Below are positions 1 through 64,000 of a stretch of 64,000 bases of DNA, piece after piece. This DNA is from Nitrospirales bacterium (GTDB lineage Bacteria > Nitrospirota > Nitrospiria > Nitrospirales > UBA8639): the NCBI GenBank assembly GCA_963555755.3, contig OY820905.2, positions 1,600,001 through 1,664,000 of the forward strand, written 5' to 3'. Under the pieces are notes generated by a model. The model was not told where the DNA came from and did no database searches. It saw nothing but the letters and a program-made list of their open reading frames with translations. Both the position numbers and the translations under genes were made by a program. How positions within the stretch are numbered: position 1 is the first letter of the stretch; every line of letters starts with the position of its first letter.

Positions 1-451
1 CGGTATGCGGCTCGCCATCGTGGGTCACAATATCTTTGACCAGAAAGCCCTCCTGCATCTCAATCCCGAGCGCATCATTGGACGTTCGGACATCATTTTC
101 GAACAGGCCGCGATCCAGTTGGTAAGCCGGAAGGCCCGTGTATGGCTGGGCTCGCGCCGTATACTCAATCCGTTCTTGAAACGAGTCCCCGCCGCCAACA
201 CCGATAAAATGGAGACCATACTTCTCTACGTGCTTGTCAACTTGCGACTCCAGATTTAGGATCTTTCGCAGCCAGAAGGTAGGCGCCGTGCCAATGGACT
301 CTCCCACCTTGTAGGCTGCCACCGGCAGCGGTCGCTTCGTCCGTTCGATGACGAGAATCGACAAATCGGGGAGTTTCATGCGAAGTTGACGCGCAAGTGT
401 CAGCCCCGCAAACCCTCCGCCACAGATCACCACGTCGTAGTATTTTCCCAT
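1..451 (-). CDS. FAD-dependent oxidoreductase, flavin-dependent halogenase-like (5' part only, runs off the window)
   Basis: Manual translation from ATG at 451, with AGAAAGGAGAAG RBS upstream: MGKYYDVVICGGGFAGLTLARQLRMKLPDLSILVIERTKRPLPVAAYKVGESIG...AYQLDRGLFENDV. GxGxxG, KVGES and QLDRG motifs; no stop before base 1. Absent from the ORF track. Confidence 0.8.
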   Translation of the reverse strand, partial: MGKYYDVVICGGGFAGLTLARQLRMKLPDLSILVIERTKRPLPVAAYKVGESIGTAPTFWLRKILNLESQVDKHVEKYGLHFIGVGGGDSFQERIEYTARAQPYTGLPAYQLDRGLFENDVRTSNDALGIEMQEGFLVKDIVTHDGEPHT

Positions 452-524
452 TCTTCTTCTCCTTTCTAGGACCCTGCCCGAGATGAGACTGATCTCGGAC
501 AGGCTCCTCGCCCATAGCCAGAAC

Positions 525-1409
525 TCATCTCTTAAGTCTTTGAAAGGCCTCACTCTCTTCACCGATAAACCACGGACACACAGACGTTCCTTTATAAAAC
601 GAGAAAACGTAAAGTGTAGGGATAGTAGCGATGAGTTCATGAAGTTCAGGTTTGGCATAGCAGAAATAAATATCGTCCGGATAGAGCTGATGATACCTTT
701 TGAGGCCAAACGTTCGAAAAGTCACGTACCGTTCAGCAACCTCTTCTTGAGTCAAGAAACCTCTTTTGACTAAAAGAGAGTGTTTTCCGGCTTGCTCGAT
801 TAATGTTCTAAAACGAGGGTCTTTAAGCGATGCATCGATCTTCGGGATCGATTGTTCAAACATGTTTTCCAGATCAAGCCGCTTCGCGAGTTCCATGACC
901 GAAAAACCCTCATTCCCGTTTAATGCAAAGGCATCCGACCAAAAGTGAGTGTTTAAGGATACAAGCTCAAAATTCTTACCTAGTGACTGAGTCATAACTT
1001 TAAGACTGTGCCAATAGCGATCTATTTGCTCCCTATTGTATCCTTGCAGAAATGAAGCATTGGTATCGGCGAAAAGAATTCTGATAATGAGGCGCGCTCC
1101 CAGGTTCTCAATGGGGGTCATGAATTGATCGCGTAAAAAAAGTAGCGTCGCGCGATCAACCTCATCGGCGACTCCCTGACTCGTCGTTTTGACTCCAAGC
1201 CAGGTTGTTGACAAATTGATAGGCTGATTCGTCTGAATTTTTTCTAATAGGGACTTTTTGACCCCAATGCTATCCAACGGCAAGTGTCGTCTTACCCTTC
1301 GGCTGGTTAAAATTCCATACACAGAATCAACCAAGACATTAGGCTCTACGTCACCAAAACACGTATCTTTTCGTTCAACGCGACGGGGCGTGACCGATAG
1401 TGAGTTCAT
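525..1409 (-). CDS. Uncharacterised protein resembling the PvcA/Dit1 isocyanide (isonitrile) synthase family
   Basis: 294-aa ORF with GGAG RBS. Motif order QPINL..W.G.K / DEVD.ATL.FL / IILFADTN / IDRYWHSL / C-terminal KGTSVCPWF recalls PvcA-like proteins (P.K, PD..E..AL, I.SDG, Y...L, TPWH). Confidence 0.55.
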   Translation of the reverse strand: MNSLSVTPRRVERKDTCFGDVEPNVLVDSVYGILTSRRVRRHLPLDSIGVKKSLLEKIQTNQPINLSTTWLGVKTTSQGVADEVDRATLLFLRDQFMTPIENLGARLIIRILFADTNASFLQGYNREQIDRYWHSLKVMTQSLGKNFELVSLNTHFWSDAFALNGNEGFSVMELAKRLDLENMFEQSIPKIDASLKDPRFRTLIEQAGKHSLLVKRGFLTQEEVAERYVTFRTFGLKRYHQLYPDDIYFCYAKPELHELIATIPTLYVFSFYKGTSVCPWFIGEESEAFQRLKR

Positions 1410-1421
1410 ATTGGCTCCTCC

Positions 1422-3065
1422 TTATCTTTTTCTAAACATAAGCTGGGGTTCCCCGTTGCTTTGTTTGATAATGAAGTTTCCTATGTATTGTTCATTTGTC
1501 TCGGGATAATCTTTACGAAAATGTGAACCACGACTTTCTTTCCGTTTTTGCGCACTCATAGAAACAAGCTTCGCGGTGATATACATATTCCTCAGCTCAA
1601 ACAGTCGGCTTAACTCCTCCCGAGAATTTGCCGCCCATTTGGAGAATCCTCCAAGGCTGCGGTCGATATATTGCACGAGCCTCGTAAGCCCCTCCCCTGT
1701 TCGGATTAAGCCTCCATCGACCCACATACGTTGCTTCAGTGTACTCTGTAGCTGCTCTACGTGATTATCTTCCCCGATATGCCGATCGAGGTTTTGGATA
1801 TACGCTTCCACTTCTGGACAGAACGGCTCTTCATTCCCTGGAGGATTCTTCATAATAAATTCAACGACTGACTGGCCGGCAATCGTTCCAAACACGACAC
1901 AATCAGGCAACGAATTACAGGCAAGTCTATTAGCCCCATGAACCCCACCCGTGACTTCTCCACAGGCAAATAATCCAGGAATGCTCGTTTGAGCCTGTGT
2001 ATCGATAACAATTCCCCCCATGAAATAGTGAGCGCCCGGAGAAACAATCACTTTCCATTCTTTTCTTGGTATTCTTTGTTCGAGAAAATAGGCATAATAA
2101 TCAGGCATGGTTTCTTTTACGGCTTGAGCTTTCACGCCAGAGAGGTCAAGCCACACACCATTTCTTACACCTCGCCCAGCAAGAATCTCTTGAAACATTC
2201 CTCGCGCATGAATATCACGAGTGGCGAGGTCCCCTCGACTATCATGCTTGTTCATAAAAGGCTCTCCGAGAGCGTTCTTTGTCTTTGCCCCAAGACTCGG
2301 AAGACTTGCCGGGATATCCGCGTGAAGGGTCTCGCTTCTCGGCCACGCAACTTCGAGTGGATAATGTTGTACGAATTCCATATCAACCAGTTCCGCTCCC
2401 AGGTTAAAAGCCAAGGCGAATCCATCACCCGTCGCCTCAAGCGGAGTTCGGGTGACTTGGTAGATCTGCCCTGCTCCTCCGGTGGCCACGATAACCGTTC
2501 TGGCGACAAACACTTGGAAAGTCCCTTTTTCTTGGTTCAGGCAAATGACGTAGAACAGAGCGTTCTTCTTCAAAACATCAAATACGAAAAGACCTTTGTG
2601 TATTTCGATGTTTTGATTCCGGATTTTCTGAATCAGAGGGATACTGATATCCGGTCCGTTTTTATGAATTGTGTAAATCATTCGGGGATGTGTATGACCA
2701 CCACCCAGATAGGTTTTCAGACGACCATCTTTCCCTCGATCAAAGGTCACGCCATGTTTTTCAAGTTCAGGAACATATCGAATCGATTGATGCACATAAG
2801 TCGACACCAGGTCTGGATCACATAATCCCCGTCCTGAGGAGAGCGTATCCTCTATGTGAGACCTGAGGCTATCTTCGGACCCATTTTGAACAACACTAAA
2901 GCCTGCTCGAGCAATGGCAGTGGCTCCATTTTTTTCGCTTTTGCCTTTTGTGATAAGAATCGGCTCAATCCCCCGGTCTTTTATCTGTAGGGCCGCGGCC
3001 ATTCCAGCTAATCCGCTCCCCAGTATAATCGTATCGTTTGTGGGATGAACTCTAAATTGAGACAT
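1422..3065 (-). CDS. L-aspartate oxidase / succinate dehydrogenase-fumarate reductase flavoprotein family protein
   Basis: GSGLAG, LGGGHTHPR, DMEFVQHYP, GAHYFMGGI, GVHGANRLACNSL and ESRGSHFRKDYP motifs. No nadA or sdhB adjacent. Confidence 0.9.
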   Translation of the reverse strand: MSQFRVHPTNDTIILGSGLAGMAAALQIKDRGIEPILITKGKSEKNGATAIARAGFSVVQNGSEDSLRSHIEDTLSSGRGLCDPDLVSTYVHQSIRYVPELEKHGVTFDRGKDGRLKTYLGGGHTHPRMIYTIHKNGPDISIPLIQKIRNQNIEIHKGLFVFDVLKKNALFYVICLNQEKGTFQVFVARTVIVATGGAGQIYQVTRTPLEATGDGFALAFNLGAELVDMEFVQHYPLEVAWPRSETLHADIPASLPSLGAKTKNALGEPFMNKHDSRGDLATRDIHARGMFQEILAGRGVRNGVWLDLSGVKAQAVKETMPDYYAYFLEQRIPRKEWKVIVSPGAHYFMGGIVIDTQAQTSIPGLFACGEVTGGVHGANRLACNSLPDCVVFGTIAGQSVVEFIMKNPPGNEEPFCPEVEAYIQNLDRHIGEDNHVEQLQSTLKQRMWVDGGLIRTGEGLTRLVQYIDRSLGGFSKWAANSREELSRLFELRNMYITAKLVSMSAQKRKESRGSHFRKDYPETNEQYIGNFIIKQSNGEPQLMFRKR

Positions 3066-3376
3066 GTTTTTAATAGATCCTTAAGCGATTAAGTGGGTCC
3101 CGGTTGGTCTTTGAACGCGATGATTCAGGCCGCGTTAACCAGACCTAAAAACCGCTACTAGAGACACCCAGCACCCAGATATGGTTTTTCATGAAGGCGT
3201 ACCTCACAGACTTTGGCGTGCAGAGTACAAGGCAAGACGCACGTCTTTTGTGTTTGTGATCATGTCTTCTTCCTTTTCGATCATTTTGATCGGCTGCATG
3301 TGTTGTGAAAGAAGAGTCATCCATCCACCATTTTTCCATAGGATGCTGCCTGTGAGATGCACATGCGTCTCACAGA

Positions 3377-4981
3377 TCAATGAACCATTGCAGACATCCC
3401 CGTCGCGACGTCCGCTCCAACAGGAACCCCGGGAGTTCCCGTCCCGAATTCTTCTTGGAAGAACCGACAGAGCGGCTCGAGGTGGTCATGGTCTTTTTTC
3501 CATTCGCCCAAGATATTTTCAATCACATGATGAGTGCGGAGTAGCTTGTCCTGACGGAAACGCCGAACAATGGGATGGATGACGGTGCTCAATTCCGAAT
3601 GCGCCGTGTCTTCCTTATGAATCCGGTTCACACAAAAGGGATCAACCGCCGCATCGATCAGGTTCTGTCCAAACTCCAGCGCCACGATATAATACTGCTC
3701 GTACCGGCTAAAGGGGCTGTCCTGAACATAGTCGAGGGGCATCTCCTCGTAGTAGCGCACGTCCGCCCCCTCAACCACGAGCAGGTCAATGATATAGTCC
3801 GTCTGTTGCCAGAGGGCCGAACTTCGATTGATGCGCTCGAGGATGACCGCCGCCACCTTCTCGGCCGTAGGCTCAATGCGCCGGGAGGGCCAGTCCTGCC
3901 CATGGTACTTATGCTCAAAGAGCCGCGCTAACCACGAGGTGTTGTAGCGAAAACCATGAATGAAGGCCGACTGATCCTTTTTGAAATCCCGCATTTGCAT
4001 CAACGCCCCGGCAAAATACAGATGCGGCACATTGGTCGACTCCCACTGACTCGTTTGTGCCGGGAAGCGATTCCCGATGGCCAGCGCCGGTTGGCAGGAC
4101 GGATCAAAGATAGAGTCATCGAATTGAAAGCCGGTACAGGTGATGATGCGATCATAGTCCAGGACTTCCTCCTCCCGATGCCCATGGGACGAGATGAACG
4201 TCACTCGAAACCCGTCCCCGGTTCGCTCAATCCGTTTCACCGTCGCATCAATAAAGACATTTTGGGATTTCAAGAGGTAGCTGTCCGCCAAGGTTATATT
4301 CACCGAGCGCAGGTGCCCAATGTGGTGGGTTTTCCAGGCCAGGGTAATGGGGTTGGGGCTCACCAGGTGCATCAATGCCGTGGTCCCAATTAAATGCTCC
4401 GCACTCTCAAAGGCGGAATTGCCTTTGCCGATAAACAGGACCCGCTGGCCGGCAAAGTCTTGGGGATCGATCGAGACGTCCGCATAATTTTCGGTTTGCT
4501 CAATCCCCGGTATCGCAGGCATATAGGGCCGTGACAGCCCGGACGCGACAATCAGCCGATGTCCGGCATACCGGCGGCCTTTTTGATCAACCACCTCAAA
4601 GACCCCGTTTTGTCGTGCGACGCTGATGACCTGGGTTTGATACTGAATGGCGAGATCGAAGTGCCGAGCAAAGCGACCAAGATAGCGCACTAAATCATCG
4701 CCGGTAGGCCAATACGCCTTGGTCTCATCTTTGAGGAGCACGCCTTCCTCATTTAAGAGGGAATTCCAATCCCATCGCAGATTGACACCCGGATCCTCCT
4801 GCCCTGTATGGACTTTGTTGATCGAGAGCAGTGCCCGATGTCGGGGAAACCGCTCAAAAAAACTCCCCGGTTTCTCGGCGCCTTCTAGAATGAGGTACTC
4901 GCGCCGGTTCTTTTGGAGACAGTACCCCAGCTGGAGGCCTCCCGGACCGGCACCAATGATCAGATAGTCATGGATCCGCAT
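3377..4981 (-). CDS. NAD(P)/FAD-dependent oxidoreductase, FOXRED2-like
   Basis: DYLIIGAGPGGLQLG, FPRHRALLSINK, LRWDWNSLL, GKGNSAFE, SAFIHGFRY. Start moved to ATG 4981, which is well spaced from the AGGAG RBS. Confidence 0.85.
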   Translation of the reverse strand: MRIHDYLIIGAGPGGLQLGYCLQKNRREYLILEGAEKPGSFFERFPRHRALLSINKVHTGQEDPGVNLRWDWNSLLNEEGVLLKDETKAYWPTGDDLVRYLGRFARHFDLAIQYQTQVISVARQNGVFEVVDQKGRRYAGHRLIVASGLSRPYMPAIPGIEQTENYADVSIDPQDFAGQRVLFIGKGNSAFESAEHLIGTTALMHLVSPNPITLAWKTHHIGHLRSVNITLADSYLLKSQNVFIDATVKRIERTGDGFRVTFISSHGHREEEVLDYDRIITCTGFQFDDSIFDPSCQPALAIGNRFPAQTSQWESTNVPHLYFAGALMQMRDFKKDQSAFIHGFRYNTSWLARLFEHKYHGQDWPSRRIEPTAEKVAAVILERINRSSALWQQTDYIIDLLVVEGADVRYYEEMPLDYVQDSPFSRYEQYYIVALEFGQNLIDAAVDPFCVNRIHKEDTAHSELSTVIHPIVRRFRQDKLLRTHHVIENILGEWKKDHDHLEPLCRFFQEEFGTGTPGVPVGADVATGMSAMVH

Positions 4982-5344
4982 TTTCATTCTCCTTCTTTGT
5001 AATGAGCCTGTTGAAGGCTGAGGGGTTCGGGAATCTTTCACAATCATGCTCTTCACTTGGAGACGGAGAGTTGCCTTAGTTCGTCCACCTTTTTGATTTT
5101 TTCTCCACAAGTGGATCGTACCGGGAGACCGTTTCCCCTTAGAAAACCTTGCGTGGTCTGTTCGCAGGTAAATAGTCTGGGAGAATAGCCCGCCTGGCTA
5201 CGACCCCACCCAGGTTGTCTTCTGCGTCGACCACGGGCGCGCCGAAAATTGAAATGAAGTATATTGAAATTGGTTTTCTATTTAAATCAGCGGAATCCTG
5301 AAAATATGGTCAGACTTTGCCTCGGGCCCGTGTCCGATTATGTC

Positions 5345-6467
5345 CTAGTGTTTAATTGCTAAGTTAAACTATATTATGTAATTTTGGCCTAATGCCGAGA
5401 ACTGCCCCCCCCCATAGAGATCCCCCCAGAGGACAAGAGAACGTTACGAAACCGGACAAAGAGCCGAACATTGCCCAAGCAAACGGTGGCCCGAGCGAAA
5501 ATGATTTTGGAGAGCGAAGCGGGAAAACCGGTCAAACAGATCGCGCAGGAACTCACCACGTACCCCAACAAAGTCATTGATTGGCGATAACGCTATGTCG
5601 AGAATGGGCTAGCCGGCCTTCAGGATCAGCCCCGCTCGGGTCGACCACCCAAGTATGGTAAAACGTTTCGCAATGATCTGCTCAAGGTGTTAAGCCCACC
5701 GCCGCCCCAAGGGTTGGCCCTGTGGGACGGGCCTGCCGTGGCCGAGGAGTTGGAGGCACCCGTTGACGCGGTCTGGAAAGTGTTACGCAAAGAAGGCATC
5801 AATCTGCAACGGCACCGGTCATGGTGTATCAGCACCGATACAAACTTTGCCAGCAAGGCCGCGGATATTGTGGGGCTCTATTTAGCCCCGCCGGTCAACG
5901 CCATCGTGCTCTGTGTGGATGAAAAACCCAGCATTCAGGCCCTGGAACGAAAAACCGGCTATATCAAAACAGAGAGTGGAAAAGTCATCCGCGCCTACCA
6001 AAGCACCTATACACGACATGGCACGCTCAATCTCTTTGCTGCGCTGGAAGTCTCAACAGGAAAAATTCAGGGCAAAGTGACGCCAGAGAAAAAGCGAACG
6101 GATTTTCAAGCCTTTCTGGATGAAATTGTGGAGGAATACTCTCCAGCCCAAGAGATTCACGTCGTGTTAGATAATGACGGCACCCACAAGAAGAACGACG
6201 AGTGGCTCGCACGCCATAACAATGTCCACTTTCATTTTCCCCCGACATCCGCAAGCTGGCTCAATCAGGTCGAAATCTGGTTTGGGATCTTTTCCCGGAA
6301 AGCTCTCCGGGGCGCTTCCTTTGCCAGTCCTCACCAACTGAGACAGCGTATCGAAGATTGTATCGAACACGACAACCCAACAGCCAAACCATTTAAATGG
6401 CGGAAAAGGGAAGTCAAGGGATCGCAGCTTAAAGATAATATAGCTAACTTAACAAATTAAACACTAG
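5345..6467 (+). mobile_element. IS630-family insertion sequence, full length, with inactivated transposase
   Basis: Terminal IRs CTAGTGTTTAATTGCTAAGTTA and TAACTTAACAAATTAAACACTAG. DDE motifs CVDEK, VLDN and WLNQVE. Confidence 0.92.
5392..6460 (+). pseudogene. IS630 transposase pseudogene
   Basis: +1 frameshift in a 9-C run at about 5405-5413, and in-frame TAA at 5588-5590 where the second copy at 35 kb has CAA. Confidence 0.85.
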
Positions 6468-6574
6468 CCCTTGTCATAGCACCTCCTCCACCCCTTTGAA
6501 AGCCGGCTAGTATCCCACTGGTTACGGGGGGTGTTCCGGCTGCACGTTAGTGTCGCTTGATTTGAGACTCCTAG

Positions 6575-6838
6575 CCTGGATTTCTCACCGGCTGAATTGA
6601 ATAAGGCCGCATTTCATGGCATAACCATTGGGAGCTCAATAGGTTAGAGCCAGAGGAGAGAGTAGCCTTATGAATACAGCGTGTACAGCAGGACAATTGG
6701 AATTTCACGGCCTTGGGCGTCGTGCGGTGGTGGGGCAATTCGATGGGGGAAAGATCAGTTCAGATAGTGGCGGACTGTTATTGCGTGAGGTTGAACAGCG
6801 GGCGCATATTCTCAAACGCCTCGCCGAGTGTTTCGTGA
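6575..6838 (+). mobile_element. IS1380-family element, left end and N-terminal transposase fragment
   Basis: MNTACTAGQLEFHGLGRRAVVGQFDGGKISSDSGGLLLREVEQR is a typical IS1380 N-terminus. It breaks off at the GGGGTCA repeat. The left boundary is approximate. Confidence 0.8.
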
Positions 6839-6839
6839 G

Positions 6840-7036
6840 AAGGGGTCAGAAGGGGTCAAGAAGGGGTCAAATCTTTGGTTGAGAGTTTCGTTTTTAACTC
6901 TTCGGCTTTCTTTTAGCCACTAACCTTTTTATGTGCAAGTGATCTTCTATTCCGAGAAGGGGGCGTGAGCTGAAGTATTAGTCAACAAAAGATTTGACCC
7001 CTTTTTCAAAAGATTTGACCCCTTTTTGACCCCTTT
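6840..7036. repeat. Short element with about 24-bp inverted repeats and stuttered AAGGGGTCA / TGACCCCTT ends (REP/MITE-like)
   Basis: AAGGGGTCAAATCTTTGGTTGA pairs with TCAACAAAAGATTTGACCCCTT. The core is repeated 3 times at each end. Confidence 0.8.
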
Positions 7037-7058
7037 TTCGCGTACCCGCTGTTCTCTT

Positions 7059-8155
7059 GAATTCAAGTAGCAAGTGCAATTCTTTCTCAAATAAGTGGGA
7101 CGAAGAGATTGTTGAAGAGTTGGTTGGGGGTTCGATACCCTCGTGTTTTTCTTGGACGATTATTGAGGAGGTCGACGGCCTCAGTCACCTGTTGCCAGGA
7201 GATCGTCCGAAAATCCGTGTGTTTCGGGAAGAACTGTCGAAGGAGTCCGTTGGTGTTTTCATTGATGCCTCGCTCCCAGGAGGAATAGGGATGGGCAAAA
7301 TAGGTCGTGGCCTCAAGGGCGCGGGCAATTCGTTCATGTTTCACAAACTCTGAGCCATTATCAAAGGTGAGGGTCTTCACACGCTCTTTGAAGGGGCGAA
7401 GGAGTCGGATGATGGCTTGGCTCAATACGTGGGCGGACCGACTCAAGACTCGAGAGCAGACCGTATACAAGGAGGCTCGGTCCACCACCGTCACCAGCAC
7501 GCTTTTTCGATCTTTCCCAATTACCGTATCACACTCCCAATCCCCGAGGCGTTCTTTCTTGTCCACTTCGTGGGGACGCTCCGTGATCGAAATGCGATTG
7601 GGAATACAGGAGGCGCGGGCTCCCGAGCCATATCGCTTGCGGCGATGGCGACGCCCTTGACGAAGAAATGGTTGTCATGCCGCTTTTCGGGTGGCATCAC
7701 TGTAGATGACCCGATAAATCGTTTCATGACTGAGGCTGAGAGCATGGTGTTGTTTCAGGTACCCGCTGACTTGCTCCGGGCTTACGTATTGCCGCACGAG
7801 CTGCGTGATCAAGTGCGCGTGTTCATCCGTGAGCGTGCGAGACTTCTGTCGATTCGCGTCGTATTTTCGATGTTTCACGATCTGCCTGGCCCAGTGATAG
7901 GTATACACATGACACTGCGGATAGGTATTCCGTTTGAGTTCTCGACTGACTGTTGAGGGGTGACGGCCAAGGGCCTCAGCAATCTGCTGTTGTGTTTTCC
8001 CTTCCCGTCGCGCTTGCCAGATGTAAAACCGTTCTTCGGTGCCTAGGTGTTGGTAGTGTTTCATAGATGCAATTCCTCCGGTGACATGGATTGGTTCAGC
8101 CCCTCATCCTACCCAATTCGGGTGGCGAGAGAAATTGCACTTATTGTATGAATCC
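7059..8155 (-). mobile_element. IS30-family insertion sequence
   Basis: Imperfect IRs GAATTCAAGTAGCAAGTGCAATT and AATTGCACTTATTGTATGAATCC. HTH IAEALGRHPSTVSRELKRN; GDWECDTV, TFDNGSEF and SWERGINENTNGLLRQFFPK. Confidence 0.92.
7087..8064 (-). pseudogene. IS30 transposase with a single in-frame TGA (7675-7677)
   Basis: The two ORFs share one frame, and read-through gives ...ATRKAA*QPFLRQGRRHRRKRYG...ISITERPHEVDKKERLGDWE. Confidence 0.88.
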
Positions 8156-8348
8156 GCGTCTTGAATGCGATGGTTTCGACATCTTGAAACCCTTCATTTT
8201 GACCAAACAAAATGGTACCGACAGAGGCCGCAGGGTGTCAATTCGCATTCCGGGCATCCATCTTGTCCCCTGACAGAAACGCCATCTTCCCCCTCCGTCA
8301 CCCCGTCAGTGGTTATCGGGGGTCCATCCGGAAAGGCCTGAAAGAGAA

Positions 8349-8527
8349 CCTGGATTCCCGATTAAAAATGTCGGGAATGACGAGGAAGGGACAAGCACCC
8401 TCCGTCCTTCATCCCCACACTTACGCACAAAGGTGCATCAACACGCAGGCGCAATTTGTTAGCGGGGATCCATCTTGGCCCCAGGCAGAAACGGTAACCT
8501 GGATTCCCGATAAAGGATGTCGGGAAT
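8349..8527. repeat. Two REP-like hairpins CCTGGATTCCCGAT-N6-ATGTCGGGAAT (8349-8381 and 8498-8527)
   Basis: Directly repeated palindromic units. The second abuts the IS91 fragment. Confidence 0.75.
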
Positions 8528-9132
8528 CAACGTCTGGCGGCACTTGTTCCGCGTCCCCGCCTCCATCTCATTCGTTTCCATGGCGTGCTGGCACCCAACG
8601 CGGCGTTGCGGTCCCAGATCGTCCCCGGCGCGGCCGACCCGGCACCGAACCTCGTCAATGGAGACGGCGATCGCTCCTCGGCCTCCACGCGGGCCCGCAT
8701 GAGCTGGGGCCAATTACTCAAACGCGTCTTCGCCATCGACATTACCACCTGTCCACAATGCGGCGGGCCATTGACCATCCTCGCGGGGATCGAAGATCCC
8801 ACCGTGATCATCAAGATTCTGGGCCACCTGGGCCTACCCCGCCGCGCCCCACCACGAGCCCCAGCCCGCCTCGACGCATTCATGCAAACAGCCTAATCCC
8901 TCCCCGGATTCCGGTTCGGTACCCGAACCGACACTCCCCCTTTGCCCGTTTCCACCCTACACGCCACGAGCAAGCCACAGATTTGGCATAATCCCTGGCA
9001 AAAGGGCCAGGAAGCCCCGACTCACCGGATGCACTCCCGCCTTTCAGACGGCGAAGTGTGCGGATGGACCCCTCACCGCGTTCTTTGGTACGTGGCGATC
9101 TAGTCAAAAAGGCCTTTTGAATTTCCTATTCC
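8528..9132 (+). mobile_element. IS91/ISCR-family remnant: transposase C-terminus (8528-8896) plus oriIS-like end
   Basis: Frame reads QRLAALVPRPRLHLIRFHGVLAPNAALR...WGQLLKRVFAIDITTCPQCGG...KILGHLGLP. Downstream TTTGAATTTCCTATTCC resembles the ISCR oriIS terminus. Confidence 0.85.
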
Positions 9133-9245
9133 CTACATACAAAACCCAGGGTGTTGTGCCCACTTCCCTCCGGTGGTGAACTGAACATTTATAAGTTTTT
9201 TACCCTAGGTTAAAAAACGTGAGTACTTTTTTTTAATAAAAACTC

Positions 9246-9276
9246 TTGACAAAAATAAAAAAAACCGCAATATATT
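9246..9276 (+). promoter_or_regulatory. Candidate sigma70 promoter in an AT-rich spacer
   Basis: Perfect TTGACA at 9246. -10 candidates are CAATAT (16-bp spacer) or TATATT (19-bp spacer). Confidence 0.45.
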
Positions 9277-9442
9277 GTGGAACCCGCTTAGCTCACATAC
9301 AGGATACATGTTTTAATAAATAGTGAAAATCAGGCAAAATGTACCATTTTCATCATGAAATTTTTCTTTAAAATAATCGTAGCAGGAGTCGAAACGCCAG
9401 GTTGATTCACGGAAAGAATCACAGCGCGAAAGGAGGCACCCT

Positions 9443-9694
9443 ATGGCTAGTCATGTAACAATAGAACGAGAAGGGGTGGTTTTCAGAAAACGCACATCAA
9501 AAAGTAACGAACAGTGGTTTGTGCGAGTCTCCTGCAATTTGTTCCAGCCACGCGTGTACGGCCCGTTTATCGCGGTGCAGGATGCCGAGCACTTTCGGGA
9601 AGGGGCAGCGTTTGAATTACGAAAGTTGTTGGATTGCCAACTTTCCACCCTTTCCGGTGACGATCATCTCTCCCCCCCACGCATCGAGTTATAA
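9443..9694 (+). CDS. Small hypothetical protein (83 aa)
   Basis: Strong AAGGAGG RBS, ATG start and an upstream promoter candidate. Confidence 0.7.
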   Translation: MASHVTIEREGVVFRKRTSKSNEQWFVRVSCNLFQPRVYGPFIAVQDAEHFREGAAFELRKLLDCQLSTLSGDDHLSPPRIEL

Positions 9695-9776
9695 TGGTCG
9701 GGTTCGATATTCAGTACCAGGAGCCAATCCATACCGTTGGGTTGAGCGGGACGGCTATTCCCCACCCAAATTCTTT

Positions 9777-9919
9777 AGGGTACCTCTAAAAACTAGGCAT
9801 TTTTTGTGAGGGCAAGGAAGCCGCGCGCGGAAAACCGGAGTGTATGGGCGAATACATGAGGATGTGAGCACGCGGCTGACGCCGCCATCACGGAAAAGGA
9901 CGGTCTTTAGAGGTGCCCT
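9777..9919. mobile_element. MITE with terminal IRs AGGGTACCTCTAAA / TTTAGAGGTGCCCT
   Basis: 14-bp near-perfect IRs around a 143-bp non-coding structured interior. Confidence 0.75.
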
Positions 9920-10483
9920 TTACTTCGCCGACTCACATTCCCTCCACCTGATACGTTTATTTCTGAGAAATACTACGCCCTTGGCCATAAGCATAATCGG
10001 CGCCCACACGAAGAGAGCTTCACTGGCGATCACGTGTAACCCGCGCAGTCCAAAAAAATCTGCCCCAATCGGGGAAACCACAATTGGGGTCCAGGGGAAA
10101 AAATACCGGGTATTATCAAAGGGCGCAAAAAACGCCACACCCAAGCCCCCATTCGTCAGTGCATCCAACACCCCATGAGACGCCGTCACCAGAAAGAAAT
10201 GCGTGACCAAGACCCACCACGTTTTTGATCCTCGTGGTATTCCGGGAAATCCCCACACGACAGTCAGCATTGCCACACCAAAGGCAAAACACAGTGAGTG
10301 CATCAAGCCACGATGCCCCAACACGTGGCTATACTCAATGCCCCAGGCATAGCCAAGGACATCCGCATCGGGCACAATCGAACAGAAGATTGATAACACC
10401 CAAAAGCGCGTGGTCCGGATATGAAATGGCTGGGCCTTTCCCAAGGCTCCAGCCAAAAAGGCATGTGTCAACCAAGAGGCCAT
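9920..10483 (-). CDS. Membrane metal-dependent hydrolase (YdjM/DUF457-like)
   Basis: THA, PDAD, GHRGLMHS, SHGVLDALTNGG.GV..FAPF motifs. Confidence 0.9.
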   Translation of the reverse strand: MASWLTHAFLAGALGKAQPFHIRTTRFWVLSIFCSIVPDADVLGYAWGIEYSHVLGHRGLMHSLCFAFGVAMLTVVWGFPGIPRGSKTWWVLVTHFFLVTASHGVLDALTNGGLGVAFFAPFDNTRYFFPWTPIVVSPIGADFFGLRGLHVIASEALFVWAPIMLMAKGVVFLRNKRIRWRECESAK

Positions 10484-10661
10484 AGATTCTCACCCACGTT
10501 TAGCCGTGACTTCCGTACCACACATTCTCCCCCCCATAATAGAAAGATTATAATGAATCCACGAAAGACGCACTCAATTCTTTTACGGCAACCTTTCCCC
10601 TCTGCTTTATGGCTATTTCAATTAACTTCCGTTGTCTCTGCGGCTGGCGGGAGCACAAGAG

Positions 10662-10779
10662 CGTAAACCCGAAACTCGAATATCGAAATCCGAAACACAT
10701 GAGAATGACCAATTTGAAAAACTCGAATTTAAGATTTCGGATGTATTTCGACATTCGATATTCGTATTTCGAGTTTATG
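10662..10779. repeat. Long hairpin built from 7-mer repeats (AAAYYCG-type / CGRRTTT-type)
   Basis: CGTAAACCCGAAACTCGAATATCGAAATCCGAAAC pairs with ATTTCGACATTCGATATTCGTATTTCGAGTTTATG. Confidence 0.75.
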
Positions 10780-10834
10780 GAACTGATTTGAAATGACTAT
10801 AATCACCAAGAGGGTCCCCCACCGATAACTCGCC

Positions 10835-12688
10835 ATGTCACGCAATACCATTATGACCCATGTGTGGCTGCTGACTGGCTTCCTGCTCCTGCTGCCAGTT
10901 CAGGGCATTGGGCAACAACCCAGCCCTTATCAGATCCAAACCCAGGGAGAAGACATTTCATATACTCGGACATCCCGGTACCTCATGATGCGAGATGGCA
11001 TCAAACTCGCCATCGATGTGTATCTTCCTACCTCCTGGCAAGCTGGCCAACGACTGCCCACCATGCTTCATCAAACACGGTATTGGCGAGCCATGGCCTA
11101 CCGATGGCCCCTGAGCGTGTTTAAAGAGACCCTTCCACGAGGGCTCATCGGCCAATACACCAAGCGCTTTTTGGCGAATGGATACGCGTGGGTGAGTATC
11201 GACGTTCGTGGGTCGGGAGCCTCTTTTGGCAGTCGCCGATATTCTCATTCCCCGGAAGAAATCAAAGATGGCGCGGAAATCGTCGAATGGATTGTTCAGC
11301 AGCCATGGTCGAATGGCAAGGTCGGCTCTTTAGGGATTTCATACTCCGGCGCCTCGGCTGAACTCCTCTTGGTGAACCAGCACCCAGCTGTCAAAGCCGT
11401 GGCACCGATGTTTTCAGGCTTCGACTTGTATCCGGAAATTATCTATCCCGGTGGCATTCATCTGAGCTGGTTTACGAAAACGTGGTATCACATCACCAAA
11501 AACCTGGATCGCAATACCCTGCCTTTCGGCAGTTGGCTGGGCGCACTCGCTATCCAGGGAGTACACCCCGTCGATGTGGATCGTGATGAGAGGTTGCTTG
11601 ATCAAGCCATCGCCGCTCACGCGTTCAATTGGAACCCACACAAAGAAGCATTGGGAATCATCTTTCGTGATGATGCGCCCTCCTCGAGCCCAGTCCCCAA
11701 CATCGATGCCTTGGGACCGGTGTGGTACCACGAAAAAATCGACAGCTCGGGCGCCGCGATGTATAGCTATACCGGATGGTTTGATGGAGGCTATCAACAT
11801 GCCGCCATTCGACGACATCTGACGAACCCCAATAATAAATTGATCATCGGCCCGTGGGACCATGGGGGACGCCGGCGCATCAGCCCTTACAGCATCGGGC
11901 CGGTTCAGTTTGATCACGCCGGCGAACTATTGAAATTTTTTGATTACCATCTCAAAGGCATCCAAACAGGGATTAATCGGGAAAAGCCAATCCACTATTT
12001 CACCATGGGCGAGGAGCAATGGAAATCGACCACCTCCTGGCCACCAACGGCAACACCCGTCACATTGCACCTCGCACCAAATTTTGAGTTGCGCGAAGAA
12101 CCGCCTGCAGACGAACACACACAAGACATCTACAAGGTCGATCCCACAGCCGGCACGGGACGGGAGTCCCGCTGGCATACGCTTGTCGGCTTGCCAATCA
12201 ACGATCCCTATCCCGACAGAATAGAACAAGACAAAAAGTTGTTGGTATATACCTCCCCTCCCCTGGAGGATGACTGGGAAGTCACGGGCCATCCTTCTGT
12301 GACCCTGTACTTCAACATCTCAGGCAAAGACGCCACGGTCTTCGCCTATCTCGAAGACGTGAACGAAGAAGGCACCGTCTCGTACGTGACGGAAGGCATG
12401 CTCAGGGCCATTCATAGGAAATTGAGCCAAACACCCGCCCCTTACCGTGATCCTGTTCCCTACCGAACCTACCTCCAAGCCGATAGCCAACCGATCATTC
12501 CTGGGAAGGTCACCACTCTAACATTCAACCTGCTTCCCACCTCCTACCTCTTCAAAAAAGGGCACCGAATTCGCTTGGCCATTGCCGGTAGTGATAGGGA
12601 TCATTTTCGACCATTGCCAGGTCTCTTGCCCTTATTTAGGGTCATAAGAAATCATATGCCTTCCCATTTGACTAAGGTTAGTCCCTAG
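10835..12688 (+). CDS. CocE/NonD family hydrolase with signal peptide; native C-terminus displaced by IS1595
   Basis: MRDGIKLAIDVYLP, DVRGSGASFG, GISYSG nucleophile motif, IIGPWDH. The native tail QMSPSHLILPIVTN* lies after the IS and ends at 13717. Confidence 0.92.
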   Translation: MSRNTIMTHVWLLTGFLLLLPVQGIGQQPSPYQIQTQGEDISYTRTSRYLMMRDGIKLAIDVYLPTSWQAGQRLPTMLHQTRYWRAMAYRWPLSVFKETLPRGLIGQYTKRFLANGYAWVSIDVRGSGASFGSRRYSHSPEEIKDGAEIVEWIVQQPWSNGKVGSLGISYSGASAELLLVNQHPAVKAVAPMFSGFDLYPEIIYPGGIHLSWFTKTWYHITKNLDRNTLPFGSWLGALAIQGVHPVDVDRDERLLDQAIAAHAFNWNPHKEALGIIFRDDAPSSSPVPNIDALGPVWYHEKIDSSGAAMYSYTGWFDGGYQHAAIRRHLTNPNNKLIIGPWDHGGRRRISPYSIGPVQFDHAGELLKFFDYHLKGIQTGINREKPIHYFTMGEEQWKSTTSWPPTATPVTLHLAPNFELREEPPADEHTQDIYKVDPTAGTGRESRWHTLVGLPINDPYPDRIEQDKKLLVYTSPPLEDDWEVTGHPSVTLYFNISGKDATVFAYLEDVNEEGTVSYVTEGMLRAIHRKLSQTPAPYRDPVPYRTYLQADSQPIIPGKVTTLTFNLLPTSYLFKKGHRIRLAIAGSDRDHFRPLPGLLPLFRVIRNHMPSHLTKVSP

Positions 12689-13666
12689 ACTAGTCTGCTG
12701 GACTATGGACACAGGGTATGCTGCTGATATCTTGGATTTTTCTGTTAGGTTCCACACCGAAGAAGCGTGCTTCGAGTACTTGCGGGCGATTCGGTGGCCA
12801 GACGGGTTTATGTGTCCAGCTTGCGGTCATCGCGGTGGTTGGTGGCTCAAAAAATATTTCCGGTTTGAGTGTTCGTCGTGTCATAGACAGACATCACCGC
12901 TAAGCGGCACAGTGATGCATAGATCGCACTTGCCGCTACGGCTTTGGTTTTGGGCTGCCTATTTCGTCTCCACGCACACACCTGGCATCAGTGCTGTGCA
13001 ATTGCAGCGTCAACTCAGTATCAAGAAGGTGGATAGCGCCTGGTATTTGCTCCACAGATTGCGACGAGGAATGGTACGACAGAACCGTGAACGGCTCGCA
13101 GGAACAGTTGAAGCCGATGAAACCCATATCGGTGGACCGGTAAAAGGCAAAACGGGCCGTGGCGTCGCGAAAGCGAAAACCAAGACGTTAATAGCCGGAG
13201 CCGTAGAAATTGTCACGTACACACAAGGGGATCACTTTCGAGAGAAAGCAGGGCGTTTACGATTAGCGATTCTTCAAGACGCTGGAGAGAACGAGATCAA
13301 AGCATTCCTCAATAGCCATGTCGCTGAGGGCAGTAAGATCAAGTCCGATGGTTGGAAGGGATACTCGGCAAAAGCCTTGGCAGGATACGAACACCTGAGA
13401 CGGACCCAGGGTGACCCAGCAAGTGCTGGGAAGCACGCTCCACACATCCATAGAGCGTTCGGCAATCTGCAGACCTGGCTGAACGGGATTCACCATGGAG
13501 TGGATTCAAAATACCTGCAACACTATCTTGATGAGTTTGTCTTTCGCTATAACCGCCGTGAGACTCCAATGAGTACCTTCCAGAGTTTGTTGAAAATCCT
13601 GACCAGCAGCTCAAAACCCTTGGGATTCAATAAACTGAAGCAACCTTAGTTAAATGGGAAGGCATA
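12655..13666 (+). mobile_element. IS1595-family insertion sequence with 8-bp target duplication AGAAATCA
   Basis: IRs TATGCCTTCCCATTTGACTAAGG and CCTTAGTTAAATGGGAAGGCATA. TSD at 12647-12654 and 13667-13674. Confidence 0.95.
12705..13649 (+). CDS. IS1595-family transposase (ISXo2-like domain)
   Basis: Zinc ribbon RWPDGFMCPAC..C..C, VEADET, IKSDG, HGVDSKYLQHYLDEFVFRYNRR. The ORF is intact. Confidence 0.93.
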   Translation: MDTGYAADILDFSVRFHTEEACFEYLRAIRWPDGFMCPACGHRGGWWLKKYFRFECSSCHRQTSPLSGTVMHRSHLPLRLWFWAAYFVSTHTPGISAVQLQRQLSIKKVDSAWYLLHRLRRGMVRQNRERLAGTVEADETHIGGPVKGKTGRGVAKAKTKTLIAGAVEIVTYTQGDHFREKAGRLRLAILQDAGENEIKAFLNSHVAEGSKIKSDGWKGYSAKALAGYEHLRRTQGDPASAGKHAPHIHRAFGNLQTWLNGIHHGVDSKYLQHYLDEFVFRYNRRETPMSTFQSLLKILTSSSKPLGFNKLKQP

Positions 13667-14265
13667 AGAAATCAAATGTCCCCATCCCATCTTATATTGC
13701 CCATCGTGACCAATTAGAAGTCCTCATACACCATTTATTCACAGATACTTGCTGCATTCTACGTAAAAAAAATTCCGCAACCATTTGAATACTTGTGAAT
13801 TTTTAAACAAGTTTGTCTTCGTCCACTAAAATTGGGGACAACCTTGTGGATTAGTTTCGTACAACAGAAAATGACTAAGATAGGATGGGATTTTTGACCT
13901 AGTTGCCTATTAAAAAGGCATTGTGGTTACGACATTCACACCACAAAATCCATGGTGGGGAAGACCCTTGCGGGAGGTTACGTAGACCGATGGGTACACC
14001 CCTCAACCTGACTTCGAGGGAATGTTCAAAAAGCGGATCAGTGGCAACTTTGGTGGAGTCGGGGCCTATTGTGTGGCCATGCTGTGGTGATGCCCAACCA
14101 GGGTCCCAGCATCATCCTTGTAATGGCGCCCCTTATAGGTACCCCATCCCTTTCCCTAAACCAGGGCAGGCAAGGTCAACCTCTCGTCTAGTGTTTCTCT
14201 CTGTTCTTGCTCGTATGGACGCTCACTCTCTACCGTGATGGTTATGGGGAAACGGCCTTCCCTTT

Positions 14266-14362
14266 GTGTCATGTCGAACGGATGTGAGAAATCCTTGAAA
14301 GGTTGGAAGAGATCTCTCGCTTTGCTCGAGACAAGGATTTCTCTCGTTGGTCGAAATGACAC
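14266..14362. repeat. REP-like nested inverted repeat (GTGTCATGTCGA...TCGAAATGACAC)
   Basis: Terminal IR plus an internal GAGAAATCCTTG / CAAGGATTTCTC pair. Confidence 0.7.
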
Positions 14363-14500
14363 GAGCCTGAGGTTCATCGAATAGGCACACGCATTGATGA
14401 AACCCTACCCTAGGAGTGGGGGCATGGTCTAGGCATCCACATCCGGGACCCCCTTGACGGGAATACCAAACGAGGGGCTAGCCTCACTCCACCAAAATTG

Positions 14501-14752
14501 TGATTGATCCCAAAAAGCATGCCCTCGCGGAGGCGGAGGGTTGGTCCAATCCTGTCCTGAGTTTATCGAAGGAAAGGCCGCAGCCATGTTGACGTACGGA
14601 GCGTACATGGAGTACGTGAGCACGGCAAAATGGCGACCTGCCTGCGGGCTGCGCGTTGTGGCGGCTACAGCGCGTACACGCGGAGGCAAGGAACGCCGCT
14701 GGCATGTCTGCCGTGGCCTTGGCGAAGGCTGGCGGCTTTTTTCAACATTCTC
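14501..14752 (-). mobile_element. MITE of the same family as 23172-23293, carrying extra inserted palindromes
   Basis: Shares GAATGTTGAAAAA, GTGCTCACGTAC..GTACGCTCCG and GCTGCGGCCTT with the 23.2-kb copy, on the reverse strand. Confidence 0.7.
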
Positions 14753-14791
14753 AATGTTCGCTTTTTTAACCAAACCGGGTAGGATTGGGAA

Positions 14792-14950
14792 AGGGTTCGC
14801 GCAAGAATAACTTCCCCTGTTTGGGTGCTGAGACGCATGTCTGGCAAGACGCGAGGACTGCGCATACTCCTCGTATGGAAAGGACGAGCAACGCTGCCAG
14901 ACGGGATGGATCAACGCCCAAACATGGGAAGTTATTTTTGTGCGAGCCCT
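14792..14950 (+). mobile_element. MITE family A, copy 1 (159 bp)
   Basis: Long terminal IRs AGGGTTCGCGCAAGAATAACTTCCC; near-identical to 18504-18662 and 21697-21855. Confidence 0.9.
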
Positions 14951-15002
14951 AACACACACAAAGAAAAGATACTGACATCTGTCCCTCATCAGGAGAATTG
15001 TT

Positions 15003-15773
15003 ATGCCAAAAACATTCATGAGCCTCTTCATACTCTTAATGAGTGTGTGTTGGCACACCCAGGATGCTCAAGCCAAATTCGGCTGGGCCGATGCGGATAT
15101 CGTTCTGGACTATGGAGTAGAAGTCGAGCCGGGGGAGAGACAGGTCATCATCGACCAAGCAGAAGTGGGCTATCCATTTCAAGTGGATGTCGTGTGGCGA
15201 CTGCACCCAAAAGACTGCCTCATCCAAACCCTACAAGACCGAGATGGTGACGGCACACCAGAATGGCAGACGCAATCAGATGACCAGCTGTTTCATGGTA
15301 ACCCTCGGCACGCCATCGCCTCCAATATTGAAACCCTGGCTGTCAGCGCAAAAGAAGGAAAGCCCTGTTACATGGATCCACAGAAAGATGAATTCCTCGT
15401 GGTCTCCGAAATACAACACCTCGAGGAAAAGAACACAGCGCCAACATCATCCATACCGCTGGGCGCACCGCTGGGCGCCACCGTGATGATTCTCCGGGCT
15501 ACCTCATTTTTTACCCCACAGGTGGTGACCATCAAAGCCGGAGAACGCATCGTCTGGATTTACGCCGATGGCGCGAAGGAACCACATACCGCAAGGAGTG
15601 GAGCATGCCGCGGAACAGATTGCACCGAAGGCGGGAGAAAATTCGACAGCGGCGAAACGCTCAACAAAGCCGGCCACCGTTTTGAACACATCTTCAAACA
15701 CCCAGGAACCTTTCCCTACCATTGTGCCCTACATACCGCCAGCATGATCGGAACCATCATCGTCAAACCATAA
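15003..15773 (+). CDS. Secreted protein with a C-terminal cupredoxin (plastocyanin/azurin-like) domain
   Basis: AGGAG RBS and signal peptide. F.PQVVTIKAGE.IVW, PHT and FKHPGTFPYHCALHTASMIGTIIV give the type-1 Cu ligands H/C/H/M. Confidence 0.88.
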   Translation: MPKTFMSLFILLMSVCWHTQDAQAKFGWADADIVLDYGVEVEPGERQVIIDQAEVGYPFQVDVVWRLHPKDCLIQTLQDRDGDGTPEWQTQSDDQLFHGNPRHAIASNIETLAVSAKEGKPCYMDPQKDEFLVVSEIQHLEEKNTAPTSSIPLGAPLGATVMILRATSFFTPQVVTIKAGERIVWIYADGAKEPHTARSGACRGTDCTEGGRKFDSGETLNKAGHRFEHIFKHPGTFPYHCALHTASMIGTIIVKP

Positions 15774-15994
15774 TTAAAAAGTGAAAAATCTCTGAGCGCT
15801 CAGTATTGCGCTCCAGACCTGTGTGAGTTCCAGTAAAAAAGGAACTTGCCGTTAAGGCCCCTGGGAAGGCTCCGACATGGTAACCCCATAGCCCAAATGG
15901 CAAGTGGAATAAGAATTACACTGCCATGGTTCTCGGACGCTCACGCAGCAGAGCAAGCAAACTGTTAAAAAAAACAGATTTCACCAGCCTTACA

Positions 15995-16028
15995 ATGAAC
16001 TGCCCCACTGCAGGCAGCGGGGCATCAA
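15995..16028. repeat. Short palindrome TGCCCCACTGCAGGCAGCGGGGCA, resembling an IS200/IS605-type end hairpin
   Basis: GC-rich stem preceded by ATGAAC. Confidence 0.45.
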
Positions 16029-16624
16029 ATTTCCAAGATTCGAATTTGCACACGGCACACCGCGGAAAGTGACACATTTAAATCGAGTCTGACCCCTTTA
16101 ATTTTCTCTCGGCTTGCGGAAAGGTAAGATCTGATCAAAACGTGGTGAACAGGGACTATGAGGAAATAGGGCAATCCGATGATCTGTTGGAATATGCCGA
16201 ACGGGAGATCTTTCAACGAGCTCAGAGCCGATTAGGCTGTTTGTTTGTTTCCGTTTCGTCAAATCATTAAGAAAAGCATCGAGATTGTCGATCGGTGATA
16301 TACATGGTCTTACCCATAGCCCTCCTTTCTGGATCGAATCGCCATATCGTGAAACGGTATGTGTCGGCTCATCCTAAACACCTCGTGGAATTCTGTGAAG
16401 CGCATGTGTCATTCGATGGACACGGGACTTGAAGAGCACGTTGTGGCGTGGAAAGTTTTGGTTAAATGGCAACGATATGGAGACCGTGGGTGAGGGTGGG
16501 AATGAGCGGGTTGTCGAACCGTTTGTGCAGGAGAAAGGCACACCGCGAGAAGAAAAACGTCGGTTAAATCTTTTGTATATCCCCTGGTCTAGCCATGGGG
16601 TTCTGAATTGATCAATCGTTTGGG

Positions 16625-18424
16625 ATGGTGATGTTTGATCACAGAGAGGAAGGTGTCGTCACGTCACGAGTGATGCACATGAGAGAAAAACTGGCAGCTG
16701 TAGGATGCCTAATTCGCAAGAGGAGCGGGGTGTGTTCATCCTTTTTTTCCTGGAATACCTTCTGCCTCATTGTGATTGGATTGTCGGTTCTGATCTTAAG
16801 TACGAAAGGGCTAACGAATAGTGGAACCTTTTCGTTACAAGGGGATATGCCCCGATACATAATGAATGGGGTCTTCTTTCATGATTCGATCCAAGATTTT
16901 CCTTTCTCCGATCCCGTCCAATATGTGAAGGAATATTATGTTAGATATCCTGCTCTGAGTCTTGGCCATCATCCCCTTCTTCCTAGTCTTGCCGAGGTGC
17001 CGTTCTTTTTCCTATTTGGGATTTCAGTGTTCTCCGCCAAGGCCACCACGTTGGCCTTTGTGTTTCTTGGGATATTTGCTTGGTTTGAATTAGTGAAGAC
17101 ACTCTACAATTCTCATATTGCCTTCTTATCATCATTATTATTCCTGACCTCACCCATGATTGTGAAATTTTCCAGGGTCATGATGGCAGAAATCCCTGCT
17201 CTAGCCCTTATTATCGTGGCGACTTATTGGTTTTTTCGATACTGCAAGAACGAGCGGCCAAACGAGGCCTTTGGGTATGTGTTGAGTTTTGTGCTCGCCT
17301 GCTATGCGAAGCAAATGGTGATCTTCATGTTCCCAATTTTCTTTGTGTATCTGGGTGTGACTAAGGGAATACGGTTCCTCATGAAACAACAGACGATCAT
17401 GTCTTGTTTGGCCATCATCATTCTGTTAATACCCCTCGCCGTCATGACGTGGACACTTTCCCCAACCAATGTTTCGATGGTAACACAAAATATTGTGAAA
17501 CCTCTGGCGCCTCAGGCCGAGGAAGTCGAGAAGGGAAAAGAAGGAATTTTTCAGTCGGTGGGTTCCTACATCCATTGGAAACTTATCTCTACTGAATGGC
17601 TTTTTTACCCTACGGTACTGTGGAAGACGCAGGTCTCAGTCGTTCCCTTAGTATTGAGCGTGGGCGCGGTCGTGATGATGATCTGGCGGCGAGAAAAAAG
17701 GTCCTTGTATTTTTTCCTGTGGATTATAGCCATGTATGGAATGGTGACGTATATGGGAGTGCACATTCCTCGCTTAGGGATTTATTGGATTCCACCAGTC
17801 TGTCTTTTTGCGGCCTTAAGTCTAGAGGCTGTCAATTCCCGTGTGTGGCGGGTCGTGGTGGCGCTGTTACTGATTGGTTCAGTGGGATATCAGTTTGGGG
17901 TGGGGTATGCCTCTGAACCTGATTATGCCAAAGGATATGAGGAAGCGGCTTCCTATGTGGTGAATCATTCAAAGGGTGCGAGTGTGTTATATAGTGCAAA
18001 GGTGGATACCGGATACTTTATTTTCTTTGTGAGGAAATTTGACCCTGAAGGTCGTCTGGTCGTTCTTCGAGCCGATAAGGTACTGAGCACATCGCGTCTG
18101 GATCGAATAGTAGAGGAAAAAATTTCAACTCCAGGCGAACTGTATGATGTGCTTCAAGATTATGGAACCTGTTATATAGTGTTGGAAGAAGGGCACTATA
18201 CGTCACCAGCCCTTAATTTGTTGGCTGAAGAAGTTCAAAGCGAACAGTTTATTCGTAAACATACCATTTCGATGGATTCGAATAATCGACGGTTGCAGGG
18301 TGTGAATCTCGGAATTTTTGAATATCGAGAGTGTGGTCCTCCAAATAAAAATGCGCTGGTCAATTTCAATATCCCTCTCGCCAATCTGTCCATTCGTCTG
18401 AAATTTTCAGACGTCATTGACTAA
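16625..18424 (+). CDS. GT-C fold glycosyltransferase (ArnT/PMT, GT39/83-like)
   Basis: Multi-TM protein; GD..RY, HHPLLP, VMMAEIP, YAKQ and a periplasmic C-terminal domain. Exact start uncertain. Confidence 0.85.
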   Translation: MVMFDHREEGVVTSRVMHMREKLAAVGCLIRKRSGVCSSFFSWNTFCLIVIGLSVLILSTKGLTNSGTFSLQGDMPRYIMNGVFFHDSIQDFPFSDPVQYVKEYYVRYPALSLGHHPLLPSLAEVPFFFLFGISVFSAKATTLAFVFLGIFAWFELVKTLYNSHIAFLSSLLFLTSPMIVKFSRVMMAEIPALALIIVATYWFFRYCKNERPNEAFGYVLSFVLACYAKQMVIFMFPIFFVYLGVTKGIRFLMKQQTIMSCLAIIILLIPLAVMTWTLSPTNVSMVTQNIVKPLAPQAEEVEKGKEGIFQSVGSYIHWKLISTEWLFYPTVLWKTQVSVVPLVLSVGAVVMMIWRREKRSLYFFLWIIAMYGMVTYMGVHIPRLGIYWIPPVCLFAALSLEAVNSRVWRVVVALLLIGSVGYQFGVGYASEPDYAKGYEEAASYVVNHSKGASVLYSAKVDTGYFIFFVRKFDPEGRLVVLRADKVLSTSRLDRIVEEKISTPGELYDVLQDYGTCYIVLEEGHYTSPALNLLAEEVQSEQFIRKHTISMDSNNRRLQGVNLGIFEYRECGPPNKNALVNFNIPLANLSIRLKFSDVID

Positions 18425-18503
18425 ATCACGTTTAATCTTCATATTTCCCGAAAACATTCCACCGATACCCATTGAGCTCCCTTGGCCATGTCCACCCGGC
18501 TTA

Positions 18504-18662
18504 AGGGTTCGCGTAAGAATAACTTCCCCTGTTTGGGTGCTGAGACACCTGGCTGGCAAGGCGCGAGGACTGCGCATACTCCTCGTATGGAAAGGACGAG
18601 CAACGCCGCCAAACTGGATGGATCGACGCCCAAACAGGGGAAGTTATTCTTGCGCGAGCCCT
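18504..18662 (+). mobile_element. MITE family A, copy 2
   Basis: Matches 14792-14950. Confidence 0.9.
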
Positions 18663-18721
18663 AAGGGCTGCAATGCGGTTTTTTGCCCCTTCAGAATTGA
18701 TGACGGTAAGAAGTTCAAAAA

Positions 18722-20281
18722 TTGTCTTCCTCCATTCCATCACAGAGTCATGACAGCATCGAGAGGGTGAGTCCCAAGGAGAGGGTCGTCATCATTGGAG
18801 GTGGTCCTGCTGGGTTGACCGCAGCCTATCAGTTGTCACAGGGAAATATCCCCTGTGTGGTCTTAGAGAAAGATCACACCGTAGGGGGAATATCCCGAAC
18901 GGTGAACTATAAAGGATTTTTATTTGATATTGGAGGACATCGGTTTTTTACCAAGGTACAGGCTGTAGAAGACATTTGGCATGAGATTCTTTCCGATCAA
19001 GATTTTCGTGTGTGTGCTCGACTTTCTCGCATTTATTACAACCGAAAATTTCTCCCCTACCCCTTAGATCCCATCTACACACTGCGACAGCTAGGAATTG
19101 TGAATAGTCTTGGCATACTGGGAAGTTATCTCCACTCCCAATGCTTTCCGGAATTACCAGAGGACAATTTTGAACGGTGGGTGTCTAACCGTTTTGGCAA
19201 GCGGTTGTACAAGACTTTTTTTGAAGCCTATACGAAGAAGGTTTGGGGAATCCCTCCCAATCAGATTTCCTCGGAATGGGCCGAGCAACGGATCAAAGAT
19301 TTGTCAATTCCGACTCTGCTGAAAAATGCCATTTTCAAGGTGGGTTCCAAAGACGGGTCGGTGATCAAAACATTGATTCATCAATTTCACTATCCGAGGA
19401 AGGGGCCAGGCATGATGTGGGAAGCGGCGGCCCACCTTGTCGCGAAAAAAGGGGGCCGGGTTCGATTGGGCGCCAGTGTAGAAAAAATATATTGGTCGAA
19501 GGGTCGAGTCGATGCCCTGGACATTTCGATAAATGGCCGCCTGGAAACCATCGGTACGTGGCAAGTGATTAGCAGTATGCCACTTCGAGAACTTCTGCAA
19601 AAATTTGAGCCACCTGTTCCACCGGAATATCTTGAAGCTGCGGAACGGCTTCGCTATCGAGACTTTTTGACCGTAGCTCTGATCATCAATCGACGGGATG
19701 TGTTCCCGGACAATTGGATTTATATTCATGATCCTGACGTGAAGGTAGGACGAATCCAGAATTTTAAAAATTGGAGTGCAGATATGGTTCCGGACCACAA
19801 TAAAACCTGCTTGGGATTGGAGTATTTTTGTTTCGAAGGGGACGGGCTGTGGTCCGCCGAGGATGCCGATCTTCTTGAGCTTGGGAAACGGGAACTCGAA
19901 ATGATCGGGTTGGCCAACAGCTCGGAAGTAGAAGACGGCACGGTCGTGCGAATGCCAAAAGCCTATCCGGTGTATGATCAGTCGTATCGTGAGGCCTTAG
20001 GGACAATCCGTCAATTTCTGGTTACCTTGAACAACCTACAAGTAGTTGGGCGGAATGGAATGCACAAGTATAACAATCAAGATCATTCCATGCTGACAGC
20101 TCTGCTAGCTGTTAAAAATATTCAGGGCGCCCAGCATGATCTGTGGAGCGTCAATGTGGAGGAATCGTATCACGAAGAGACGCGGGACGACTATTTGGAG
20201 GATGAGGATTTTTCGGCTTTGAGTGCCACGCAACCAAAGGTGCCGGTATCGACAGAAAGAAAACCCCCTTTATCCCCTTAA
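18722..20281 (+). CDS. NAD(P)/FAD-dependent oxidoreductase (UDP-galactopyranose mutase / protoporphyrinogen oxidase-like, glycan-cluster type)
   Basis: GGGPAGLTAA, FDIGGHRFFTK, GRIQNFKNWS, PKAYPVY, GRNGMHKYNNQDHSM. Confidence 0.88.
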   Translation: MSSSIPSQSHDSIERVSPKERVVIIGGGPAGLTAAYQLSQGNIPCVVLEKDHTVGGISRTVNYKGFLFDIGGHRFFTKVQAVEDIWHEILSDQDFRVCARLSRIYYNRKFLPYPLDPIYTLRQLGIVNSLGILGSYLHSQCFPELPEDNFERWVSNRFGKRLYKTFFEAYTKKVWGIPPNQISSEWAEQRIKDLSIPTLLKNAIFKVGSKDGSVIKTLIHQFHYPRKGPGMMWEAAAHLVAKKGGRVRLGASVEKIYWSKGRVDALDISINGRLETIGTWQVISSMPLRELLQKFEPPVPPEYLEAAERLRYRDFLTVALIINRRDVFPDNWIYIHDPDVKVGRIQNFKNWSADMVPDHNKTCLGLEYFCFEGDGLWSAEDADLLELGKRELEMIGLANSSEVEDGTVVRMPKAYPVYDQSYREALGTIRQFLVTLNNLQVVGRNGMHKYNNQDHSMLTALLAVKNIQGAQHDLWSVNVEESYHEETRDDYLEDEDFSALSATQPKVPVSTERKPPLSP

Positions 20282-20338
20282 GGTTTTTCGCCCTTAAGGT
20301 TTTTCGCCACTAAGGTTTTTCGCCACTAAGGTTTTTCG
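20275..20338 (+). repeat. Tandem repeat, 4 x 16 bp (CCCTTAAGGTTTTTCG x2, CCACTAAGGTTTTTCG x2)
   Basis: Directly visible; the first unit overlaps the upstream stop codon. Confidence 0.95.
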
Positions 20339-20362
20339 ATTGTCCATTAGCACGTTTAACTA

Positions 20363-20377
20363 TGGCCTGATACTTGC
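20363..20377 (+). promoter_or_regulatory. sigma54 -24/-12 promoter candidate TGGCCTGATACTTGC
   Basis: TGG-N10-GC with TTGC, 65 bp before the GT2 start. Confidence 0.65.
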
Positions 20378-20442
20378 AACTCATTTTAAATTGGTAAATG
20401 AATCCCGATTTTGGTATTACTACATTCCATTGAAGGTACGGT

Positions 20443-21513
20443 ATGAGCCATTCAATGAGTGATCCAGTCCTCATATCCATTATTATCCCCACCTACAATG
20501 GTGGCCGGCATCTTGATTCCTGCCTGTCCGCTATTCGCCGGTGCCTGTATGTGCCCCATGAAATCATCGTGGTCGACAATGGTTCTGTTGACGATACCCG
20601 TCAGATTGCTGGTCGGTATAGTGTGGTCATTGTTGACTGTCCTGGACCTTCTGGACCAGGGGCGGCACGCAATGAGGGAGCAAAATTTGCCCAGGGAAAA
20701 ATTTTGTTGTTTGTTGACACGGATGTCATGATTCACCCTGATGTGCTCCATCGTGTTTTGAACATATTCAAGACCCAACCGGAATTGGCAGCGGTGTTTG
20801 GTTCCTATGATACGCGCCCGGCTGCTCAAAACTTTATTTCCCAATACAAGAATTTATTGAACCATTTTGTTCATCAACATGCTCAAAACGAGGCGAGTAC
20901 GTTCTGGGGAGCCTGTGGAGCCATCCGATCAGATGTGTTTCACAAAATTGGTGGTTTTGACACCCACTGTAACAAGCCGGCAATCGAGGATATTGAGATG
21001 GGATACCGTTTGCGTCGAGCAGGGTATCGCATTGTGTTGGACAAACACATGCAGGGGCAACACTTGAAACGGTGGAGTTTTTCCTCCTTGATTCACACGG
21101 ATATTTTCTGTCGAGCCATTCCGTGGACTAAACTGGTATTGGAAAGTCGAACTCAGGTGAATGACCTGAACCTTCACCGGTCGCAAAGAGCCAGCGCCGG
21201 GTTGGTTGGTATGGCCACGATCGGGGCGCCACTTACCATGATTGAACCCCTTGTCTCATTGGCGGTGTTATCGTGTCTCATGGGTGTGTTCCTCTTGAAT
21301 CGAGAGTTATTTAGATTTTTCTTTCGTGAAAGAGGAATGCAGTTTGCCATGTCCTCTTTTCCAATTCACCTGTTGTATTTCTTGTACAGTGGGACCGTCT
21401 TTTCCTCCTACTGGGCCAGTCATACTCTTGTTCGTAGGTCTGTATCTTTTCTGCAATGGTTGGAAAAAGGGAAATTATTTTTCTTTCGGCCTAGGGAATC
21501 GACTGATCCTTAG
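20443..21513 (+). CDS. Glycosyltransferase family 2 with C-terminal TM segments
   Basis: SIIIPTYN, VVDNGSVD, GAARNEG, FVDTD, IEDIEMGYRL. Confidence 0.92.
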   Translation: MSHSMSDPVLISIIIPTYNGGRHLDSCLSAIRRCLYVPHEIIVVDNGSVDDTRQIAGRYSVVIVDCPGPSGPGAARNEGAKFAQGKILLFVDTDVMIHPDVLHRVLNIFKTQPELAAVFGSYDTRPAAQNFISQYKNLLNHFVHQHAQNEASTFWGACGAIRSDVFHKIGGFDTHCNKPAIEDIEMGYRLRRAGYRIVLDKHMQGQHLKRWSFSSLIHTDIFCRAIPWTKLVLESRTQVNDLNLHRSQRASAGLVGMATIGAPLTMIEPLVSLAVLSCLMGVFLLNRELFRFFFRERGMQFAMSSFPIHLLYFLYSGTVFSSYWASHTLVRRSVSFLQWLEKGKLFFFRPRESTDP

Positions 21514-21623
21514 GGTTCACGCCTAAGGGTTACATCAGGATCACCTTCCTCAAGACCTTTTGTGCAAGGTTGCTGCTCCTAAAAGTTATCAGTAGCCAAA
21601 CACAATTTCCCCATTCGTTTGCT

Positions 21624-21950
21624 GTCAATTTTCCCAACACACTGTCGGTTAATTAGCACTATTATTCCATCCCTTCGACTGTTCCCCCTTTGCTTAAGGG
21701 TTTGCGCAAAAATAACTTCCCCTGTTTAGACGTCGATTCATCCCGTCAGGCGGCGTTGCTCGTCCTTTCCATACGAGGAGTATGTGCAGTCCTCGCGCCT
21801 TGCCAGACAGGCGTCTCAGCACCCAAACATGGAAAGTTATTCTTGCGCGAACCCTAAGGGCTAAAGTCCCACTTCTTCTCATGACGAACGTGCATTTCAT
21901 TGAGTCTGGTTGTGACAGGCTGTCACTGATATTCCTGGCATGAGGCTTGC
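21624..21950 (+). promoter_or_regulatory. sigma54 promoter cassette F (upstream box 21624; TGGCATGAGGCTTGC 21936-21950), interrupted by a MITE
   Basis: Shares CTGTCAATTT..CAAC and CCCTTCGACTGTTC with cassettes at 29.5 and 63 kb. Confidence 0.7.
21697..21855 (-). mobile_element. MITE family A, copy 3 (inverted)
   Basis: Reverse complement of copies 1 and 2. Confidence 0.9.
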
Positions 21951-22070
21951 CTATAAAAAGGTTGAGAGCGCTCCCTTACAGGAGAGGAAATGGTTGTGCC
22001 AGGCGAACGTCAGGATCCTGACGGAGACGGGCAGCGTGGTGTATGTCATGAAAAGGGAACGTGAAACACG

Positions 22071-23162
22071 ATGATTGGTCAAAAGCAGAGTTGGTTAAGG
22101 ACTCATCGAATGTTAGCTGGGCTGTTGGCTGTGGGGGTACTTGTGTCGTTGGGTGCAACCGTTGGAGGAATTCCTCTTTCTGAAACCATTTTCGGAATTG
22201 ATGGAGTACATCAGGTCGATGGTCAAAATAATTCCCCAGTTCAGGTCGAACTACCCAAACCCTCTTGGCACCTGAATACATATGATGAGAACAAAGCCAA
22301 ACTCATTGTCCTGCCCAGCAATCCAAATATACGGCGAGTCGAAGTGACCCAAGCTGATACGACAGCCAGATGGCACATTCAATTAAGCCACAAACCTATT
22401 ATTGTGGAGGGGCAGGAGTGGTACTCCCTGCGTTTCCGAGCCCGAGCGGATGATGTGCGATCAATGGGGGCGGCCGTCAGTCAAGCACATGGTCCATGGG
22501 AAGTTCTTGGTCTGTATCGTTCAGTTCCCCTGATGAGGCAGTGGCAAGATTATAAATGGGAATTTCTTGCGACAGAGGATGATATCAATGCTCAGATCAC
22601 TTTTGATTTGGGTGGGTGGAAAGTCCCGGTTGAAGTCACAGCGGTTCGGCTCCTGAAACTCTCCAATGGAACGCTAAGGTGGAAGCTACAATTTCGAGAG
22701 GGAAGTGAAGCTGGGTTGCTGGGAATCCCAGAATTACCTCTTGGCACTCGAGTGGCTATTACCAAATCGCTCAACAACAACCCCAAACATATTCAATTGG
22801 TTCAACAAGGGGTAAACCTCCAGGTGAATGAACGATACCGACTACGATTTCACGCACGTGCTGACACACCACGAGACATGTATTTGGCGGTAAACCAGGC
22901 CCAGTATCCTTGGGAGGGCTTGGGTTTGAATCAAAAGGTTTCGCTCACCTCTGAATGGCAGCTCTTCGATTTGGAATTTGTCGCGACGAGCACAGATGAG
23001 AACGCAAGACTTATTTTTGAGCTAGGCGGACACAATATTCCCGTGGATATCAACGCCGTGTTGTTGCAGAGAAATTCCGAGATGGTGATACACAGTGGGG
23101 ATTCCTCAGCCCCTTCCTTGGGCAGAGCTACAGACACCCTGGTTGCGGTGGAGCCAACCTAA
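22071..23162 (+). CDS. Membrane-anchored or secreted protein with two tandem CBM4/9-like carbohydrate-binding domains
   Basis: Duplicated pattern W/H.IQL.....Y.LRF.ARAD..R...AV.QA..PWE.LGL...V.L...WQ....EF.AT.....A...F.LGG. Confidence 0.8.
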   Translation: MIGQKQSWLRTHRMLAGLLAVGVLVSLGATVGGIPLSETIFGIDGVHQVDGQNNSPVQVELPKPSWHLNTYDENKAKLIVLPSNPNIRRVEVTQADTTARWHIQLSHKPIIVEGQEWYSLRFRARADDVRSMGAAVSQAHGPWEVLGLYRSVPLMRQWQDYKWEFLATEDDINAQITFDLGGWKVPVEVTAVRLLKLSNGTLRWKLQFREGSEAGLLGIPELPLGTRVAITKSLNNNPKHIQLVQQGVNLQVNERYRLRFHARADTPRDMYLAVNQAQYPWEGLGLNQKVSLTSEWQLFDLEFVATSTDENARLIFELGGHNIPVDINAVLLQRNSEMVIHSGDSSAPSLGRATDTLVAVEPT

Positions 23163-23171
23163 ATCCCTTTT

Positions 23172-23293
23172 GGGAATGTTGAAAAAGGGCGTCAGCGGCG
23201 TTCTCGCCCCTTTGTCGTGCTCACGTACTATGAGTACGCTCCGCGCGTCAAAGGGGCTGCGGCCTTGCTGAGCGCTCCTTTTTGAACATCCCC
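23172..23293 (+). mobile_element. MITE with IRs GGGAATGTTGAAAAAG / CTTTTTGAACATCCCC
   Basis: Terminal IRs and internal hairpins; related copy at 14.5-14.75 kb. Confidence 0.8.
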
Positions 23294-23630
23294 TGTTGCT
23301 CTTGGTGTTTCATAAGATGAGTCACATGTGAACGGCATTATGAAAACGTTTCAATTATTCAACGGTCCCCTTTGGTGAATAATAATGGGAATGCCGTTTG
23401 GTCCACTAGGCCAAGCGATATCTCATTTCTGCTACCTGTTTCCTCCTGGTTTCTTGGTGGAAGGGAATTCGAACCCTCCTTGATGGAGGATTGATACATA
23501 AGTTGCATCGCCATATTTTGATTTTTCACTATACCCAAACTCGGGGATGTTTTAATCCAACACGTTCCACTGAGTATTGCCAAAATGGCCATTGGGTAAA
23601 CCAACGAACTCTCTGCCTTGACGGTTATTC

Positions 23631-26621
23631 ATGAAAGCCATTTCGATCCGTGTTGTAGAATCGGTTAAACAACATCCGGTCCTAGCGGGAATACTCGTTA
23701 TGGGGTTTCTGCTTCGGATCTCGGTTGTGTTTTGGGGAACCCCTTTCTTTGGCCCTTTTGAGGGATATTATCACCCTGATGAGTGGAACATTATTCAGGG
23801 TGCTATCCAATTTCCGAACCATGCCGTTGACAATCTAAGATTCGTCTATCCCACCTTCTTCCACTATTTCTTGGGGATTCTGACCTTTCCCTTACGAATA
23901 TTCTTTGAAGACTTTAGTTCTCCCACGCTGGATACTGTAGGTTCAAATTTCTATTGGGTCGTGACGGTCGTCGGACGACTCTGCTCGGTGTTAGCGGGAA
24001 TGGGGACGATAGTTCTGACTTACCTTCTTGCCAAAGATGTGTTGGATCAAAAACGGGCCCTTTTGGCCAGTGCATTTCTGGCCTTTACGATGTTACACGC
24101 CACGAACTCTGCTGTGGTGACTCCTGATGTGCTCACTTCTTTCTTCCTTGTCTTGTTTCTTTTGGTACTTCGCCGTGCATTCTTACAACCTCAATCTTCT
24201 TTTTTGTTTGTGTGTTCGGGGATGGTTCTTGGACTCTTGGTCGGAACCAAATACACCGGAGCGTTTGCGATTTATGCGATGGTGGTACTCTATGGCTATA
24301 CGTTGGTGTCACATGTCCGCCGTGAAAACAGCAATATTCGATTTGATCACCGAAAATTTCATGGGAATCTCCTCCTGTGTGGTGGCGTGGCTCTGGTCAC
24401 ATTTTTTCTGACGACACCAGGAATTTTGCTTCATTTTGATGCCTTCCTTGATTCCATGAATGACGTGACGAGGCAAATTGGGTGGAAATCCAAACCTAGG
24501 AGCGATATGCAAACCTGGGTGACGGTGTTTCATAAATTTGAACGAGGTGTCGGTTTGCCATTAGCGTGTCTTTTTTTATTTGGGATGTTCTTCCCATACA
24601 AAAAGAATGTGTATGAATGGAGTTTTTTGGCGATAGTGGCTGGATTCTTTATGTATTTTGAGGCCAAATTCATTTCAAGGTACATCATATTTGTTGCACC
24701 ATTAATTGCCATCATCGCGAGCAATGCCGTGTTCTGGTTGATCGAAAGGAATCGCAAATCGCTTCGAGTCGCTGGATATTTTCTCATTATTGTTGTCTCG
24801 GTGTATTCCTTTGGCCATTCTGCCACTGGGGTATCTATGCGTCTTGATGATACGCGCACTCAAGCTGCTCATTATATTCACAACAGATTCCCTGACGAGA
24901 CGACCCTCGGAATAACCTATGCTCCCAGAGACGGGGATTATAAATTGCATCGTTGGAGGAACCCAAGAATTAATTTCACCAAGTTCAGAGACATGGATAT
25001 TTTCGATTATCCGGAAGTGGTGATCGTTTCTTCCCTTGTGAAACTAAGACCTATCAAAAAAGCGCTGCACTCCGATAAGTTGTCTGAAGATTTTGTGTGG
25101 GACCAACGGTATAACCATAAATGGCGGTGGGACTCACCTCCCTCACCTCGTATGTTTCGCTTCTACCATGAACTCTTCGAGGCCGATCGCTCAAGATATC
25201 GTCTAGTAAAAACCTTCAAAAAAAAGCTATCCGTCTGGTTAGAACATAGCTCACCCCAAATGGACATTTATGTTCGCCAATCCTATGGCCCACAAATGGA
25301 GAGGAGAGTTTATTATCCCAGCAATCCGCGTGATTACTTTCAAGAGAAAGATATGCGGGATTGGCGCTGGCAGCTTCGAGTGGAAGAGGGCAACAAGGCA
25401 AAGCTGAAATTTCCATCAAAAGACCTGAACGCGATCCGGATTGCCATTAAGAAGGCGGACGTTGGTCCTCCTTGGGCTATTCAACTCAACCAACGGCCAG
25501 TCGCCATACTGAATAATGAGGCGTACGTCTTACATTTTCGTATTCGAGCCGATAATGCCCGATTAGTAGCTGTGGCGGTTGGGCAAACCTCCGCGCCCTG
25601 GCAGACGGTGGGATTGTATCAGCACGTGCAGGTGACGGAGGACTGGCAGGAGTATGCCTTGTCGTTTCGAGCCGAAGCCGATGAGCCTCAAGCGCGCGTA
25701 TTTTTCGATTTGGGGGAGAGTGCTGTATCCGTTGAAATCGGTGATGTGCAACTTCGACACAAGTCGGACGTGGTGTTGGCCAGTCTGACTAGGAGCCGAC
25801 AGGGATGGCGTTCGGCAAATGAATTAATCGAACCCGATTATCCGGATAAGTTTTATGTGGACTATCAGTTCAATACCATGGGGTGTCGGGGCCGGGACTA
25901 TCCTATCCCACGTACGAGCGAGGGCACGCGCATTCTGGTCTTGGGAGATTCGTTGGCCTTGGGTGCCGGGGTGCATCAAGAGGATACATTGGCTAGTCAA
26001 CTCGAAGGGATGTTGAATCAAGGCCGGCAAGGAACAATCACAGGACCGGGCTATGAAGTCATCAACTGTGGGGTAGAAGGGTACGGAACCCAGGAGGCAG
26101 CTAGATTCTACGAAACATTTGGGTCGACCTATGCGCCGGATATCGTGCTGCTGGTTATGGCACCGGACGATGATCACTCGTTGTTCCAGGAAAGGAGGCA
26201 GAAGATATTGAGGAGCCCAGGAAGTCAATTTGTAGCTTGGTCGGACCAACAAGAGAGACTATTTAATCGTTCGGCTCCGGATTATTCGGGGAGCCTCAAA
26301 GAGGTGGCTAACCTTCAACAATTGGTTGAAGGGCGGGGTGGAAAATTGGCAGTGGTGGTCTTTCGACATACTCAGCATCAAGCCTGGAAGCCTCTGATCC
26401 AGCAACTGACCCAATCATTTCGAAACACGACTGTGCAGGTGTTAGATCTCGGGGAGACCTTGCTGGCAAGCCATTCAGAAGATGAGCTGATAGTTCATGA
26501 AGAGGATAAACATCCTAATGATTTGGCACACAGGATCGCGGCACAGGGCCTACGAGATTTTTTAACTCGGAAAGGACTGCTCGTTGGGCAGCCTATCGCT
26601 AGATTGGATGCAACGCTGTAA
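23631..26621 (+). CDS. Fusion: GT-C (ArnT/PMT-like) + CBM4/9-like + SGNH/GDSL hydrolase
   Basis: YHPDE, YPTFFHY, GTKYTG and many TM helices; CBM WAIQLNQ..LHFRIRAD; SGNH VLGDSLALG, INCGVEGYG, DKHPN. Confidence 0.88.
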   Translation: MKAISIRVVESVKQHPVLAGILVMGFLLRISVVFWGTPFFGPFEGYYHPDEWNIIQGAIQFPNHAVDNLRFVYPTFFHYFLGILTFPLRIFFEDFSSPTLDTVGSNFYWVVTVVGRLCSVLAGMGTIVLTYLLAKDVLDQKRALLASAFLAFTMLHATNSAVVTPDVLTSFFLVLFLLVLRRAFLQPQSSFLFVCSGMVLGLLVGTKYTGAFAIYAMVVLYGYTLVSHVRRENSNIRFDHRKFHGNLLLCGGVALVTFFLTTPGILLHFDAFLDSMNDVTRQIGWKSKPRSDMQTWVTVFHKFERGVGLPLACLFLFGMFFPYKKNVYEWSFLAIVAGFFMYFEAKFISRYIIFVAPLIAIIASNAVFWLIERNRKSLRVAGYFLIIVVSVYSFGHSATGVSMRLDDTRTQAAHYIHNRFPDETTLGITYAPRDGDYKLHRWRNPRINFTKFRDMDIFDYPEVVIVSSLVKLRPIKKALHSDKLSEDFVWDQRYNHKWRWDSPPSPRMFRFYHELFEADRSRYRLVKTFKKKLSVWLEHSSPQMDIYVRQSYGPQMERRVYYPSNPRDYFQEKDMRDWRWQLRVEEGNKAKLKFPSKDLNAIRIAIKKADVGPPWAIQLNQRPVAILNNEAYVLHFRIRADNARLVAVAVGQTSAPWQTVGLYQHVQVTEDWQEYALSFRAEADEPQARVFFDLGESAVSVEIGDVQLRHKSDVVLASLTRSRQGWRSANELIEPDYPDKFYVDYQFNTMGCRGRDYPIPRTSEGTRILVLGDSLALGAGVHQEDTLASQLEGMLNQGRQGTITGPGYEVINCGVEGYGTQEAARFYETFGSTYAPDIVLLVMAPDDDHSLFQERRQKILRSPGSQFVAWSDQQERLFNRSAPDYSGSLKEVANLQQLVEGRGGKLAVVVFRHTQHQAWKPLIQQLTQSFRNTTVQVLDLGETLLASHSEDELIVHEEDKHPNDLAHRIAAQGLRDFLTRKGLLVGQPIARLDATL

Positions 26622-26767
26622 ACAGTCTTGCGAAGATGGCAAGAGAGAAACGTGGAAAATGGGTCTATTGGCGCTCCCGCCATTTCTTGTAGATAGGTAA
26701 TGAACGGTCAATGAGGCTAGATGGGTGAGGACTTTCATCCGTCAGAATGAGACGGTCTGAGGGCTGG

Positions 26768-28300
26768 CTAGGCTTTGATGTGGCCAATGTTCGGTGCAGT
26801 AATGGTGGTTTTCAAGCGAGAAATTTTCTTCAAATAGGCAGGAAGATTCGCAAGGAATTTAGATAATAGAGCAAGGATTACCAGGCCTTCTACAATGAAG
26901 CCTAAACGAAACATGATCACGCCTACTAGTATATGACGGCCGACTTCAGCGGCATCCCCATGATAACATACGAAGGCTTGCACCCACGCGTTCATGAGTA
27001 ACCAAAGCGCGACCCATGAGGGCATGCGAACTCCAGAAGCGTAACGTACGCTCCATAAAGCTCCGCACACAGCGAGGAACCAGAGTCCTAAAGGAACTGG
27101 AATATTGGGATACATGAATTGAGTGAGGGTTTGGGTCGCTGCCGTCTGGCCGGCTTCCTGGCCATACACTCTATTCTGGTCATTAATGGTTTCTTGCAAT
27201 GCATGAGTCGCCCCAAGGATTGCGTGAAATGGTCTGTCTAGGGTCAGGTACCGCTGATAAGAGGAACGTCCCTGCTCTGTAATCCAGGTATTAACATCCG
27301 ACAAATTCTTGTCTTTCTTTACATGGCTCAGGAGCCATTTGCCATCTGGTTCTTGGTCCCAAGCCCTTTTTCCTGCCCAAGTTTCGAACCGTTGATTTTG
27401 GGGGAACTCATATTTGTTCTGCCAGTATGTGTAGACATCAGGTTTGGTCAAGACTCGCTCCAACACAACATTAAAGAATGGTATCTCCCATCTCGGTGAT
27501 TGTATCGTTGACCAATATCCGAAACACACGACTATGCCAATTGCAACAGTCGAGATACAAAGACTTGCCGAGACCCCTCTGGAGTCAACTTGAATTCTTT
27601 TTCCAGTGGCCTGGACCAGGATCCAGGTTGCCAGTGCTCCACAGAAAGTTGCCAGAGAAAAGGTCATTGCATCACGAGTGGAGACCAAAAACAGGGATAA
27701 CACGGCCCAGCCAATAATAGCTGTAAATGGAAGCTCTTCCTGTCGATGAAGAAGACGGACATAACGAATGGACACGGCACCGAAGAGCGCCAACAGCGAG
27801 AAAGTTATGGACTCCGATCGGATGACATAATCCCACTGGTTGATCGGGATGCTTAATGAAAAAGCTGAAATGGATGCCGTTGCGATAATCTGAAGGAACA
27901 CTGATTTAAAGCATGCAGCCACCGAGAGTCCCAGGGCAAACCAGCATAAGACAGAGAATATGCTTTGGAACACCACGATGCGGTCTTCATCGGCATTGGC
28001 CAGTTTGTAGAGAAGTGGGACGACAAAGGGTCGTCCACCGAGGTAAAAATGTTTCTCAAGTACGGAATACTTTGCGGCCGAGGCCCACACCCCCGAGTCT
28101 CCAGAATGAACAGGACCCGGGGTGTTTTGAAACGATTGTTGTTCCCCGTACGCCAGGCCAAGAAATAGCAGCGTGAATAGGCCCACCTTAACGATCATCA
28201 AAGCCTGTGGGGGCGGGCTGCATTTCAGGAATTTTAGGAGAATGTGAATGCGCTCCTTAAACAAACGGAGGAATTTGAAGGCCATAGACCATGGCATCAT
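26768..28300 (-). CDS. Multi-pass membrane protein, probably GT-C-like
   Basis: GDS..W, RPFVVPLLY, IRSESITFSL and TRD motifs in the usual GT-C positions. Confidence 0.65.
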   Translation of the reverse strand: MMPWSMAFKFLRLFKERIHILLKFLKCSPPPQALMIVKVGLFTLLFLGLAYGEQQSFQNTPGPVHSGDSGVWASAAKYSVLEKHFYLGGRPFVVPLLYKLANADEDRIVVFQSIFSVLCWFALGLSVAACFKSVFLQIIATASISAFSLSIPINQWDYVIRSESITFSLLALFGAVSIRYVRLLHRQEELPFTAIIGWAVLSLFLVSTRDAMTFSLATFCGALATWILVQATGKRIQVDSRGVSASLCISTVAIGIVVCFGYWSTIQSPRWEIPFFNVVLERVLTKPDVYTYWQNKYEFPQNQRFETWAGKRAWDQEPDGKWLLSHVKKDKNLSDVNTWITEQGRSSYQRYLTLDRPFHAILGATHALQETINDQNRVYGQEAGQTAATQTLTQFMYPNIPVPLGLWFLAVCGALWSVRYASGVRMPSWVALWLLMNAWVQAFVCYHGDAAEVGRHILVGVIMFRLGFIVEGLVILALLSKFLANLPAYLKKISRLKTTITAPNIGHIKA

Positions 28301-28525
28301 GAAGGGTATTCCTTACCTGATAAGCCTGTAATGAAAATAAGCGTTCGAAAAAAACTAACATAACCGGTATCAAGAAACGTTTGCTCGCTCATGTCCAATT
28401 GCATATTCATCAACGCTTCGATGAGCACTTACTTCTATTCGGAGAATTGAGTGGTTTTCTAAAAAACGACGTAGCGTTTTGGTGAAAACCACGGTTGATC
28501 TGATGCCTCCTGAAAAAAACTGGTT

Positions 28526-28692
28526 ACCAATTTCCCAACATTCGTCAAAACACTCCACGAAAATACATCTATACCCTTCCATGGCTTAACAGGTTTAATG
28601 GAGCATTTTTTTCCCACCCCACCGGTAAAACCTGGTCCTTTTCGCTATCTTTTGCTTCCCCCCAGAAAGAAGAGCCGTGGCATAAGCTTTGC
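28526..28692 (+). promoter_or_regulatory. sigma54 promoter cassette D (TGGCATAAGCTTTGC 28678-28692), upstream of gmd
   Basis: Homologous block CAATTTCCCAACATTCGTCAAAACACTCCACGAAAA 153 bp upstream of the GG. Confidence 0.8.
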
Positions 28693-28763
28693 ATAGTGTG
28701 CGAGGTTCTTCTTCTGTTGTGGACGTTCAGTATGTCTCTTTAGACTTCCTTCTCGGCACCTGA

Positions 28764-29490
<727 letters not shown>

Positions 29491-29557
29491 GGCCACAAGT
29501 ACGTTTGCTATTTCCTTACCGATCTTTTCGGAGGAACAGTCCTTTGACGGAAAGCAG

Positions 29558-29770
29558 CCTGTCAATTTCTCAACGCTCGTCAAAACCTTCCACGAAAAAG
29601 AATCCAAACCCTTCGACTGTTCTAAGGGTTAATTGGGTTCGCCTTTCTCACTCCACGCATAGATCGGGGGTATTTTCGAGATCTTTCACTGCCACCTGAG
29701 AAAAAATCCGTGGCATATATTTTGCAAGAATTTCAACGAGTTTCTCCCTTTTCACCGTAGGGTTTGGGTG
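29558..29770 (+). promoter_or_regulatory. sigma54 promoter cassette A (TGGCATATATTTTGC 29711-29725)
   Basis: About 210-bp block homologous to 52575-52780 and to the reverse complement of 62905-63085. Confidence 0.85.
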
Positions 29771-29988
29771 ATGGGGGCTGATCCCAGCGATCACGCCAGA
29801 AAGAAGACGCCGATAAACCATTCAACGGCAAATGGCCAAGCCGTGGGCATTTCAGGAAAATTTTTCGTCATCGCTTCCGATAATAGCGTGCGACACCTTC
29901 GCCAATACTTAGGTACGATACCTGATCAGAGGGTCATATACCTATTTGAAGTCAGTTTCCCCTGTCTATTCCCCGTCATGGTTTTGCG

Positions 29989-32900
29989 ATGAAAATATTA
30001 TCTGAACGAATAATGAAAGTGTTAAAAGAACATCAGATGCTCGCGGCGATACTGGGTATCGGGTTTCTGCTTCGGATATGGGGAATTTTATGGGGAATCC
30101 CTTTCCCAGACCCGTTGGAGGGAATTTATCACCCCGATGAACCTAAAATTATTAAAGGTGCCGTTGAATTTCCCGGACATATTCTCACCAATCAAAATTT
30201 TATTTACCCAACTTTTTTCTCCTATTTTTTAGGATTCATTACGTTTCCGCTTCGGTTATTTTTCGATGGATTTAATGTACCGGGGCCTGGAGGCATAGGT
30301 TCAAATTTTTATTATGTCGTCACGGTGATAGGTCGGCTCTGTTCGGCTCTCGCTGGAACGGGCTCGATTTTCCTCACCTATTTGCTGGCCAAAGATATTT
30401 ATGATGAGAGACGTGCTCTGTTAGCCGGTGCATTTCTTGCGTTGACCTTCTATCACGCGAGTAATTCTTCTGTGGCTACGACTGATGTGCTCACTTCATT
30501 TTTTTTGGTGTTGTTTCTCTTTGTACTCCGCCGTGCCTTTCTCGCCCCAGAATCTCCTTCCTTGTTTATGATATCAGGCATGATCCTGGGCCTCCTGATG
30601 GGTACAAAATATACCGGAGCTATTGTCAGTTTGGCCATTGTGGTGATGTATGTGGACATGCTATGGGGCCGATCGCGTAGTCACAATGAAGGAGGGCACT
30701 TCAACTTACGCACATTGCATGTTCATCTCCTCCTGTGTTGTGGAGCGACTATTGTCACGTTTTTTCTCACGACCCCCGGAATCCTTATCCAATTTAATGG
30801 CTTCATTGATTCAATGGCTTACAATTTCAGGTATGTCGGTCGGTGGGCCATGCCCAGAAACGACTTGGATGTCTGGGTGGCTGTGTTACAAAAGATCGTG
30901 ATGGTGGTTGGGCTTCCCTTGACGAGTGTGTTTCTCCTCGGTCTCTTTTTCCCATACAAGAAGAACGTGCATGAAGTCATCTATATCCTGATTTTGGTTG
31001 TTTACTTTTTATATCTTGAGAACAGGTTGCTACCGAGATACGTGATTTTGGTTGCACCATTGGTGGCTATCATTGCGAGTAATGGATTGGTCTGGTTTTA
31101 TGAGTCGGCGAAAAAACCAGTTCATATCCTTGGGCTTTCGATGATGACGATCGTTTTAGTGTACTCCCTAGGCTATTGTTTGACTGGTGGGTACTTGCGC
31201 TATAACGACACGCGAACCCAGGCGGCACATTTTATCCAGGACACGTTTCCTCAAGGGACAACGGTGGGGCTTGGGTATGTTGCAGAAGAGATCGGTTGGG
31301 CTGCTCACCCTTGGAGGTATCCCCAAATCGATCTGACGCGGTTCACGTATATGGATTTTCTGGATTACCCTGAGGTGTTGGTGACCTCCTCCGAGTATGA
31401 CACCACACGAATTGAAGATGCGCTGAAATCAGATAAGCTGTCAAAGGATTATGTTTGGAATGTGGAGTACAACAAAAATTGGTTTGAATTCTCCCCTCCC
31501 TCTCCTCGGATATTTCGTTTCTATGAAAAATTGTGGTCTTCCGAACGATCACATTATCTGCTCCTGAAAACCTTTAAAATGAAGAATGTCGTTCCTCTGG
31601 AGTTTGGTTCTCCTGAAATTAACATCTATGTTCGTCAGTCCTATGGTCCAAATTTAGTTCGACGGACGTATTATCCTAACAATCCGCGTGGGTATTTTCA
31701 GGAGGAAGATCCGAGAGTTTGGCGGTGGCAGTCTAAGGTTTGGGAGGGGTCCGAGGCCAATCTGGTGTTTCCTGATGAGGATCCCCAAGGCGTACGAATT
31801 GCTATTAGCCGTGCAGGTTCTGATGTGCCTTGGCATATTCAATTGAATCAGGCGCCTGTGGCGGTTAAGGCAATGGAAAAGTACTTGTTACGATTCAGGG
31901 CCCGTGCCGACCACCCGCGTTCCATGGTCCTTGCTCTCAGTCAAGCTGACAATCCATGGCGTAATCTTGGATTGTATCAGGAGGTGGCCCTCACTACGGA
32001 GTGGCAAGACTTTGATGCCGAGTTTATTGCCACGCGGGATGAACTGCGCGCACAAGTGCATTTTGCTCTTGGAGGGAAGGCCGTATCCGTGGAGATCGCA
32101 GGGGTGAGATTGCAGCGAAAATCTGACATTCTGTTAGCAAGCTTGAGCACAACAACACTCTCCTCGTTCGGCTGGGGTATTCATGCGGTCTCCAGTGACC
32201 AAAGTCAATTTATAGAACCTGATCTGCCCGATAGATATTACGTGGAATACCGGCTTAATGCCCAGGGTTGTCGTGGACGGGATTATCCCATACCTCGGTC
32301 TAATCAAGGGATGCGCATTTTGGTCCTTGGCGACTCCTATGCACTGGGGGCTGGGGTGCACGAGGCTGATACTATGGCCAGTCAACTTGAAAGTCTATTA
32401 CATCAAGATAAATTAGGTGCGAGTTCTAGCATGAGCTATGAGGTCATCAATTGTGGGGCAGGTGGGTACGGCACACGAGATGAGGCGGTGTTATCTGAAA
32501 AATTGGTGTCGAGGTATCAGCCGGATGTGGTCTTACTCGTTATGACACCCGACGACGATCAATCCTGGGTTGAAGGGGCAAAACGTGGTGAGTTTGATCA
32601 TCTGAGGAAAGATCGAGATCAATTTGTCTCCTGGTCTGACCACAAAGAAAAACTTTTTCAACGATCTTCTCCGGATTATTCAGGGAGCCTCCGAGCGATA
32701 CATGATCTTCGACAATCGGTTCAAGGTCGTGGCGCACGTTTGGTTGTGGTCCTATTTCGAAATAATCAAGATCAAGCATGGACGCCGCTAGTCAGTCAGA
32801 TAACCGAGGGGCTGAAGGAAACCGGTATCCCCGTATTGGATCTTGGTACAGTATTGTTAAAAAACCAGCCTGGACAGGATCTAACCGTTCACGAGAATGA

Positions 32901-33006
32901 CAAGCATCCAAATGAGATTGCGCACAAGATTGCTGCAGGGGCAATTCTTGCCTCTTTAAATAAAGAAGATTTTTTTAGTCCCCTCGTAGTGCCGAGCAAA
33001 CCCTAA
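29989..33006 (+). CDS. Fusion: GT-C + CBM4/9-like + SGNH hydrolase (paralogue of 23631-26621)
   Basis: Same collinear motifs: YHPDE, GTKYTG, WHIQLNQ..LRFRARAD, VLGDSYALG, DKHPNE. Confidence 0.88.
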   Translation: MKILSERIMKVLKEHQMLAAILGIGFLLRIWGILWGIPFPDPLEGIYHPDEPKIIKGAVEFPGHILTNQNFIYPTFFSYFLGFITFPLRLFFDGFNVPGPGGIGSNFYYVVTVIGRLCSALAGTGSIFLTYLLAKDIYDERRALLAGAFLALTFYHASNSSVATTDVLTSFFLVLFLFVLRRAFLAPESPSLFMISGMILGLLMGTKYTGAIVSLAIVVMYVDMLWGRSRSHNEGGHFNLRTLHVHLLLCCGATIVTFFLTTPGILIQFNGFIDSMAYNFRYVGRWAMPRNDLDVWVAVLQKIVMVVGLPLTSVFLLGLFFPYKKNVHEVIYILILVVYFLYLENRLLPRYVILVAPLVAIIASNGLVWFYESAKKPVHILGLSMMTIVLVYSLGYCLTGGYLRYNDTRTQAAHFIQDTFPQGTTVGLGYVAEEIGWAAHPWRYPQIDLTRFTYMDFLDYPEVLVTSSEYDTTRIEDALKSDKLSKDYVWNVEYNKNWFEFSPPSPRIFRFYEKLWSSERSHYLLLKTFKMKNVVPLEFGSPEINIYVRQSYGPNLVRRTYYPNNPRGYFQEEDPRVWRWQSKVWEGSEANLVFPDEDPQGVRIAISRAGSDVPWHIQLNQAPVAVKAMEKYLLRFRARADHPRSMVLALSQADNPWRNLGLYQEVALTTEWQDFDAEFIATRDELRAQVHFALGGKAVSVEIAGVRLQRKSDILLASLSTTTLSSFGWGIHAVSSDQSQFIEPDLPDRYYVEYRLNAQGCRGRDYPIPRSNQGMRILVLGDSYALGAGVHEADTMASQLESLLHQDKLGASSSMSYEVINCGAGGYGTRDEAVLSEKLVSRYQPDVVLLVMTPDDDQSWVEGAKRGEFDHLRKDRDQFVSWSDHKEKLFQRSSPDYSGSLRAIHDLRQSVQGRGARLVVVLFRNNQDQAWTPLVSQITEGLKETGIPVLDLGTVLLKNQPGQDLTVHENDKHPNEIAHKIAAGAILASLNKEDFFSPLVVPSKP

Positions 33007-33162
33007 ATTTCCCAGTATCTTTTCCAATGGTGCTGGTTCTTCCTTTTCGTGATTGGATCAAAATTCGCAAGTTGGTTCGTCGTGATATTTTTGAGAAATT
33101 ACAACTCACAAAGCCCGACTTTGCTGTGAAGTCCGAGTTAGGCGCATGGGCCTTTCCGGAGA

Positions 33163-34961
33163 TTGAAACGCACCGTCATGTTGATCGACACATTAAGCCG
33201 TAAGAGTTCAATGTTTCTCCGATTCCCCCACGTGGGCACCACGGTCTTCCTCATTACTTTGACGGGCCTGTATCTCATTCAGCTAGTCAGCCAGGGCACG
33301 GCCTTATCCTTTTCCGTGATCGAATTAGAGCAGATACATCTTAAAAGCGGTCACGCTTTCGAGGTTAAATTGAGCCCAAATGAATTCCCCATACCGCAGG
33401 GATTCGCTCCCATACTCTATGAACACCTGAAAGCAAAGGGAGGCCCAATCATATATGCAAAACCGGTTATCGGAGAGACAAGGGTGTACTATTTTCTAAG
33501 CAATCTTTTGGATAAACGTTTCCCAGATTTATCGGCTGGAATTTGGACGAAACTTGGGCCAGAAGTACAAACCGTAGCAGAGGTTCGAAGCAAGGGGGAG
33601 GGCCGCTACGGCATAGCTGACGGTGGCCTCGTCTTTAGTGCATCGGATAATTCGAGCCCAATAACTAACGGGCGTGCTTATCAGCTTCGCGTCTCCCGGG
33701 TAGTACCTCCTTACCTTACAATCCCTTTGCAGGTCTTATGTTTCGTCGCAGCACTATTCTTTCTTATTCAAGTATTATCGAAGCTACCTCGAGTATGGAC
33801 AACGCTGTATACCCGTAGTTGTCTGTTCCGCAACCTTGCACCTGGAATTGTGGTCTCGGCGATAAGCATCATTGTGTTTTTTGTTGCCGGAGAGATCTAT
33901 CTACGAGCCACGATTCCCTTTACGGAAAGTAATAACGTATTTACCGTCGATCCGAACATCGGAAATTCGTATAAGCCAGGTGCAGAATTGCGTGCCACAA
34001 ATCACGTTGATTTCTGGACAGTTTCAACAATTAATTCCCTAGGTTTTGTTGATCGAGAACCAATGTTGCCAAAAGATGACGACACGTTCCGCATCGTCAT
34101 TATTGGTGATTCCTATGTTGAGGCGGTGCAAGTCGACATGCAGGATAAATTCTCTGTACTGCTTGAGACTCGTCTCAGACAGAGGTTTCCGGATCGCCCG
34201 ATTGATGTCGTGGCGATGGGAATTGCCGGGACTGGCCAGGTCAATCAACTGGCCTACCTTGAAACCTATGCCGAACTCCTTCGCCCGGTCCTGTGGTTAT
34301 GGTATTTGTCGGCAATGATTTCGCTGATAACTCTCCGCTACTCCAAATGATAGAGAAGGGCGTGAACCTTGCTTATTCGCCGTTATTATTCTTTATCCCG
34401 ACCGAAGATGGATATGATCGAACACAGCTAGCACAGGATGCCTGGTCCCATAGCCTGCATTTGGATTGGGGCGAGACAATCTTACGGCGGTTCGAGTACG
34501 CAAAATCTTTCGACCAATATGCTGAGCTTCTCCCAGAATGGAGCTTCTCTGATGGAAACAGCTATCGTTCCGCGATATGGGATATGTTTCACTATGAGGA
34601 GTTACCGCCGGTGGGCTCGCAAGCGATCAAAATTACGGAATATGCTTTGGATCAATATGTCTCGATGGCCGAGCAACACAACTTCCATCTTCTCCTCGTA
34701 TCAGGAGGGCTTACCAAATTTTGGAGTCATAACAATGCTGATGGAAGACAAAGATTAGAGCGGGGTGCAGTCGAACGCGTTGAACGGTTTGCCGAGGAGC
34801 GTAACCTTCCCTTTCTCGATTTGTATCCGGAGTTGGTGCCTCAAGGAAAATTGAGCGAGATACGTTTTAGATATGATGGACACTGGAACGAAGAAGGGCA
34901 CCGTCGTGCTGCGAAGGGGATGTTTGAATTTCTAGTAAAAAATCCTGAGCTTTTGCGCTAA
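33163..34961 (+). pseudogene. Membrane-anchored SGNH/AlgX-like protein split by a 1-bp frameshift near 34293
   Basis: ORF1 has NSLGFVDRE and IIGDSYVEA; ORF2 continues VMVFVGND...DGHWNEEGH. Adding one G restores RPVLVVMVFVGND. Confidence 0.8.
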
Positions 34962-35039
34962 GGGATCCTGGGCTCACTTTCCTTTATTGAAGGTGTGGGG
35001 TGGAAAAATTTCTCATTGATTGACTGTACCTCACTCCTT

Positions 35040-35940
35040 AACAAAGTCATTTATTGGCGGCAACGCTATGTCGAGAATGGGCTAGCCGGCCTTCAGGACC
35101 AGCCCCGCTCGGGTCGACCACCCAAGTATGGTAAAACGTTTCGCAATGATCTGCTCAAGGTGTTAAGCCAACCGCCGCCCCAAGGGTTGGCCCTGTGGGA
35201 CGGGCCTGCCGTGGCCGAGGAGTTGGAGGCACCCGTTGACGCGGTCTGGAAAGTGTTACGCAAAGAAGGCATCAATCTGCAACGGCACCGGTCATGGTGT
35301 ATCAGCACCGATACAAACTTTGCCAGCAAGGCCGCGGATATTGTGGGGCTCTATTTAGCCCCGCCGGTCAACGCCATCGTGCTCTGTGTGGATGAAAAAC
35401 CCAGCATTCAGGCCCTGGAACGAAAAACCGGCTATATCAAAACAGAGAGTGGAAAAGTCATCCGCGCCTACCAAAGCACCTATACACGACATGGCACGCT
35501 CAATCTCTTTGCTGCGCTGGAAGTCTCAACAGGAAAAATTCAGGGCAAAGTGACGCCAGAGAAAAAGCGAACGGATTTTCAAGCCTTTCTGGATGAAATT
35601 GTGGAGGAATACTCTCCAGCCCAAGAGATTCACGTCGTGTTAGATAATGACGGCACCCACAAGAAGAACGACGAGTGGCTCGCACGCCATAACAATGTCC
35701 ACTTTCATTTTCCCCCGACATCCGCAAGCTGGCTCAATCAGGTCGAAATCTGGTTTGGGATCTTTTCCCGGAAAGCTCTCCGGGGCGCTTCCTTTGCCAG
35801 TCCTCACCAACTGAGACAGCGTATCGAAGATTGTATCGAACACGACAACCCAAACGCCAAACCATTTAAATGGCGGAAAAGGGAAGTCAAGGGATCGCAG
35901 CTTAAAGATAATATAGCTAACTTAACAAATTAAACACTAG
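35040..35940 (+). mobile_element. IS630 second copy, 5'-truncated (no left IR)
   Basis: Near-identical to about 5567-6467, including the right IR ...AATTAAACACTAG. Confidence 0.92.
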
Positions 35941-36766
35941 CAATGATTTCTTGACCTTCTTTTTCACCTCTTTCCAGAAACAATTTTCGAGTATTGAATT
36001 ACACATTGCTGGGTCCCTGGCATACACGAGTTCTCCCGTTTCCCCTAAACTGTAGGGGGAACCTTCCCAATGATTCAGATTTGCAACCCGGTGAACATGG
36101 TCAATGATACCTTGATACATGATAATGTGTGGCTTCACCTTGATAACAGGATCCACTAATCCATGTTCAATAGCCGCGAGCATGTGTTGCGGCCCGTATC
36201 CGGGGGTTCCAAAATTGTATATTTGATACTGTTCATGAGTAAGGATTCCCACCGTATACGGCATGGCTTCGTGATTATTGACGCCTTCTCCAAATGTCAC
36301 AGAACACCCAAAGAACACAAGAGATCTCCCTCCAGAGTTGGTGCTCTGGTTATAGGGAGGCGCAATACGAAGTCCGTATTCATCAGTTGTGATGGCCACT
36401 TCGTACACGGGTGTATTATCGTGTATTCGAATCTTTCGTGCGATTCGGTCAGAATTTGGCTCTTCCGTCCAACCGAGTATGTCGTCGCCCCTACCGTTAT
36501 AGACATTCTCCATCCGGTACTTGTTTTCCCCCACAGACTGGTCGAGTTGAAAACTCAAATACCATTCCCCTAAGACGAGAATGACCAATAGGGCCATTAA
36601 TGTTGATCGATGCTAATTTGAGAAAGGTCCCACGACAGACAATCCCCGAAACAAGGAGGGCTCCTCCCCAAAGTGCCACGACCCACATGTTTGGGTTTGG
36701 TATGTATTCAAGTAAAAGCCATGAAAGGAACAGGGGGATTATCCAAAACAGTATGCGTGCGTTCAT
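35941..36766 (-). pseudogene. SGNH-like membrane protein, frameshifted near 36600 and truncated by IS630
   Basis: TM-rich start MNARILFWIIP; other frame has TDEYGLR, FFGCSVTFGEGV, NFGTPGYGPQH. Ends at the IS right end. Confidence 0.75.
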
Positions 36767-37279
36767 TCTTTTGCCGCTTTTTGGTGTTGCAATGGATTTT
36801 TTTAAAAAGACCAAGGAAGCCAAAGACTTAGTGTACGAAAACATTTCCAGGAAATTCATCGGCGCACATAGGCGTGATCTGAAATTCAGCAAGTAATTAT
36901 ATCTAGCATTTTCTGTCATACCTGAATCTTTGGAACTCGTTATTGATATTTAAGTGTTGTTGAGTGAAATCGTTCAGGAGAAAAGGTATCTTGAAAAAAA
37001 CTCCGAAACAATTAGGCGGGGTCCTTCATAGCAATATCAGATCTGAACAGGCTCCAAATCCTGATAGCCCTGTGACGTTGATGGATAAGATCGATCATCT
37101 TGGCCGGAGACATATTGCATTTTATTGGCGCTTCACCGCCTCCCTTCCTGGGCTCGGCTAATCCGATTCTAACCATTCCCCAATTGGGCCTTTGGCTTTC
37201 GAAATATTTGAGGCATAGCTCACGCATGTCGAATCGTTGTACACACTTCTGATAATTTCCCGTTTTGGTTCTACCGACT

Positions 37280-37446
37280 GTCAGATTTCCGACATTCCGT
37301 CAGAATCTCCGCGAGAATTTAACCTCCCCCCTCTCTTTCTCAATCTCAGAGAGAGTCCCTTAGGCAAGAAATTCACTGCATTTTTACACATTAATTAGAA
37401 GTTTTGGTGGATGCCCAGAGGAAATATCTTCTGGTATCTGTCTTGC
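37280..37446 (+). promoter_or_regulatory. sigma54 promoter cassette E (box GTCAGATTTCCGAC; TGGTATCTGTCTTGC 37432-37446)
   Basis: GTC-N8-GAC box 153 bp upstream of a GG-N10-GC element. Confidence 0.7.
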
Positions 37447-37571
37447 TTGTATGAAAACGGAATCATCTGTTTCTCACCCTTGGTTTGTTCAAGGCTTCTC
37501 AGGGTGGCCCGTGGGTATCTGGATAGTGGGTTGATTCCCCTTTGGTGTGATCAATATTTATCAAGGAGGAG

Positions 37572-38576
37572 ATGGACATGGTGAGTAGTGAACAGCCGAC
37601 GCAAACCCTGCCCCCCCCGGACGTCTCAGTCATCATTCCCTCCTTTAACAGTGCCCCTCATGTCCGCCAATGCCTGGATGCCCTGAAGGCCCAAATTACC
37701 ACATGTTCCTATGAAGTGATTCTGGTTGACAGCTCACAAGACGCCACACATGACATCGTGACTGACGAATATCCTGACGTGAGACTGTTCCATTTTGATG
37801 AGCGATGCTCAGTGGGCAAAGCACGCAATATTGGGGTTGAGAAAGCCAAGGCGGAAATCGTGTTATTTTTGGATACGGATTGCGTGCCCATTCCCACATG
37901 GCTCGAGCAACTGTACTCGGCCCTTCAGAGTCATCATGTGGTGGGGGTTGGAGGGGCCATCGAGAATGGCACTCCGACAAATATCATGGGGTCGGTGGGG
38001 TTTTACCTCGAATTTTTTCGGTTCCTTTCCTGCAAGGGTTCACCGTGTTTTTCCACATTTCTCATGGGAGGCAATTCGGGGTTTAGAAAAACGGTGTGCC
38101 AATCTCTTCCATTTAAGGATGCCAGTATTGGCGATGATTTCCTGTTTACATGGCATTTGGTTCACAGTGGAAGGCCGTTGTTGTTTGTACCCTCCGCGGT
38201 TGTTCGACACATTAATAAAACCGGACTCCGAAACGTATTAAATTATCAATACCAATTGGGGCTTGGGGCTTGTGCCTATCGTCAAACGGTGTCACCCAGG
38301 CTCAGTTCCTCTATGAAGCGCCTCCCGCCGGCCATTTTCTTGTCTTCAGTTTTTGTCCTGTTCTGGATTGGATGCCTCGTTCTGAAACGGGAAAAGGTTT
38401 TTGATGGGATCAAGTTTTTCCTATTACTTCCCTTTCTCTTGTTTGGACATTTGGTGTGGGCCACGGGTTTCTTTCGGGAAATCATGCGAATACGAAAACT
38501 TCAACCTCACCGACACCCACAAGATCCTTTGATGAGAATGCCACAGTCTGAAGCAGGAGGACAGGCAAAGGGATGA
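37572..38576 (+). CDS. Glycosyltransferase family 2
   Basis: AAGGAGGAG RBS; VSVIIPSFN, VILVDSSQD, ARNIG, FLDTDC. Confidence 0.92.
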   Translation: MDMVSSEQPTQTLPPPDVSVIIPSFNSAPHVRQCLDALKAQITTCSYEVILVDSSQDATHDIVTDEYPDVRLFHFDERCSVGKARNIGVEKAKAEIVLFLDTDCVPIPTWLEQLYSALQSHHVVGVGGAIENGTPTNIMGSVGFYLEFFRFLSCKGSPCFSTFLMGGNSGFRKTVCQSLPFKDASIGDDFLFTWHLVHSGRPLLFVPSAVVRHINKTGLRNVLNYQYQLGLGACAYRQTVSPRLSSSMKRLPPAIFLSSVFVLFWIGCLVLKREKVFDGIKFFLLLPFLLFGHLVWATGFFREIMRIRKLQPHRHPQDPLMRMPQSEAGGQAKG

Positions 38577-38679
38577 GCATGTGCTCAAGCAATAGCTACT
38601 CGACATTCCAGTTTTCAGGGCACGTCCAAGGGGGAAGGAATAGTTGCGTCACTCAACACCCCTCGATGAGGATCACCTC

Positions 38680-39498
38680 ATGAATCATCCACCTATGTCA
38701 TCACACCTGAATCTGGATGGGTATTTTGGGTTGCGAGAAGTCTGGCGATGCCGAAGTCTTTTCCACATTCTCGTAATGAGGGATCTGAAAATCAAATACC
38801 AGCGGTCTCCCCTTGGGTTTCTTTGGACGTTGCTGAACCCCTTATGTACTTCCCTCATTTTGATCACGGTCTTTACTTATATTATCAAAGTGCCAGTTGA
38901 CCATTATTGGGCCTTCCTGCTGAGCGGGTATTTTGTCTGGAATTTTATGCACCAGGTGCTCCTTCAATCCACGAATTTGTTGAGAGACCATGCCAACCTC
39001 AGGCGTAATATGGCGTTTCCAAGTGAAATTCTTATTTGGAGTGCTGCATTTTCAAGGCTGCTGGAATTTCTGATCGAAATCAGTCTGGTAATAATCGGCC
39101 TGATGGTGTTTCATCATCAGGGCATTCCGACCAGCCTGGTTCTGTTCCCCTTGCTCATTGTTATTCAGATATTTCTCACCGTCGGGTTGATGTACCCCCT
39201 CTCGACGCTCTCAGTTTTTTTCCACGATGTGTCGTATGCGTTGCCAGTTGTTATTTTTACGTTGTTTTATCTCTCTCCCGTATTTTATCCCATAGAAATG
39301 ATCCCGGAGATTGTTCGGCCATACAGTTTTCTCAATCCTTTCTCCGGAATTCTAACCCTGTATCACGCGGTTTTGTACGATGGGCTCTGGCCTTCAATGT
39401 TTTTGCTCAGTTCAGTCTTCGGTAGCGCACTTGTTATTTGTTTGATTGGGTATGCCATCTTTAATCGGTTCAAACATACCTGTGTCGAGATTGCCTGA
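38680..39498 (+). CDS. wzm: ABC-2 polysaccharide transporter permease
   Basis: RDLKIKYQRSPLGFLWTLLNPL, FYLSPVFYP, LNPF. Confidence 0.92.
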   Translation: MNHPPMSSHLNLDGYFGLREVWRCRSLFHILVMRDLKIKYQRSPLGFLWTLLNPLCTSLILITVFTYIIKVPVDHYWAFLLSGYFVWNFMHQVLLQSTNLLRDHANLRRNMAFPSEILIWSAAFSRLLEFLIEISLVIIGLMVFHHQGIPTSLVLFPLLIVIQIFLTVGLMYPLSTLSVFFHDVSYALPVVIFTLFYLSPVFYPIEMIPEIVRPYSFLNPFSGILTLYHAVLYDGLWPSMFLLSSVFGSALVICLIGYAIFNRFKHTCVEIA

Positions 39499-39637
39499 CC
39501 GGTCGGCTGTCATAGCGGTCGAGTGTCGAGGAGTTGTGAAAGGATATTAGCGTACCAACACCGTACGCCTCTATCCGCAGTTGGTACTTTTCTGCGGCAA
39601 CTGACTGGCTGCTCGCGAAACAGTCGTCTGGGAGGGG

Positions 39638-40876
39638 GTGCCCATGCTGGAAGTAAAAGTTCGTTCCGCTAAGCAGACTGCGGAGCCCGCAACAATAGGC
39701 CAGATTGAACGGCCGCTCGAGGATGTCGGCACTCGCCCCATAGTATCCGTTGTCATGCCATGCCTCAACGAGAGTGAGACAATCGGCGCATGCATCGAGA
39801 AGATTCAAGACACGTTCGCCGCTTTCAATATCCAAGGGGAGATCGTCGTTTGTGACAATGGGTCAACTGATAGCTCTGTCACGATCGCTGAGTGTTTGGG
39901 TGCGCGCGTAGTTCACCAACCGATCCGTGGGTACGGCAATGCTTACCTGAAAGGATTCGCTTGCGCACGTGGAGTGTACCTTATCATGGGTGATGCCGAT
40001 GACACCTACGATTTCACGCTGATCCCTAAGTTTTTGGACCTCCTAATGAATCAGGATTGCGACTTTGTCACCGGGAGTCGCTACCTTGAGGGAGGGCACA
40101 GGCACATCACTAGCCTACATCGTATCCTAGGCAATCCGGCGCTGACCGGAATCCTCAACGCCCTATTCGGGACCGTGTACACGGACGTGTATTGCGGCTT
40201 TCGCGGGTTTAGCCGGAAGGCCTATGACCTCATCCAGCCGGTTAGCCCTGGGATGGAGTTTAACCTCGAGCTGGCGATCAATGCAGGTCTGGCGGGGCTG
40301 AAGATAGCTGAAGTGCCAATCCAACTGGGCCCCCGCAAGGGGGAGTCGAAGTTACGAACGTTCCAGGATGGGTGGCGCAGCCTGCGAATGATGCTTCTCT
40401 ACTGCCCGAACAAGGTCTTTTTCTGGCCTGGTGCTTTGCTCCTTTGCAGTGGCATGCTAACGCATGTAGCGGTATTACTCGGTTTAGTGATGTGGAATGG
40501 CCGATCAGCGGGTGGTGTCACCGGAGTCTTTGGGACAATCTTCAGCGTCGTGGGGTTCCAAATCCTGACCCTGGGCCTTCACGCCAAAACCTACTCTTGG
40601 AGCCGACGTTTCGACAAAAACAACACAGCGCTGGAGAGGTTCTACCGATTCTTCAATCTGGAAGCTGGACTTGCTATGGCTGCCGGGTTGATCGGCACCG
40701 GTGGGACTATCCTCATCATCCTCATCAACCAATGGCTGAAGGCAAACATGCTGCCTCTGCCACACCCGGAATGGGCATCCTTTGCGGCTACCATGATTAT
40801 CATCGGTTTTAGCACACTTTTCTCATCTCTGTTTATTTCAACCATGTCAATGGACAAGGGAAAGGGGGGTGGTTGA
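39638..40876 (+). CDS. GT2, polyprenyl-phosphate glycosyltransferase (DPM1-like) with C-terminal TMs
   Basis: SVVMPCLNE, DNGSTD, GYGNA, MGDADDTYD, VTGSR, GESKLRTFQDGWRSL. Confidence 0.92.
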   Translation: MPMLEVKVRSAKQTAEPATIGQIERPLEDVGTRPIVSVVMPCLNESETIGACIEKIQDTFAAFNIQGEIVVCDNGSTDSSVTIAECLGARVVHQPIRGYGNAYLKGFACARGVYLIMGDADDTYDFTLIPKFLDLLMNQDCDFVTGSRYLEGGHRHITSLHRILGNPALTGILNALFGTVYTDVYCGFRGFSRKAYDLIQPVSPGMEFNLELAINAGLAGLKIAEVPIQLGPRKGESKLRTFQDGWRSLRMMLLYCPNKVFFWPGALLLCSGMLTHVAVLLGLVMWNGRSAGGVTGVFGTIFSVVGFQILTLGLHAKTYSWSRRFDKNNTALERFYRFFNLEAGLAMAAGLIGTGGTILIILINQWLKANMLPLPHPEWASFAATMIIIGFSTLFSSLFISTMSMDKGKGGG

Positions 40877-41054
40877 GGATTTCATGGCCTGCTCCTCCAT
40901 ATGTTATTCACATCCCCACCAAGCTCCTTTTAAAAGGTCCTCACGGGAATACCGCGGTGACGACTCGCGCTCTAATTTGGAGTGTAGGACTGTTTGTCTG
41001 GAGCGTATCCTTTCGACGTAACGAATGTCCGGGGGATCCCTCTGACTCTTAGGG

Positions 41055-42113
41055 TTGGCCTGGTACCCGAATGTCATGATGTTAGGTTTCCTTAAACGGC
41101 TTTCTTTTTTTTCCGACGAGCAACTCGCTCCGGTGGATGACTGGTCCGAGAGGTTCTGGGAGTTTGTAGTCCGGCCGCTCGTGCTTCGGTGGAAAGTCTG
41201 CCATATTGCTGGGCCCGAGACAGTGGATTACGCCCCAGACGAACTCATCGCCATTTGTGTCGTACGTAATGGCGCGTCTCACATTCGACAGTTTGTCGAA
41301 CATCACTTTGAACTAGGAGTGCGGCATATCGTTTTTTTGGATAACAACTCCTCTGATGATACCGTTCGAATCGCGGCTTCGTACTCCAATGTCACTGTTC
41401 TACAGACTAACTGCCCTTATCGATTCTATGAAAATGTCATGAAGCGGTATCTTGTGAAGCGTTTTGCAAAAAAACGCTGGAGTCTGTGCGTCGATATCGA
41501 TGAACGTTTCGAATATCCATGCGCCAATGTGCTCTCCATAAGGTCCTTTCTTGCCTATCTCAACGAGCATTCTTACACCGCTGTGGTAGCTCAGATGCTT
41601 GATCTTTTTGCGGATAATCCTGTTGATGAGTCTCAATGGGGACCTGACCAACCGGTTGAGGATGTTTGTAATTACTACGATATTTCTAATATCGAAAAAA
41701 CACATTACAAATGGGGGATCCTGTCGAATGAGAAGGTAGACATGCACTTCGGTGGAATCCGCAGAACATTGTTCGGGACTAGAAACGGGCTGACTAAGGC
41801 AGCCATGGTGTTTCTTGACGGGCAGGTCCTGCCATTCGTCGAATGGCACCACGCACTGCACGCCCGAATTGCCGATATTTCCTGCCTACTGCGGCATTAT
41901 CCCTTCGCTGGTTCCTTTTATGAAAAAGTATTAGATGCTGTGGAGACTGGTAGGTACGGCAGTTTTACGACTCTTGAATATCAGAATTACTGGCAGATTT
42001 TAAAGCAAAATCCAGCACTTGGTAAAAAGCGGGAAACTGGCCGGAAATTGGAATGTGTTGATGCACTGGTGAACGAAGGTTTTCTAGTAGTCTCCGAGGC
42101 GTATCAGCAGTAG
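41055..42113 (+). CDS. Glycosyltransferase family 2 (Glyco_tranf_2_4-like)
   Basis: VVRNG...FVEHH..LGV, LDNNSSDDT, WSLCVDIDE. Start uncertain. Confidence 0.85.
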   Translation: MAWYPNVMMLGFLKRLSFFSDEQLAPVDDWSERFWEFVVRPLVLRWKVCHIAGPETVDYAPDELIAICVVRNGASHIRQFVEHHFELGVRHIVFLDNNSSDDTVRIAASYSNVTVLQTNCPYRFYENVMKRYLVKRFAKKRWSLCVDIDERFEYPCANVLSIRSFLAYLNEHSYTAVVAQMLDLFADNPVDESQWGPDQPVEDVCNYYDISNIEKTHYKWGILSNEKVDMHFGGIRRTLFGTRNGLTKAAMVFLDGQVLPFVEWHHALHARIADISCLLRHYPFAGSFYEKVLDAVETGRYGSFTTLEYQNYWQILKQNPALGKKRETGRKLECVDALVNEGFLVVSEAYQQ

Positions 42114-42167
42114 GCGAAATCACATACTTGAAAGGCGCACAGGTAGAACTCAGGGCGTTCTGGATTC

Positions 42168-43880
42168 ATGGCGTTCTCTTCAACGATAGCCAGATCTTGG
42201 TTAGCGAGTCGGTTTAAGAATGAGAGGGCCATTCCTCTCCTCTTAATTGCCATTGTCGTACTGATTTGGATTCCCCGGTTGGATGGTCCTATCGATCTGC
42301 GGTGGGATGCGGGCGTGTACTACATTCTGGGCACTTCAATTGCTCAAGGTGAGGGATATAGGCTTCTCAATGAGCCTGAGGAGATTGAAGCCGTCCAGTA
42401 TCCTCCGCTACTCCCGCTGATTGTTGCGGCGCATCAGTGGCTGCTGGGGACAAGCGATTTCCTGGTGGTCGGACAATGGCTAAGGGTCTTCTATTTCTTC
42501 CTGTACATAGGCGTTTCCGTTTCTGTGTACTGGCTCGCACGGCTCTATTTGACTCCAGGGTATGCCTTCCTTGCAGCGTTTGTGTGCATCCTGGATTTAA
42601 ATATGTATTACCTGTCCAACCTATTGTTTACCGAAATCCCCTTTACGCTCCTGACGACGCTCTTTGTCATTTGGAATCAGAAAAGCGAAAAGTTCGGATA
42701 TGCCATGTTAACCGCAGTAGCAGGGGTGGCAACGTACTTTCTGCGGACGGCAGGGATTGCCCTACTCGCCGCCTGGGTGGTTGAAAGCTTTCTGCACCGC
42801 CGATTTAAACAGATGGCTGTCCGAGCACTGGTGGCACTGATCCCGATCCTGATCTGGCAGGCCCACATTAGTGAAGTGAAATACAGCCAGGAGTACAGGC
42901 AACCCGCATACGAGTATCAACGTGCACCCTACCAGCAACACAACGTTACTTACCTGGAGAATATATCGCTGATCAATCCGTTCAGTCCTGAATTGGGCCA
43001 AGTGACAGCAGAGGAGATGATCAGGCGTATTGCGATGAACGTAATCGCCATTCCGGCGGCGCTGGGAGAAGCCTTGTCGGCCCCGATTTGGTTGTGGACA
43101 TTGTCGCTGAGGGAGGCCTCCAAACTGCCGGGCTTCCCGCTGCTCCCAATGTGGCTGGGCGATATACCGTTGTTGCTTTTCGCGAGCCTGGTGATTGCCG
43201 GAATGATATTGCTGGCGGCCCGCGGAAAGTGGTTCATCCCGCTTTACTTTGCTAGCTCTGTTGTCCTAATCCTTTTGACTCCCTTCCAAGGGCAGTTTAC
43301 ACGTTACTTCACGCCCCTAGCCCCCTTCCTAATCCTTTCCCTATTTTACGCCCTTGCGTGTGTCCAGGAGCGTTGCATCCGATGGTTTGTGGGGCCATGG
43401 AAGAAAGCCGGCCCACTGCTGAGTATTCTGGTTATATCGATAATTTTCCTCGTGGAGGGAGCATCTCTGGCCGCGCTATACAGCAAGCGGCGCTATGCTG
43501 TGAGTTACTATGATGCCCATGGAAATGAGGCGGTGCACCATTTATTTTTTTACTTCCCACCATGGAAAGCATTGGACGCTTCACTGGAATGGTTGCGGCA
43601 GCGGTCCAAGTCCGATGAGGTGATCGCGACGACAGTGCCACACTGGGCTTTTCTGCGTATTGGGCGCAAGGCGGTGTCGCCTCCCATGGTCGTAGGGAGT
43701 GAAAACGTACAGCGGCTGTTGGATTCAGTCCCGGTGAAGTATGTCGTCGTGGACGAATTACACAGTCCGGGCATCAGCCAACGGTACCTCGCGCCCGCGA
43801 TCGAGAAACTTCCGGATTTTTGGAAGCTTGTCTACGTTGCGCCGGAGGGGAAGTCCCAAATCTATGAGCGTATAAAATGA
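42168..43880 (+). CDS. GT-C-like multi-pass membrane glycosyltransferase, copy 1
   Basis: WDAGVYYILG, QYPPLLP, LFTEIPF, FLRTAGI. Confidence 0.8.
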   Translation: MAFSSTIARSWLASRFKNERAIPLLLIAIVVLIWIPRLDGPIDLRWDAGVYYILGTSIAQGEGYRLLNEPEEIEAVQYPPLLPLIVAAHQWLLGTSDFLVVGQWLRVFYFFLYIGVSVSVYWLARLYLTPGYAFLAAFVCILDLNMYYLSNLLFTEIPFTLLTTLFVIWNQKSEKFGYAMLTAVAGVATYFLRTAGIALLAAWVVESFLHRRFKQMAVRALVALIPILIWQAHISEVKYSQEYRQPAYEYQRAPYQQHNVTYLENISLINPFSPELGQVTAEEMIRRIAMNVIAIPAALGEALSAPIWLWTLSLREASKLPGFPLLPMWLGDIPLLLFASLVIAGMILLAARGKWFIPLYFASSVVLILLTPFQGQFTRYFTPLAPFLILSLFYALACVQERCIRWFVGPWKKAGPLLSILVISIIFLVEGASLAALYSKRRYAVSYYDAHGNEAVHHLFFYFPPWKALDASLEWLRQRSKSDEVIATTVPHWAFLRIGRKAVSPPMVVGSENVQRLLDSVPVKYVVVDELHSPGISQRYLAPAIEKLPDFWKLVYVAPEGKSQIYERIK

Positions 43881-44136
43881 GTTGGACATTTGTCGTGTCA
43901 ATCAAGTGGCTTTTCACCAATACCCAGTCGTATGCGGCGCGGTCAAACAAGGGCGCGGGAGGGGAATCTTTAGCCGGGTCCCCATGACAGGTGGGTGACC
44001 ATGGCGCAGCGATTTCTTCTAACCAGCGCATCGGTCACACTCATCCTGTGTCTCCTTGAAGGCCGCGTCCTTGTTAGAATTGTGGACTTCACATACTTGA
44101 AAGGCGCACAGGTAGAACTTAGGGGGTTCTGGATTC

Positions 44137-45852
44137 ATGGCGTTCTCTTCAACGATAGCCAGATCTTGGTTAGTGAGTCGGTTTAAGAATGAGAGGGCCA
44201 TTCCTCTCCTCTTAATTGCCATTGTCGTACTGATTTGGATTCCCCGGTTGGATGGACCTATCGATCTGCGGTGGGATGGGGGCGTGTACTACATTCTGGG
44301 CACCTCAATTGCTCAAGGTGAGGGATATAGGCTTCTCAATGAGCCTGAGGAGATCGAAGCTGTCCAGTATCCTCCGCTGCTCCCGCTGATCGTTGCGGCG
44401 CATCAGTGGCTGCTGGGGACAAGCGATTTCCTGGTGGTTGGACAATGGCTAAGGATCTTCTATTTCTTCCTGTACATAGGCGTTTCTATTTCTGTGTACT
44501 GGCTCGCACGGCTGTATTTGACTCCAGGGTATGCCTTACTTGCAGCGGTCGTGTGCATCCTGGATTTAAATATGTATTACCTGTCCAACCTATTGTTCGC
44601 GGAACTCCCCTTTACGCTTCTGACGACGCTCTTTGTCATTTTGAATCAGAAAAGCGAAAAGTTTGGATATGCCATGTTAACCGCAGTAGCAGGGGTGGCA
44701 ACGTACTTTCTGCGGACGGCAGGGATTGCCCTACTCGCCGCCTGGGTGGTTGAAAGCTTTCTGCACCGTCGATTTAAACAGATGGCTGTCCGAGCACTGG
44801 TGGCACTGATCCCGATCCTGATCTGGCAGGCACACATTGATGGAGTGCAGTACAGCCCGGAGTACACGCAACCCGCATACGAGTATCAACGTGCACCCTA
44901 CCAGCAACACAACGTTACTTACCTGGAGAATATTTCGCTGATCAAACCGTTCAGTCCTGAATTGGGCCAAGTGACAGCAGAGGAGATGATCAGGCGTATT
45001 GCGATGAACGCGATCGCCATTCCGGAGGCGCTGGGAGGAGCCGTGGCGGCCTCGAATTGGTTGTGGTTTTTGGGGGTGGTGATGGAGGCCTCTGAACTGC
45101 CTGGCTTCCCGCTGCTCCCAACGTGGCTGGACGATGTAACGTCGTTGCTTTTCGCGAGCCTGGTGATTGCCGGAATGATATTGCTGGCGGCCCGCGGAAA
45201 GTGGTTCATCCCGCTTTATTTTGCTAGCTCTGTCGGCCTCATTCTATTGACTCCCTTCCAAGGGCAGTTTACACGTTACTTCACGCCCTTAGCCCCCTTC
45301 CTGATCCTTTCCCTATTTTACGCCCTTGCGTGTGTCCAGGAGCGTTGCCTCCGATGGTTTGTGGGGCCATGGAAGAAAGCCGGCCCACTGCTGAGTATTC
45401 TGGTTATATCGATAATTTTCATCGTGGAGGGAGTATCTCTGGCCGGGACATACAGCAAGCGGCGCTATGCTGTGAGTTACTATGATGCCCATGGGAATGA
45501 GGCGGTACACCATTTATTTTTTTACTTCCCATCATGGAAAGCGCTGGACGCTTCACTGGAATGGTTGCGGCAGCGGTCCAAGCCGGATGAGGTGATCGCG
45601 ACGAGCGTGCCCCACTGGGCTTTTCTGCGTATTGGGCGCAAGGCGGTGTCGCCTCCTATGGTCGTAGGGAGTGAAAACGTACAGCGGTTGTTGGATTCAG
45701 TCCCGGTGAAGTATGTCGTCGTGGACAAATTAGAATGGCCAGATATCAGCCAACGGTACCTCGCGCCCGCGATCGAGAAACTTCCGGATTTTTGGAAGCT
45801 TGTCTACGTTGCGCCGGAGGGGAAGTCCCAAATCTATGAGCGAATACAATGA
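44137..45852 (+). CDS. GT-C-like multi-pass membrane glycosyltransferase, copy 2
   Basis: Paralogue of 42168-43880. Confidence 0.8.
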   Translation: MAFSSTIARSWLVSRFKNERAIPLLLIAIVVLIWIPRLDGPIDLRWDGGVYYILGTSIAQGEGYRLLNEPEEIEAVQYPPLLPLIVAAHQWLLGTSDFLVVGQWLRIFYFFLYIGVSISVYWLARLYLTPGYALLAAVVCILDLNMYYLSNLLFAELPFTLLTTLFVILNQKSEKFGYAMLTAVAGVATYFLRTAGIALLAAWVVESFLHRRFKQMAVRALVALIPILIWQAHIDGVQYSPEYTQPAYEYQRAPYQQHNVTYLENISLIKPFSPELGQVTAEEMIRRIAMNAIAIPEALGGAVAASNWLWFLGVVMEASELPGFPLLPTWLDDVTSLLFASLVIAGMILLAARGKWFIPLYFASSVGLILLTPFQGQFTRYFTPLAPFLILSLFYALACVQERCLRWFVGPWKKAGPLLSILVISIIFIVEGVSLAGTYSKRRYAVSYYDAHGNEAVHHLFFYFPSWKALDASLEWLRQRSKPDEVIATSVPHWAFLRIGRKAVSPPMVVGSENVQRLLDSVPVKYVVVDKLEWPDISQRYLAPAIEKLPDFWKLVYVAPEGKSQIYERIQ

Positions 45853-46234
45853 GTCGGACATAGGTCGTGTCAATCAAGTGGATTTTCACCAATGCTTAGT
45901 CGTATATGGCGCGGTCAAACAAGGTCGCAGGGTGGAATCTTTAGCTGGGTCCCCATGGCAGGTGGGTGACCTGATGGTCTGGCAGTCAGCACAAGGTAAA
46001 ACCCAGGTTCATCGTCCCGTTCAGATGGGCCTCCGGCTAGTTAAGCTGAAATGGTTACAGCCAACCAAGTAACAGGGGTGCGGAAGGCTGCACTGGGCTA
46101 CGCGGTCATTATCATTTGGCTCAGCACATGGATTTTCTACTCGTCAGTGAAACCCAATCACCAACCCAACTGTTACACGCTGGGCATAATCACCCTATCT
46201 TAATCTGGCACTTTGGAGCCTGGCCTTTCTGATC

Positions 46235-47374
46235 ATGAATGCATCTAAGACGAATCTGGCAAAGAGGTTTTTCCTCACCACCGTTTCGCTATTATTCACT
46301 GTGGGTCTCCTTGAAATCCTCGTCTTGGCCAAAATCGTTGACTTTAGGCTAGTACTGGGTACAGCCCGTAGCCAACCATGGCATCATCCAAACAACCTGC
46401 TCGATCCGAAGCTCTTGCACATACGCAAGCCATACCAATACTTCAAGTGGGCAGGGATCGAGTACCGCTACGATCAGCATGGTCTGAGGAACGAGGCGGA
46501 CCTCGAAACTGCAGACATTGTCGTGATTGGTGATTCATTCATCGAGGGTTGGGGAGTGTCTTCTGCCGACCTCCTCACTTCGCACCTGGGAAAGCAACTG
46601 GGCCGAACGGTAGCGAACCTTGGACAGTCGTGGTATGGCCCTCAACAGGAATTGGAGTTACTTCGGCGATATGGCGTACAGCTGCGTCCAAAAGTTTGCA
46701 CTTGGGTTTTCTACGAAGGCAACGACCTCTGGGACGTGGGCCGTTACAAGGAGGCAACAAAGAATTGGGTGAATTTTTCAAAGGACCTACACTCCTTCCG
46801 CCAGCGGTCCTTTACGAAAAACGCCATCGCTGCCATGCGCAAGCTCTTCTTCTCCGTAATGCCCCCTCGTGATGACAACGCCTTTATTATCAAGGACTGG
46901 TCAGGCGTATTCGAAATGTCATCAGGCCGTAAGGTCCGACTTATTTATTTGCAACCGAACCGTGGTAACTTGTCTCCCGTCGACCTCGAAGCCCTACAAC
47001 TCGTCCGTGCCAGCCTTGCGGAGGCACATGAGCTTTGTCGGAAGGTTGGAGCTAAATTCTGGGTCGTTTTTGCCCCGGTCACGTTCCGGGTCTATAAGGA
47101 ATTCCTCGAATTCGATCCTCAGGCGCAGGCACGAACCTGGGTGGCCAACGACCTTCCCGTAAAGCTTGAGATGATTGTCCGAAACGCGTTGCCTGGCGCA
47201 GAATTCTTGGACCTGACCCCCGCTCTCACTGCGAAGGCGGCAGAGGGACGGCTCCTGTATTTTCCAGAATGGGACACCCATTGGTCCCCGGAAGGCCATC
47301 GTGTTGCTGCCAACGCAATCGCCCAATCCTTGATCCAATGGGAGCAGAACCCTGTCTCAACACCACATCGCTGA
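46235..47374 (+). CDS. SGNH / AlgX-AlgJ-like protein (putative O-acyltransferase or esterase)
   Basis: N-terminal TM; DQHGLRN, VIGDSFIEG, YEGND, DTHWSPEGH. Confidence 0.85.
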   Translation: MNASKTNLAKRFFLTTVSLLFTVGLLEILVLAKIVDFRLVLGTARSQPWHHPNNLLDPKLLHIRKPYQYFKWAGIEYRYDQHGLRNEADLETADIVVIGDSFIEGWGVSSADLLTSHLGKQLGRTVANLGQSWYGPQQELELLRRYGVQLRPKVCTWVFYEGNDLWDVGRYKEATKNWVNFSKDLHSFRQRSFTKNAIAAMRKLFFSVMPPRDDNAFIIKDWSGVFEMSSGRKVRLIYLQPNRGNLSPVDLEALQLVRASLAEAHELCRKVGAKFWVVFAPVTFRVYKEFLEFDPQAQARTWVANDLPVKLEMIVRNALPGAEFLDLTPALTAKAAEGRLLYFPEWDTHWSPEGHRVAANAIAQSLIQWEQNPVSTPHR

Positions 47375-47472
47375 GACGCTAGGGAGCACCAGATTTGGGA
47401 AAGAAAGTTTTTTTCAAGGGATGTTCGTAACAGCGAGTTCACTCATCGTGGACTCGTTGTTGGCCGGGGACA

Positions 47473-49146
47473 TCACTCGATGTTAATGGGCCTCGATGCT
47501 GCAGATGTTGCCGAAACCGTGGGAGCTGATCCACTTCTCCGTAAACATTGGGTAACGGATGTGCCGTTGGGTAACTCGGGAAGGAAGTACAGTATCTCCG
47601 TAAATTGGTGAACGACCTCTTTGTGGTCGAGCGTCGCGTATTCTTGAAGCCATATCTCAGCAGGAGAGGGCTTCCCCAGGTCATGGACTTTCACGACTGC
47701 CACTCGGCAGCGGTTGTCGAGCAAATCATTCATATCGTCAGGCAGGTGCCGTTGTTCTAGTTGAACGACCCAGGAAGCCAGGGGTGTGGATGTCTCCAAA
47801 TAGCGACTGACACCCAAAACGCCAGAGGGAATAGAGTGGACGATGATGAGATCGGAGGGCGTAGACCAGGCCGCTAACCGAGTGCCTATTTCAGGATATG
47901 CCCATGGGCGGGATGGTTCTGCAAACACGTCCCTGATCCCTGGAAGCCAAGTGAGAAGGATCAGCATGAGAAAGGCAACCGCCCCCCTGGGTGGGAGCCG
48001 GCTTATGTAAAAGCCTGCCAACAGCATGGCTGCCGGAAAACCCGGCAGCGCATACCGCCAAACAGTAGAAGTTCTTGTGTGCATGAGTGAATCAAACAGA
48101 ACCGGGCCTAAGCACGAAGCGACCACCCACAACCAAATCAGGCTCCGCCCGTGAGAGGAAAGGCGCCAGACCCTTTTGTAGAGTAGTAGGACGATGAGGA
48201 ATGCATACAGGCAAACAATGATTCTGTCTGGCCACACGAAGTCGCTCCAGGGAACTCGGCTCCCAAGCAGGCTAGACGCCAAGTTGAACGGTGCTGCAAG
48301 CAGTTGCTGCCAAGTCATCTGCGAGTCTAACCAACCCGCGGTGACCCGCCACCGGCTGAGGCTGTCCGGAATTTGTATGTACCACGGAAGAATAACCAGC
48401 CCCGTCATAAGGATAAGTCCTACAAGAACACCTCGCTTCACTTTATTTGTGTGGATCCAAAACCACGCAAAGCAGGCAAGCCAACAGAAGGCGAAAAAAT
48501 AGTGAGTCAGGAGACCGGCTGCGCCAGTTACGCACCAAAGTAGCAAAAGATGTGGTCGCGGTCCGCGCCGGTTTAACAAAAAAGTACACAAGGCAAGGCT
48601 CAAGCCGAGAACCCACACCAGCGAATACATTCGTCCCTCCGCAGAGTAATAAAGCCCGGGCGGTGAAAAGGTGAACAGAAGGCAGGTTGCCCAGGCCGTC
48701 TTCTTTCCACCCACCTCCCGTCCGAGAATCCAAAGAAGTGGTAAACATGCCAAGGCAAACACAGTTGAAAAGAGACGGAGAGCAAAGTCACTGGTTCCGG
48801 TGATCCGGGTATACACGTTAAGGAGTAGGTAATAAAAGGGAGGGCTCGTGTCTGACAGAAACACCGCACGGATGACGCGGCTCGCTCCAGCCGGCGGCGT
48901 CTCGTGCTCCATGTAACGGCGAAATGCCGATGCTGGTTCTGCTGATTGCGGCTCTACAAAATCCCCCAACTTCGGGTCTGCATCCTCGGGCGGATGCTCC
49001 AGGCTGTGGCCTGTAGCCATGGCGAGTGAAAAGATTTCATCAGCCCATAGGCCCGGGTGCACTGCCGCTGGCATCCTCATGAGCGCTGCAATACACAAGA
49101 GGAGGATAAAAAGGGTGAATTGCCAGGTGTATTGGGATCGGCTCAA
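47473..49146 (-). CDS. GT-C fold glycosyltransferase (GT39/ArnT-like)
   Basis: LWADE, DTSPPFYYLLL, ALRLFS, AEGRMYSL, LTHYF. Confidence 0.9.
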   Translation of the reverse strand: MSRSQYTWQFTLFILLLCIAALMRMPAAVHPGLWADEIFSLAMATGHSLEHPPEDADPKLGDFVEPQSAEPASAFRRYMEHETPPAGASRVIRAVFLSDTSPPFYYLLLNVYTRITGTSDFALRLFSTVFALACLPLLWILGREVGGKKTAWATCLLFTFSPPGLYYSAEGRMYSLVWVLGLSLALCTFLLNRRGPRPHLLLLWCVTGAAGLLTHYFFAFCWLACFAWFWIHTNKVKRGVLVGLILMTGLVILPWYIQIPDSLSRWRVTAGWLDSQMTWQQLLAAPFNLASSLLGSRVPWSDFVWPDRIIVCLYAFLIVLLLYKRVWRLSSHGRSLIWLWVVASCLGPVLFDSLMHTRTSTVWRYALPGFPAAMLLAGFYISRLPPRGAVAFLMLILLTWLPGIRDVFAEPSRPWAYPEIGTRLAAWSTPSDLIIVHSIPSGVLGVSRYLETSTPLASWVVQLEQRHLPDDMNDLLDNRCRVAVVKVHDLGKPSPAEIWLQEYATLDHKEVVHQFTEILYFLPELPNGTSVTQCLRRSGSAPTVSATSAASRPINIE

Positions 49147-49589
49147 TCTGTCACACTGGTCGGTCAGAAAATATACTATTCAGCAGTCTTTGGTGATGAT
49201 GCTGGGTGGTATTCTGTTACGATCGACCCTAGAGTATAAATTTTCCCCGGCCAGCGTCAAAGTCAACAACTGATTAGCGTCAAAAACATCAACAGAGTTT
49301 TCTAAAGAGAGGCAAGCCCGGGATTTCTGCGCAAGAGTTGTCCTATTCAAAAAGGACGAGGGTCCAACTAATGACTATTGCCTTTAGGCGATTTTTAAAC
49401 GGTAATACAACCGCTGAAGCATTGGGAACTAGCCTTTTTCTCCTTACCAGACAGAATCGTTAATCCCATTATGCTATTCCGTGGGAGGAATAGGCAGGGG
49501 TAAAAATTTTTATGATATTAGGAATGGATTTTGCAGGTTCATTTGGGTACCTCGTTATTGACCGGTTTGTCTAAGGAATCATTTCTGAT

Positions 49590-50696
49590 ATGTCAGTGGT
49601 AATTGTAACAGGAAGTGCTGGCCTTATTGGGGCCGAGACCGTTCGATTCTTTTCCAGGAAGAATCTTACTGTCATTGGCATCGACAATGATATGCGCCGG
49701 TATTATTTCGGGAACGGTGCCAGCACTGCATGGAGTAGAGAAAGTCTGAAACAGAGCGTCCAGGGATATATTCATGCGGATATCGATATCCGCGATTATG
49801 GGTCTCTGGAATCCATATTTAAGCGGTATCATCGTAACATTGTCGCGATTGTCCACACTGCCGCTCAACCGTCACACGACTGGGCAGCGAGAGAACCGAT
49901 GACCGACTTTGCGGTGAACGCGACCGGCACTCTCAACCTTCTTGAGCTGACCCGACTGCACTGTCCCGCAGCGGTCTTTCTCTTCACCAGTACGAACAAA
50001 GTTTACGGTGACACACCCAATCGACTTCCTCTCATTGAGCAAGACAAACGATGGGAACTTACTCATACTCATCCATTCAGTACCTACGGCATTGATGAGT
50101 CCATGAGCATAGACCAGACCCTCCATAGCCTCTTTGGAGCATCAAAGCTCGGAGCTGATGTGCTGGTGCAGGAATATGGACGATATTTCGATATGAAAAC
50201 AGCCTGCTTCCGAGCTGGCTGTTTAACTGGGCCTGGCCATTCGGGCACCCAACTTCATGGCTTTCTCGCGTATCTCGTCAGGTGTACCATCACTGGCCAG
50301 GCGTACACCGTTTTTGGATACAAAGGTAAACAAGTACGGGATAATCTTCACTCGTACGACTTGGTAAGGGCTTTCTGGCAGTTTTTCCTGAAGCCGCGAG
50401 TTGCGGAGGTCTACAATATGGGTGGCGGGCTCCTCGCCAATTGTTCAATGCTGGAAGCGATTGACCTATGTGAATGGGTTATTGGTCGACCATTGCGTTG
50501 GTCATACAGTGAGTCAAATCGGGCTGGTGATCATATCTGGTGGATCAGTGACATTAGGAAATTCCAATTGCACTATCCCGATTGGCGTCCGACATATGAT
50601 ATTGAGCAAATCATTACCGAAATTCGTGATGGCTTGATGGATCACTTTGCTTCGAAAAAGTCGGTTGAAGCCCATAGCATGACCGTCACCCGTTAA
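49590..50696 (+). CDS. NAD-dependent epimerase/dehydratase (CDP-paratose 2-epimerase-like)
   Basis: [43 protein letters not shown]. Confidence 0.9.
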
Positions 50697-50897
50697 ATGC
50701 AACGCCTTTGGAGTAAGAATGCGCTGGAGCCCATAGTCTCCGTGGATAGTACCAAGAACCGAATGGGGTCGACGATTCGGGACTTGATGCGCTCCTAATA
50801 GGAAGGCCGTGAGGGGTTGTGCTGAGGGGTGTGCCATTCAGAAAGATCTTCGGTATTTAGTTCAAGGGTCTGGTTCCATTCTTGTTGAGGCTTCTCT

Positions 50898-52457
50898 GTG
50901 ATGAGGAAAGATACATCCTGCATTAAAACCCTGGCAATCCGCGAGCAATTTCGGGACGCGTATCTGCAACACCGCGATCCGATCCCTCAGGACCGGTTGC
51001 TGTGGCGGGCTCAGAGTTTCCGTCACATGACGCATGTTATGCCCGGGCAGACTATTTTAGAGCTGGGCTGCGGTCAGGGTATGTTCACCCAGCAACTGGT
51101 TCGGGTGACGCGGGAGGAAAATCCGATTACGGCGGTCGGGTTTACTCCCGACAGTACAGGGCCTTCAGTATCGTCTGCAGCGGTTGAATTCATTCACGCA
51201 CCGGAATCATTAGAGTCCCTGAAGGGCAGACAGTTTGATTTTATTGTCGCGATGGACCTTTTGGATCAGCGCACCGGTTCGTGGCTGCTGGAAAACGTAT
51301 ACCAACTTCTGAAGCCGGGAGGGCAGTTGGTGTTTTATGAGAGCAATCCCTGGAACGTGGTGCTTAAACTTCGAACGATTTTTCAAAGACTTTGGGGTCG
51401 GCCCGATCCACGATTTTTGCTCAGTCGCCTGCAATTGTACGAACTGATGTCGGAAGTAGGATTTATCCGAGTGTTTTCGATTTATAACGACTTTGTTTAT
51501 GCACCGCTCACTCAAGGGCTTTCCTGGATTCTCCGCAACCTGTCAATCGTGCTGGAAAATACTCCGGCAATCCGGACTCTGGCCGGGTCGATCTTGGTCC
51601 ATGGCCAAAAACCACCACGCAAAATTGTTCATCCCAAAAACTCCCTATTCGCCTACGAGCACCTTCGCCATGCCATTTCCGTCGTGATTCCGTGTCGCAA
51701 CGAGGAGAAAAACATCGGCTCCCTCGTGACAGGCCTGCTAGATTTATTTGGGGAGTACATTCACGAGATTATCATCGTCGACGACAACAGTGAGGACAAC
51801 ACTCGAGACGTTCTTCGCAGACTGGCTAAGAAAGCCTCTCGCATCAAACCCATTTTCCGCTCACCCCCGAATGGCGTAGGAAGAGCCATTGCTGATGGAT
51901 ATCGAGCCGTCACAGGTCAGTATGTCCTATCGATGGATTGCGACTTTTGGTATCTATTGCCGGAAATCCGCGACCTATTTGACGCTGCCGCAGAGGGTCA
52001 TGAAGTCGTCATAGGCAGCCGTTTCTCCCGGCACAGCGTTTTGTTGAACTACCCATTTCATAAGATCATTGCGAATCGAACCTTTCATCTCCTGGCTCAG
52101 TTGATGCTGCGATACTCCTTTCGAGACTTGACCAATAACCTCAAACTGATGCGTCGAGATGTCGTCGAGAAATTGCAGCTTAAGGAGCCAGAATTTGCTG
52201 TGAACGCAGAGATTGGTTTGCAGCTCGTGTTGATGGGCTGCAGGGTTAAGGAGGTTCCGATTTCCTGGATCGAGCGTACTTTTGATATGGACATTTCCTC
52301 ATTCAATATGGCTCGAGTCGGCGGCGGATATTGGAGAGTTCTGCGTCGCCTTTGGCTCAAGCGCGTCTTCGGCATCGGCGCTTACAAAACCCTTCCAATA
52401 CCGAAAAGACATCAGATAGAAAAATCCCGAAAGTCATTTTTTATGAAAAACGCATGA
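50898..52457 (+). CDS. Class I SAM methyltransferase-like + GT2 (DPM1-like) fusion
   Basis: LELGCGQG and LLKPGG, then SVVIPCRNEE, VDDNSED, SMDCD, IGSRF. Confidence 0.88.
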   Translation: MMRKDTSCIKTLAIREQFRDAYLQHRDPIPQDRLLWRAQSFRHMTHVMPGQTILELGCGQGMFTQQLVRVTREENPITAVGFTPDSTGPSVSSAAVEFIHAPESLESLKGRQFDFIVAMDLLDQRTGSWLLENVYQLLKPGGQLVFYESNPWNVVLKLRTIFQRLWGRPDPRFLLSRLQLYELMSEVGFIRVFSIYNDFVYAPLTQGLSWILRNLSIVLENTPAIRTLAGSILVHGQKPPRKIVHPKNSLFAYEHLRHAISVVIPCRNEEKNIGSLVTGLLDLFGEYIHEIIIVDDNSEDNTRDVLRRLAKKASRIKPIFRSPPNGVGRAIADGYRAVTGQYVLSMDCDFWYLLPEIRDLFDAAAEGHEVVIGSRFSRHSVLLNYPFHKIIANRTFHLLAQLMLRYSFRDLTNNLKLMRRDVVEKLQLKEPEFAVNAEIGLQLVLMGCRVKEVPISWIERTFDMDISSFNMARVGGGYWRVLRRLWLKRVFGIGAYKTLPIPKRHQIEKSRKSFFMKNA

Positions 52458-52574
52458 GTGCGGGAGGAACGACAACTCCCGGCGTGCCTTTGAAGACGGT
52501 CTGATTCCGGACCCCTCTTGCAAAATCTCTGCTTGGCCATCCACTCTCGGTGGCAGCTCTCTGATAGACAGTCT

Positions 52575-52780
52575 CCTGTCAACTTCTCGACGCTTTGTCA
52601 AAACCCTCCACGAAAAAGAAACCAATCCCACGGGTTGAATGGGGTTAGCCTTCTTCCAACCCAAGCGTTAAACAGGTCGTATTTGGTGTTCTTCACCACT
52701 GCCCTGAGAGAAAGTCCGTGGCATATACTTTGCACTAAATTCAACGAGACTCTCTCTCTGAATCCGTAGGGTCTGGATAA
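52575..52780 (+). promoter_or_regulatory. sigma54 promoter cassette B (box GTCAACTTCTCGAC; TGGCATATACTTTGC 52719-52733)
   Basis: Homologous to cassettes A and C, with a deletion of about 10 bp between box and promoter. Confidence 0.85.
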
Positions 52781-52899
52781 TAGGGTTGGTTTCTGCGGAA
52801 TGGAAAAAACGAAGTGTAGGTTGAGACGTCCAAAGGCTAATAGTCAAAAGGTCCCGACCAAGATATATCAGGCAACATCATGGATCACTCTCGGTTGAG

Positions 52900-54183
52900 A
52901 TGAAGATAGCCCTCCTGTCATTTGAATATCCTGAAGAAACCGGGTTCGGCGGGATCGGTACCTATACCTGGTACCAGGCTCGCGCCTTAGTCAAGCTGGG
53001 GCACGAAGTGCATGTGTTGGCTGGGGCCACCGAGCCAACCGCACTTCGGATGGAAGCACATGATGGGGTTTTTGTGCACCGATATCGGAGCCATGGCTTC
53101 TTTCATCATTTTCCGACACTGCTGAATACGAGGAAATTGCTGAATAAAAACAAATTGGGGTGGACCAGTAATCGTGCAGAAAATGCCCTCAATATGTATC
53201 AGGCCTGGAAGGTGTTAGACCGTGAGCATCATTTTGATGTTGTGGAAATGCCGGAATGCGGGGCCGACGGTGCACTGATTAATCACATCACCTCGGCACG
53301 TACGATTATGAAGTTTCACTCACCGTCGCGCCTGATCATGCCACATTATGACGTGACGGCAACCGACATCGCGCTCTGTTCCTGGTTAGAGAAAATCGGG
53401 ATGTGGGGAGCCCAGGCATTTTCTTCTTGTTCGAAATTCCTTGCCGATGAAGCGCACAAGAAACTTGGGATTCGAGGTCCGATTCAGGTTATTCCCAATG
53501 GGATCGACCTGCAGTTATTCGACACGTCCGCGCGTGTGAATATTAGAAAGAAGTTCGGATTGTCCCCCACTCGGCTAATTATCTTTTTCTCAGGTCGAAT
53601 GGAACCTCGTAAGGGAATTCATCTGTGTAAGGATATTGCCACCTCAATTTTGGAACGATATGAGGTGGACTTTGTGTTTGCCGGACAGGACTTATTCAAT
53701 TACATGTCGGACACATTGCTTCCCTACCTCAAGGGGAGAACGTTGAAAGGGGCCGTGCATTACCTGGGAAAGCTTAACCTCACTGATGTTCGTTCCTTTC
53801 TCACTCAAGCTGATATTTTTCTCCTTCCAAGTCTTTGGGAGAACTGTCCTTATTCATGTCTTGAAGCCATGGCGTCTGGATGTGCCATTGTATGCTCGAA
53901 TCAGGGAGGCCTGCCTGAATTGATTCAGGACGGGCAGAATGGACTCCTCACGCCCAACGAACATGCCCCCTCATATATCGCCAATCTTGAACGATTGATT
54001 GAAGACCAACCCCTTCGTGAACGTTTAGGGGTGGCGGCCAGAAACACGATCGAGGACCGGTACACGGATATACATATTGCCCGCCAGTCTTTGGCGTATT
54101 ACGCAAAGGGTGTATGTCAGGGAATGCCTACCGCGGGAGAGGCCATCGGGACAGATCGTTTAGGAGAAAAGTGTGCAGAATAA
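52900..54183 (+). CDS. Glycosyltransferase family 4
   Basis: EYP..GGIGTY, IPNGID, GRMEPRKG, PSLWENCPYSCLEAMASG. Confidence 0.93.
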   Translation: MKIALLSFEYPEETGFGGIGTYTWYQARALVKLGHEVHVLAGATEPTALRMEAHDGVFVHRYRSHGFFHHFPTLLNTRKLLNKNKLGWTSNRAENALNMYQAWKVLDREHHFDVVEMPECGADGALINHITSARTIMKFHSPSRLIMPHYDVTATDIALCSWLEKIGMWGAQAFSSCSKFLADEAHKKLGIRGPIQVIPNGIDLQLFDTSARVNIRKKFGLSPTRLIIFFSGRMEPRKGIHLCKDIATSILERYEVDFVFAGQDLFNYMSDTLLPYLKGRTLKGAVHYLGKLNLTDVRSFLTQADIFLLPSLWENCPYSCLEAMASGCAIVCSNQGGLPELIQDGQNGLLTPNEHAPSYIANLERLIEDQPLRERLGVAARNTIEDRYTDIHIARQSLAYYAKGVCQGMPTAGEAIGTDRLGEKCAE

Positions 54184-54242
54184 TGTGGGGGCCATAGCTC
54201 GTTCAATCGTGAGCGAAGAACGAAGACTGAAAGGGTTTTGAA

Positions 54243-57200
54243 ATGGGCAGGCTGTTCATCGAAAAAGAAAATGTAATTCAGCTCGACAAAGAACAGTATG
54301 ACCTTTGGCGGAGCGATGACTTCTCTGGAAAGACTGTGTGCCATGCACCTTTTGTTTCCCTAGATGTTCGTGAATCTGGCGCGGTGCATGCATGCCCCTA
54401 TTCCGAGATGGATTTGGGCCACGTAGGTGGTCAGCCCCTTGAATCGATCTGGAATGGTCCAGGTTTTGGTGAAGTGCGTCACCGCTTTCGGGAATATCGT
54501 GTCAAGGTTGATGAATGTGGTGGTTGTGTCAATTCTTGGAAGGAGGGCGTACCAGGGAAAAGCCCGGCTCTCGTAGAGTTCGATAGCATAAAACCTGCTC
54601 GATGGGGATCTCCGTATGTTCCTCAAATTCTCAGACTCGATCTGCGCGCACCGCTTTCGGCAATGGATACCAAGACGGTGTTTCGATGGTTACCACGGCT
54701 CGCTCGGCTGGATTTGGGTATCTCCTGGCCTCTACCAACCGATTCACTTTTTCGGACACTCATAGATCGGGCGGCCACGCTTCCTGACGGCAAGCGTCCG
54801 AAGATCACATTACAGGTGTTCGAAAACATTCCAGAAGCCAATAACATTCCCCACGGGATTGCGGTCGTCAGACTCAACCTTGCCATGAATGATGAGGATC
54901 TTTCTTCTCATCAGGGTGAGGTATTGGAGGAGCTGGCCCGATCTCTTCAAGCTCGAGGTGCGGAGCTTGTCCTTGAGGTTTCCGTCCATCAGGGAAACTG
55001 GATTCATCTTCGATCCTGGCTCTTGCGCGCGCACACTCTCGGAATCACGCTTGTACCGTTGCTAGCTCCGACATCAGAGAACGCATCACTTGCCACCCTT
55101 GATGGTGATGCACTGGCTTGCCTCCACAGCATCTTTGAGCAGTGGCTGTCTGAACACCCACACGCCACCCAGCTAGGGTCAGCATCCCCAACAAGACATG
55201 CCATGCTTGATCAACTCCGACGGTGGCAGCATGAAGCTGCTGGGCGTCCTCCGCAGCGAACCGTTCTCTCCTTTCCTGGTCCTGACCATTCCATTGTTCA
55301 GGATGAAACAGCGTTGGAACCGTTTCTGGCCGGTTTACTCCGGATCTATTCTGACTTTTCCATCGAGCGTTGGCTGATGGGGCTCACTGAAAGTAAGGGA
55401 TTTGTCGCGAAGGCCCGGCGCCGGCGTTCGTTCCGTCTCGCGGCATGGTGGCTTGGCTGTGTGTTCGACCGTGCCGAGGTTCTTCCACTCCTAGGTCGGG
55501 TCTTTCGGACTCATGAGGAGGCTCGCCGCCTCATTGACAAAGATCGGAACGCTCTGGCTGGTACGATTTGGGAAAGTTGGTTCGATGGCTGGACGAGGCA
55601 GCTATACCTTAATTCCCTGCAGCCGCGGGGACGACGCTTTGATGTTGGCGCACCCCGGCGAGAAACTGCGGAAGAAACTGCTCAGATCACCGTGATCATG
55701 GCCTCCTACAATCACCAGGCCTTTATCGGGAAGGCAATCCGTAGTGTCCTGGCCCAGACACGAACCGACTTTCGTCTACTTATAGTCGACGATGCATCAG
55801 TGGATGAAACAGTTAAACAGGCTGAAAAAATCCAGGATCCTCGAATCCTCATTCGTCGAAACTCGAAAAACCTAAGACACGGCCCAAACTTGGCACGGGC
55901 ATTGGAGAACGTCGAAACAGAATATGTGGCCTTCATGGACGCCGATGACCTCTTCCATCCAAAACGTTTAGAACACTGTCTTTCCGCCTTGGAAGAAACT
56001 CCTCGAGGAGCTCTGGTCGCGACGGGCTTGGCTGTAGTCGACAAGGAAGGCCGGTTCTGCTCAACAGCCGACTCCTCCCCAGTCTTTGAGGGTTTGAAGA
56101 ATTATAATTGGTTGCGTTTCTATGAAGAGCAGGCCCGCCTGACCAAAACTCCTGCCGATTTTCTGGGAAACCTCTTGGAAGGGAATTCGCTAATTACGAC
56201 TTCAAATCTCGTGGCACGTACGGAGTTTCTCAGGCGCCACCAAAGTCAGTGGCAGCGTCTCGAGTTCTGCGTAGACTGGCAGCTTTTTTTGGCTGCGGCC
56301 TTAGAAAACAGATTGTGCTATGTGCCAGAAACCTTGTTGGGATACAGGCTCCACCCATCCAATTTTAAGTGGACCCACTGTTTCGATAAGGGGTCCAACT
56401 GGCACTACTACTTGGAGTACAACCAGGTTGTCGCAAGGACACTGGGTCATCTACTCCAAAGGTCCGACGGGTCGGATGCCAAGGGATTCACCACTGTTTT
56501 GAGTGCCCTGACTGACCACTTGAACTCAAACACGTCCATGGATTGGCCTGGGGTGGTATTAGGGTTCCTGTTGGAACGTTTGGGCTTGTCACCCCGTGAC
56601 CTAAAAAGCGATTCAGTGGCCGACCGTGTCCAAGCACTGATTCAAGCCCGAGACTTTCGTTTGCAGACAAGGTTTTGGCCCCCAGATTACGTGGACGATA
56701 TCGCGGAGCAGTACCGGATGCGAGGAGAAGCACCGTTCCTCCGTTCCCTACGGAACAAGTATGAAGGGCTTCAGAACAGTCATGACCGACTTCAAGGCGA
56801 GGTCACAGGACTGCTGTTTGATCGTGCCAATGCTAAAAAATGGTGGCGCAAGGCCGAGCAGGAGCGTGACCAGGCCCTGGCAATACAGCAAGACCTGCAG
56901 CACCAACTCGGAGGACTGCAGGGGGAGCACGACCAGGCCCTTACGAAACAACAGGGCTTGTCTTGCCAAATTGGGGAACTGCAAGGAGAGATCGAGAAGG
57001 TCCGTGCCTCATGGAAATGCGTGGAGAATGAGCGGGATCAAGCCATACATGACAAGGGCGAACTCTTTCAAGAAATTGGCCTGTCCAAGAAGAAACTCGA
57101 CTGTGTGCATACGCAGTTAGAAGAACGTACCACCGAACGCAATGCCTTATTACATTCCCTGGAATATCGAGGCGGGCAACTCTTGATCCAAGGGTTCCAT

Positions 57201-58637
57201 TGCCGTCCATTGATTCGAGGGGTTGAGTGGATGACCGTGAAGATTCAACGGCATCTGGCTTTCTTGGGCTTAACCCTCGCACGATGGTCATCAGGATGGC
57301 GTCAGGAGAGCTCTAGGGTGTTGGCGACAGTGTGTGCGGCCTTTCCTATTTATTCGCAGACTTTTGTGCATCAGGAACTTTCACAGTTAGCGAAACGTGG
57401 GTTTCAGATACGGCTGATCTATTCATCCCTGCAGTCCAGGGGAAATCTTCATCACCAATTCGACTCTCTCTGGAAACATAAAAGCCGTCTTTCAATATAT
57501 GACAAAATCCATGAACAAGATTTTGACCGATTTCGAAATCAGTTTCCTGAGAAGGTTGAACGACTCATTCATATGGTCGGTGATTCATCCGGTGTCACCC
57601 GAGAGAAATTAATTCGACATCCACATTTCTTGCAGGCCTTTTCGTTTACGCGAATGGCTGAGGTGTACCGTCCTCACTACTTGCATTCGTATTTCTTTTA
57701 TGACCGGTCCTTTATGGCTCTCGTGGCTGGCTATATACTCGATATTCCGCGAGGCATCAGTTGTTATGCCGATCATGTCCTGGATGACTACAAACTCAAG
57801 GTGGTGCCGCTGCACCTTGAATTGTGTGATACGGTGATTGCCACATCTGAACGCATCAAAGCTGAACTCCTTGCGATGGCCCCAAAGACCGATCCGACAC
57901 GTATTGTGGTGAAACCTAATGCCATTGATACGACATGGTTTCCCAGGATTGAATGCCGTGAACCACAAACTGATGAGCCATTCCGGCTCGTATGTGTAAA
58001 TCGAATCGAACCCAAGAAGGGGTTGCTCTATCTCGTCGAAGCTATCCACTCTCTCCGTCAGCGAGGACATCATGTCGAGTTGCATGTGATCGGCACGGCA
58101 GATACAGGGATTCAATCCAGCCAAGATTATAAACACAAGTTAGATGAATGCATCTCTGATTATAATTTGTGGGGTGTGGTTCATCTAGAGGGGCAACAAA
58201 ATCAGGAAGGTGTTCTTCGATTTCTCAACATGTCTCAGGTATTTATTGCCCCATTTATTGAAACAGACTACGGAGATAAAGATGGGATCCCCACAGCCCT
58301 GTTGGAAGCCATGGCCACCGGGTTGCCGGTCGTGGCTACCGATGCAGGTTCCATGGGGGAAGTGATCCAACATGATCGAGAAGGAGACGTCGTTCCACAA
58401 CGTGATAGTCAGGCCCTCGCCGATTCTATTGCACGACTTCTTACTGATCCACAGCGCAGGAAGAAATTGGGACAGGCAGCCGCGGATACTGTGCGGCAGC
58501 GTTTTGATGTGAGCGTATGCGAACACCGCTTTCATGATCGTGTTTTGTCGGTCATTGAATCCAGAGGTCCTAATGGAATGTCGCGGCAATCCCCTGGTTT
58601 CGATTTCCTGCCGAGGTGGATCTCTCGAGTGTCCTAG
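54243..58637 (+). CDS. Multidomain protein: SPASM/Twitch-like Fe-S domain + unknown region + GT2 + coiled coil + GT4
   Basis: CHAPF..G.V.AC...LG......IWNG...R..C..C; TVIMASYN..VDDAS.D..FMDADD; heptad-rich segment; RIEPKKG..DGIPTALLEAMATG. Confidence 0.85.
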   Translation: MGRLFIEKENVIQLDKEQYDLWRSDDFSGKTVCHAPFVSLDVRESGAVHACPYSEMDLGHVGGQPLESIWNGPGFGEVRHRFREYRVKVDECGGCVNSWKEGVPGKSPALVEFDSIKPARWGSPYVPQILRLDLRAPLSAMDTKTVFRWLPRLARLDLGISWPLPTDSLFRTLIDRAATLPDGKRPKITLQVFENIPEANNIPHGIAVVRLNLAMNDEDLSSHQGEVLEELARSLQARGAELVLEVSVHQGNWIHLRSWLLRAHTLGITLVPLLAPTSENASLATLDGDALACLHSIFEQWLSEHPHATQLGSASPTRHAMLDQLRRWQHEAAGRPPQRTVLSFPGPDHSIVQDETALEPFLAGLLRIYSDFSIERWLMGLTESKGFVAKARRRRSFRLAAWWLGCVFDRAEVLPLLGRVFRTHEEARRLIDKDRNALAGTIWESWFDGWTRQLYLNSLQPRGRRFDVGAPRRETAEETAQITVIMASYNHQAFIGKAIRSVLAQTRTDFRLLIVDDASVDETVKQAEKIQDPRILIRRNSKNLRHGPNLARALENVETEYVAFMDADDLFHPKRLEHCLSALEETPRGALVATGLAVVDKEGRFCSTADSSPVFEGLKNYNWLRFYEEQARLTKTPADFLGNLLEGNSLITTSNLVARTEFLRRHQSQWQRLEFCVDWQLFLAAALENRLCYVPETLLGYRLHPSNFKWTHCFDKGSNWHYYLEYNQVVARTLGHLLQRSDGSDAKGFTTVLSALTDHLNSNTSMDWPGVVLGFLLERLGLSPRDLKSDSVADRVQALIQARDFRLQTRFWPPDYVDDIAEQYRMRGEAPFLRSLRNKYEGLQNSHDRLQGEVTGLLFDRANAKKWWRKAEQERDQALAIQQDLQHQLGGLQGEHDQALTKQQGLSCQIGELQGEIEKVRASWKCVENERDQAIHDKGELFQEIGLSKKKLDCVHTQLEERTTERNALLHSLEYRGGQLLIQGFHCRPLIRGVEWMTVKIQRHLAFLGLTLARWSSGWRQESSRVLATVCAAFPIYSQTFVHQELSQLAKRGFQIRLIYSSLQSRGNLHHQFDSLWKHKSRLSIYDKIHEQDFDRFRNQFPEKVERLIHMVGDSSGVTREKLIRHPHFLQAFSFTRMAEVYRPHYLHSYFFYDRSFMALVAGYILDIPRGISCYADHVLDDYKLKVVPLHLELCDTVIATSERIKAELLAMAPKTDPTRIVVKPNAIDTTWFPRIECREPQTDEPFRLVCVNRIEPKKGLLYLVEAIHSLRQRGHHVELHVIGTADTGIQSSQDYKHKLDECISDYNLWGVVHLEGQQNQEGVLRFLNMSQVFIAPFIETDYGDKDGIPTALLEAMATGLPVVATDAGSMGEVIQHDREGDVVPQRDSQALADSIARLLTDPQRRKKLGQAAADTVRQRFDVSVCEHRFHDRVLSVIESRGPNGMSRQSPGFDFLPRWISRVS

Positions 58638-58639
58638 CC

Positions 58640-59461
58640 ATGATGCACGCCGTTACGGAAACCCTATCTCATCCTTCGAAGACATTCCAAGGACTCCAGA
58701 AACCTGCCCTTGAGTGTCGGAATGTTGTGAAGGAGTATTTTTTATATCAGCAACGAACCACCTCTCTTCGCGAGTGGGTCATTCGAACCCTGTTGCGTCA
58801 TCCAATCCCTGCCGGGCAGTCGTTTTTTACGCTCACGAATTTCAATATGACAGTGTCCAAGGGTGAAAGTGTGGCGCTCATTGGGGATAACGGGTCGGGA
58901 AAAAGTACGGCTTTGCGCCTCATGGCTGGCATCTATCAACCGACGAGCGGATCCATTCACACGTTTGGACGGGTTGGTGTTGTCATGGAACTGGGTGCAG
59001 GCTTTCATATGGAACTCACCGGGGCAGAAAACGTGGAAATTTATGCGGTCTTAATGGGGCTGACTCGAGACCAGTTCGCCTTTCGCTTTCAAGATATCAT
59101 CGAATTCTCGGAACTGAGGGATTACGTGAACATTCCGGTGAAATATTATTCCTCAGGCATGCAGGCTCGATTAGCGTTTTCAGTCGCCATCTGTATCACT
59201 CCAGAAATTTTATTATTGGACGAAGTCTTAGCGGTTGGAGATCAAGGTTTCAGAGAAAAGTGTCTGGATCGTTTGCGAACCTATCATTCAGAAGGTGGAA
59301 CGTTGGTCATCGCCTCCCACAGCTTTGAAATAATTAGGGAGTTATGTTCAAGGGCCGTGTGGCTGGAACAGGGCGTGATCCAAATGGATGGGGAGATTAA
59401 CGAGGTACTTGATGTCTATCAATCGGCAAGCAAGTCACGGATACTGGCCGGCAAAATATAG
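58640..59461 (+). CDS. wzt: Polysaccharide ABC transporter ATP-binding protein, without C-terminal carbohydrate-binding domain
   Basis: GDNGSGKST, YSSGMQARLAF, LLLDEVLAVGD, ASH. Confidence 0.93.
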   Translation: MMHAVTETLSHPSKTFQGLQKPALECRNVVKEYFLYQQRTTSLREWVIRTLLRHPIPAGQSFFTLTNFNMTVSKGESVALIGDNGSGKSTALRLMAGIYQPTSGSIHTFGRVGVVMELGAGFHMELTGAENVEIYAVLMGLTRDQFAFRFQDIIEFSELRDYVNIPVKYYSSGMQARLAFSVAICITPEILLLDEVLAVGDQGFREKCLDRLRTYHSEGGTLVIASHSFEIIRELCSRAVWLEQGVIQMDGEINEVLDVYQSASKSRILAGKI

Positions 59462-59539
59462 GAACAATCGAAAGGTTAAGGATGGTGTGAGACATTGGTG
59501 CAGGGGTTTGCCCCCCAAGATGTTGGAGTTGTATTCCCC

Positions 59540-60910
59540 ATGAACATTCTTCAAGTGATCCACTCGTTCCCTCCCCATAGTCTTGGAGGGTCAGAAATTT
59601 ATACCTACAACCTGTCACGAGAATTGGCGAAGTCTCACGAGATCATGGTTTTTCATGCCATCAACGATCCGAAGGCCGAAGAATATGACATAAAGGTTGG
59701 TTCATGCGATGGCTTCAAAGTTTCGACTATTAACAATACTTTTAAACAGTGCACGTCGTTTGAAACACATTATCGCAATGAGATGATTGCCAAAAAATTT
59801 GGTGAACTACTCGACGAAGTCACCCCCGATATCGTGCACATCGGGCATCTCATTGACCTTTCTGTCACGTTGGTGGACGAAGCAAAGAAGAGAAGCATCC
59901 CTGTCGTATTGACGTTGCATGATTTTTGGTTGTTCTGTCCACTCGGACGACTCCTCAAGGCCGATCTCACGTTGTGCCAGGGACCTCAAATGTCAAAATG
60001 TGCCAAGTGCCTAGCCCCTCAATTGTCTACGACCAAAGGGTTAAGACGTTTGTATCAAGGTATTCAAAAGGTTATTCCAAATTTTAATGAGAGAATAGGG
60101 ATTCGGAAGATTCTGAGTGTGTTGTATCGTCAATATGCCAAAGTCAAAGCTGCTCAAAATAACAATAACTCCGCTCATATTGAAAACAGAGCCTTGGAAA
60201 TCAAGCGAATTTGCTCCTTAGTTGATGTCTTTATTGCTCCGTCAAGGTTTTTGCTGGAGAAATTTGTCGAGTTCGGGATTCCGAAACAGAAACTGGTTTA
60301 TTGTGATTATGGGTTTGATACCTTGCCCTTTAAAGGTGTACCCAAAAAGCACTCGAGGAAAATCCGATTTGGGTATATTGGAACCCTTATTCCTTCCAAA
60401 GGTCTTCATGTTCTCATGGAAGCCTTTCATGCCATTCACGATGAAGATGTCGAGCTTCGTATTCATGGATATTACTCATCCTTCCATCTTGGCTTTGAAG
60501 ACTATCCCAATTCCCTTCGTGCCATGTCCTCAAAACATAATGTGTACTGGGGTGGGAAGTACGACAATACCGATGTGGCCAAATTATTGTCTGAGATCGA
60601 TGTCTTGGTGGTTCCCTCGATTTGGTATGAGAATTCGCCGTTAACGATTCATGAAGCGTTTTTGGCAGGAGTCCCTGTCATTACCTCAAATATCGGTGGT
60701 ATGGCAGAACTAGTGGAAGATGGAGTGAATGGTCTTCATTTTCAGATGGGGAGTGCAGGGGATCTGGCCAGGCAATTACAGCGAGTGATTGATGACCCTG
60801 GACTTCTCACCAAGCTAAGACCGAATGGATCATCGGTGACGTCAATTGAAAGCCATGCGCTGAAAATCGAAACAATCTATAGAGGAGTGAATTGCAGGGA
60901 AACCGTTTAG
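59540..60910 (+). CDS. Glycosyltransferase family 4
   Basis: FPP..GGSE.Y, TLHDFWLFCP, PSKG, PSIWYENSPLTIHEA. Confidence 0.93.
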   Translation: MNILQVIHSFPPHSLGGSEIYTYNLSRELAKSHEIMVFHAINDPKAEEYDIKVGSCDGFKVSTINNTFKQCTSFETHYRNEMIAKKFGELLDEVTPDIVHIGHLIDLSVTLVDEAKKRSIPVVLTLHDFWLFCPLGRLLKADLTLCQGPQMSKCAKCLAPQLSTTKGLRRLYQGIQKVIPNFNERIGIRKILSVLYRQYAKVKAAQNNNNSAHIENRALEIKRICSLVDVFIAPSRFLLEKFVEFGIPKQKLVYCDYGFDTLPFKGVPKKHSRKIRFGYIGTLIPSKGLHVLMEAFHAIHDEDVELRIHGYYSSFHLGFEDYPNSLRAMSSKHNVYWGGKYDNTDVAKLLSEIDVLVVPSIWYENSPLTIHEAFLAGVPVITSNIGGMAELVEDGVNGLHFQMGSAGDLARQLQRVIDDPGLLTKLRPNGSSVTSIESHALKIETIYRGVNCRETV

Positions 60911-60941
60911 TTTGAATCTTGCCATTAAAATGAACAAGCGG

Positions 60942-61736
60942 CTACGTACAGGCAGTTCTTGCCACAATTTTTTGCCCAGATAAACCACGTAAAGAGGCGG
61001 ACCGTGAGCTCAAGATAATCGTTTTGTTCGCGGACCAATAGCAGTTGGAGAGGAGGTTGGGGTTGGAGCCACTCTCGAACAGGGCGGTGCATATCTGGTA
61101 CTCGCCTGCGATTTGAAAAACATCCACTGGTTCCGCGAGAATCTTCACCGCCTGAGGAGCTTGATCTTCGCTGAACTCGATGTCAGACCTGAAGGGCACT
61201 GCATATTCCTCAAAGTTCGGAAGAAAATAGATCACGTCATCGGGACTGCGGATGCCGACGAAAAGATCAGCGACCATGGGTTCGCCCTTGTAATGGAAAT
61301 CCAAGTTCACTTCCAGTATGTCGCCGGGCTGCACCACTTTGCGGTTCACCCGAAGCTCGCTCCGCTGCAGTTGTTCCCTTGCCTGGGAATGGGGGTCATG
61401 GGTCCCGGTCGCCTTGAAACTATTTGGACCCTTCATGCGATCGAGGATAAAGTGCTGATCGTCATCACGATAGATGGGGCACCTTGTAGACTGGCACTCT
61501 GGCGGTAGGCGTTGCTCGCTCAGGGCTTGCCGGATCCTCTGCATAATCGGCCCATTCCAGATTTGCTCAAAGGATTCCTCGTTGACACTACCTACCACCG
61601 CACTTGAGAAGCAGCAGAAATTTACGCTGGCATCGGAAAGGATTACTGAGGTGCCCTGCCAGGGTACGTCACATAAGGATTGCCGCAGTTGCGTCGCTAT
61701 CCATAGAACTTGGTTTGGGTTCCCCGCAGCAGTCAT
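60942..61736 (-). CDS. Stand-alone SPASM/Twitch-like domain plus C-terminal beta-sandwich-like domain
   Basis: GGAG RBS; CDVPW...VNFCC...VGSVNEESFEQIWNG...IRQ...PECQSTRCP. No CxxxCxxC. Confidence 0.75.
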   Translation of the reverse strand: MTAAGNPNQVLWIATQLRQSLCDVPWQGTSVILSDASVNFCCFSSAVVGSVNEESFEQIWNGPIMQRIRQALSEQRLPPECQSTRCPIYRDDDQHFILDRMKGPNSFKATGTHDPHSQAREQLQRSELRVNRKVVQPGDILEVNLDFHYKGEPMVADLFVGIRSPDDVIYFLPNFEEYAVPFRSDIEFSEDQAPQAVKILAEPVDVFQIAGEYQICTALFESGSNPNLLSNCYWSANKTIILSSRSASLRGLSGQKIVARTACT

Positions 61737-61783
61737 AAAATCTCCCCCTCCGTAAGTGTTAAACCCTCGTACTTCTATCTAGG

Positions 61784-62710
61784 CTATTTGTGAGCGGTCT
61801 TATATTTTCCAGAGAAAATTGAGAGAATTCGTGGCGCCCATTTAGGATTCTCACATTTAGTACCGGAGTTTTGCACTGACCGCTCTTCCTGGAGCTCCGC
61901 CTCTGTAGGGGGGCCAGGTAACTCGATATTTAGTCCCAAAACCTCCGCTGCCTGGCGGGTCCGCTCGCGCTCACGATTGTATTCCGTACCGAATTTTCTG
62001 GTGCACTCTTCACGGTAATCGAAGATGCCACCAGTTTTCGTCTCGACCTGCCAGTCGAGCCAGTCCCCCTCGTGTAGGTGATAGTATCTGACGCCATCCA
62101 CTTTTAATGCCTTCGCCAAATACATCAGTGGCATCATGTCCTGTACGCTACTCTTGGTAATCACGAAGGAGAGGGTGATCTGGGTCCTATCACGCCGTGC
62201 CTCAAACCGGTCGACGTAGGTTTTAATGTTGCGGACGATGGGCCAGAAGTGCTTGCCGCGGATCCTCAAGAAGGTTTCAGGAGTGGCAGCATCTATGGAA
62301 AAGTTAATCGAAAGATAATTAGGGTAGTTCGCCAAGGCATCGAGATATTTCGGCGTACAGACTGAGCCGTTAGTGTTAAGGGACAGTCCTACCCCAGCCT
62401 CCGCACATCGGCTGACGATATCAAAGAACTCCGGGTCGATCATGAACTCGCTGATGCCATGAAACGCGAGCGCCTCGGATCTTGGGATCAACTCCAGCAA
62501 TTTTTTCCAGGTATCCCCTTCGTTCTTGGTCCTGGGAATCTGGTTGCCAACCCGATGATCGATGCAGTAGACGCACCGAAAGTTACAAATGTTTGATCTT
62601 GCGATCTGCAAGTTTGGAGGGATAGATTTGACGTTGGCAATGCCGTGGGCGAGCTCCCATTGCGCCTGATACCTATTCTTCTGATTAAGTTTGAGTTTGT
62701 GAACTGACAT
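61784..62710 (-). CDS. Radical SAM protein lacking a C-terminal SPASM domain
   Basis: GGAGG RBS; CNFRCVYC, HGISEF, LNTNGS, FSIDAATPETFLRIRG. Confidence 0.9.
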   Translation of the reverse strand: MSVHKLKLNQKNRYQAQWELAHGIANVKSIPPNLQIARSNICNFRCVYCIDHRVGNQIPRTKNEGDTWKKLLELIPRSEALAFHGISEFMIDPEFFDIVSRCAEAGVGLSLNTNGSVCTPKYLDALANYPNYLSINFSIDAATPETFLRIRGKHFWPIVRNIKTYVDRFEARRDRTQITLSFVITKSSVQDMMPLMYLAKALKVDGVRYYHLHEGDWLDWQVETKTGGIFDYREECTRKFGTEYNRERERTRQAAEVLGLNIELPGPPTEAELQEERSVQNSGTKCENPKWAPRILSIFSGKYKTAHK

Positions 62711-62908
62711 CAAGTCTTCCTCCGCCGGTTCGAACGTTTGTCAAAACCTTGAGTGTGCCACAAGGCTGATGGTGTATCGTTACATCACAAAGGATGTTGA
62801 AGCAGGGTGAGACGAACGGAGCGTCGTATCTGGACCGAAATGTTTTGTTGGTAAATTCCCGCATGTCATCGAAAGCATTGCGAACAGATTCTTTCTATTG
62901 AGATAGAT

Positions 62909-63085
62909 GCAAAACCCATGCCACCGGCTTTCTCTCATGGCAATAGAAAAGAACACCAAAAACTATTCATATTAGGCTTGGGTTGGAAGAAGGCCAATCC
63001 AATTCAACCCATGGAACAGTCGGAGGGCTTAGAATCTTTTTCGTTGAGAATTTTGACAAAGTGTCGAGATTTCGACAGGAGACAG
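62909..63085 (-). promoter_or_regulatory. sigma54 promoter cassette C (box GTCGAAATCTCGAC; TGGCATGGGTTTTGC 62923-62909), upstream of the radical SAM pair
   Basis: Reverse complement aligns with cassettes A and B; box to GG distance is 154 bp. Confidence 0.85.
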
Positions 63086-63299
63086 TCTAGCAGAGGGTTG
63101 CCACTGGAAATGGGGAAAAAGAACCCTTTTGGGGCAACCAGGCAATTATCGAAGGAGCAGCTCATCGTCAAGATCCCCAGCTCATGTCCCTATGGAATAA
63201 AACGCCCATTCCCATATTCAAGAAAGAGCAATCCATGTCAAATACATGTCCTCCTTAGTTGAAATTTATGTTAATTTTATTCTCAGTGGAGTTTGAACA

Positions 63300-63555
63300 A
63301 TGTCAAAAAAATGTATTAATAACCGGGATGAGTGGCTTAATTGGGGGGTTGGCACGCCAACAGTTAAAAGGCAAGTATGAGCTAACGGGCCTAAATCGAA
63401 GTGAGGTGCCGGGCGTAAAATGCGTTCAGGCCGATCTGTCTGATCTTGAAGCCATTCGCCCGGCCTTTGAAGGCCAGGATGTGGTCATACATTTGGCGGC
63501 CAAATTAGGGGCCGACTTTTCATGGCAGGAGTTTCAGGACACGAACATCGCCGGC
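63300..63555 (+). pseudogene. N-terminal fragment of an NAD-dependent epimerase/dehydrogenase
   Basis: An extra A in the A7 run after ATG shifts the frame; NVLITGMSGLIGG, ADLSD, DVVIHLAA and TNIAG follow, then homology stops. Confidence 0.7.
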
Positions 63556-63832
63556 AAGTGGCATTGGCGTGTGCTGGCAGGAAATGCCAGGGCGAAGGCA
63601 GGAACAACTCGATTACATGGGTGGTGCCGGTTTTTTGTTTAAATCAATTGATGAAGTTCCGGAAATAATAGGCCAGCCTTACCCAGACGAAATGCGTAAA
63701 CTCGGCCTTGAGAACTCAAAGAAATGCGACGCCGATACCCATAAAAAAATGCTCGTAGAAACGTGGCGCAGGTATTAACGCGGAGCAATCAATCCGAGCC
63801 TGATCAATTCTCGACACCGGATTTTGGATCAA

Positions 63833-64000
63833 ATGAAGCGTTTTTGGCAGGAGTCCCTGTCATTACCTCAAATATCGGTGGTATGGCAGAGCTAGTGGAA
63901 GATGGAGTGAATGGTCTTCATTTTCAGATGGGAAATGCGGCGGATCTGACCAGGCAATTACAACGAATAATCGATGATCCTCCACTGATCGCTCAGCTTA
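63833..64000 (+). pseudogene. Duplicated 3' fragment of the GT4 gene (matches 60651-~60800)
   Basis: ATGAAGCGTTTTTGGCAGGAGTCCCTGTCATTACCTCAAATATCGG... is near-identical, with no upstream GT4 sequence. Confidence 0.85.

Follow-up and report, generated by a model that had tools for sequence, protein, structure and literature searches.

A PvcA/IsnA-fold protein next to a remodelled SdhA/NadB-like flavoprotein in an IS-flanked island of a Nitrospirales bacterium

The fold of PvcA (PDB 3E59), PIsnA (9DH4/9DHM) and the Pfam family PF05141 (DIT1_PvcA) recurs over residues 18-289 of a 294-aa protein encoded near the left end of the window, the whole 64,000-nucleotide stretch of Nitrospirales DNA analysed here, although the protein is only 13-16% identical to PvcA/PIsnA. 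A neighbouring gene codes for a 547-aa flavoprotein with the FAD_binding_2 and Succ_DH_flav_C architecture of NadB (1CHU), SdhA/FrdA and archaeal TfrA (NF004900); unlike in NadB/SdhA systems, neither nadA nor sdhB is found near it. The acrylate, methacrylate and urocanate reductases treated in bioRxiv 10.1101/2022.01.20.477176 resemble this flavoprotein in keeping the first-carboxylate motif while the second is changed, but they are further off by sequence (urocanate reductase, E 4e-22), and the gene described here lacks their FMN-binding or OYE domain. Beyond the window, the same gene cluster resembles the oxazolone systems OxzAB and TrzAS/TyzACB, in which, as here, a ThiF-nitroreductase fusion has a GNAT-like gene upstream. 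In contrast to those systems, the GNAT of the present island is divergent and non-adjacent, and the island additionally encodes a halogenase, a methyltransferase, a CoA ligase, a SnoaL protein and FG-GAP proteins.

Table 1. Features at the left end of the window (positions in the window; strand; basis of the assignment)
Feature	Position	Strand	Basis
Predicted flavin-dependent halogenase, 5' part; whole gene 564 aa at G000:C1:1598757-1600451	1..451	-	Trp_halogenase E 7e-15
44-nt hairpin with 18-nt end motif of a dispersed miniature repeat, cassette/halogenase border	467..510	-	folding and motif count
294-aa PvcA/IsnA-fold protein, unnamed sister family	525..1409	-	Foldseek, VIA-align, profile-profile
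547-aa SdhA/NadB/TfrA-family flavoprotein, own clade, second-carboxylate site remodelled	1422..3065	-	profiles, alignment, quick tree
Hairpins right behind the gene 1 stop, inside the 311-bp gap	3317..3376	-	first 60 nt fold at -20.6 kcal/mol, without shuffle control
Gene 1, 534-aa two-dinucleotide-binding flavoprotein, FMO/TrxR fold	3377..4981	-	Pyr_redox_3 E 3e-44
330-bp repeat, one other genomic copy	5016..5345	.	starts ~35 bp before gene 1 ATG
IS630-type element, in-frame TGA	5345..6468	+	Pfam DDE_3
IS30-type element, in-frame TGA	7056..8159	-	Pfam HTH_38 + rve
Transposase-like 3' fragment	8528..9133	+	no Pfam match

The left end of the window carries four co-oriented minus-strand ORFs of 534, 547, 294 and 564 aa, in agreement with the earlier note (Table 1; the last starts at 451). 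In a short-read run (X1), a single assembled contig covers all four genes (L003:8260-15068), and in a run from a separate study (X4) the same stretch is present in two overlapping contigs; the X1 and X4 contigs are not necessarily independent of the source of the window. Over the four genes, these long contigs, from sequencing runs of two separate studies, show no differing letter. An assembly artefact was ruled out, with short-read contigs crossing the genes and depth doubled over a duplication in the island. The RNA run X11 yielded short pieces only, at a depth of 2-5, which may be DNA and speak neither for nor against expression, and a promoter scan did no better than chance, with 16 found where 15.7 were expected. 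The genome is IS-rich and 99.4% complete. The earlier note had counted four degraded IS elements upstream of gene 1. Two of them hold up with Pfam support, the family names IS630 and IS30 being those we take DDE_3 and HTH_38 + rve, respectively, to indicate; the fragment at 8528-9133, with 17 genomic matches over half its length (itself included), we take to be IS91-like; the fourth is a repeat of no assigned type.

The 547-aa flavoprotein scored below the cut-off of every NCBIfam model shown, including TIGR00551 for NadB (350 bits; cut-off 452.75) and the best-scoring one, TfrA (416 against 718). In a quick tree its clade received an SH-aLRT support of 100 and fell outside NadB (100) and TfrA (98). 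Relative to E. coli NadB, Glu121 is replaced by Gly121, His244 by Tyr235 and Thr259/Glu260 by Pro252/Ala253, and NadB Ser389 corresponds to Cys383; Gly121, Tyr235 and Ala253 are invariant in five of five clade members, with Pro or Ala at position 252. PMC10249383 assigns the binding of the amine and of the second carboxylate to Glu121, His244 and Thr259/Glu260 of NadB, and changes in the second-carboxylate motif turn family members to monocarboxylates, according to bioRxiv 10.1101/2022.01.20.477176. The equivalents of NadB Arg290, His351 and Arg386 are retained as Arg283, His346 and Arg380, the residues predicted to serve one carboxylate and proton transfer. Replacement of the His by Tyr or Phe is common, being found in 38 of the 89 homologues with a parsed motif (out of 120). 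His234, one residue ahead of Tyr235, might stand in for the lost His. The protein does not show the dicarboxylate site and iron-sulfur partner gene of SdhA/FrdA/TfrA or the covalent-FAD His of SdhA/FrdA, and housekeeping nadB and sdhA-sdhB are located elsewhere in the genome. An identity as housekeeping NadB or SdhA was rejected on the sub-cut-off scores, the residue changes and the separate clade, in line with the earlier interpretation. Judged from its sequence, the clade is a new one among the SdhA/NadB-like flavoproteins, its substrate site having been rebuilt.

The ORF for the 294-aa protein begins 12 bp past the flavoprotein stop. The PvcA/Dit1 fold suggested for it earlier was recovered: PvcA and PIsnA ranked at the top of the Foldseek search (E 4e-7, TM 0.54), VIA-align placed them first (Z 15.9, rmsd 3.7, 229 aligned), and profile-profile comparison of the family with three canonical PF05141 proteins gave 92.9% over 107 columns. 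Nevertheless, the protein itself had no match to PF05141 at E<=10 (cut-off 26.4 bits) or to any NCBIfam model, and among 84 relatives a single one matched PF05141, below the cut-off. Lys74, Asp82, Asp115 and Tyr132 align to conserved N-terminal PvcA positions and the terminal PW is kept, whereas the isocyanide synthase C-terminal motifs RSxAW and RLSIHPQ could not be aligned to the family; the motif set used (FPxKS, PDxxE, SDG, RSxAW, RLSIHPQ, TPWH) was drawn from three PF05141 sequences only. The family comprises 160 clusters at 50% identity. Of the isonitrile pathway proposed earlier, the fold stands, and an isonitrile product is plausible, not established, because the protein is not a PF05141 member. 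Two of the three canonical PvcA genes fetched are followed by TauD-like ORFs, recognised by eye, whereas TauD (PF02668), an IsnB/PvcB-type oxygenase, had no match in the 99.4% complete genome, with a search control positive in E. coli. The mostly open-access literature searched yielded nothing on a pairing of an isonitrile synthase with a flavoprotein desaturase, and the main text of PMC2922099 makes no mention of PvcA or Dit1.

Gene 1 (AF2 pLDDT 86.7) belongs to a widespread family with at least 4265 homologues, and its listed Foldseek matches are FMO, TrxR, Bdr, BVMO and related enzymes; AetF, which would have suggested a single-component halogenase, was absent among the sequence and fold matches listed from the PDB. 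The label 'FOXRED2-like' came from the earlier reader, while Pfam assigns Pyr_redox_3, and no work joining FOXRED2 to bacterial biosynthetic gene clusters was found in the mostly open-access literature searched. The fourth gene is complete in the genome, and its exact 564-aa protein is present in a public collection. GxGxxG, a catalytic Lys and WxWxIP, which we take to be the motifs of flavin-dependent halogenases, are all present in the predicted protein, as GGGFAG at 11, Lys77 (aligned with the Lys of PDB 3e1t) and WVWFIP at 237, the last in the part beyond the window, where the earlier note had suggested looking for it. The enzyme is remote from PDB 3E1T, CmlS and PltA (best E 9e-20). It shares 32-38% identity with its closest fetched relatives, and a flavin reductase dedicated to it did not turn up.

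The earlier suggestion that the pathway goes on leftwards was borne out once the contig was extended. The IS-flanked island measures ~22 kb and reaches ~17 kb further left of the window, where ten more co-oriented ORFs extend as far as C1:1583145. Among their products are GNAT, methyltransferase, CoA ligase, SnoaL and FG-GAP proteins, an oxazolone synthetase of the OxzB/TrzS type and two in-frame chimeras. The synthetase, a ThiF and nitroreductase fusion, scored above the cut-off for the Rv1355c family (OxzB/TrzS type), a family demonstrated to form oxazolones when partnered by an N-acyltransferase. Matches of the GNAT were weak and below the cut-off. It is kept apart from the ThiF-nitroreductase by the methyltransferase and inserts, and immediately behind the intact GNAT lie 174 bp left over from a second start of Rv1355c type. 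The occurrence of an oxazolone synthetase next to a halogenase suggests halogenated oxazolones; the two oxazolone-pathway papers searched for it make no mention of halogenation. A 564-aa orphan had no match in the Atlas.

In no other place did the searches recover all four genes in this order. P0002, which is the closest of the homologues of the 294-aa protein, and P0006, a flavoprotein of the clade, each come from a single Logan contig, 12,393 bp long in both cases, so that the two probably share a metagenome contig; this one match in length supports the pairing elsewhere indirectly. Two other close PvcA-fold relatives lie on contigs of 45,828 and 41,551 bp, and no flavoprotein contig of equal size was seen; three of three distant family members with readable context had no such flavoprotein nearby. 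Searches with the flavoprotein clade recovered 11 loci in genome contigs, none of the clade, and 9 in metagenome contigs, one of the clade and cut at the contig end. Viral contigs gave no matches, nor did plasmids for the 294-aa protein or P0308. Among 401 genomes of the phylum of G367, the PvcA-fold family profile matched three times, never close to the flavoprotein, and among 381 genomes of that phylum the halogenase matched twice, with no further island gene in the 20-kb stretches fetched. The flavoprotein clade was not found in 300 genomes of the class, gene 1 not in 250 of the order, and the PvcA-fold family not in 400 of the phylum, a patchy distribution consistent with the horizontal acquisition proposed earlier.

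With about an even chance, in our estimate, the locus is an acquired, rearranged, IS-flanked 22-kb small-molecule island of mixed composition, in which a likely two-gene cassette, predicted first to modify an amino acid and then to desaturate it, sits in a predicted halogenated N-acyl-amino-acid oxazolone backbone. In the backbone, the CoA ligase would activate an acid, the GNAT would N-acylate an amino acid, the ThiF-nitroreductase would cyclise and oxidise the product to the oxazolone, and the halogenase, methyltransferase and FMO-like gene 1 would tailor it. In the cassette, the 294-aa enzyme may join the amine of an amino acid to a sugar phosphate in an IsnA/PvcA-like condensation, giving an isonitrile or a related N-modification; the flavoprotein, with non-covalent FAD, would act on a substrate that is monocarboxylic and probably bulky, introducing an alpha,beta double bond (or reducing one in the reverse direction) and so taking over the step that IsnB/PvcB normally perform with O2. 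Cassette and backbone may act on the same molecule or on separate ones. A bolder version, which we consider a long shot, has the pair making vinyl or alpha,beta-unsaturated isonitriles, or related N-modified dehydroamino acids, without any oxygenase: an isocyanide synthase of the sister family would cooperate with an SdhA-like flavin desaturase that replaces IsnB/PvcB. The two genes would form a mobile cassette, whose close relatives include a DPANN archaeon, plugged here into a halogenase-oxazolone cluster.

That the four genes and those to their left form one co-transcribed pathway to a single halogenated isonitrile is quite improbable. All 14 ORFs of the island run in one direction with mostly short gaps, and hapalindole-type clusters are reported to combine isonitrile synthases with halogenases. 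However, the GC3 of the flavoprotein and 294-aa genes (0.43 and 0.44) falls below the 5th percentile of the genome (0.446) and steps up to 0.65 in gene 1, part of the high-GC3 backbone, and 0.61 in the halogenase gene. Hairpins bracket this middle pair: one lies in a 311-bp gap after gene 1 and another in a 73-bp gap before gene 4, which leaves the 'operon' of the earlier note putative. At the latter border, a 76-nt segment folds at -32.8 kcal/mol, and the miniature-repeat 18-mer occurs 79 times at <=1 mismatch. Neither the cassette flavoprotein nor the PvcA-fold gene was found at any of four loci of halogenase homologues or at either of two loci of gene 1 homologues, and a metagenome clade member in L004 has unrelated upstream genes. 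Composition, hairpins and homologue contexts argue for at least two modules, and the four genes are probably not one unit.

The preferred island reading also has to be weighed against a decaying pile of cluster fragments, gathered by transposition in an IS-rich genome and forming no working pathway, which we regard as unlikely. In its favour are two ORFs that are in-frame chimeras, 774 bp duplicated at 95% identity, the broken IS elements on the right with a transposase on the other side, and the repeat lying in the promoter region; the chimeras and this repeat, ~35 bp ahead of gene 1, point to rearrangement or decay. On the other hand, the frames of all four genes are open and full-length, as are those of the methyltransferase, ThiF-nitroreductase, CoA ligase and GNAT to the left, and the sequence is identical between the long contigs of both studies. 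We would likewise give little chance to an IsnA fold with other chemistry (amide-forming or group-transfer, nearer TyrRS/CDPS) beside a catabolic enoate reductase. TyrRS follows closely in VIA-align (best Z 14.1), a CDPS is among the Foldseek matches, the 84 family proteins scanned include 10 with fused AMP-binding domains and 4 with a fused asparagine synthetase, and Bacillota flavoproteins with the same QHYP motif lie amid transporter and, by eye, catabolic-looking genes. Yet PvcA/PIsnA rank above TyrRS in structure and profile searches alike, and the HIGH/KMSKS motif, which we assume to mark a TyrRS-like enzyme, was not seen in the protein. A catalytic Ser with YxxxExP is presumably the cyclodipeptide synthase motif; in the family there is no conserved Ser at the nucleophile position, and after the invariant Tyr228 this protein has Arg232, where some relatives have Glu.

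The 294-aa protein and its flavoprotein partner provide a concrete two-protein test case for a large family with the isonitrile-synthase fold that Pfam misses. If the pair works as proposed, isonitriles would be tailored without the need of an O2-dependent iron enzyme.

We put at about even the chance that the four genes belong to an acquired patchwork island, which combines a low-GC3 amino-acid-modifying pair with a high-GC3 oxazolone backbone. The GC3 values of genes 1 to 4 are 0.65, 0.43, 0.44 and 0.61, set against a genome median of 0.545 and a 5th percentile of 0.446 (1634 long ORFs). The two middle genes, only 12 bp apart, are bordered on one side by a 311-bp gap with a hairpin and on the other by a hairpin with the end motif of a dispersed repeat, both folded without a shuffle control. 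P0002 and P0006, close relatives of the 294-aa and 547-aa proteins, each come from a single Logan contig, 12,393 bp long in both cases, which makes it probable that their genes lie together; the sizes of the remaining contigs seen for relatives of the pair gave no matching pairs. No sequence searched besides this one showed the four-gene order; whole genomes were sampled from the host phylum and that of G367, a genome of another phylum, and those of DPANN, Patescibacteria, cyanobacteria and myxobacteria were covered by an exact-pattern scan alone.

All four minus-strand genes described in the earlier note are present, and one short-read contig spans them; the halogenase gene is complete in the host genome (4.62 Mb, 2 contigs, 99.4% complete). 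The leftward continuation proposed there was likewise recovered, as ten further co-oriented ORFs. Upstream of gene 1 lie a transposase-like fragment and two elements, each with in-frame stops, which we take to be of the IS630 and IS30 types, as well as an unassigned 330-bp repeat ~35 bp from the start codon. The repeat begins near a GGGG motif and is joined to the IS630-type left end at two genome sites, which suggests that the two were copied together as a unit. Two more short multi-copy repeats (~150-190 bp) lie amid the IS elements.

Features of the island, its right-hand border and compared loci (unprefixed, window, which is C1:1600001-1664000; C1, host contig; L, fetched loci, L003 holding the island; co-oriented, with the four genes)
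Feature	Location	Orientation
Gene 1, 534 aa	3377-4981	minus
547-aa flavoprotein	1422-3065	minus
294-aa PvcA-fold protein	525-1409	minus
Halogenase, 564 aa	start at 451, runs past window edge	minus
GNAT-like protein	C1:1597648-1598655	co-oriented
Chimeric remnant	C1:1597069-1597557 (L003:7069-7557)	co-oriented
564-aa orphan	C1:1595426-1597120 (L003:5426-7120)	co-oriented
904-aa FG-GAP/UnbV protein	C1:1592688-1595402	co-oriented
Second chimera	C1:1591086-1592675 (L003:1086-2675)	co-oriented
Methyltransferase	C1:1590347-1591105	co-oriented
ThiF-nitroreductase fusion	C1:1587744-1590107	co-oriented
CoA ligase	C1:1586051-1587682	co-oriented
SnoaL-like protein	C1:1585542-1586054	co-oriented
785-aa FG-GAP protein	C1:1583145-1585502	co-oriented
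DDE_Tnp_1_4 transposase, ending the gene run	C1:1581334-1582626	
44-nt hairpin ahead of halogenase	467-510	
Miniature inverted-repeat element	L003:154-320	
330-bp element/IS630-type left end	5016-5695; G000:C1:2522802-2523481	
Short multi-copy repeats	9759-9927; 6836-7026	
Na+/H+ antiporter genes	L027:8422-9723; L028:12889-14232; L029:14098-15372; L044:10468-11724 (L044 by eye)	

The 294-aa protein has no family in Pfam or NCBIfam, and Atlas placed it with DIT1_PvcA-bearing clusters at 0.95 with low recognition. An AF2 model built from two sequences (pLDDT 73) had PIsnA and PvcA as its closest matches (Foldseek E 4e-7), with VIA-align Z of 15.9, 15.7 and 15.4 versus 14.1 for TyrRS, a ranking that bears out the suspected PvcA/Dit1 fold. 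Alignment of the family with three canonical PF05141 proteins is limited to the N-terminal half (92.9%, 107 columns); the protein is thus PvcA-like by fold and not a PF05141 member. A TauD/IsnB gene was looked for in the host genome and not found. A profile search returned 160 clusters at E<=0.001 (7 at E<=1e-30), and archaeal members include a close fragment from Pacearchaeota and a more distant protein from Diapherotrites. Among the 84 relatives scanned of 150 listed, 66 lacked any Pfam hit, one had a sub-cut-off DIT1_PvcA hit, and fusions joined AMP-binding (10), asparagine synthetase (4), NMT1 (2) or CT_C_D (1). These four partners, with a multiheme cytochrome plus AMP-binding_C once, recur across fusion proteins P0299, P0305, P0325, P0333, P0328, P0336, P0369, P0309, P0385, P0355 and P0366; in L033 and L040 (L040:489-2093) a stand-alone member adjoins a CT_C_D gene.

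The 547-aa flavoprotein has four relatives at 46-50% identity, clearly separated from the next matches (<=38%), and a metagenomic fragment at 53%. A quick tree (38 rows) places the five full-length proteins together, in a clade separate from NadB and TfrA, and the genome carries its own nadB, sdhA-sdhB and a third paralogue elsewhere, which upholds the distinction from housekeeping NadB. Relative to E. coli NadB, Arg290, His351 and Arg386 (Arg283, His346 and Arg380) are kept, whereas Glu121 is replaced by Gly, His244 by Tyr, Thr259 by Pro, Glu260 by Ala and Ser389 by Cys. PMC10249383 proposes Glu121 as the base acting on the amine and assigns binding of the second carboxylate to His244/Thr259; enzymes with this motif changed use monocarboxylates, according to bioRxiv 10.1101/2022.01.20.477176. 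From these residues we infer that the flavoprotein would desaturate or reduce a monocarboxylate. Loss of the His244 equivalent is not rare (38 of the 89 homologues parsed from 120). SdhA-like flavoproteins of Bacillota form another clade, with QHYP and no dicarboxylate motif (L005, L006, L013-L019, L021 and L023; in most of these the flavoprotein spans about 10001-11650). Genes for a tripartite transporter, an amidohydrolase, a lyase-like protein and a TPP enzyme recur around it, as judged by eye in L005, L006, L021 and L023; the locus may encode an undescribed catabolic pathway.

The halogenase carries GGGFAG and a Lys that aligns with the one in PDB 3E1T; in the part beyond the window, where the earlier note proposed to look for WxWxIP, it has WVWFIP. 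Its homologues at 32-38% identity neighbour GNAT and hpaB, PKS and antiporter, or genes judged by eye to be ketosynthase-like. Gene 1 encodes an FMO/TrxR-fold flavoprotein from a family of thousands, cyanobacterial in most named matches, and its fold makes monooxygenation the likeliest reaction. Two actinomycete records have a Na+/H+ antiporter gene near its homologue; one of them also has a CoA ligase and P450 there, the other an FMN dehydrogenase. Antiporter genes occur near homologues of both proteins and are absent from this island. Five gene 1 relatives (P0129, P0134, P0165, P0167 and P0231) have an extra N-terminal region of ~240-280 residues without Pfam match.

Further left, the ThiF-nitroreductase fusion reaches 746 bits against the Rv1355c model, above its cut-off of 476. 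Rv1355c, also named TrzS, converts N-acyl tryptophan into an oxazolone by cyclisation and desaturation (PMC12856293); OxzB performs the same reaction with the N-acyltransferase OxzA as partner (bioRxiv 10.1101/2020.06.11.147165). Duplications of 774 bp (95% identity), supported by doubled read depth, and 174 bp (81%) account for two in-frame chimeras, which join an Rv1355c-type start to an UnbV end and an FG-GAP-protein start to a GNAT end and suggest that the cluster was once duplicated in tandem and later underwent deletions. Most differences between the GNAT copies fall in the repeat's first 120 bp, beyond which they are near-identical. The 564-aa orphan (GC3 0.37), upstream of and adjoining the 904-aa FG-GAP/UnbV gene and without assignment in Pfam, NCBIfam or Atlas, may be a second low-GC cassette. 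A ~165-bp miniature element between the methyltransferase and ThiF-nitroreductase genes shares its end motif with the hairpin ahead of the halogenase.

Each protein studied belongs to a known superfamily. The literature searched, whose coverage misses most subscription papers, yielded neither the flavoprotein clade, nor the pairing of such a flavoprotein with a PvcA fold of the sister family, nor an oxazolone synthetase adjoining a halogenase. Clusters that combine a halogenase with AMP-binding genes are frequent in metagenomes from sponges and seawater (bioRxiv 10.64898/2026.08.03.742642), so that part of the island is not unusual.

A single integrated isonitrile pathway is improbable given the divided GC3 and the hairpins around the middle pair. 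Just as doubtful is a PvcA fold without isonitrile chemistry, a reading set against structural matches headed by PIsnA and PvcA, ahead of TyrRS. Slightly less unlikely is a decaying collection of fragments: the chimeras fit it, the complete halogenase does not.

We infer all of the chemistry proposed for the patchwork island. The low-GC3 pair would use a sugar phosphate to modify an amino-acid amine and would then desaturate the product, while the output of the high-GC3 backbone would be an N-acyl oxazolone that is tailored and possibly halogenated.

Follow-up and report, generated by a model that had tools for sequence, protein, structure and literature searches.

A strain-variable 46-kb patchwork of sugar-building genes in a Nitrospirales bacterium and its candidate role in O-polysaccharide tailoring

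A 46-kb island at positions 16625..62710 of the window, the 64,000-nucleotide stretch of Nitrospirales DNA analyzed here, is a patchwork of sugar-building genes. The island is a strain-variable mosaic of modules, and on balance we think it probable that it builds an LPS O-polysaccharide which is exported by Wzm/Wzt and receives side chains from GT-C enzymes in the periplasm, with five or six operons under a FleQ-like activator. The analysis adds a GT-C–CBM–SGNH fusion, a twitch/cluster-less radical-SAM–GT2–coiled-coil–GT4 protein, a split radical SAM/SPASM enzyme, a polyprenyl-phospho-arabinofuranose donor operon beyond the window, and a FleQ/FlrA-type box in a promoter module that has been copied. 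Pfam and NCBIfam scans of the window ORFs bore out most of the inventory given by a first-pass annotation, and its statement that the window holds no wzx, wzy or MBOAT gene agreed with the absence of any match to these families among the 38 ORFs scanned. The membrane and carbohydrate-binding proteins are as follows.

16625..18424, + strand: GT-C glycosyltransferase (PMT_2); PF13231, E=4.6e-9; 10 hydrophobic segments
22071..23162, + strand: membrane-anchored protein with two CBM4/9 domains; PF02018 over two stretches, one N-terminal hydrophobic segment
23631..26621, + strand: GT-C–CBM4/9–SGNH fusion, copy 1 (Pfam); 54% identity to copy 2
26768..28300, - strand: polytopic membrane protein, candidate GT-C; 1058 relatives, conserved D68, E163 and R209
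29989..33006, + strand: GT-C–CBM4/9–SGNH fusion, copy 2 (Pfam, structure model)
33163..34961, + strand: membrane-anchored SGNH gene, frameshift near 34290
35917..36766, - strand: membrane-anchored SGNH gene, frameshift near 36600, cut by IS630
42168..45852, + strand: two tandem candidate GT-Cs (42168-43880, 44137-45852), 92% identical
46235..47374, + strand: membrane-anchored SGNH, intact, order S-G-N-H (Pfam)
47473..49146, - strand: GT-C glycosyltransferase (PMT_2); PF13231, E=3.5e-8

Up to seven GT-C proteins had been proposed. Four of them (16625, 23631, 29989 and 47473) scored above the Pfam PMT_2 cut-off, but the other three (26768, 42168 and 44137) gave no match in the Pfam scan and are unconfirmed. 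These candidates have an acidic residue in loop 1, and 8-9 hydrophobic segments were found in the two of the three that were scored. Profile comparison to GT-Cs was weak, with E=0.005 for the twin pair and E=0.16 for the protein at 26768, which has neither a Pfam nor a PDB assignment and whose family matched DUF2142 in just 2 of 72 members. All four expected CBM4/9 domains were found by Pfam. The model of fusion copy 2 (pLDDT 73) matched STT3/ALG12/ArnT, CBM4 and CE2-type SGNH folds, and the GT-C–CBM–SGNH protein, with 10 full-length homologues, is a rare three-in-one enzyme. A homologue of its GT-C part is located within a ubiA/dprE1...dprE2 cluster in the genome G126.

The five SGNH domains, two of them in broken genes, were all recovered, but their earlier description as AlgX-type did not hold. 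The AlgX/AlgJ family is defined, in the excerpted text of PMC9487903, by a circularly permuted H-S-G-N order and a block III Tyr. This family was rejected: the Ser lies ahead of the His in the three domains that are intact, as well as in the frameshifted gene at 33163, and block III reads GND or PDDD instead of Tyr. The genome has no MBOAT partner (PF03062, 0 matches; control positive in 3 of 14). The features of the SGNH superfamily itself, namely the block I Ser, block V Asp/His and the SGNH fold, are present; the block V His is retained in 8 of the 10 full-length fusion homologues and replaced by Arg in two. The genome's one AT3 gene (C1:633513) is unlinked, 1 Mb away. Because an MBOAT or adjacent AT3 donor is absent, the fusion SGNH is more likely an esterase than an acetyltransferase.

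Decay and mobile DNA were also seen.

28794..29490, + strand: pseudogene of gmd (GDP-mannose 4,6-dehydratase) with a frameshift near 28945, its 3' part lost at the start of the next promoter module
34995..35940, + strand: IS630-family remnant (DDE_3), 98% repeat of an element at 5345-6467

The gmd pseudogene, the only gmd match in the genome (E<=1e-10), is a third broken gene beyond the two SGNH genes reported before. The breaks are identical letter by letter in contigs from all three public runs, which represent at most two samples. MITEs and relic fragments (63.2-64.0 kb) were present in the window as well.

Several genes are candidates for supplying lipid-linked sugars.

18722..20281, + strand: FAD enzyme of the PRK07208 family (NCBIfam, above cut-off), likely NDP-sugar pyranose-furanose mutase
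20443..21513, + strand: GT2 with a C-terminal hydrophobic segment (Pfam); 46-48% orthologues adjoin the mutase in G079, G054 and G095
39638..40876, + strand: DPM1-like GT2, likely polyprenyl-phosphate sugar synthase; 69% orthologues in the same three genomes
49590..50696, + strand: NDP-sugar epimerase, CDP-tyvelose 2-epimerase-like by best PDB matches
50898..52457, + strand: methyltransferase–DPM1-like GT2 fusion; 64-65% orthologues in 3 of 120 genomes of the order

The best PDB matches of the FAD enzyme are eukaryote-type UDP-galactopyranose mutases (E=2e-24), with the GGH loop and NQDHS motif aligned. Both expected DPM1-like GT2s are present, their best NCBIfam matches being AglJ and dolichyl-phosphate hexose transferase, each below cut-off. 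A predicted polyprenyl-phospho-arabinofuranose donor operon, missed in the first pass, lies 20 kb beyond the window at C1:1683693-1687389 and consists of a HAD-UbiA gene, which passes the PRK08238 cut-off, and of DprE1-like and DprE2-like genes, which fall short of theirs. The island contains no GtrA/SMR or MATE flippase gene. GtrA (PF04138) had no match in the 99.4% complete genome (control positive in 8 of 14), and the single PF13440 match, 1.4 Mb distant, is presumably MurJ.

The exporter and the chain-building enzymes are listed below.

37572..38576, + strand: GT2 with two C-terminal hydrophobic segments (Pfam, hydrophobicity)
38644..39498, + strand: Wzm, ABC transporter permease (ABC2_membrane in Pfam; galactan Wzm model below cut-off); 54% orthologue in G102
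41055..42113, + strand: GT2 (Glyco_tranf_2_4, Pfam)
52900..54183, + strand: GT4 (Pfam), conserved marker of the backbone module; orthologues in G160 and L016
54243..58637, + strand: twitch, cluster-less radical-SAM-fold, GT2, coiled-coil and GT4 fusion, candidate terminator-ruler-polymerase
58616..59461, + strand: Wzt ATPase of 281 aa without C-terminal CBM (no Wzt_C match)
59495..60910, + strand: GT4 (Pfam)
60942..62713, - strand: radical SAM enzyme split into a core (61784-62713; CxxxCxxC, Radical_SAM domain) and a SPASM subunit (60942-61736)

As annotated before, wzm and wzt are both present; they form the only such exporter of the genome, the Wzt being the sole Wzt-type match at E<=1e-30. 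In G102, orthologous wzm/wzt genes occur, yet there is no GT-C battery within 100 kb. The island itself has no ligase and no initiating enzyme. A WecA-like PF00953 gene and two genes of the Wzy_C/WaaL family (PF04932), which cannot tell ligase from polymerase, are found unlinked at C1:1.446-1.475 Mb, 130-170 kb upstream.

The radical SAM/SPASM pair and the SPASM-GT fusion noted earlier were both found. The fusion, of 1464 aa, has an N-terminus resembling radical SAM barrels in fold comparison (Z 9.2, rmsd 3.7, 181 residues aligned), and a heptad-rich linker of 104-239 aa separates GT2 and GT4 in all six family sequences measured. CxxxCxxC is missing from all six sequences in which it was read together with this linker; a catalytic radical-SAM domain in the fusion is not supported. 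The protein is a candidate for a terminator–ruler–polymerase format with a putative terminating role. Coiled-coil terminators are usually paired with CBM-bearing Wzt proteins (PMC11231755); such a Wzt is present in G160, and that of the source genome lacks the CBM. Judged by sequence, the enzyme at 60942-62713 is naturally split: core and SPASM partner are fused into one protein in P0040, and the split enzyme occurred in none of 400 other genomes of the phylum. The radical chemistry on sugar precursors suggested in the first pass may be a task of this separate enzyme.

The locus is not a single conserved system; its modules are found separately in other genomes, one adjoining Wzx. The backbone module (GT4, TM-CBM-SGNH, wzm/wzt, twitch radical SAM and twitch-GT fusion) recurs on a single G160 contig and partially on an L016 contig (38% GC). 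Among 300 genomes, the GT4 at 52900 matched in G160 only, and CBM-SGNH matches were in G160 and G142. The lipid-sugar module (mutase, GT2, twin GT-C, DPM1 and methyltransferase-DPM1) is carried by the same 3 of 120 genomes, with the epimerase at two of the three loci. In all three it adjoins Wzx, not Wzm/Wzt, so its acceptor need not be a Wzm/Wzt product. The first-pass reading, in which an ABC transporter exports the backbone and interchangeable GT-C modules diversify it beyond the membrane, is still the best one, with modules that are co-conserved, but the strategy is already described: Klebsiella O2afg/O2aeh combine an ABC-exported O-polysaccharide with periplasmic GT-C tailoring (PMC11127046, PMC11231755, in excerpt). 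The complete composition did not recur in any of the genomes searched.

Shared sigma54 promoters had also been proposed, and the following sites were located.

21623..21950, + strand: sigma54 promoter (21936) and degenerate enhancer-like site (21623), with a 159-bp MITE (21697-21855) between them
28510..28693, + strand: promoter module copy, sigma54 site 28678, degenerate enhancer
29560..29725, + strand: promoter module, FleQ-type box 29560, sigma54 site 29711
37279..37446, + strand: promoter, perfect palindromic FleQ-type box 37279, degenerate sigma54 site 37432
52577..52733, + strand: promoter module, FleQ-type box 52577, sigma54 site 52719
62909..63077, - strand: promoter module, perfect FleQ-type box 63077, sigma54 site 62923

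Of the 38 genomic occurrences of the pattern TGGCAY-N5-TTGC, 5 fall in the window, where 0.53 would be expected. No sigma54 site above 8 bits was found within 500 bp of the starts at 16625, 18722, 28300, 49146, 49590 and 50898, and shared promoters are therefore limited to five or six units, not all. In the copied module, a palindromic FleQ/FlrA-type enhancer box, which the first pass had missed, lies 142–154 bp upstream of the sigma54 site. The copies are 73-75% alike with intact boxes, and they precede genes of different origin including the wzm and wzt units, which suggests selection for joint expression. The upstream piece at 21623 scored 40 against the module, compared with a 95th percentile of 28 for random pieces. 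With matrices trained on sequence outside the window, the box is borne by 5 of 361 sigma54-like sites, four of them in the window (0.6 expected). A search of 120 other genomes found box and sigma54 pattern together in 14 of them: in 10 the pair precedes fliL-fliM, in 3 it precedes a conserved hydrolase-like gene, and in 1 the context is not clear. The reversed pattern gave no match.

The FleQ-like activator (C1:4413292-4414749) heads the flagellar cluster of the genome and has FleQ as its best PDB match (E=5e-101). Its recognition helix is near-identical to that of FleQ, and the receiver Asp is present; it lacks the residues that contact c-di-GMP in FleQ. Five or six island operons are predicted to be under this activator. 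It is possible, though we doubt it, that another sigma54 activator, PrsR-like at the EPS locus or FleR-like, reads the box, which would change the regulation only. The genome has ten GAFTGA activators besides the FleQ-like one, eleven in all. The EPS-locus activator gene that we take to be PrsR-like is followed, at a distance of about 150 bp, by a perfect palindrome, but no sigma54 site was seen behind this palindrome. The strict box is absent from the source genome's flagellar promoters, its fliL promoter having an imperfect box only, whereas the box stands before fliL-fliM in the 10 relatives, the recognition helix matches FleQ, and the island motif is identical to the FlrA/FleQ-type repeat yGTCA-N6-TGACr (PMC4641369, in excerpt). 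In P. fluorescens, FleQ consensus searches are described as unreliable (PMC6120874, in excerpt).

In the O-polysaccharide reading that we prefer, the chain would be started by the WecA-like enzyme 130 kb upstream and extended by the island GT2/GT4s, the 1464-aa fusion may act as a coiled-coil ruler with a non-catalytic twitch/radical-SAM-fold N-terminal part, and export and extension would be coupled, like those of Klebsiella O2a; the Wzt carries no cap-reading CBM. The two DPM1-like GT2s, supplied by the mutase and epimerase, would load furanoses or deoxy sugars onto polyprenyl phosphate, as may the HAD-UbiA/DprE1/DprE2 operon, and the GT-Cs would pass on these lipid-borne sugars in the periplasm. 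In the two fusions, the CBM could grip the glycan while the SGNH takes off or transfers an ester at that site. Through the copied module, the flagellar regulator would control these operons, the separate wzm and wzt units among them.

Two other readings of the island both seem unlikely to us. The Wzm/Wzt glycan may not be linked to LPS but be placed on surface proteins (e.g., PEP-CTERM, pili) or be capsule-like, some GT-Cs being protein glycosyltransferases. The genome encodes about a dozen PEP-CTERM-like C-termini, the island's lack of both a ligase and an initiating enzyme fits this, and STT3/AglB oligosaccharyltransferases are the top fold matches of the fusion model; these are however generic GT-C matches at 11-13% identity, alongside ALG12 and ArnT. 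Loci elsewhere in the genome, which we take to be exosortase/EPS-like and flagellin-glycosylation-like, also argue against it, as do the best NCBIfam models for Wzm/Wzt, O-antigen galactan exporters, though below cut-off. Alternatively, the island could be a place where horizontally acquired envelope genes have accumulated. Its modules would then serve different acceptors (O-chain, core or lipid A, EPS), with some modules in decay and no single pathway. The three broken genes, the IS630 element, MITEs and relic fragments, the 92% identical twins as recent duplications, and the finding of every module separately in other genomes favor it. Window part 44-64 kb had matches in none of five congeners, and 16-21 kb in G142 only. 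The copying of one enhancer-promoter module before genes of different origin speaks against it, and the majority of ORFs are intact with catalytic motifs. A bolder combined proposal, to which we give little weight, is that the GT-C–CBM–SGNH proteins form a new class of enzymes that edit glycans in the periplasm as single chains, that copying of the FleQ-box/sigma54 cassette captured foreign tailoring modules, and that an Fe-S-bearing pseudo-radical-SAM terminator caps the chain. If true, these enzymes attach a sugar from a lipid carrier and, with no MBOAT/AT3 partner, also acylate or deacylate the site of attachment, and swimming cells have their own O-glycan coat via the flagellar regulon.

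In Klebsiella pneumoniae O2afg/O2aeh, the O2a galactan is an ABC-exported chain whose three-component side-chain galactosylation is carried out by GmlABC. Like the island, K. pneumoniae O2afg/O2aeh have a CBM-less Wzm/Wzt and a DPM1/GtrB-like synthase with a post-export GT-C (PMC11231755, PMC11127046, in excerpt), but the island has four to seven GT-Cs, as many as three donor routes where Klebsiella has one, GT-C–CBM–SGNH fusions and sigma54/enhancer promoters, and lacks a GtrA/SMR flippase. The Citrobacter youngae O1/O2 pentofuranose system comprises the HAD-PPPRS ORF15, a MATE flippase and a GT136 GT-C with a CBM (PMC11127046, in excerpt). It shares with the island the GT-C with an appended CBM and, together with the mycobacterial DPA/Aft/Emb pathway, the HAD-UbiA fusion with DprE1/DprE2-like genes, here 20 kb downstream; unlike in C. 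youngae, the donor operon is unlinked, no MATE flippase is in the island, and an SGNH follows the CBM.

As in AT3-SGNH (OatA, OafA) and MBOAT-SGNH (PatAB, AlgI/AlgJ/AlgX) systems, a periplasmic Ser/His SGNH is tethered to a polytopic membrane domain, and AlgX also shares the DxH block V and the combination of SGNH and CBM (PMC9487903, PMC12148441, in excerpt). The membrane domain here is instead of GT-C fold, the order is S-G-N-H rather than the H-S-G-N of AlgX, block III of the fusions has Asp, and the genome has no MBOAT and a single distant AT3 gene. WbbB (K. pneumoniae O12) and ORF6-O7 resemble the 1464-aa fusion in having an N-terminal module, a variable-length coiled coil, a C-terminal GT and an adjoining wzt (PMC11231755, in excerpt), but the distal part here is twitch, cluster-less radical-SAM fold and GT2 in place of a Kdo transferase or methyltransferase-kinase, a single GT lies C-terminal to the coil, and Wzt has no CBM. 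With the FleQ/FlrA regulon (P. aeruginosa FleQ at pel/psl; D. vulgaris DVU2894), the island shares a GTCA-N6-TGAC-type box and a flagellar activator linked also to surface polysaccharide genes (PMC4641369, PMC6120874, in excerpt). It differs in that the boxes are at enhancer distance before sigma54 promoters, which suggests activation, that the putative targets look like O-polysaccharide tailoring genes, and that the activator has the receiver Asp.

The proposed island lies in a part of the source genome (4.62 Mb, 99.4% complete) that differs between congeners. Genes left of ~16.4 kb are common to the congeners (73-89% in G055, G145 and G143), the 16.5-21.6 kb part is present only in G142 among the five congeners compared, and the 44.1-64.0 kb part was found in none of the five, three of which are at least 90% complete. 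Since parts are missing from most or all congeners, the island is strain-variable. Our best reading of the sequence is an O-polysaccharide island of portable modules, whose glycan would be tailored by GT-C enzymes in the periplasm; we infer all functional steps of this pathway. The main features (bare coordinates are window positions, C1 is the contig) are as follows.

18722, FAD protein, closest to eukaryote-type UDP-galactopyranose mutase
23631-26621 and 29989-33006, GT-C–CBM4/9–SGNH fusions, copies 1 and 2
26768-28300 (minus strand), unconfirmed GT-C candidate
28794, gmd, broken
33163 and 35917, SGNH genes, broken
38644, wzm, by Pfam/NCBIfam scan, 20 kb from wzt
42168 and 44137, twin pair of unconfirmed GT-C candidates
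49590, epimerase, closest to CDP-tyvelose 2-epimerase
54243-58637, 1464-aa twitch-GT fusion
58616, wzt, the one gene of the genome that matches the galactan-exporter model
60942-62713, radical SAM/SPASM pair, naturally split
C1:1683693-1687389 (L002:1193-4889), HAD-UbiA, DprE1-like and DprE2-like operon, 20 kb beyond the window

Pfam and NCBIfam scans of the window ORFs (38 and 35 ORFs in two scans) bore out the five SGNH domains, two of them in broken genes, and the four CBM4/9 domains of the first-pass annotation. Of the up to seven GT-C proteins it had counted, four match PMT_2 (the genome has seven such matches), and three are unconfirmed. The latter have a GT-C-like topology and an acidic residue in loop 1, but their hhalign matches are weak (E=0.005 for the twin pair, E=0.16 for 26768) and no PDB match was found for any of them. 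None of 72 family members of 26768 matched PMT_2. More than 1000 polytopic proteins, all without annotation, belong to this family, which is marked by conserved D, E and R and a C-terminal H-G-D-x5-R-H motif and is possibly an undescribed GT-C family. The family scan showed no Wzt_C domain in Wzt, and genome-wide there was no match to MBOAT or GtrA; the single AT3 gene is unlinked to the island. A WecA-like gene and two Wzy_C/WaaL-family genes lie 130-170 kb upstream. Another GT-C gene, by PMT_2 match, was observed in a second envelope locus at C1:4290000-4341000, which presumably also holds exosortase-like, PrsK/PrsR-like, carbamoyltransferase-like and SGNH genes.

Contigs from three public runs carry identical letters at the breaks in gmd and the two SGNH genes (X1 and X3 come from a single sample, possibly the assembly source); with no differing letter in the three runs, an assembly error is unsupported as the origin of the breaks. 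Three to four 16-nt tandem repeats (20279-20338) lie where the mutase gene stops, and the orthologues in G079, G054 and G095 are ~100 aa longer; the extra hydrophobic C-terminal part in G079 could be a membrane domain lost in G000, the source genome. Mobile elements flank the island on the left (IS630, an IS30-like element and an IS1595-family element at 5345-8100 and 12639-13682), and a 159-bp MITE with terminal inverted repeats occurs at 14792-14950, 18504-18662 and 21697-21855. It has 166 genomic copies of at least 130 nt and is plentiful in congeners too. Relic fragments lie at 63200-64000, among them the start of an epimerase gene, pieces of GT4 and, as a 166-nt copy (89%), the GT4 segment 60651-60816.

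The two GT-C–CBM–SGNH fusions share 54% identity. In the structure model of copy 2 (pLDDT 73, pTM 0.53), the predicted fold of the membrane part resembles STT3, ALG12 and ArnT, the middle CBM4 and the end CE2-type esterases. Of 7992 candidates in a search, 18 proteins were listed. Besides the query these are 10 homologues with the full architecture, a truncated one, three GT-C-only proteins, and three in which the CBM-SGNH part follows a short membrane anchor or a GT2. The DE pair of loop 1 is invariant across 11 aligned sequences, and the block V His is retained in 8 of 10 full-length homologues (Arg in the other two). Profile searches with the fusion alignment gave one distant GT-C-only locus of 39 stretches in genome contigs and 5 of 198 in metagenomes. 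The full-length fusion was found in none of 120 order genomes; among 114 family genomes it is in G142, while the GT-C part of G126 carries another tail.

An assignment of the SGNH domains to the AlgX/PatB1 type is ruled out by their block order. Because the blocks follow each other as S-G-N-H, block III having Asp and block V DxH, the fusions lie outside the AlgX family as defined in the accessible part of PMC9487903. SGNH transferases known so far require an MBOAT or AT3 donor, according to the part of PMC12148441 consulted. No such donor is at hand, and this makes an esterase, or a donor route that is new, the likelier reading. The fusion is predicted to couple glycosylation and ester chemistry in a genome without an MBOAT match, and this coupling would define the way in which many orphan, membrane-anchored SGNH proteins of environmental glycan loci work.

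The operon 20 kb beyond the window is the probable donor source for the island. Its HAD-UbiA fusion matches PRK08238 above the NCBIfam cut-off, the DprE1-like and DprE2-like proteins score below theirs, and no GT-C or flippase ORF was seen directly behind it. HAD-UbiA, DprE1 and DprE2 form a route to polyprenyl-phospho-arabinofuranose (PMC11127046, in part). The GT-C homologue of G126 sits within a ubiA/dprE1/dprE2 cluster, whereas the fusions of L015 (a comparison contig) and G142 neighbour GT2-type donor genes instead; since these neighbours vary, the donor sugar of the fusion is not fixed. Flagellin glycosylation is an unlikely target of the island, as what we take to be the candidate locus for it adjoins the presumed flagellin gene.

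The claimed radical SAM components fared unevenly. The split radical SAM/SPASM pair is supported as natural: 118 of 119 core homologues among the matches listed are shorter than 350 aa (lengths 169-541 searched) and the homologous protein P0040 is a natural fusion of both halves (74% and 55%), which rules out a frameshift between the two genes. The split enzyme was found in none of 400 other genomes of the phylum, so it is a late addition; a plasmid search with the core gave no match. The 1464-aa protein, in contrast, lacks CxxxCxxC, which rules it out as a radical SAM enzyme of the conventional kind. It consists of a twitch domain with four conserved Cys, a barrel, a GT2, a heptad-rich linker (104-239 aa across homologues) and a GT4, and the best fold matches of the modelled barrel are radical SAM enzymes (a middling Z of 9.2, rmsd 3.7, 181 aligned). 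Twitch radical SAM proteins and a cluster-less derivative, which forms the distal end of a putative coiled-coil ruler, recur beside wzm/wzt, and offer a concrete target for asking what role such enzymes have in polysaccharide clusters.

Two gene sets recur in other genomes, but separately, and none of the other genomes compared showed the composition in full. Module A (GT4, TM-CBM-SGNH, wzm/wzt, an intact twitch radical SAM and the twitch-GT fusion) is on a single G160 contig. Only G160 matched the island GT4 among 300 order genomes, G160 and G142 the CBM-SGNH unit among 300, and only G160 the twitch-GT fusion among 114 genomes. In L016, a metagenome contig of 38% GC, the GT4 is accompanied by a twitch radical SAM, two TM-CBM-SGNH genes and the full fusion. 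The genes of module B (mutase, GT2, twin GT-C, DPM1 and methyltransferase-DPM1, with the epimerase at two of the three loci) stand together in G054, G079 and G095, the identical 3 of 120 genomes that both module B queries matched; they are one genus and not independent. There it stands beside Wzx-family flippases (by Pfam scan in G079, by evident similarity in the other two). G102 has orthologous wzm/wzt (54-56%), with no GT-C homologue within 100 kb of them.

The main island operons are likely tied to the flagellar activator, judging from their promoters. The proposal of shared sigma54 promoters stood in that TGGCAY-N5-TTGC occurs five times in the window against 0.53 expected, four sites having ~190 bp of homologous upstream DNA in common, but six island genes have no sigma54 site nearby. 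The sites at 29711, 37432, 52719, 62923 and, just outside the window, C1:1669017 are each preceded, at a distance of 142-154 bp, by a palindrome, TGTCR-N6-YRACR; at 21936 a MITE separates a degenerate box from the promoter, with weak support. Box and sigma54 matrices, both trained outside the window, replaced a partly circular strict motif count and placed a box at enhancer distance from 5 of 361 sigma54-like sites, 4 of them in the window (0.6 expected). Of 120 other genomes of the order, 14 have the pattern, each a single time (10 before fliL-fliM, 3 before a conserved hydrolase-like gene, 1 without clear context), and the reversed pattern in none of the 120. The box agrees with yGTCA-N6-TGACr, which is the predicted repeat of the FlrA/FleQ-like DVU2894 (PMC4641369, in part), and with a proposed FleQ consensus, itself reported to be unreliable in P. 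fluorescens (available part of PMC6120874). Among the genome's 11 activators, the one heading the flagellar cluster (C1:4413292-4414749) has FleQ as best PDB match, with a near-identical recognition helix, and FleQ homologues are noted for Nitrospira genomes (PMC5767232, in part). Against FleQ wiring, the genome's own fliL promoter has imperfect boxes only. With a box at each of the separate wzm and wzt units, co-expression of the split exporter would be explained. In the copied cassette one would see foreign envelope genes connected to a single regulon, and it leads to the prediction that the surface glycan changes with motility.

Similar promoters were observed elsewhere. At C1:1668868-1670879 (L001) a further predicted FleQ-box/sigma54 promoter precedes two HD-like/DUF6817 genes, and promoter and gene are retained in G142. 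Box and sigma54 site are also present at a conserved gene that has an alpha/beta-hydrolase-like C-terminus and points away from an EF-G-like gene (C1:539350-541153 and stretches L049-L051 and L067-L071; several family members, three examined), which we take to be PilZ/LuxD-like. The genome's fifth such promoter (C1:3060427-3061460) precedes a presumably TenA/PqqC-like gene whose end is disrupted by mobile elements.

In the literature, mostly openly readable and in main texts, no description was found of the fusions or of FleQ-type regulation of O-polysaccharide; related loci may be found in SI Fig. S11 of PMC11127046. The format of the 1464-aa protein recalls the similar domain format of terminator-ruler-polymerases (PMC11231755, in part), but those systems rely on a Wzt with a CBM; such a Wzt is present in G160 and not in G000, and this counts against the likeness. 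By analogy, the island is predicted to work like the three-component family, but falls outside it on the flippase, and its SGNHs differ from the AlgX/MBOAT families in block order and membrane partner. For ABC export with periplasmic GT-C tailoring, Klebsiella O2afg/O2aeh is the precedent (accessible parts of PMC11231755 and PMC11127046). The overall strategy is already known, and the island is a rich example of it, not a new pathway.

Follow-up and report, generated by a model that had tools for sequence, protein, structure and literature searches.

Which switch governs the 50-kb surface-glycosylation island of this Nitrospirales bacterium, and how did several of its genes come to stand behind similar promoters? 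The window, by which we mean the whole 64,000-nt stretch of DNA that was analysed, had been described in an initial annotation as holding at least six units headed by a repeated sigma-54 promoter and enhancer. Six were confirmed, and a seventh cassette (G) was added at G000:C1:1669017, 5 kb past the window end. In the six cassettes of the window, sigma-54 -24/-12 motifs and tandem boxes precede glycosylation genes, and their sequence makes it likely that they are enhancer-promoters read by the activator PrsR. The features are the following.

21623..21659, plus strand: tandem boxes of cassette F, a 17-nt box (21623-21639) and a degenerate second box (21643-21659), from the sequence and metagenome contig L077
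21697..21855, no strand assigned: 159-bp MITE inside the F spacer, equal to 15.1 helical turns (BLAST)
21936..21950, plus strand: F sigma-54 -24/-12 motif, 135 nt to a CBM_4_9 protein gene (22071-23162), then a GT-C gene (23631-26621)
28525..28559, plus strand: cassette D boxes, a decayed 16-mer (28525-28540) and a 17-mer (28543-28559)
28678..28692, plus strand: D sigma-54 -24/-12 motif
28794..29490, plus strand: gmd pseudogene behind D, with a frameshift near 28945 and cut near 29490; the sole gmd found in the genome
29560..29594, plus strand: cassette A boxes, a 16-mer (29560-29575) and a 17-mer (29578-29594)
29711..29725, plus strand: A sigma-54 -24/-12 motif, 278 nt to a GT-C/CBM/SGNH gene (29989-33006)
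37279..37314, plus strand: cassette E boxes, a 16-mer (37279-37294) and a weak 17-mer (37298-37314)
37432..37446, plus strand: E sigma-54 -24/-12 motif, 140 nt to a GT2 gene (37572-38576), then an ABC-2 permease and further GT2 genes
52577..52612, plus strand: cassette B boxes, a 16-mer (52577-52592) and a 17-mer (52596-52612)
52719..52733, plus strand: B sigma-54 -24/-12 motif, 181 nt to a GT4 gene (52900-54183), then GT2/GT4, ABC ATPase and GT4 genes
63042..63077, minus strand: cassette C boxes, a 16-mer (63077-63062) and a 17-mer (63058-63042)
62909..62923, minus strand: C sigma-54 -24/-12 motif, 210 nt to a radical SAM gene (62713-61784), then a SPASM gene (61736-60942)

Every cassette combines a -24/-12 motif with two tandem boxes 18-20 nt apart and points into a gene start 116-278 nt ahead. 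Generally, a distal 16-mer is followed by a proximal 17-mer 123-135 nt upstream of the promoter; F differs by its distal 17-mer and the MITE interruption. The six coordinate pairs first proposed, with distances of 151 (A), 153 (D), 153 (E), 154 (C), 142 (B) and 313 nt (F), were all exact, GG and GC were found at -24/-12 in all six cassettes, and the second box that had been noticed behind the first is present in each. The B spacer is 12 nt shorter than that of C. Also the MITE has the length claimed for it, and it gave 197 BLAST matches in the genome. The description of the distal box as GTC-N8-GAC was too narrow, being exact in B, C and E only, whereas A has GTC-N8-AAC, D begins with ACC, and F carries a 17-nt GTC-N9-AAC. 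Seven of the 28 strict sigma-54 sites of the chromosome fall inside 70 kb, where 0.43 would be expected (scan-statistic p ~1.5e-4). The tandem-box and promoter pattern had six matches genome-wide at 135-165 nt, all in the island, and none in four displaced windows, a test that is partly circular because the pattern was written from these same cassettes. Rfam, applied to the whole window at the gathering threshold, gave no match, and the best IHF consensus matches in the spacers had 2-3 mismatches, no better than shuffles. Five genes of the IHF/HU family are present in the genome.

The proximal box matches the 17-nt box found before this genome's PEP-CTERM genes, and at the same distance, as the eight PEP-CTERM promoters of this genome have it 126-148 nt upstream. 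When 1282 sigma-54-like sites were scored with a matrix built from seven boxes of six PEP-CTERM promoters only, cassettes C, B, G, A and D took ranks 12, 16, 19, 25 and 29; two PEP-CTERM promoters that had been held out came 4th and 10th, and this genome's fliL promoter scored as well (rank 22). A relatives-only matrix gave empirical p values, against 800 random windows, of 0.004 (A), 0.035 (B), 0.004 (C), 0.009 (D) and 0.018 (G), and with it neither E (p 0.56) nor F (p 0.21) scores. A seed of width 17 occurs in 12 of 14 PEP-CTERM promoters of relatives, and in none of the 14 at widths 15, 16 or 18; the fleS promoters of relatives have width 16 in 24/24. Box distances are helically phased at 10.5 bp over 25 non-cassette sites, which include kin that are not independent (Rayleigh p 0.0002), and the six cassettes, taken by themselves, show no significant phasing (p ~0.1). 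The proximal boxes end in CCACR or CAACG as against the consensus TTACA, with a TTTACA ending in 0/6 cassettes, and they score 5-10 bits compared with a leave-one-out median of 16.9. TTACA is a consensus and not an invariant ending, as only 9 of the 21 PrsR sites listed in the accessible part of the published regulon have it, and one PEP-CTERM promoter of this genome likewise ends in CAACA. In the species collection, two of six matches to the tandem 16+17 pattern precede secreted proteins with tails that look PEP-CTERM-like by eye, for which NCBIfam at E 1e-5 made no call.

The genome encodes rpoN, which the sigma-54 reading presupposes, and one activator above the PrsR cut-off (603 vs 502.6 bits), which lies at C1:4332806-4334239 in an epsH-epsI-prsK-prsR locus. 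A C-terminal part of PrsK (335 bits), a PrsT-like frame (395 bits), an exosortase and 15 PEP-CTERM matches above cut-off are also present. As the proximal box is of the PEP-CTERM type, rpoN and one PrsR are encoded, and the flagellar FleQ-type palindrome is absent from cassettes A-E and G, the activator is likely PrsR and not FleQ. The earlier proposal of sigma-54 promoters run by an activator encoded elsewhere is thus borne out by the motifs, by rpoN and by the absence of an activator gene in or beside the island; the regulon is, however, not limited to these units, because the same box stands before PEP-CTERM and other genes genome-wide. In this strain prsK, upstream of prsR, is split by an ISL3 element, and therefore the PrsR regulon may be switched off or deregulated here.

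FleQ had been suggested initially, and the one feature that fits this lead is the distal box with its 16-nt spacing, one nucleotide short of a PrsR site, whereas the informative second box is a 17-mer of the PEP-CTERM/PrsR type. A composite enhancer could nevertheless be imagined, with a FleQ-like activator (C1:4413292) on the distal box and PrsR on the proximal one, which would place glycosylation under the motility switch as well as the biofilm switch. In width the distal box equals a FleQ box exactly, and this length of 16 nt is retained in cassettes A, B, C, E and G and in the G copy of congener G005; a FleQ matrix gives p = 0.006 (B), 0.013 (F) and 0.04 (E), the flagellar cluster is headed by the FleQ-like gene, and P. 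aeruginosa FleQ binds promoters of biofilm genes (PMC12271599). However, flagellar FleQ-type promoters carry a different 16-nt palindrome ending in TGAC, whose right half TGACR is in phase in 24/24 fleS and 19/28 fliL promoters and in none of A-E and G; yGTCA-N6-TGACr, the FleQ/FlrA box, was found in the enhancer zone of 0/6 of these cassettes. The distal box is moreover 17 nt in F and L077, its left half is lost in the D family, and the accessible part of PMC4641369 already lists tandem PrsR sites 19-20 nt apart, so that we regard the composite as improbable. A single activator other than PrsR is also an unlikely reader of an island-specific YGTCR-N6/7-CVACR variant, be it the FleQ-like protein or any of the roughly 11 further sigma-54 activators. 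In favour of such an activator, A, B, D, G and G005 agree in a CCACR right half that is similar to the distal fliL box, and the PrsR motif in D. vulgaris is common to a second activator. In relative G002, a 99% complete assembly of 110 contigs, some of the 11 PEP-CTERM genes carry a 17-nt box, and neither PrsR nor a FleQ orthologue was found. Against this stand the lack of an activator gene in the island and its flanks, and the distance, width and half-sites, which fit the PEP-CTERM set, including one promoter of this genome that also ends in CAACA. A half-site log-ratio favours PrsR, but we give it little weight, as what it chiefly punishes is deviation from a tight FleQ consensus, and it also puts the distal fliL box in the wrong class. 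In this family the main FleQ box is found 110-117 nt upstream in fleS promoters and 123-138 nt upstream in fliL promoters. The 16+17 layout of the cassettes recurs in one flagellar promoter of Desulfosarcina.

That the cassettes might instead be dead relics of island duplications or of IS ends, devoid of promoter function, appears very improbable to us. The island is rich in IS, gmd is broken, F holds a MITE and prsK is interrupted, yet a close relative has an intact prsK, and every cassette is directed into its nearby gene start. No terminal inverted repeat exceeds 7 bp (the longest among the cassette borders are 6-7 bp), the borders differ pairwise, copies are confined to the island, and there was no IS sequence match, which removes the concern that the block is an IS-end relic. 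The A-D promoter cores are identical at 9/9 positions while their spacers are 56-77% identical, and cassette G in G005 shows a similar footprint-like conservation (box half-sites 18/20, core 9/9, spacer 61/113).

With PrsR as the preferred activator, the promoters themselves appear to have been copied in part. Compared by spacer alone, A, B, C and D give z-scores of 6.7-14 with one another, so the homologous family first seen in A, B and C is confirmed and has to be extended by D; the E spacer reaches z <=1.3 against all cassettes, and those of F and G <=3.7. Whole A-D alignments are 69-78% identical over 180-290 aligned nt and precede unrelated genes (A GT-C, B GT4, C radical SAM, D gmd). E and G have just the motifs in common with A-D, and F is a chimera, whose region 21600-21684 is 93% identical to L077. 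The idea of a regulon built by promoter copying hence applies to A-D and half of F, but not to E and G; one ancestral promoter would have given A, B, C, D and the 5' half of F by duplication and recombination within the island. The gmd pseudogene is cut ~40-70 nt before the start of the cassette A homology, and relatives carry family members in other gene orders. Cassette B had BLAST matches in 0/40 relatives, and the metagenome pattern gave six matches, two true family members (L077 and L078, the same sequence) and four chance matches in unrelated DNA. For the GT-C protein nothing was confirmed in the species collection, and 200 genomes of the order held one partial homologue (36% identity) without an upstream sigma-54 motif. 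A loose single-box pattern matches 33/41 genomes, mostly by chance, and a stricter one 12/41; among the latter are G002 and G017, two genomes in which no PrsR was found. One may speculate, although this is rather unlikely, that the repeated enhancer-promoter-leader serves as a recombination hub at which strains swap glycosylation modules by homologous exchange at 200-300 bp heads, each incoming module coming under control of the PrsR biofilm switch and perhaps also receiving a FleQ signal through the 16-nt distal box. Such an arrangement would let the surface glycan vary by promoter-anchored cassettes, with no integrase involved.

In the mechanism that we favour, phosphorylated PrsR dimers would bind both boxes cooperatively, loop over ~12 helical turns to the sigma-54 holoenzyme and open the promoter, and glycosyltransferases, GT-C enzymes and a wzm/wzt-like exporter would be made together with the exosortase substrates. 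If true, this names the switch of the island, supports the view that PrsR induces PEP-CTERM proteins along with candidate enzymes for their glycosylation, and provides a small natural case of regulon growth through promoter copying. The natural prsK insertion strain and its prsK-intact relative make the regulon testable.

The cassette regulon is likely a PrsR-type module. PrsR is known as a biofilm switch, and an insertion element has broken its sensor gene in this strain. The surprise is modest since the module is already known; only the local promoter copying is less usual. Literature searches outside subscription papers yielded no account of copied PrsR promoters, nor of this regulon in Nitrospira. 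The accessible parts of Haft et al. 2006 (PMC1569441) describe the PEP-CTERM box with PrsK/PrsR/PrsT as a 17-nt motif, sometimes repeated, upstream of -24/-12, with a spacer of 62.8 +/- 10.6 nt (range 32-92) and a few sites before other genes. The cassettes share the 17-nt motif and its place upstream of -24/-12, and the genome has rpoN, prsR, prsK, prsT, epsH/epsI and PEP-CTERM genes. They differ from what is described there in a spacer of 106-118 nt, beyond the maximum of 92 and overlapping the spacers of 109-131 nt in the genome's PEP-CTERM promoters, in a right half CCACR/CAACG instead of TTACA, in the 16-nt distal box, in glycosylation-gene targets, in several homologous promoter copies and in the split prsK. 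For DVUA0057, the PrsR of D. vulgaris, the sections at hand report PEP-CTERM targets enriched in DAP-chip (Rajeev 2011, PMC3333781) and a predicted regulon classed under exopolysaccharide and biofilm synthesis (Kazakov 2015, PMC4641369). Its sites in the latter are 17 nt long, 7 of the 21 listed end in CGACA or CAACA like cassette boxes (0/26 of the FleQ-like ones), and three pairs lie 19-20 nt apart; in contrast to the cassettes, both sites of a pair are 17 nt, the motif is a predicted one, and these sections report no copied spacers. The recognition helix of our PrsR differs from the DNA-binding domain listed for DVUA0057. The FleQ/FlrA-type box yGTCA-N6-TGACr, as given for DVU2894 in the accessible part of PMC4641369, resembles the distal box in its 16-nt width and left half TGTCR, but cassettes A-E and G lack the TGAC right half; for P. 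aeruginosa FleQ, the part of PMC12271599 available gives a 14-base motif. Finally, putative mobile promoters as outlined in the accessible text of Nijveen et al. 2012 (PMC3575422) are likewise homologous upstream regions before unrelated genes of one genome, defined by >=80% identity over 50 nt; the whole alignments here stay under that threshold, and the copied unit is an entire enhancer-promoter-leader confined to one island.

The box and GG coordinates that the initial annotation assigned to six sigma-54 cassettes (A to F, each a -24/-12 motif with boxes upstream) are exact, and the GG and GC elements stand at -24/-12 spacing. The GTC-N8-GAC box ascribed to them holds exactly in B, C and E and not in the others; the second box said to follow the first is found throughout, every cassette having two boxes 18-20 nt apart. 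In A to E, and in a seventh cassette G (G000:C1:1669017) that lies just outside the window, the distal box, farther from the promoter, is 16 nt long and the proximal box 17 nt, with its start 123-135 nt upstream of the promoter. Cassette F has a 17-nt distal box and carries a 159-bp MITE within its spacer. Each cassette is oriented into a gene that starts 116-278 nt downstream, and 7 of the 28 strict sigma-54 sites of the 4.6-Mb chromosome fall within 1.600-1.670 Mb, where 0.43 would be expected (scan p ~1.5e-4). The cassettes are a real set of predicted sigma-54 enhancer-promoters. Another sigma-54-like motif, at window 20363, has no enhancer box and lies directly downstream of about four tandem copies of a 16-bp unit (20279-20346).

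Cassette G is retained before the orthologous gene in a congener, G005, where 18/20 positions of the box half-sites and 9/9 of the promoter core are identical, compared with 61/113 of the spacer. Across 114 further genomes from the family, the tandem pattern matched at this site alone; record L085 is the same sequence and not an independent case. Among A to D the promoter core is likewise identical (9/9) over spacers of 56-77% identity. Box distances at 25 non-cassette sites are helically phased (p 0.0002; selected sites in related genomes), and the phase is roughly preserved both by the 12-nt deletion in B, which removes 1.1 turns, and by the MITE, which adds 15.1. This conservation and phasing may be read as signs of function.

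The window forms an island of surface-glycosylation genes, rich in IS elements, that encodes GT2, GT4 and GT-C (PMT_2) proteins, the last with CBM and SGNH domains, as well as epimerases, an ABC-2 permease and ATPase, and radical SAM proteins. Its repeats and its damaged gene are:
Window 14792-14950, 18504-18662 and 21697-21855: the 159-bp MITE family, which gives 197 BLAST hits genome-wide
Window 60651-60816 and 63833-63998: a second repeat of ~166 bp
Window 28794-29490: gmd, frameshifted and truncated, with no other gmd found in the genome
The gmd frameshift is absent from a contig of sequencing run X9. Tandem near-identical genes for 570-aa proteins occupy window 42120-45852 (94-97% DNA identity in the repeats listed), and these proteins have no match in Pfam or NCBIfam.

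That a portable promoter had been copied is borne out for A, B, C and D, whose spacers align even without the motifs (z 6.7-14); the spacer of E does not align, and those of F and G do so only weakly. The genes behind these four are mutually unrelated, and the homology borders vary by pair (A-B -183 to +129, B-C -178 to +45, A-D -148 to +35). The idea of an IS-end relic fails, as the cassettes lack terminal repeats, match no IS and have no copies elsewhere in the genome. Part of the set appears to have arisen through local copying; promoters reused in front of unrelated genes are a generally known phenomenon (PMC3575422). On metagenome contig L077, a D-like cassette lies directly 3' of an orthologue of gene 23631-26621, and in a second cassette F's boxes (93% identity) are followed by a spacer of the family type, at z 7.8-10.8 against A-D. 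In the window, by contrast, the last 80 nt of the F spacer on its 3' side show no match to that cassette (z 0.7), so F is a chimera. An X9 contig joins the end of gene 23631-26621 to a cassette and then runs towards gmd (two flanks matched, the short side 25 nt), and the window's gmd is cut just upstream of cassette A. Together these joins make the island a mosaic, with family cassettes near several junctions. We consider promoter-anchored swapping of modules unlikely.

As the initial annotation anticipated, no sigma-54 activator gene lies within the island. The genome contains rpoN. The activator domain has 14 full matches, one of them broken; a PAS-type activator gene (G000:C1:2244173-2245690) has an in-frame TGA inside its AAA+ domain. 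A single activator exceeds the cut-off for PrsR, the activator of PEP-CTERM surface-protein genes (603 vs 502.6 bits), and is located in an epsH-epsI-prsK-prsR locus. A PrsT-like frame is present too, and 15 PEP-CTERM matches in the genome exceed their cut-off.

A 17-nt box lies upstream of this genome's PEP-CTERM genes, 126-148 nt before the sigma-54 motif. With a matrix trained on seven such boxes, C, B, G, A and D rank 12, 16, 19, 25 and 29 among 1282 candidate sites, E 103 and F, its MITE left in place, 751. For a second matrix, 30 PEP-CTERM loci were reduced to the 24 not G000's own, the 18 with a sigma-54 motif and finally 14, two near-identical to G000 and two doubtful ones being left out. 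The seed appears in 12/14 of these promoters at width 17 and in 0/14 at widths 15, 16 and 18, counts that are not independent in kin genomes. Flagellar promoters were treated likewise, 6/30 fleS (own, or wrong site picked) and 2/30 fliL being left out. All 24 remaining fleS promoters (again kin) contain a width-16 palindrome 110-117 nt before the promoter, which equals the published FleQ-like motif yGTCA-N6-TGACr (PMC4641369), and fliL has a tandem pair; this is a clean phylogenetic footprint of a putative FleQ-type site in the family (L149-L178, L119-L148).

The relatives' PEP-CTERM matrix recovers A, B, C, D and G (p 0.004-0.035) and not E (p 0.56) or F (p 0.21); the FleQ matrix favours B (p 0.006), F (p 0.013) and E (p 0.04). 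An in-phase TGACR half-site occurs in 0/6 cassettes (A-E, G) as against 24/24 fleS and 19/28 fliL promoters of kin genomes. We think that the cassettes most likely belong to the known PEP-CTERM box/PrsR regulon. Control by a FleQ-like or a third activator, taken jointly, is rather improbable and is retained because the cassette boxes match the PrsR box weakly and consistently end in CCACR, and because the distal box is a base shorter than a PrsR site. Similar tandem boxes also occur at fliL and at one Desulfosarcina flagellar promoter, and in D. vulgaris one motif is common to PrsR and a second activator. Moreover, relative G002 has 11 PEP-CTERM genes, part of them with the 17-nt box, yet PrsR, a FleQ orthologue and FliL were not found in its assembly (99% complete, 110 contigs).

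High-scoring 17-nt boxes with sigma-54 sites also precede non-PEP-CTERM genes at G000:C1:168602, 119563, 301650, 539576, 2187536, 3432259 and 4067299, among them a cell-wall hydrolase, an acyltransferase-methyltransferase, a conserved 91-aa protein and, by eye, a GGDEF-like response regulator; these seven are candidate regulon members. In two verrucomicrobial records, L083 and L087, secreted proteins whose tails resemble PEP-CTERM are likewise preceded by the 16+17 tandem layout.

The gene of the sensor PrsK is interrupted:
G000:C1:4335932-4337306 (L004:6932-8306), opposite orientation: single-copy ISL3 element of 1375 bp with an 8-bp duplication, splitting prsK just upstream of prsR
With the element in place, the N-terminal membrane part of PrsK is cut off from the kinase part, and there may be a polar effect on prsR. 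One contig of run X1 and two overlapping ones of run X5 read through the element with no differences, either run possibly being the source of the assembly, and an X9 contig from a close relative joins across the site without it, so that the insertion is likely recent and strain-specific. In Aquincola, a PEP-CTERM promoter that depends on RpoN has been mapped, and insertion into prsK gave a floc-deficient mutant for which complementation was not achieved (PMC9850573).

The 17-nt PEP-CTERM box of this genome fits the motif of Haft et al., which is 17 nt long and ends in TTTACA, but the published spacer is shorter (mean 62.8, maximum 92; PMC1569441). For DVUA0057, the D. vulgaris PrsR, PEP-CTERM targets were enriched in DAP-chip, with no validated motif in the excerpted account (PMC3333781). 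Its predicted sites are also 17 nt long (supplement file 3, PMC4641369). Among the matches listed (21 rows, 30/39 occurrences), 9/21 end in TTACA and 7/21 in CGACA or CAACA, an ending seen in 0/26 of the FleQ-like rows listed, and at least three pairs of DVUA0057 sites are spaced 19-20 nt apart (PMC4641369).

Follow-up and report, generated by a model that had tools for sequence, protein, structure and literature searches.

Two paralogous GT-C–CBM4–SGNH fusion proteins in a polysaccharide locus of a Nitrospirales bacterium

The window analysed here, a stretch of 64,000 nucleotides from a Nitrospirales bacterium (contig OY820905.2, positions 1,600,001 to 1,664,000), contains two genes in which a GT-C membrane glycosyltransferase, a family 4-like carbohydrate-binding module (CBM4) and an SGNH domain are joined in a single chain. 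The locus also encodes GT2, GT4 and further GT-C proteins as well as Wzm and Wzt, and the presence of the latter two indicates that it makes an ABC-exported glycan, the likely acceptor. The features, in window coordinates, are:

20443-21513 and 37572-38576: other candidate polyprenyl-phosphate-sugar synthases (GT2)
22071..23162, plus strand: stand-alone protein comprising two copies of CBM4 and a hydrophobic segment at the N-terminus
23631..26621, plus strand: fusion gene 1, P0001, 996 residues, GT-C + CBM4 + SGNH (stop-free reading frame, Pfam, AlphaFold)
23631..24845, plus strand: P0001 residues 1-405, membrane core of the GT-C with 11 predicted TM helices (model, conservation)
23778-23783, plus strand: P0001 D50/E51 (HPDE)
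24846..25286, plus strand: P0001 residues 406-552, an extracytoplasmic alpha/beta domain belonging to the GT-C (alignment extends along AglB and ArnT)
25350..25763, plus strand: P0001 residues 574-711, a CBM4-like beta-sandwich placed within the lead-in of the SGNH domain (Pfam, fold)
25848..26570, plus strand: P0001 SGNH domain, residues 740-980
25950-25952, plus strand: P0001 S774 (block I)
26166-26168, plus strand: P0001 D846 in place of the block III Asn
26505-26513, plus strand: P0001 D959-K960-H961 (DxH)
26768..28300, minus strand: 510-residue membrane protein between the paralogues
28800..29632 (start approximate), plus strand: broken GDP-mannose 4,6-dehydratase gene between the paralogues, frameshifted, 3' end missing
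29989..33006, plus strand: fusion gene 2, P0002, 1005 residues, architecture as in P0001 (stop-free reading frame, Pfam)
about 29989-31644, 31708-32121 and 32233-32964, plus strand: GT-C, CBM and SGNH parts of P0002
33163..34961, plus strand: frameshifted stand-alone membrane-anchored SGNH gene, just downstream of fusion gene 2
38644..39498, plus strand: Wzm-like ABC-2 permease (Pfam)
39638..40876, plus strand: GT2 with a C-terminal hydrophobic region, candidate polyprenyl-phosphate-sugar synthase
58616-59461: Wzt-like ABC ATPase

The CBM4 copies of the protein at 22071..23162 are the closest relatives of the fusion CBM in the genome. The 510-residue neighbour matched no Pfam or NCBIfam model and showed no match to the fusion profile.

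The original prediction of two fusions of about 1000 residues, diverged yet intact, was borne out by reading frames, Pfam and fold matches alike. The two proteins are 53% identical over 993 alignment columns, and both frames are free of stops. The Pfam matches follow the same order in each, namely PMT_2 (E 1.8e-12 in P0001, 1.7e-11 in P0002), CBM_4_9 (1.2e-6 and 5.3e-7) and Lipase_GDSL_2 (1e-3 and 2e-5), of which CBM_4_9 passes the cut-off and Lipase_GDSL_2 stays below it; no NCBIfam model scored over its cut-off. The AlphaFold model of P0001 (mean pLDDT 86.5) matched GT-C, CBM4 and SGNH structures. Its pTM was only 0.64 for the whole protein versus 0.83 for the CBM4-SGNH module alone, so the model does not support placing the two active sites together. 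An SGNH domain on the opposite membrane face is not what model and TM topology indicate: both sites are predicted to lie in the periplasm. Contigs from two studies span both genes free of differences and gaps; these may derive from the source samples and are thus no independent confirmation. An assembly artefact was ruled out by the two paralogues, nine other full-length clusters and the matching contigs taken together.

The GT-C part of P0001 comprises residues 1-552, with the junction at approximately residue 553. Its 11 predicted TM helices fall within the 7-13 of GT-C_A enzymes; a 75-residue loop 1 follows TM1 in the model, and acidic residues after TM1 as well as basic residues on the outer face are present. 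The counts of K+R were 14 inside versus 6 outside in P0001 and 11 versus 6 in P0002, with helix ends set by hand. The predicted HPDE motif is indeed found as D50/E51, each residue occurring in 64 of 65 close GT-Cs, and R29, D166 (66/67), K207 and R350 (63/63) are conserved as well. D50, E51, D166, K207 and R350 are nearly invariant, and both paralogues have all five. The best fold matches of residues 6-552 were AglB (3waj; Z 30.1, rmsd 6.7, 444 residues aligned), ALG12, PMT and the GT83 enzyme ArnT (5f15; Z 25.1). These proteins share the predicted fold at Z 25-30; however, they are only 10-14% identical and none carries a CBM-SGNH tail. At the sequence level no GT-C in the PDB matched; a possible tie to the named families GT83 (ArnT) or GT39 (PMT) is indicated by Pfam PMT_2 and PMT matches only. 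The distant GT-C relative P0047 bears TPRs.

The second domain lies, as had been claimed, between the YYP.NPR.YF segment and the N..G.RG.DY lead-in of the SGNH domain. Both a CBM_4_9 profile match and a beta-sandwich fold (Z 17.8 and rmsd 1.7 against 1gui) identify it as CBM4. W615 (12 of 13 fusions) and W657 (11 of 13) align with two Trp of 1gui, which we take to be its sugar-stacking residues.

The claim of an intact SGNH domain held in part. The GDS serine and the DxH motif are present, and S774, G817 (block II), D959 and H961 represent blocks I, II and V; the block III oxyanion-hole Asn is absent and the site is non-canonical. The corresponding residues of P0002 are S783, D855 in place of the block III Asn, and D971-K972-H973. 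None of the 12 fusion domains scored has the Asn (11 have Asp and one Gly), whereas 77 of 110 stand-alone relatives have it. Across the fusions, Ser (13/13), Asp (12/12) and His (11/12) persist, and the triad is complete in 11 of 12; the His is lost in P0012 and in the independent fusion P0159. Among stand-alone relatives, the triad was intact in 73 of 77 with Asn but in only 8 of 33 without it (Fisher p 6e-14, uncorrected for kinship), i.e. broken in 25 of these 33, and broken in 12 of 13 with Asp in block III. A second count gave 7 intact triads among 32 stand-alone relatives without the Asn. Replacement of the Asn by Ala abolishes the activity of SaOatA, yet AlgX, an active acetyltransferase with DxH spacing and a CBM, has no block III Asn, and neither has PatB1 (PMC9487903). 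The SGNH domain of the fusions may either work atypically or only bind. Between the paralogues, dN was 0.33 versus a dS of 2.16 in the SGNH domain and 0.35 versus 1.45 in the TM core, with dS near saturation, which supports equally strong purifying selection on the SGNH domain and the GT-C core. The best fold match was CgnD (8a2n; Z 17.6, rmsd 3.2, 213 residues aligned), a slow protease (PMC10070186).

Each half is widespread on its own, but the fusion is rare, with 11 full-length sequences and an occurrence in 2 of the 115 genomes of the family. Among the best 150 representatives at 50% identity, which rank ahead of 617 further matches under E 1e-30, only P0009, P0006 and the unrelated P0159 spanned the junction. 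The reading as a common architecture was rejected on this count, and the description of the architecture as unusual is upheld. The fusion was not found in the 400 other genomes of the phylum sample (G005 evidently lying outside this sample). A pattern scan of genome contigs yielded one relative from 39 candidates, a GT-C-only gene whose genome had no CBM-SGNH match. Atlas searches returned PMT_2 clusters and unnamed or GDSL clusters and nothing new. The fusion had a single origin in its clade, and some members lost the module: P0013, P0014 and P0033 nest inside the clade without it. In other proteins the module is fused to GT2, GT4 and, in P0159, to a second, unrelated GT-C that acquired it independently; judged from these sequences, the CBM4-SGNH module is loosely attached. 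Unfused combinations exist too, since 12 of 33 long SGNH loci contain a GT-C of the PMT_2 type, and in genome G455 a stand-alone CBM-SGNH gene directly precedes wzm-wzt.

Surface glycans are as a rule glycosylated and acylated by different periplasmic machines, and an acylating SGNH domain usually has as its membrane partner the protein that supplies the acyl group, an MBOAT or AT3 protein. The likely role of the fusion is to modify a surface polysaccharide on the outer side of the inner membrane. We favour, with a probability of roughly 0.4, a bifunctional enzyme, one that would transfer a lipid-linked sugar to the polysaccharide which the locus exports through its ABC transporter and would acylate this polysaccharide in an atypical manner. 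The two reactions may be coupled directly, and the paralogues may differ in specificity, as the original prediction has it. The domain order, predicted folds, acidic and basic GT-C residues, triad, lost Asn and polysaccharide-locus setting are observed; from them we infer the enzymatic steps. A GT2 of the locus would make a polyprenyl-phosphate sugar, which the GT-C, with D50/E51, D166, K207 and R350, would move in the periplasm to the glycan exported by Wzm/Wzt. CBM4 would hold the glycan chain, while S774 would accept the acyl group of a donor on the membrane side and hand it to the glycan, with an oxyanion hole possibly rebuilt around D846 and K960. If this is true, a GT-C bearing an SGNH domain would constitute a single tailoring station. 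The 444-residue tail is predicted to be soluble and readily assayed.

The closest known systems are GT136 ORF12 of Citrobacter youngae and mycobacterial EmbC and AftD, GT-C enzymes with a C-terminal periplasmic CBM that binds the acceptor polysaccharide; like the fusion, they have an acidic residue after TM1 and an Arg at around position 350, and the substrate of GT136 is an O-polysaccharide exported by an ABC transporter, comparable to the acceptor proposed here (PMC11127046). No SGNH domain is described for them, whereas the CBM of the fusion is family 4-like and inserted in an SGNH lead-in. AlgX, AlgJ and PatB1, O-acetyltransferases of polysaccharides with an SGNH-like domain, resemble the fusion in the DxH spacing, the missing block III Asn and the extracytoplasmic location, AlgX also in its appended CBM. 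However, AlgX is circularly permuted, has GTSYS in block I and receives its acyl group from an MBOAT, while the fusion has the normal order with Ser before His, a GDS block I and no ALGX match at E 0.01. OatA and OafB (AT3-SGNH) and MBOAT-SGNH proteins such as P0092 likewise have a polytopic membrane domain followed by an SGNH domain at the extracytoplasmic C-terminus, but in these proteins it is the membrane domain that provides the acyl group. In the fusion the membrane domain is a glycosyltransferase, and any acyl donor must therefore come in trans.

No MBOAT was found in the genome (99.4% complete), which raises the question of the acyl group source. The window contains no acyl-donor gene, and an MBOAT or AT3 partner is neither fused nor encoded in it; a single stand-alone AT3 (359-codon frame) lies about 1 Mb away. 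The only proteins with an acyl-shuttle motif found in the genome are two SxtK-like microproteins beside carbamoyltransferases, in carbamoyltransferase-SxtJ-SxtK cassettes located elsewhere in the genome. A carbamoyl group on such a microprotein, a possible donor whose genes are unlinked to the fusions, is the best candidate in the genome, AT3-derived acetyl being the alternative. Neither a carbamoyltransferase nor an FxYxxF microprotein is linked to the fusions in the window or in loci L014-L025, and none of these 12 CBM-SGNH loci, several of them short, contains a carbamoyltransferase, an MBOAT or a shuttle-motif frame. SxtK-like genes occur in 65 of the 115 family genomes, so that finding them in both genomes with the fusion carries no weight. 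In a doubtful extension of the preferred reading, the fusion would be the periplasmic end of an MBOAT-independent carbamoyl relay, branching and carbamoylating the polysaccharide in one chain: a cytoplasmic carbamoyltransferase would load the invariant Tyr of the DltX-like SxtK microprotein, which would pass the group to the fusion serine in a rebuilt Asp/Lys active site. The block III Asp as a carbamoyl signature was rejected because the SGNH protein adjoining the carbamoyltransferase in this genome keeps its Asn. In a tree, the cassette SGNH came out next to the CBM-SGNH clade (support 86), but this position was set aside as a long-branch join. No paper tying carbamoyltransferase-SxtJ-SxtK to SGNH or to an acyl shuttle was found in mostly open literature.

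A non-catalytic binding tail is nearly as likely as the bifunctional enzyme. According to this tentative alternative, the GT-C is the sole enzyme, and the CBM4-SGNH module, non-catalytic or almost so, binds the acceptor, selecting or retaining a glycan that may itself be acylated; the finding would then extend what is known of GT136, Emb and AftD only modestly. The co-loss of Asn and triad in stand-alone relatives agrees with it, as do the recurrence of the Pro-Asp block III motif in P0159 and in the Ser-less stand-alone proteins P0066, P0068 and P0188, the attachment of the module to several glycosyltransferase types, and the appearance of CtCE2 with bound cellohexaose (2wao) among the top Foldseek rows for the module. 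CtCE2 has a non-catalytic binding role. The complete triad in 11 of 12 fusions, at 40-66% SGNH identity to P0001, argues against a dead module, as does the finding that only 77 of 244 columns are conserved like the triad, with the reservation that the 12 sequences are kin. Asn-type, Asp-type and triad-less domains offer a natural contrast for how an SGNH enzyme becomes a binding module.

It is improbable that the SGNH domain is an esterase stripping O-acyl groups from the glycan or the lipid-linked donor so that the GT-C can act. A hydrolase needs no donor, in keeping with a genome without a detected MBOAT and a locus without a donor gene, and CE2 carbohydrate esterases were the top Foldseek rows for the module. 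CE2 enzymes (2waa, 2wao) and SsfX3 (3skv) also have a beta-sandwich followed by SGNH, and CgnD shares the SGNH fold including the lead-in, but their arrangement differs, identities are 11-15% and none is fused to a GT-C; the whole-module rmsd of about 21 Å against CE2 leaves domain order alone in common. Against hydrolysis stand the DxH spacing, described for the AlgX transferase family (PMC9487903), and the donor systems adjoining stand-alone relatives, i.e. carbamoyltransferase-SxtJ-SxtK cassettes in 17 of 68 loci and MBOAT-SGNH fusions in 9 loci.

Still less probable is that the fusion arose by chance from the gene order of a single lineage, with halves that work independently, perhaps on different substrates. 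The sharp junction between two common stand-alone families, the single origin with later losses and a locus (L014) where the fusion lies between two stand-alone CBM-SGNH genes would fit this. However, the fusion persisted after an ancient duplication while its copies diverged to 41-65% identity, its block III change is its own, both L014 neighbours bearing Asn, and a second GT-C joined the module independently. A protein or peptide acceptor with the SGNH domain as a slow CgnD-like peptidase is very unlikely: AglB, Stt3 and PMT rank as high as ArnT in fold matches, CgnD is the best SGNH match and P0047 carries TPRs, but the Z differences between GT-C folds are uninformative on the acceptor, the Wzm/Wzt locus is one for a polysaccharide, and a CBM forms part of the module.

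A search of mostly open literature found no paper describing a GT-C or ArnT fused to SGNH. Two sources, PMC11696984 and 10.64898/2026.07.15.738315, contain both GT-C/ArnT and SGNH terms. Within the window, the stretch 42168-43880 matched the fusion profile weakly.

The two paralogous reading frames of the window, which encode proteins of about 1000 residues, are stop-free as originally predicted:

Window 23631-26621, P0001, 996 aa
Window 29989-33006, P0002, 1005 aa

Both carry PMT_2, CBM_4_9 and Lipase_GDSL_2 in this order according to Pfam, the last below the cut-off, and they are 53% identical across their full length. Contigs of the runs X2 and X5, which may derive from the source samples, span both genes with 0 differences; the surrounding genome (G000) comprises 4.6 Mb and is 99.4% complete. 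The GT-C + CBM + SGNH architecture is real and rare, and a search of the literature on GT-C or ArnT proteins joined to SGNH domains found this fusion undescribed. A word search retrieved 30 proteins from 7997 scored candidates. Among 227 proteins scanned with profiles, 13 matched both GT-C and SGNH (11 full-length fusions including P0001 and P0002, and two truncated ones), while 114 matched CBM and SGNH only and 66 GT-C only. An exhaustive search yielded 767 representatives below 1e-30; among the best 150, the junction was spanned only by P0009 and P0006, the others covering residues 1-553, 554-990 or the CBM repeats. The fusion was present in G000 and in G005, a member of the same genus whose contig breaks inside the GT-C; these two carried it both in a set of 41 relatives and in a set of 115 family genomes, and G000 was its sole carrier in a set of 401 phylum genomes.

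The SGNH domains of the fusions form a single clade within the CBM-SGNH family (tree supports 96, and 0.969 for 16 rows). In a GT-C tree of 63 rows, the 12 fusions group in a clade of 18 rows, the other six being proteins that are unfused or truncated; P0001 and P0002 fall into separate subclades, indicating an old duplication. In this clade, P0013, P0014 and P0033 finish in short junction-like tails, which may reflect frameshifts or assembly errors. At one locus (L014) a fusion is flanked on both sides by stand-alone CBM-SGNH genes, an arrangement that fits an origin by fusion of adjacent genes. Among 33 long matches scanned, P0159 (1089 aa) has the same CBM-SGNH module attached to an unrelated PMT_2 GT-C and is an independent fusion, branching apart from the main clade and having lost the catalytic His; in some other long matches the module is joined to GT2 or GT4.

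The AlphaFold model of P0001 (42-row alignment; mean pLDDT 86.5, pTM 0.64) resembles AglB 3waj in residues 6-552 (Z 30.1, rmsd 6.7, 444 aligned), as well as Stt3, ALG12, PMT and ArnT 5f15 (ArnT Z 25.1). Residues 574-711 resemble CBM4 (1gu3 Z 17.9, 1gui Z 17.8, rmsd under 2), and the SGNH part resembles CgnD 8a2n across 562-979 (Z 17.6). Since this range flanks the CBM on both sides, the CBM is an insertion within the SGNH lead-in, in agreement with the position first described for it. The isolated 444-residue module, modelled separately (pLDDT 89.4, pTM 0.83), returned CE2 esterases, CBM4s, SsfX3 and thioesterase I in Foldseek. Eleven transmembrane helices, their ends placed manually from the model, leave 14 Lys + Arg inside and 6 outside in P0001 (11 and 6 in P0002). 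This excess predicts an inner N-terminus and an outer tail on the face of the GT-C active-site loops. R29, H48, D50, E51, R116, H156, D166, K207 and R350 reach or exceed 90% conservation across 67 close GT-Cs, and both proteins keep all of them.

The Ser and DxH of the SGNH site are intact, as in the original prediction, but block III is altered. P0001 has blocks I, II and V (S774, G817, D959, H961), and the fusions retain Ser in 13/13, Asp in 12/12 and His in 11/12; the block III Asn occurs in 0/12. Block III reads Pro-Asp-Asp in P0001 and mostly x-Asn-Asp in stand-alone proteins. Within 110 of the latter (four fusion fragments taken out, rows gapped at scored positions excluded), the triad was intact in 73 of 77 proteins with the Asn versus 8 of 33 without it, an association whose p-value is inflated by kinship, and was broken in 12 of 13 with Asp. 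The fusion clade is therefore odd: its block III is that of relatives most of which are dead, yet its triad is retained. Selection on the SGNH domain equals that on the GT-C core. A review of SGNH enzymes describes the Asn as building the oxyanion hole and SaOatA as dead after its loss, but also gives two active proteins that lack it, AlgX (DxH, a CBM, and Tyr at the Asn position) and PatB1 (with an Arg that Asp holds in place) (PMC9487903). Position 960 is Lys, Arg or His in 14 of 16 fusion-clade rows versus 6 of 78 Asn-type proteins, and D846 and K960 might rebuild the active site. Judged by these motifs, the domain is not a canonical SGNH hydrolase. In the stand-alone family (P0016-P0026, P0055-P0227) the triad is broken in 29 of 110, often among paralogues; the family is large, unstudied and rich in pseudoenzymes.

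We tentatively favour, at a probability of about 0.4, a bifunctional protein that glycosylates and acylates. A tail serving for binding only is just a little less likely and the strongest rival; the missing Asn would suit it, the retained triad would not. Deacylation is unlikely. That the fusion is incidental seems less probable still. In its working the fusion would resemble GT136, Emb and AftD with an AlgX-like tail added; it does not belong among the MBOAT- or AT3-linked SGNH systems.

As to an acyl donor, G000 has one AT3, far from the fusion locus, and no MBOAT was found in it by Pfam (control positive in 3/14 genomes) or with the part of P0092 that is, by its motifs, probably MBOAT-like. 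P0092 itself has no MBOAT Pfam match. This MBOAT-like + SGNH fusion of ~970 aa (L049:3393-6308), missed by Pfam MBOAT, has counterparts in L041, L050, L054, L057, L067, L071, L080 and L086, and lies in a recurring cassette in which further SGNH genes accompany a GT-C of the PMT_2 type and an acyl-CoA dehydrogenase. The best other match of the fusion SGNH in G000 lies in the first of two clusters:

G000:C1:4295996-4305319 (L096:996-10320), carA-carB-carbamoyltransferase-SGNH-sxtJ-microprotein
G000:C1:816375-818938 (L097), second carbamoyltransferase-sxtJ-microprotein cassette

The microproteins are presumably SxtK. FxYxxF terminates 8 of 114,254 stop-terminated frames in G000, two of them ~50-aa membrane microproteins adjoining carbamoyltransferase and SxtJ; their Tyr is invariant across 17 aligned copies, which were chosen for having the motif. 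In DltX and PatA, FxYxxF serves as the acyl-shuttle motif (PMC12148441). A carbamoyltransferase occurs in 17 of the 68 loci that carry simpler SGNH relatives. Its occurrence in 0 of 12 CBM-SGNH loci counts against a link to the fusion, as does the microprotein's presence in 65 of 115 family genomes.

The acceptor is likeliest, by analogy, an ABC-exported surface polysaccharide. The window encodes Wzm-like and Wzt-like proteins, many GT2 and GT4, two additional PMT_2 proteins, a two-CBM4 protein, three more SGNH genes and a broken gmd, including these decaying genes:

Window 28800-29632, frameshifted gmd, same in run contigs
Window 33163-34961, frameshifted SGNH gene, same in run contigs
Window 35917-36597, SGNH-like gene split by an IS630-like element

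In G455, GT4 genes stand on one side of a stand-alone CBM-SGNH gene and wzm-wzt on the other; radical SAM and SPASM-GT2 genes resembling those in the window come next. GT136 likewise acts on an ABC-exported polysaccharide, and its CBM is described as binding the O-polysaccharide yet being dispensable (PMC11127046). A protein acceptor, for which the AglB-like fold might speak, is very improbable beside these export genes.

SPASM-GT2(-GT4) fusions (window 54243-58637; L108:16612-19899), with radical SAM genes nearby, recur in loci bearing the CBM-SGNH module. Near-identical 570-aa membrane proteins in tandem (window 42168-43880 and 44137-45852), which lack a Pfam match and weakly match the GT-C profile (E 7e-4), are probably additional GT-Cs. 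P0093 (2994 aa) and P0114 (1317 aa) carry a UbiA-type prenyltransferase domain, then 7 to 19 CBM4-like repeats. A further frame lies downstream of an FAD-binding oxidoreductase gene:

Window 525-1409, minus strand, 294-aa ORF, no Pfam match

Upstream of the first fusion gene, a palindromic, REP- or MITE-like intergenic repeat of 124 bp (window 23169-23292) has 310 BLAST matches in the genome, of which 245 extend over 90 bp or more.
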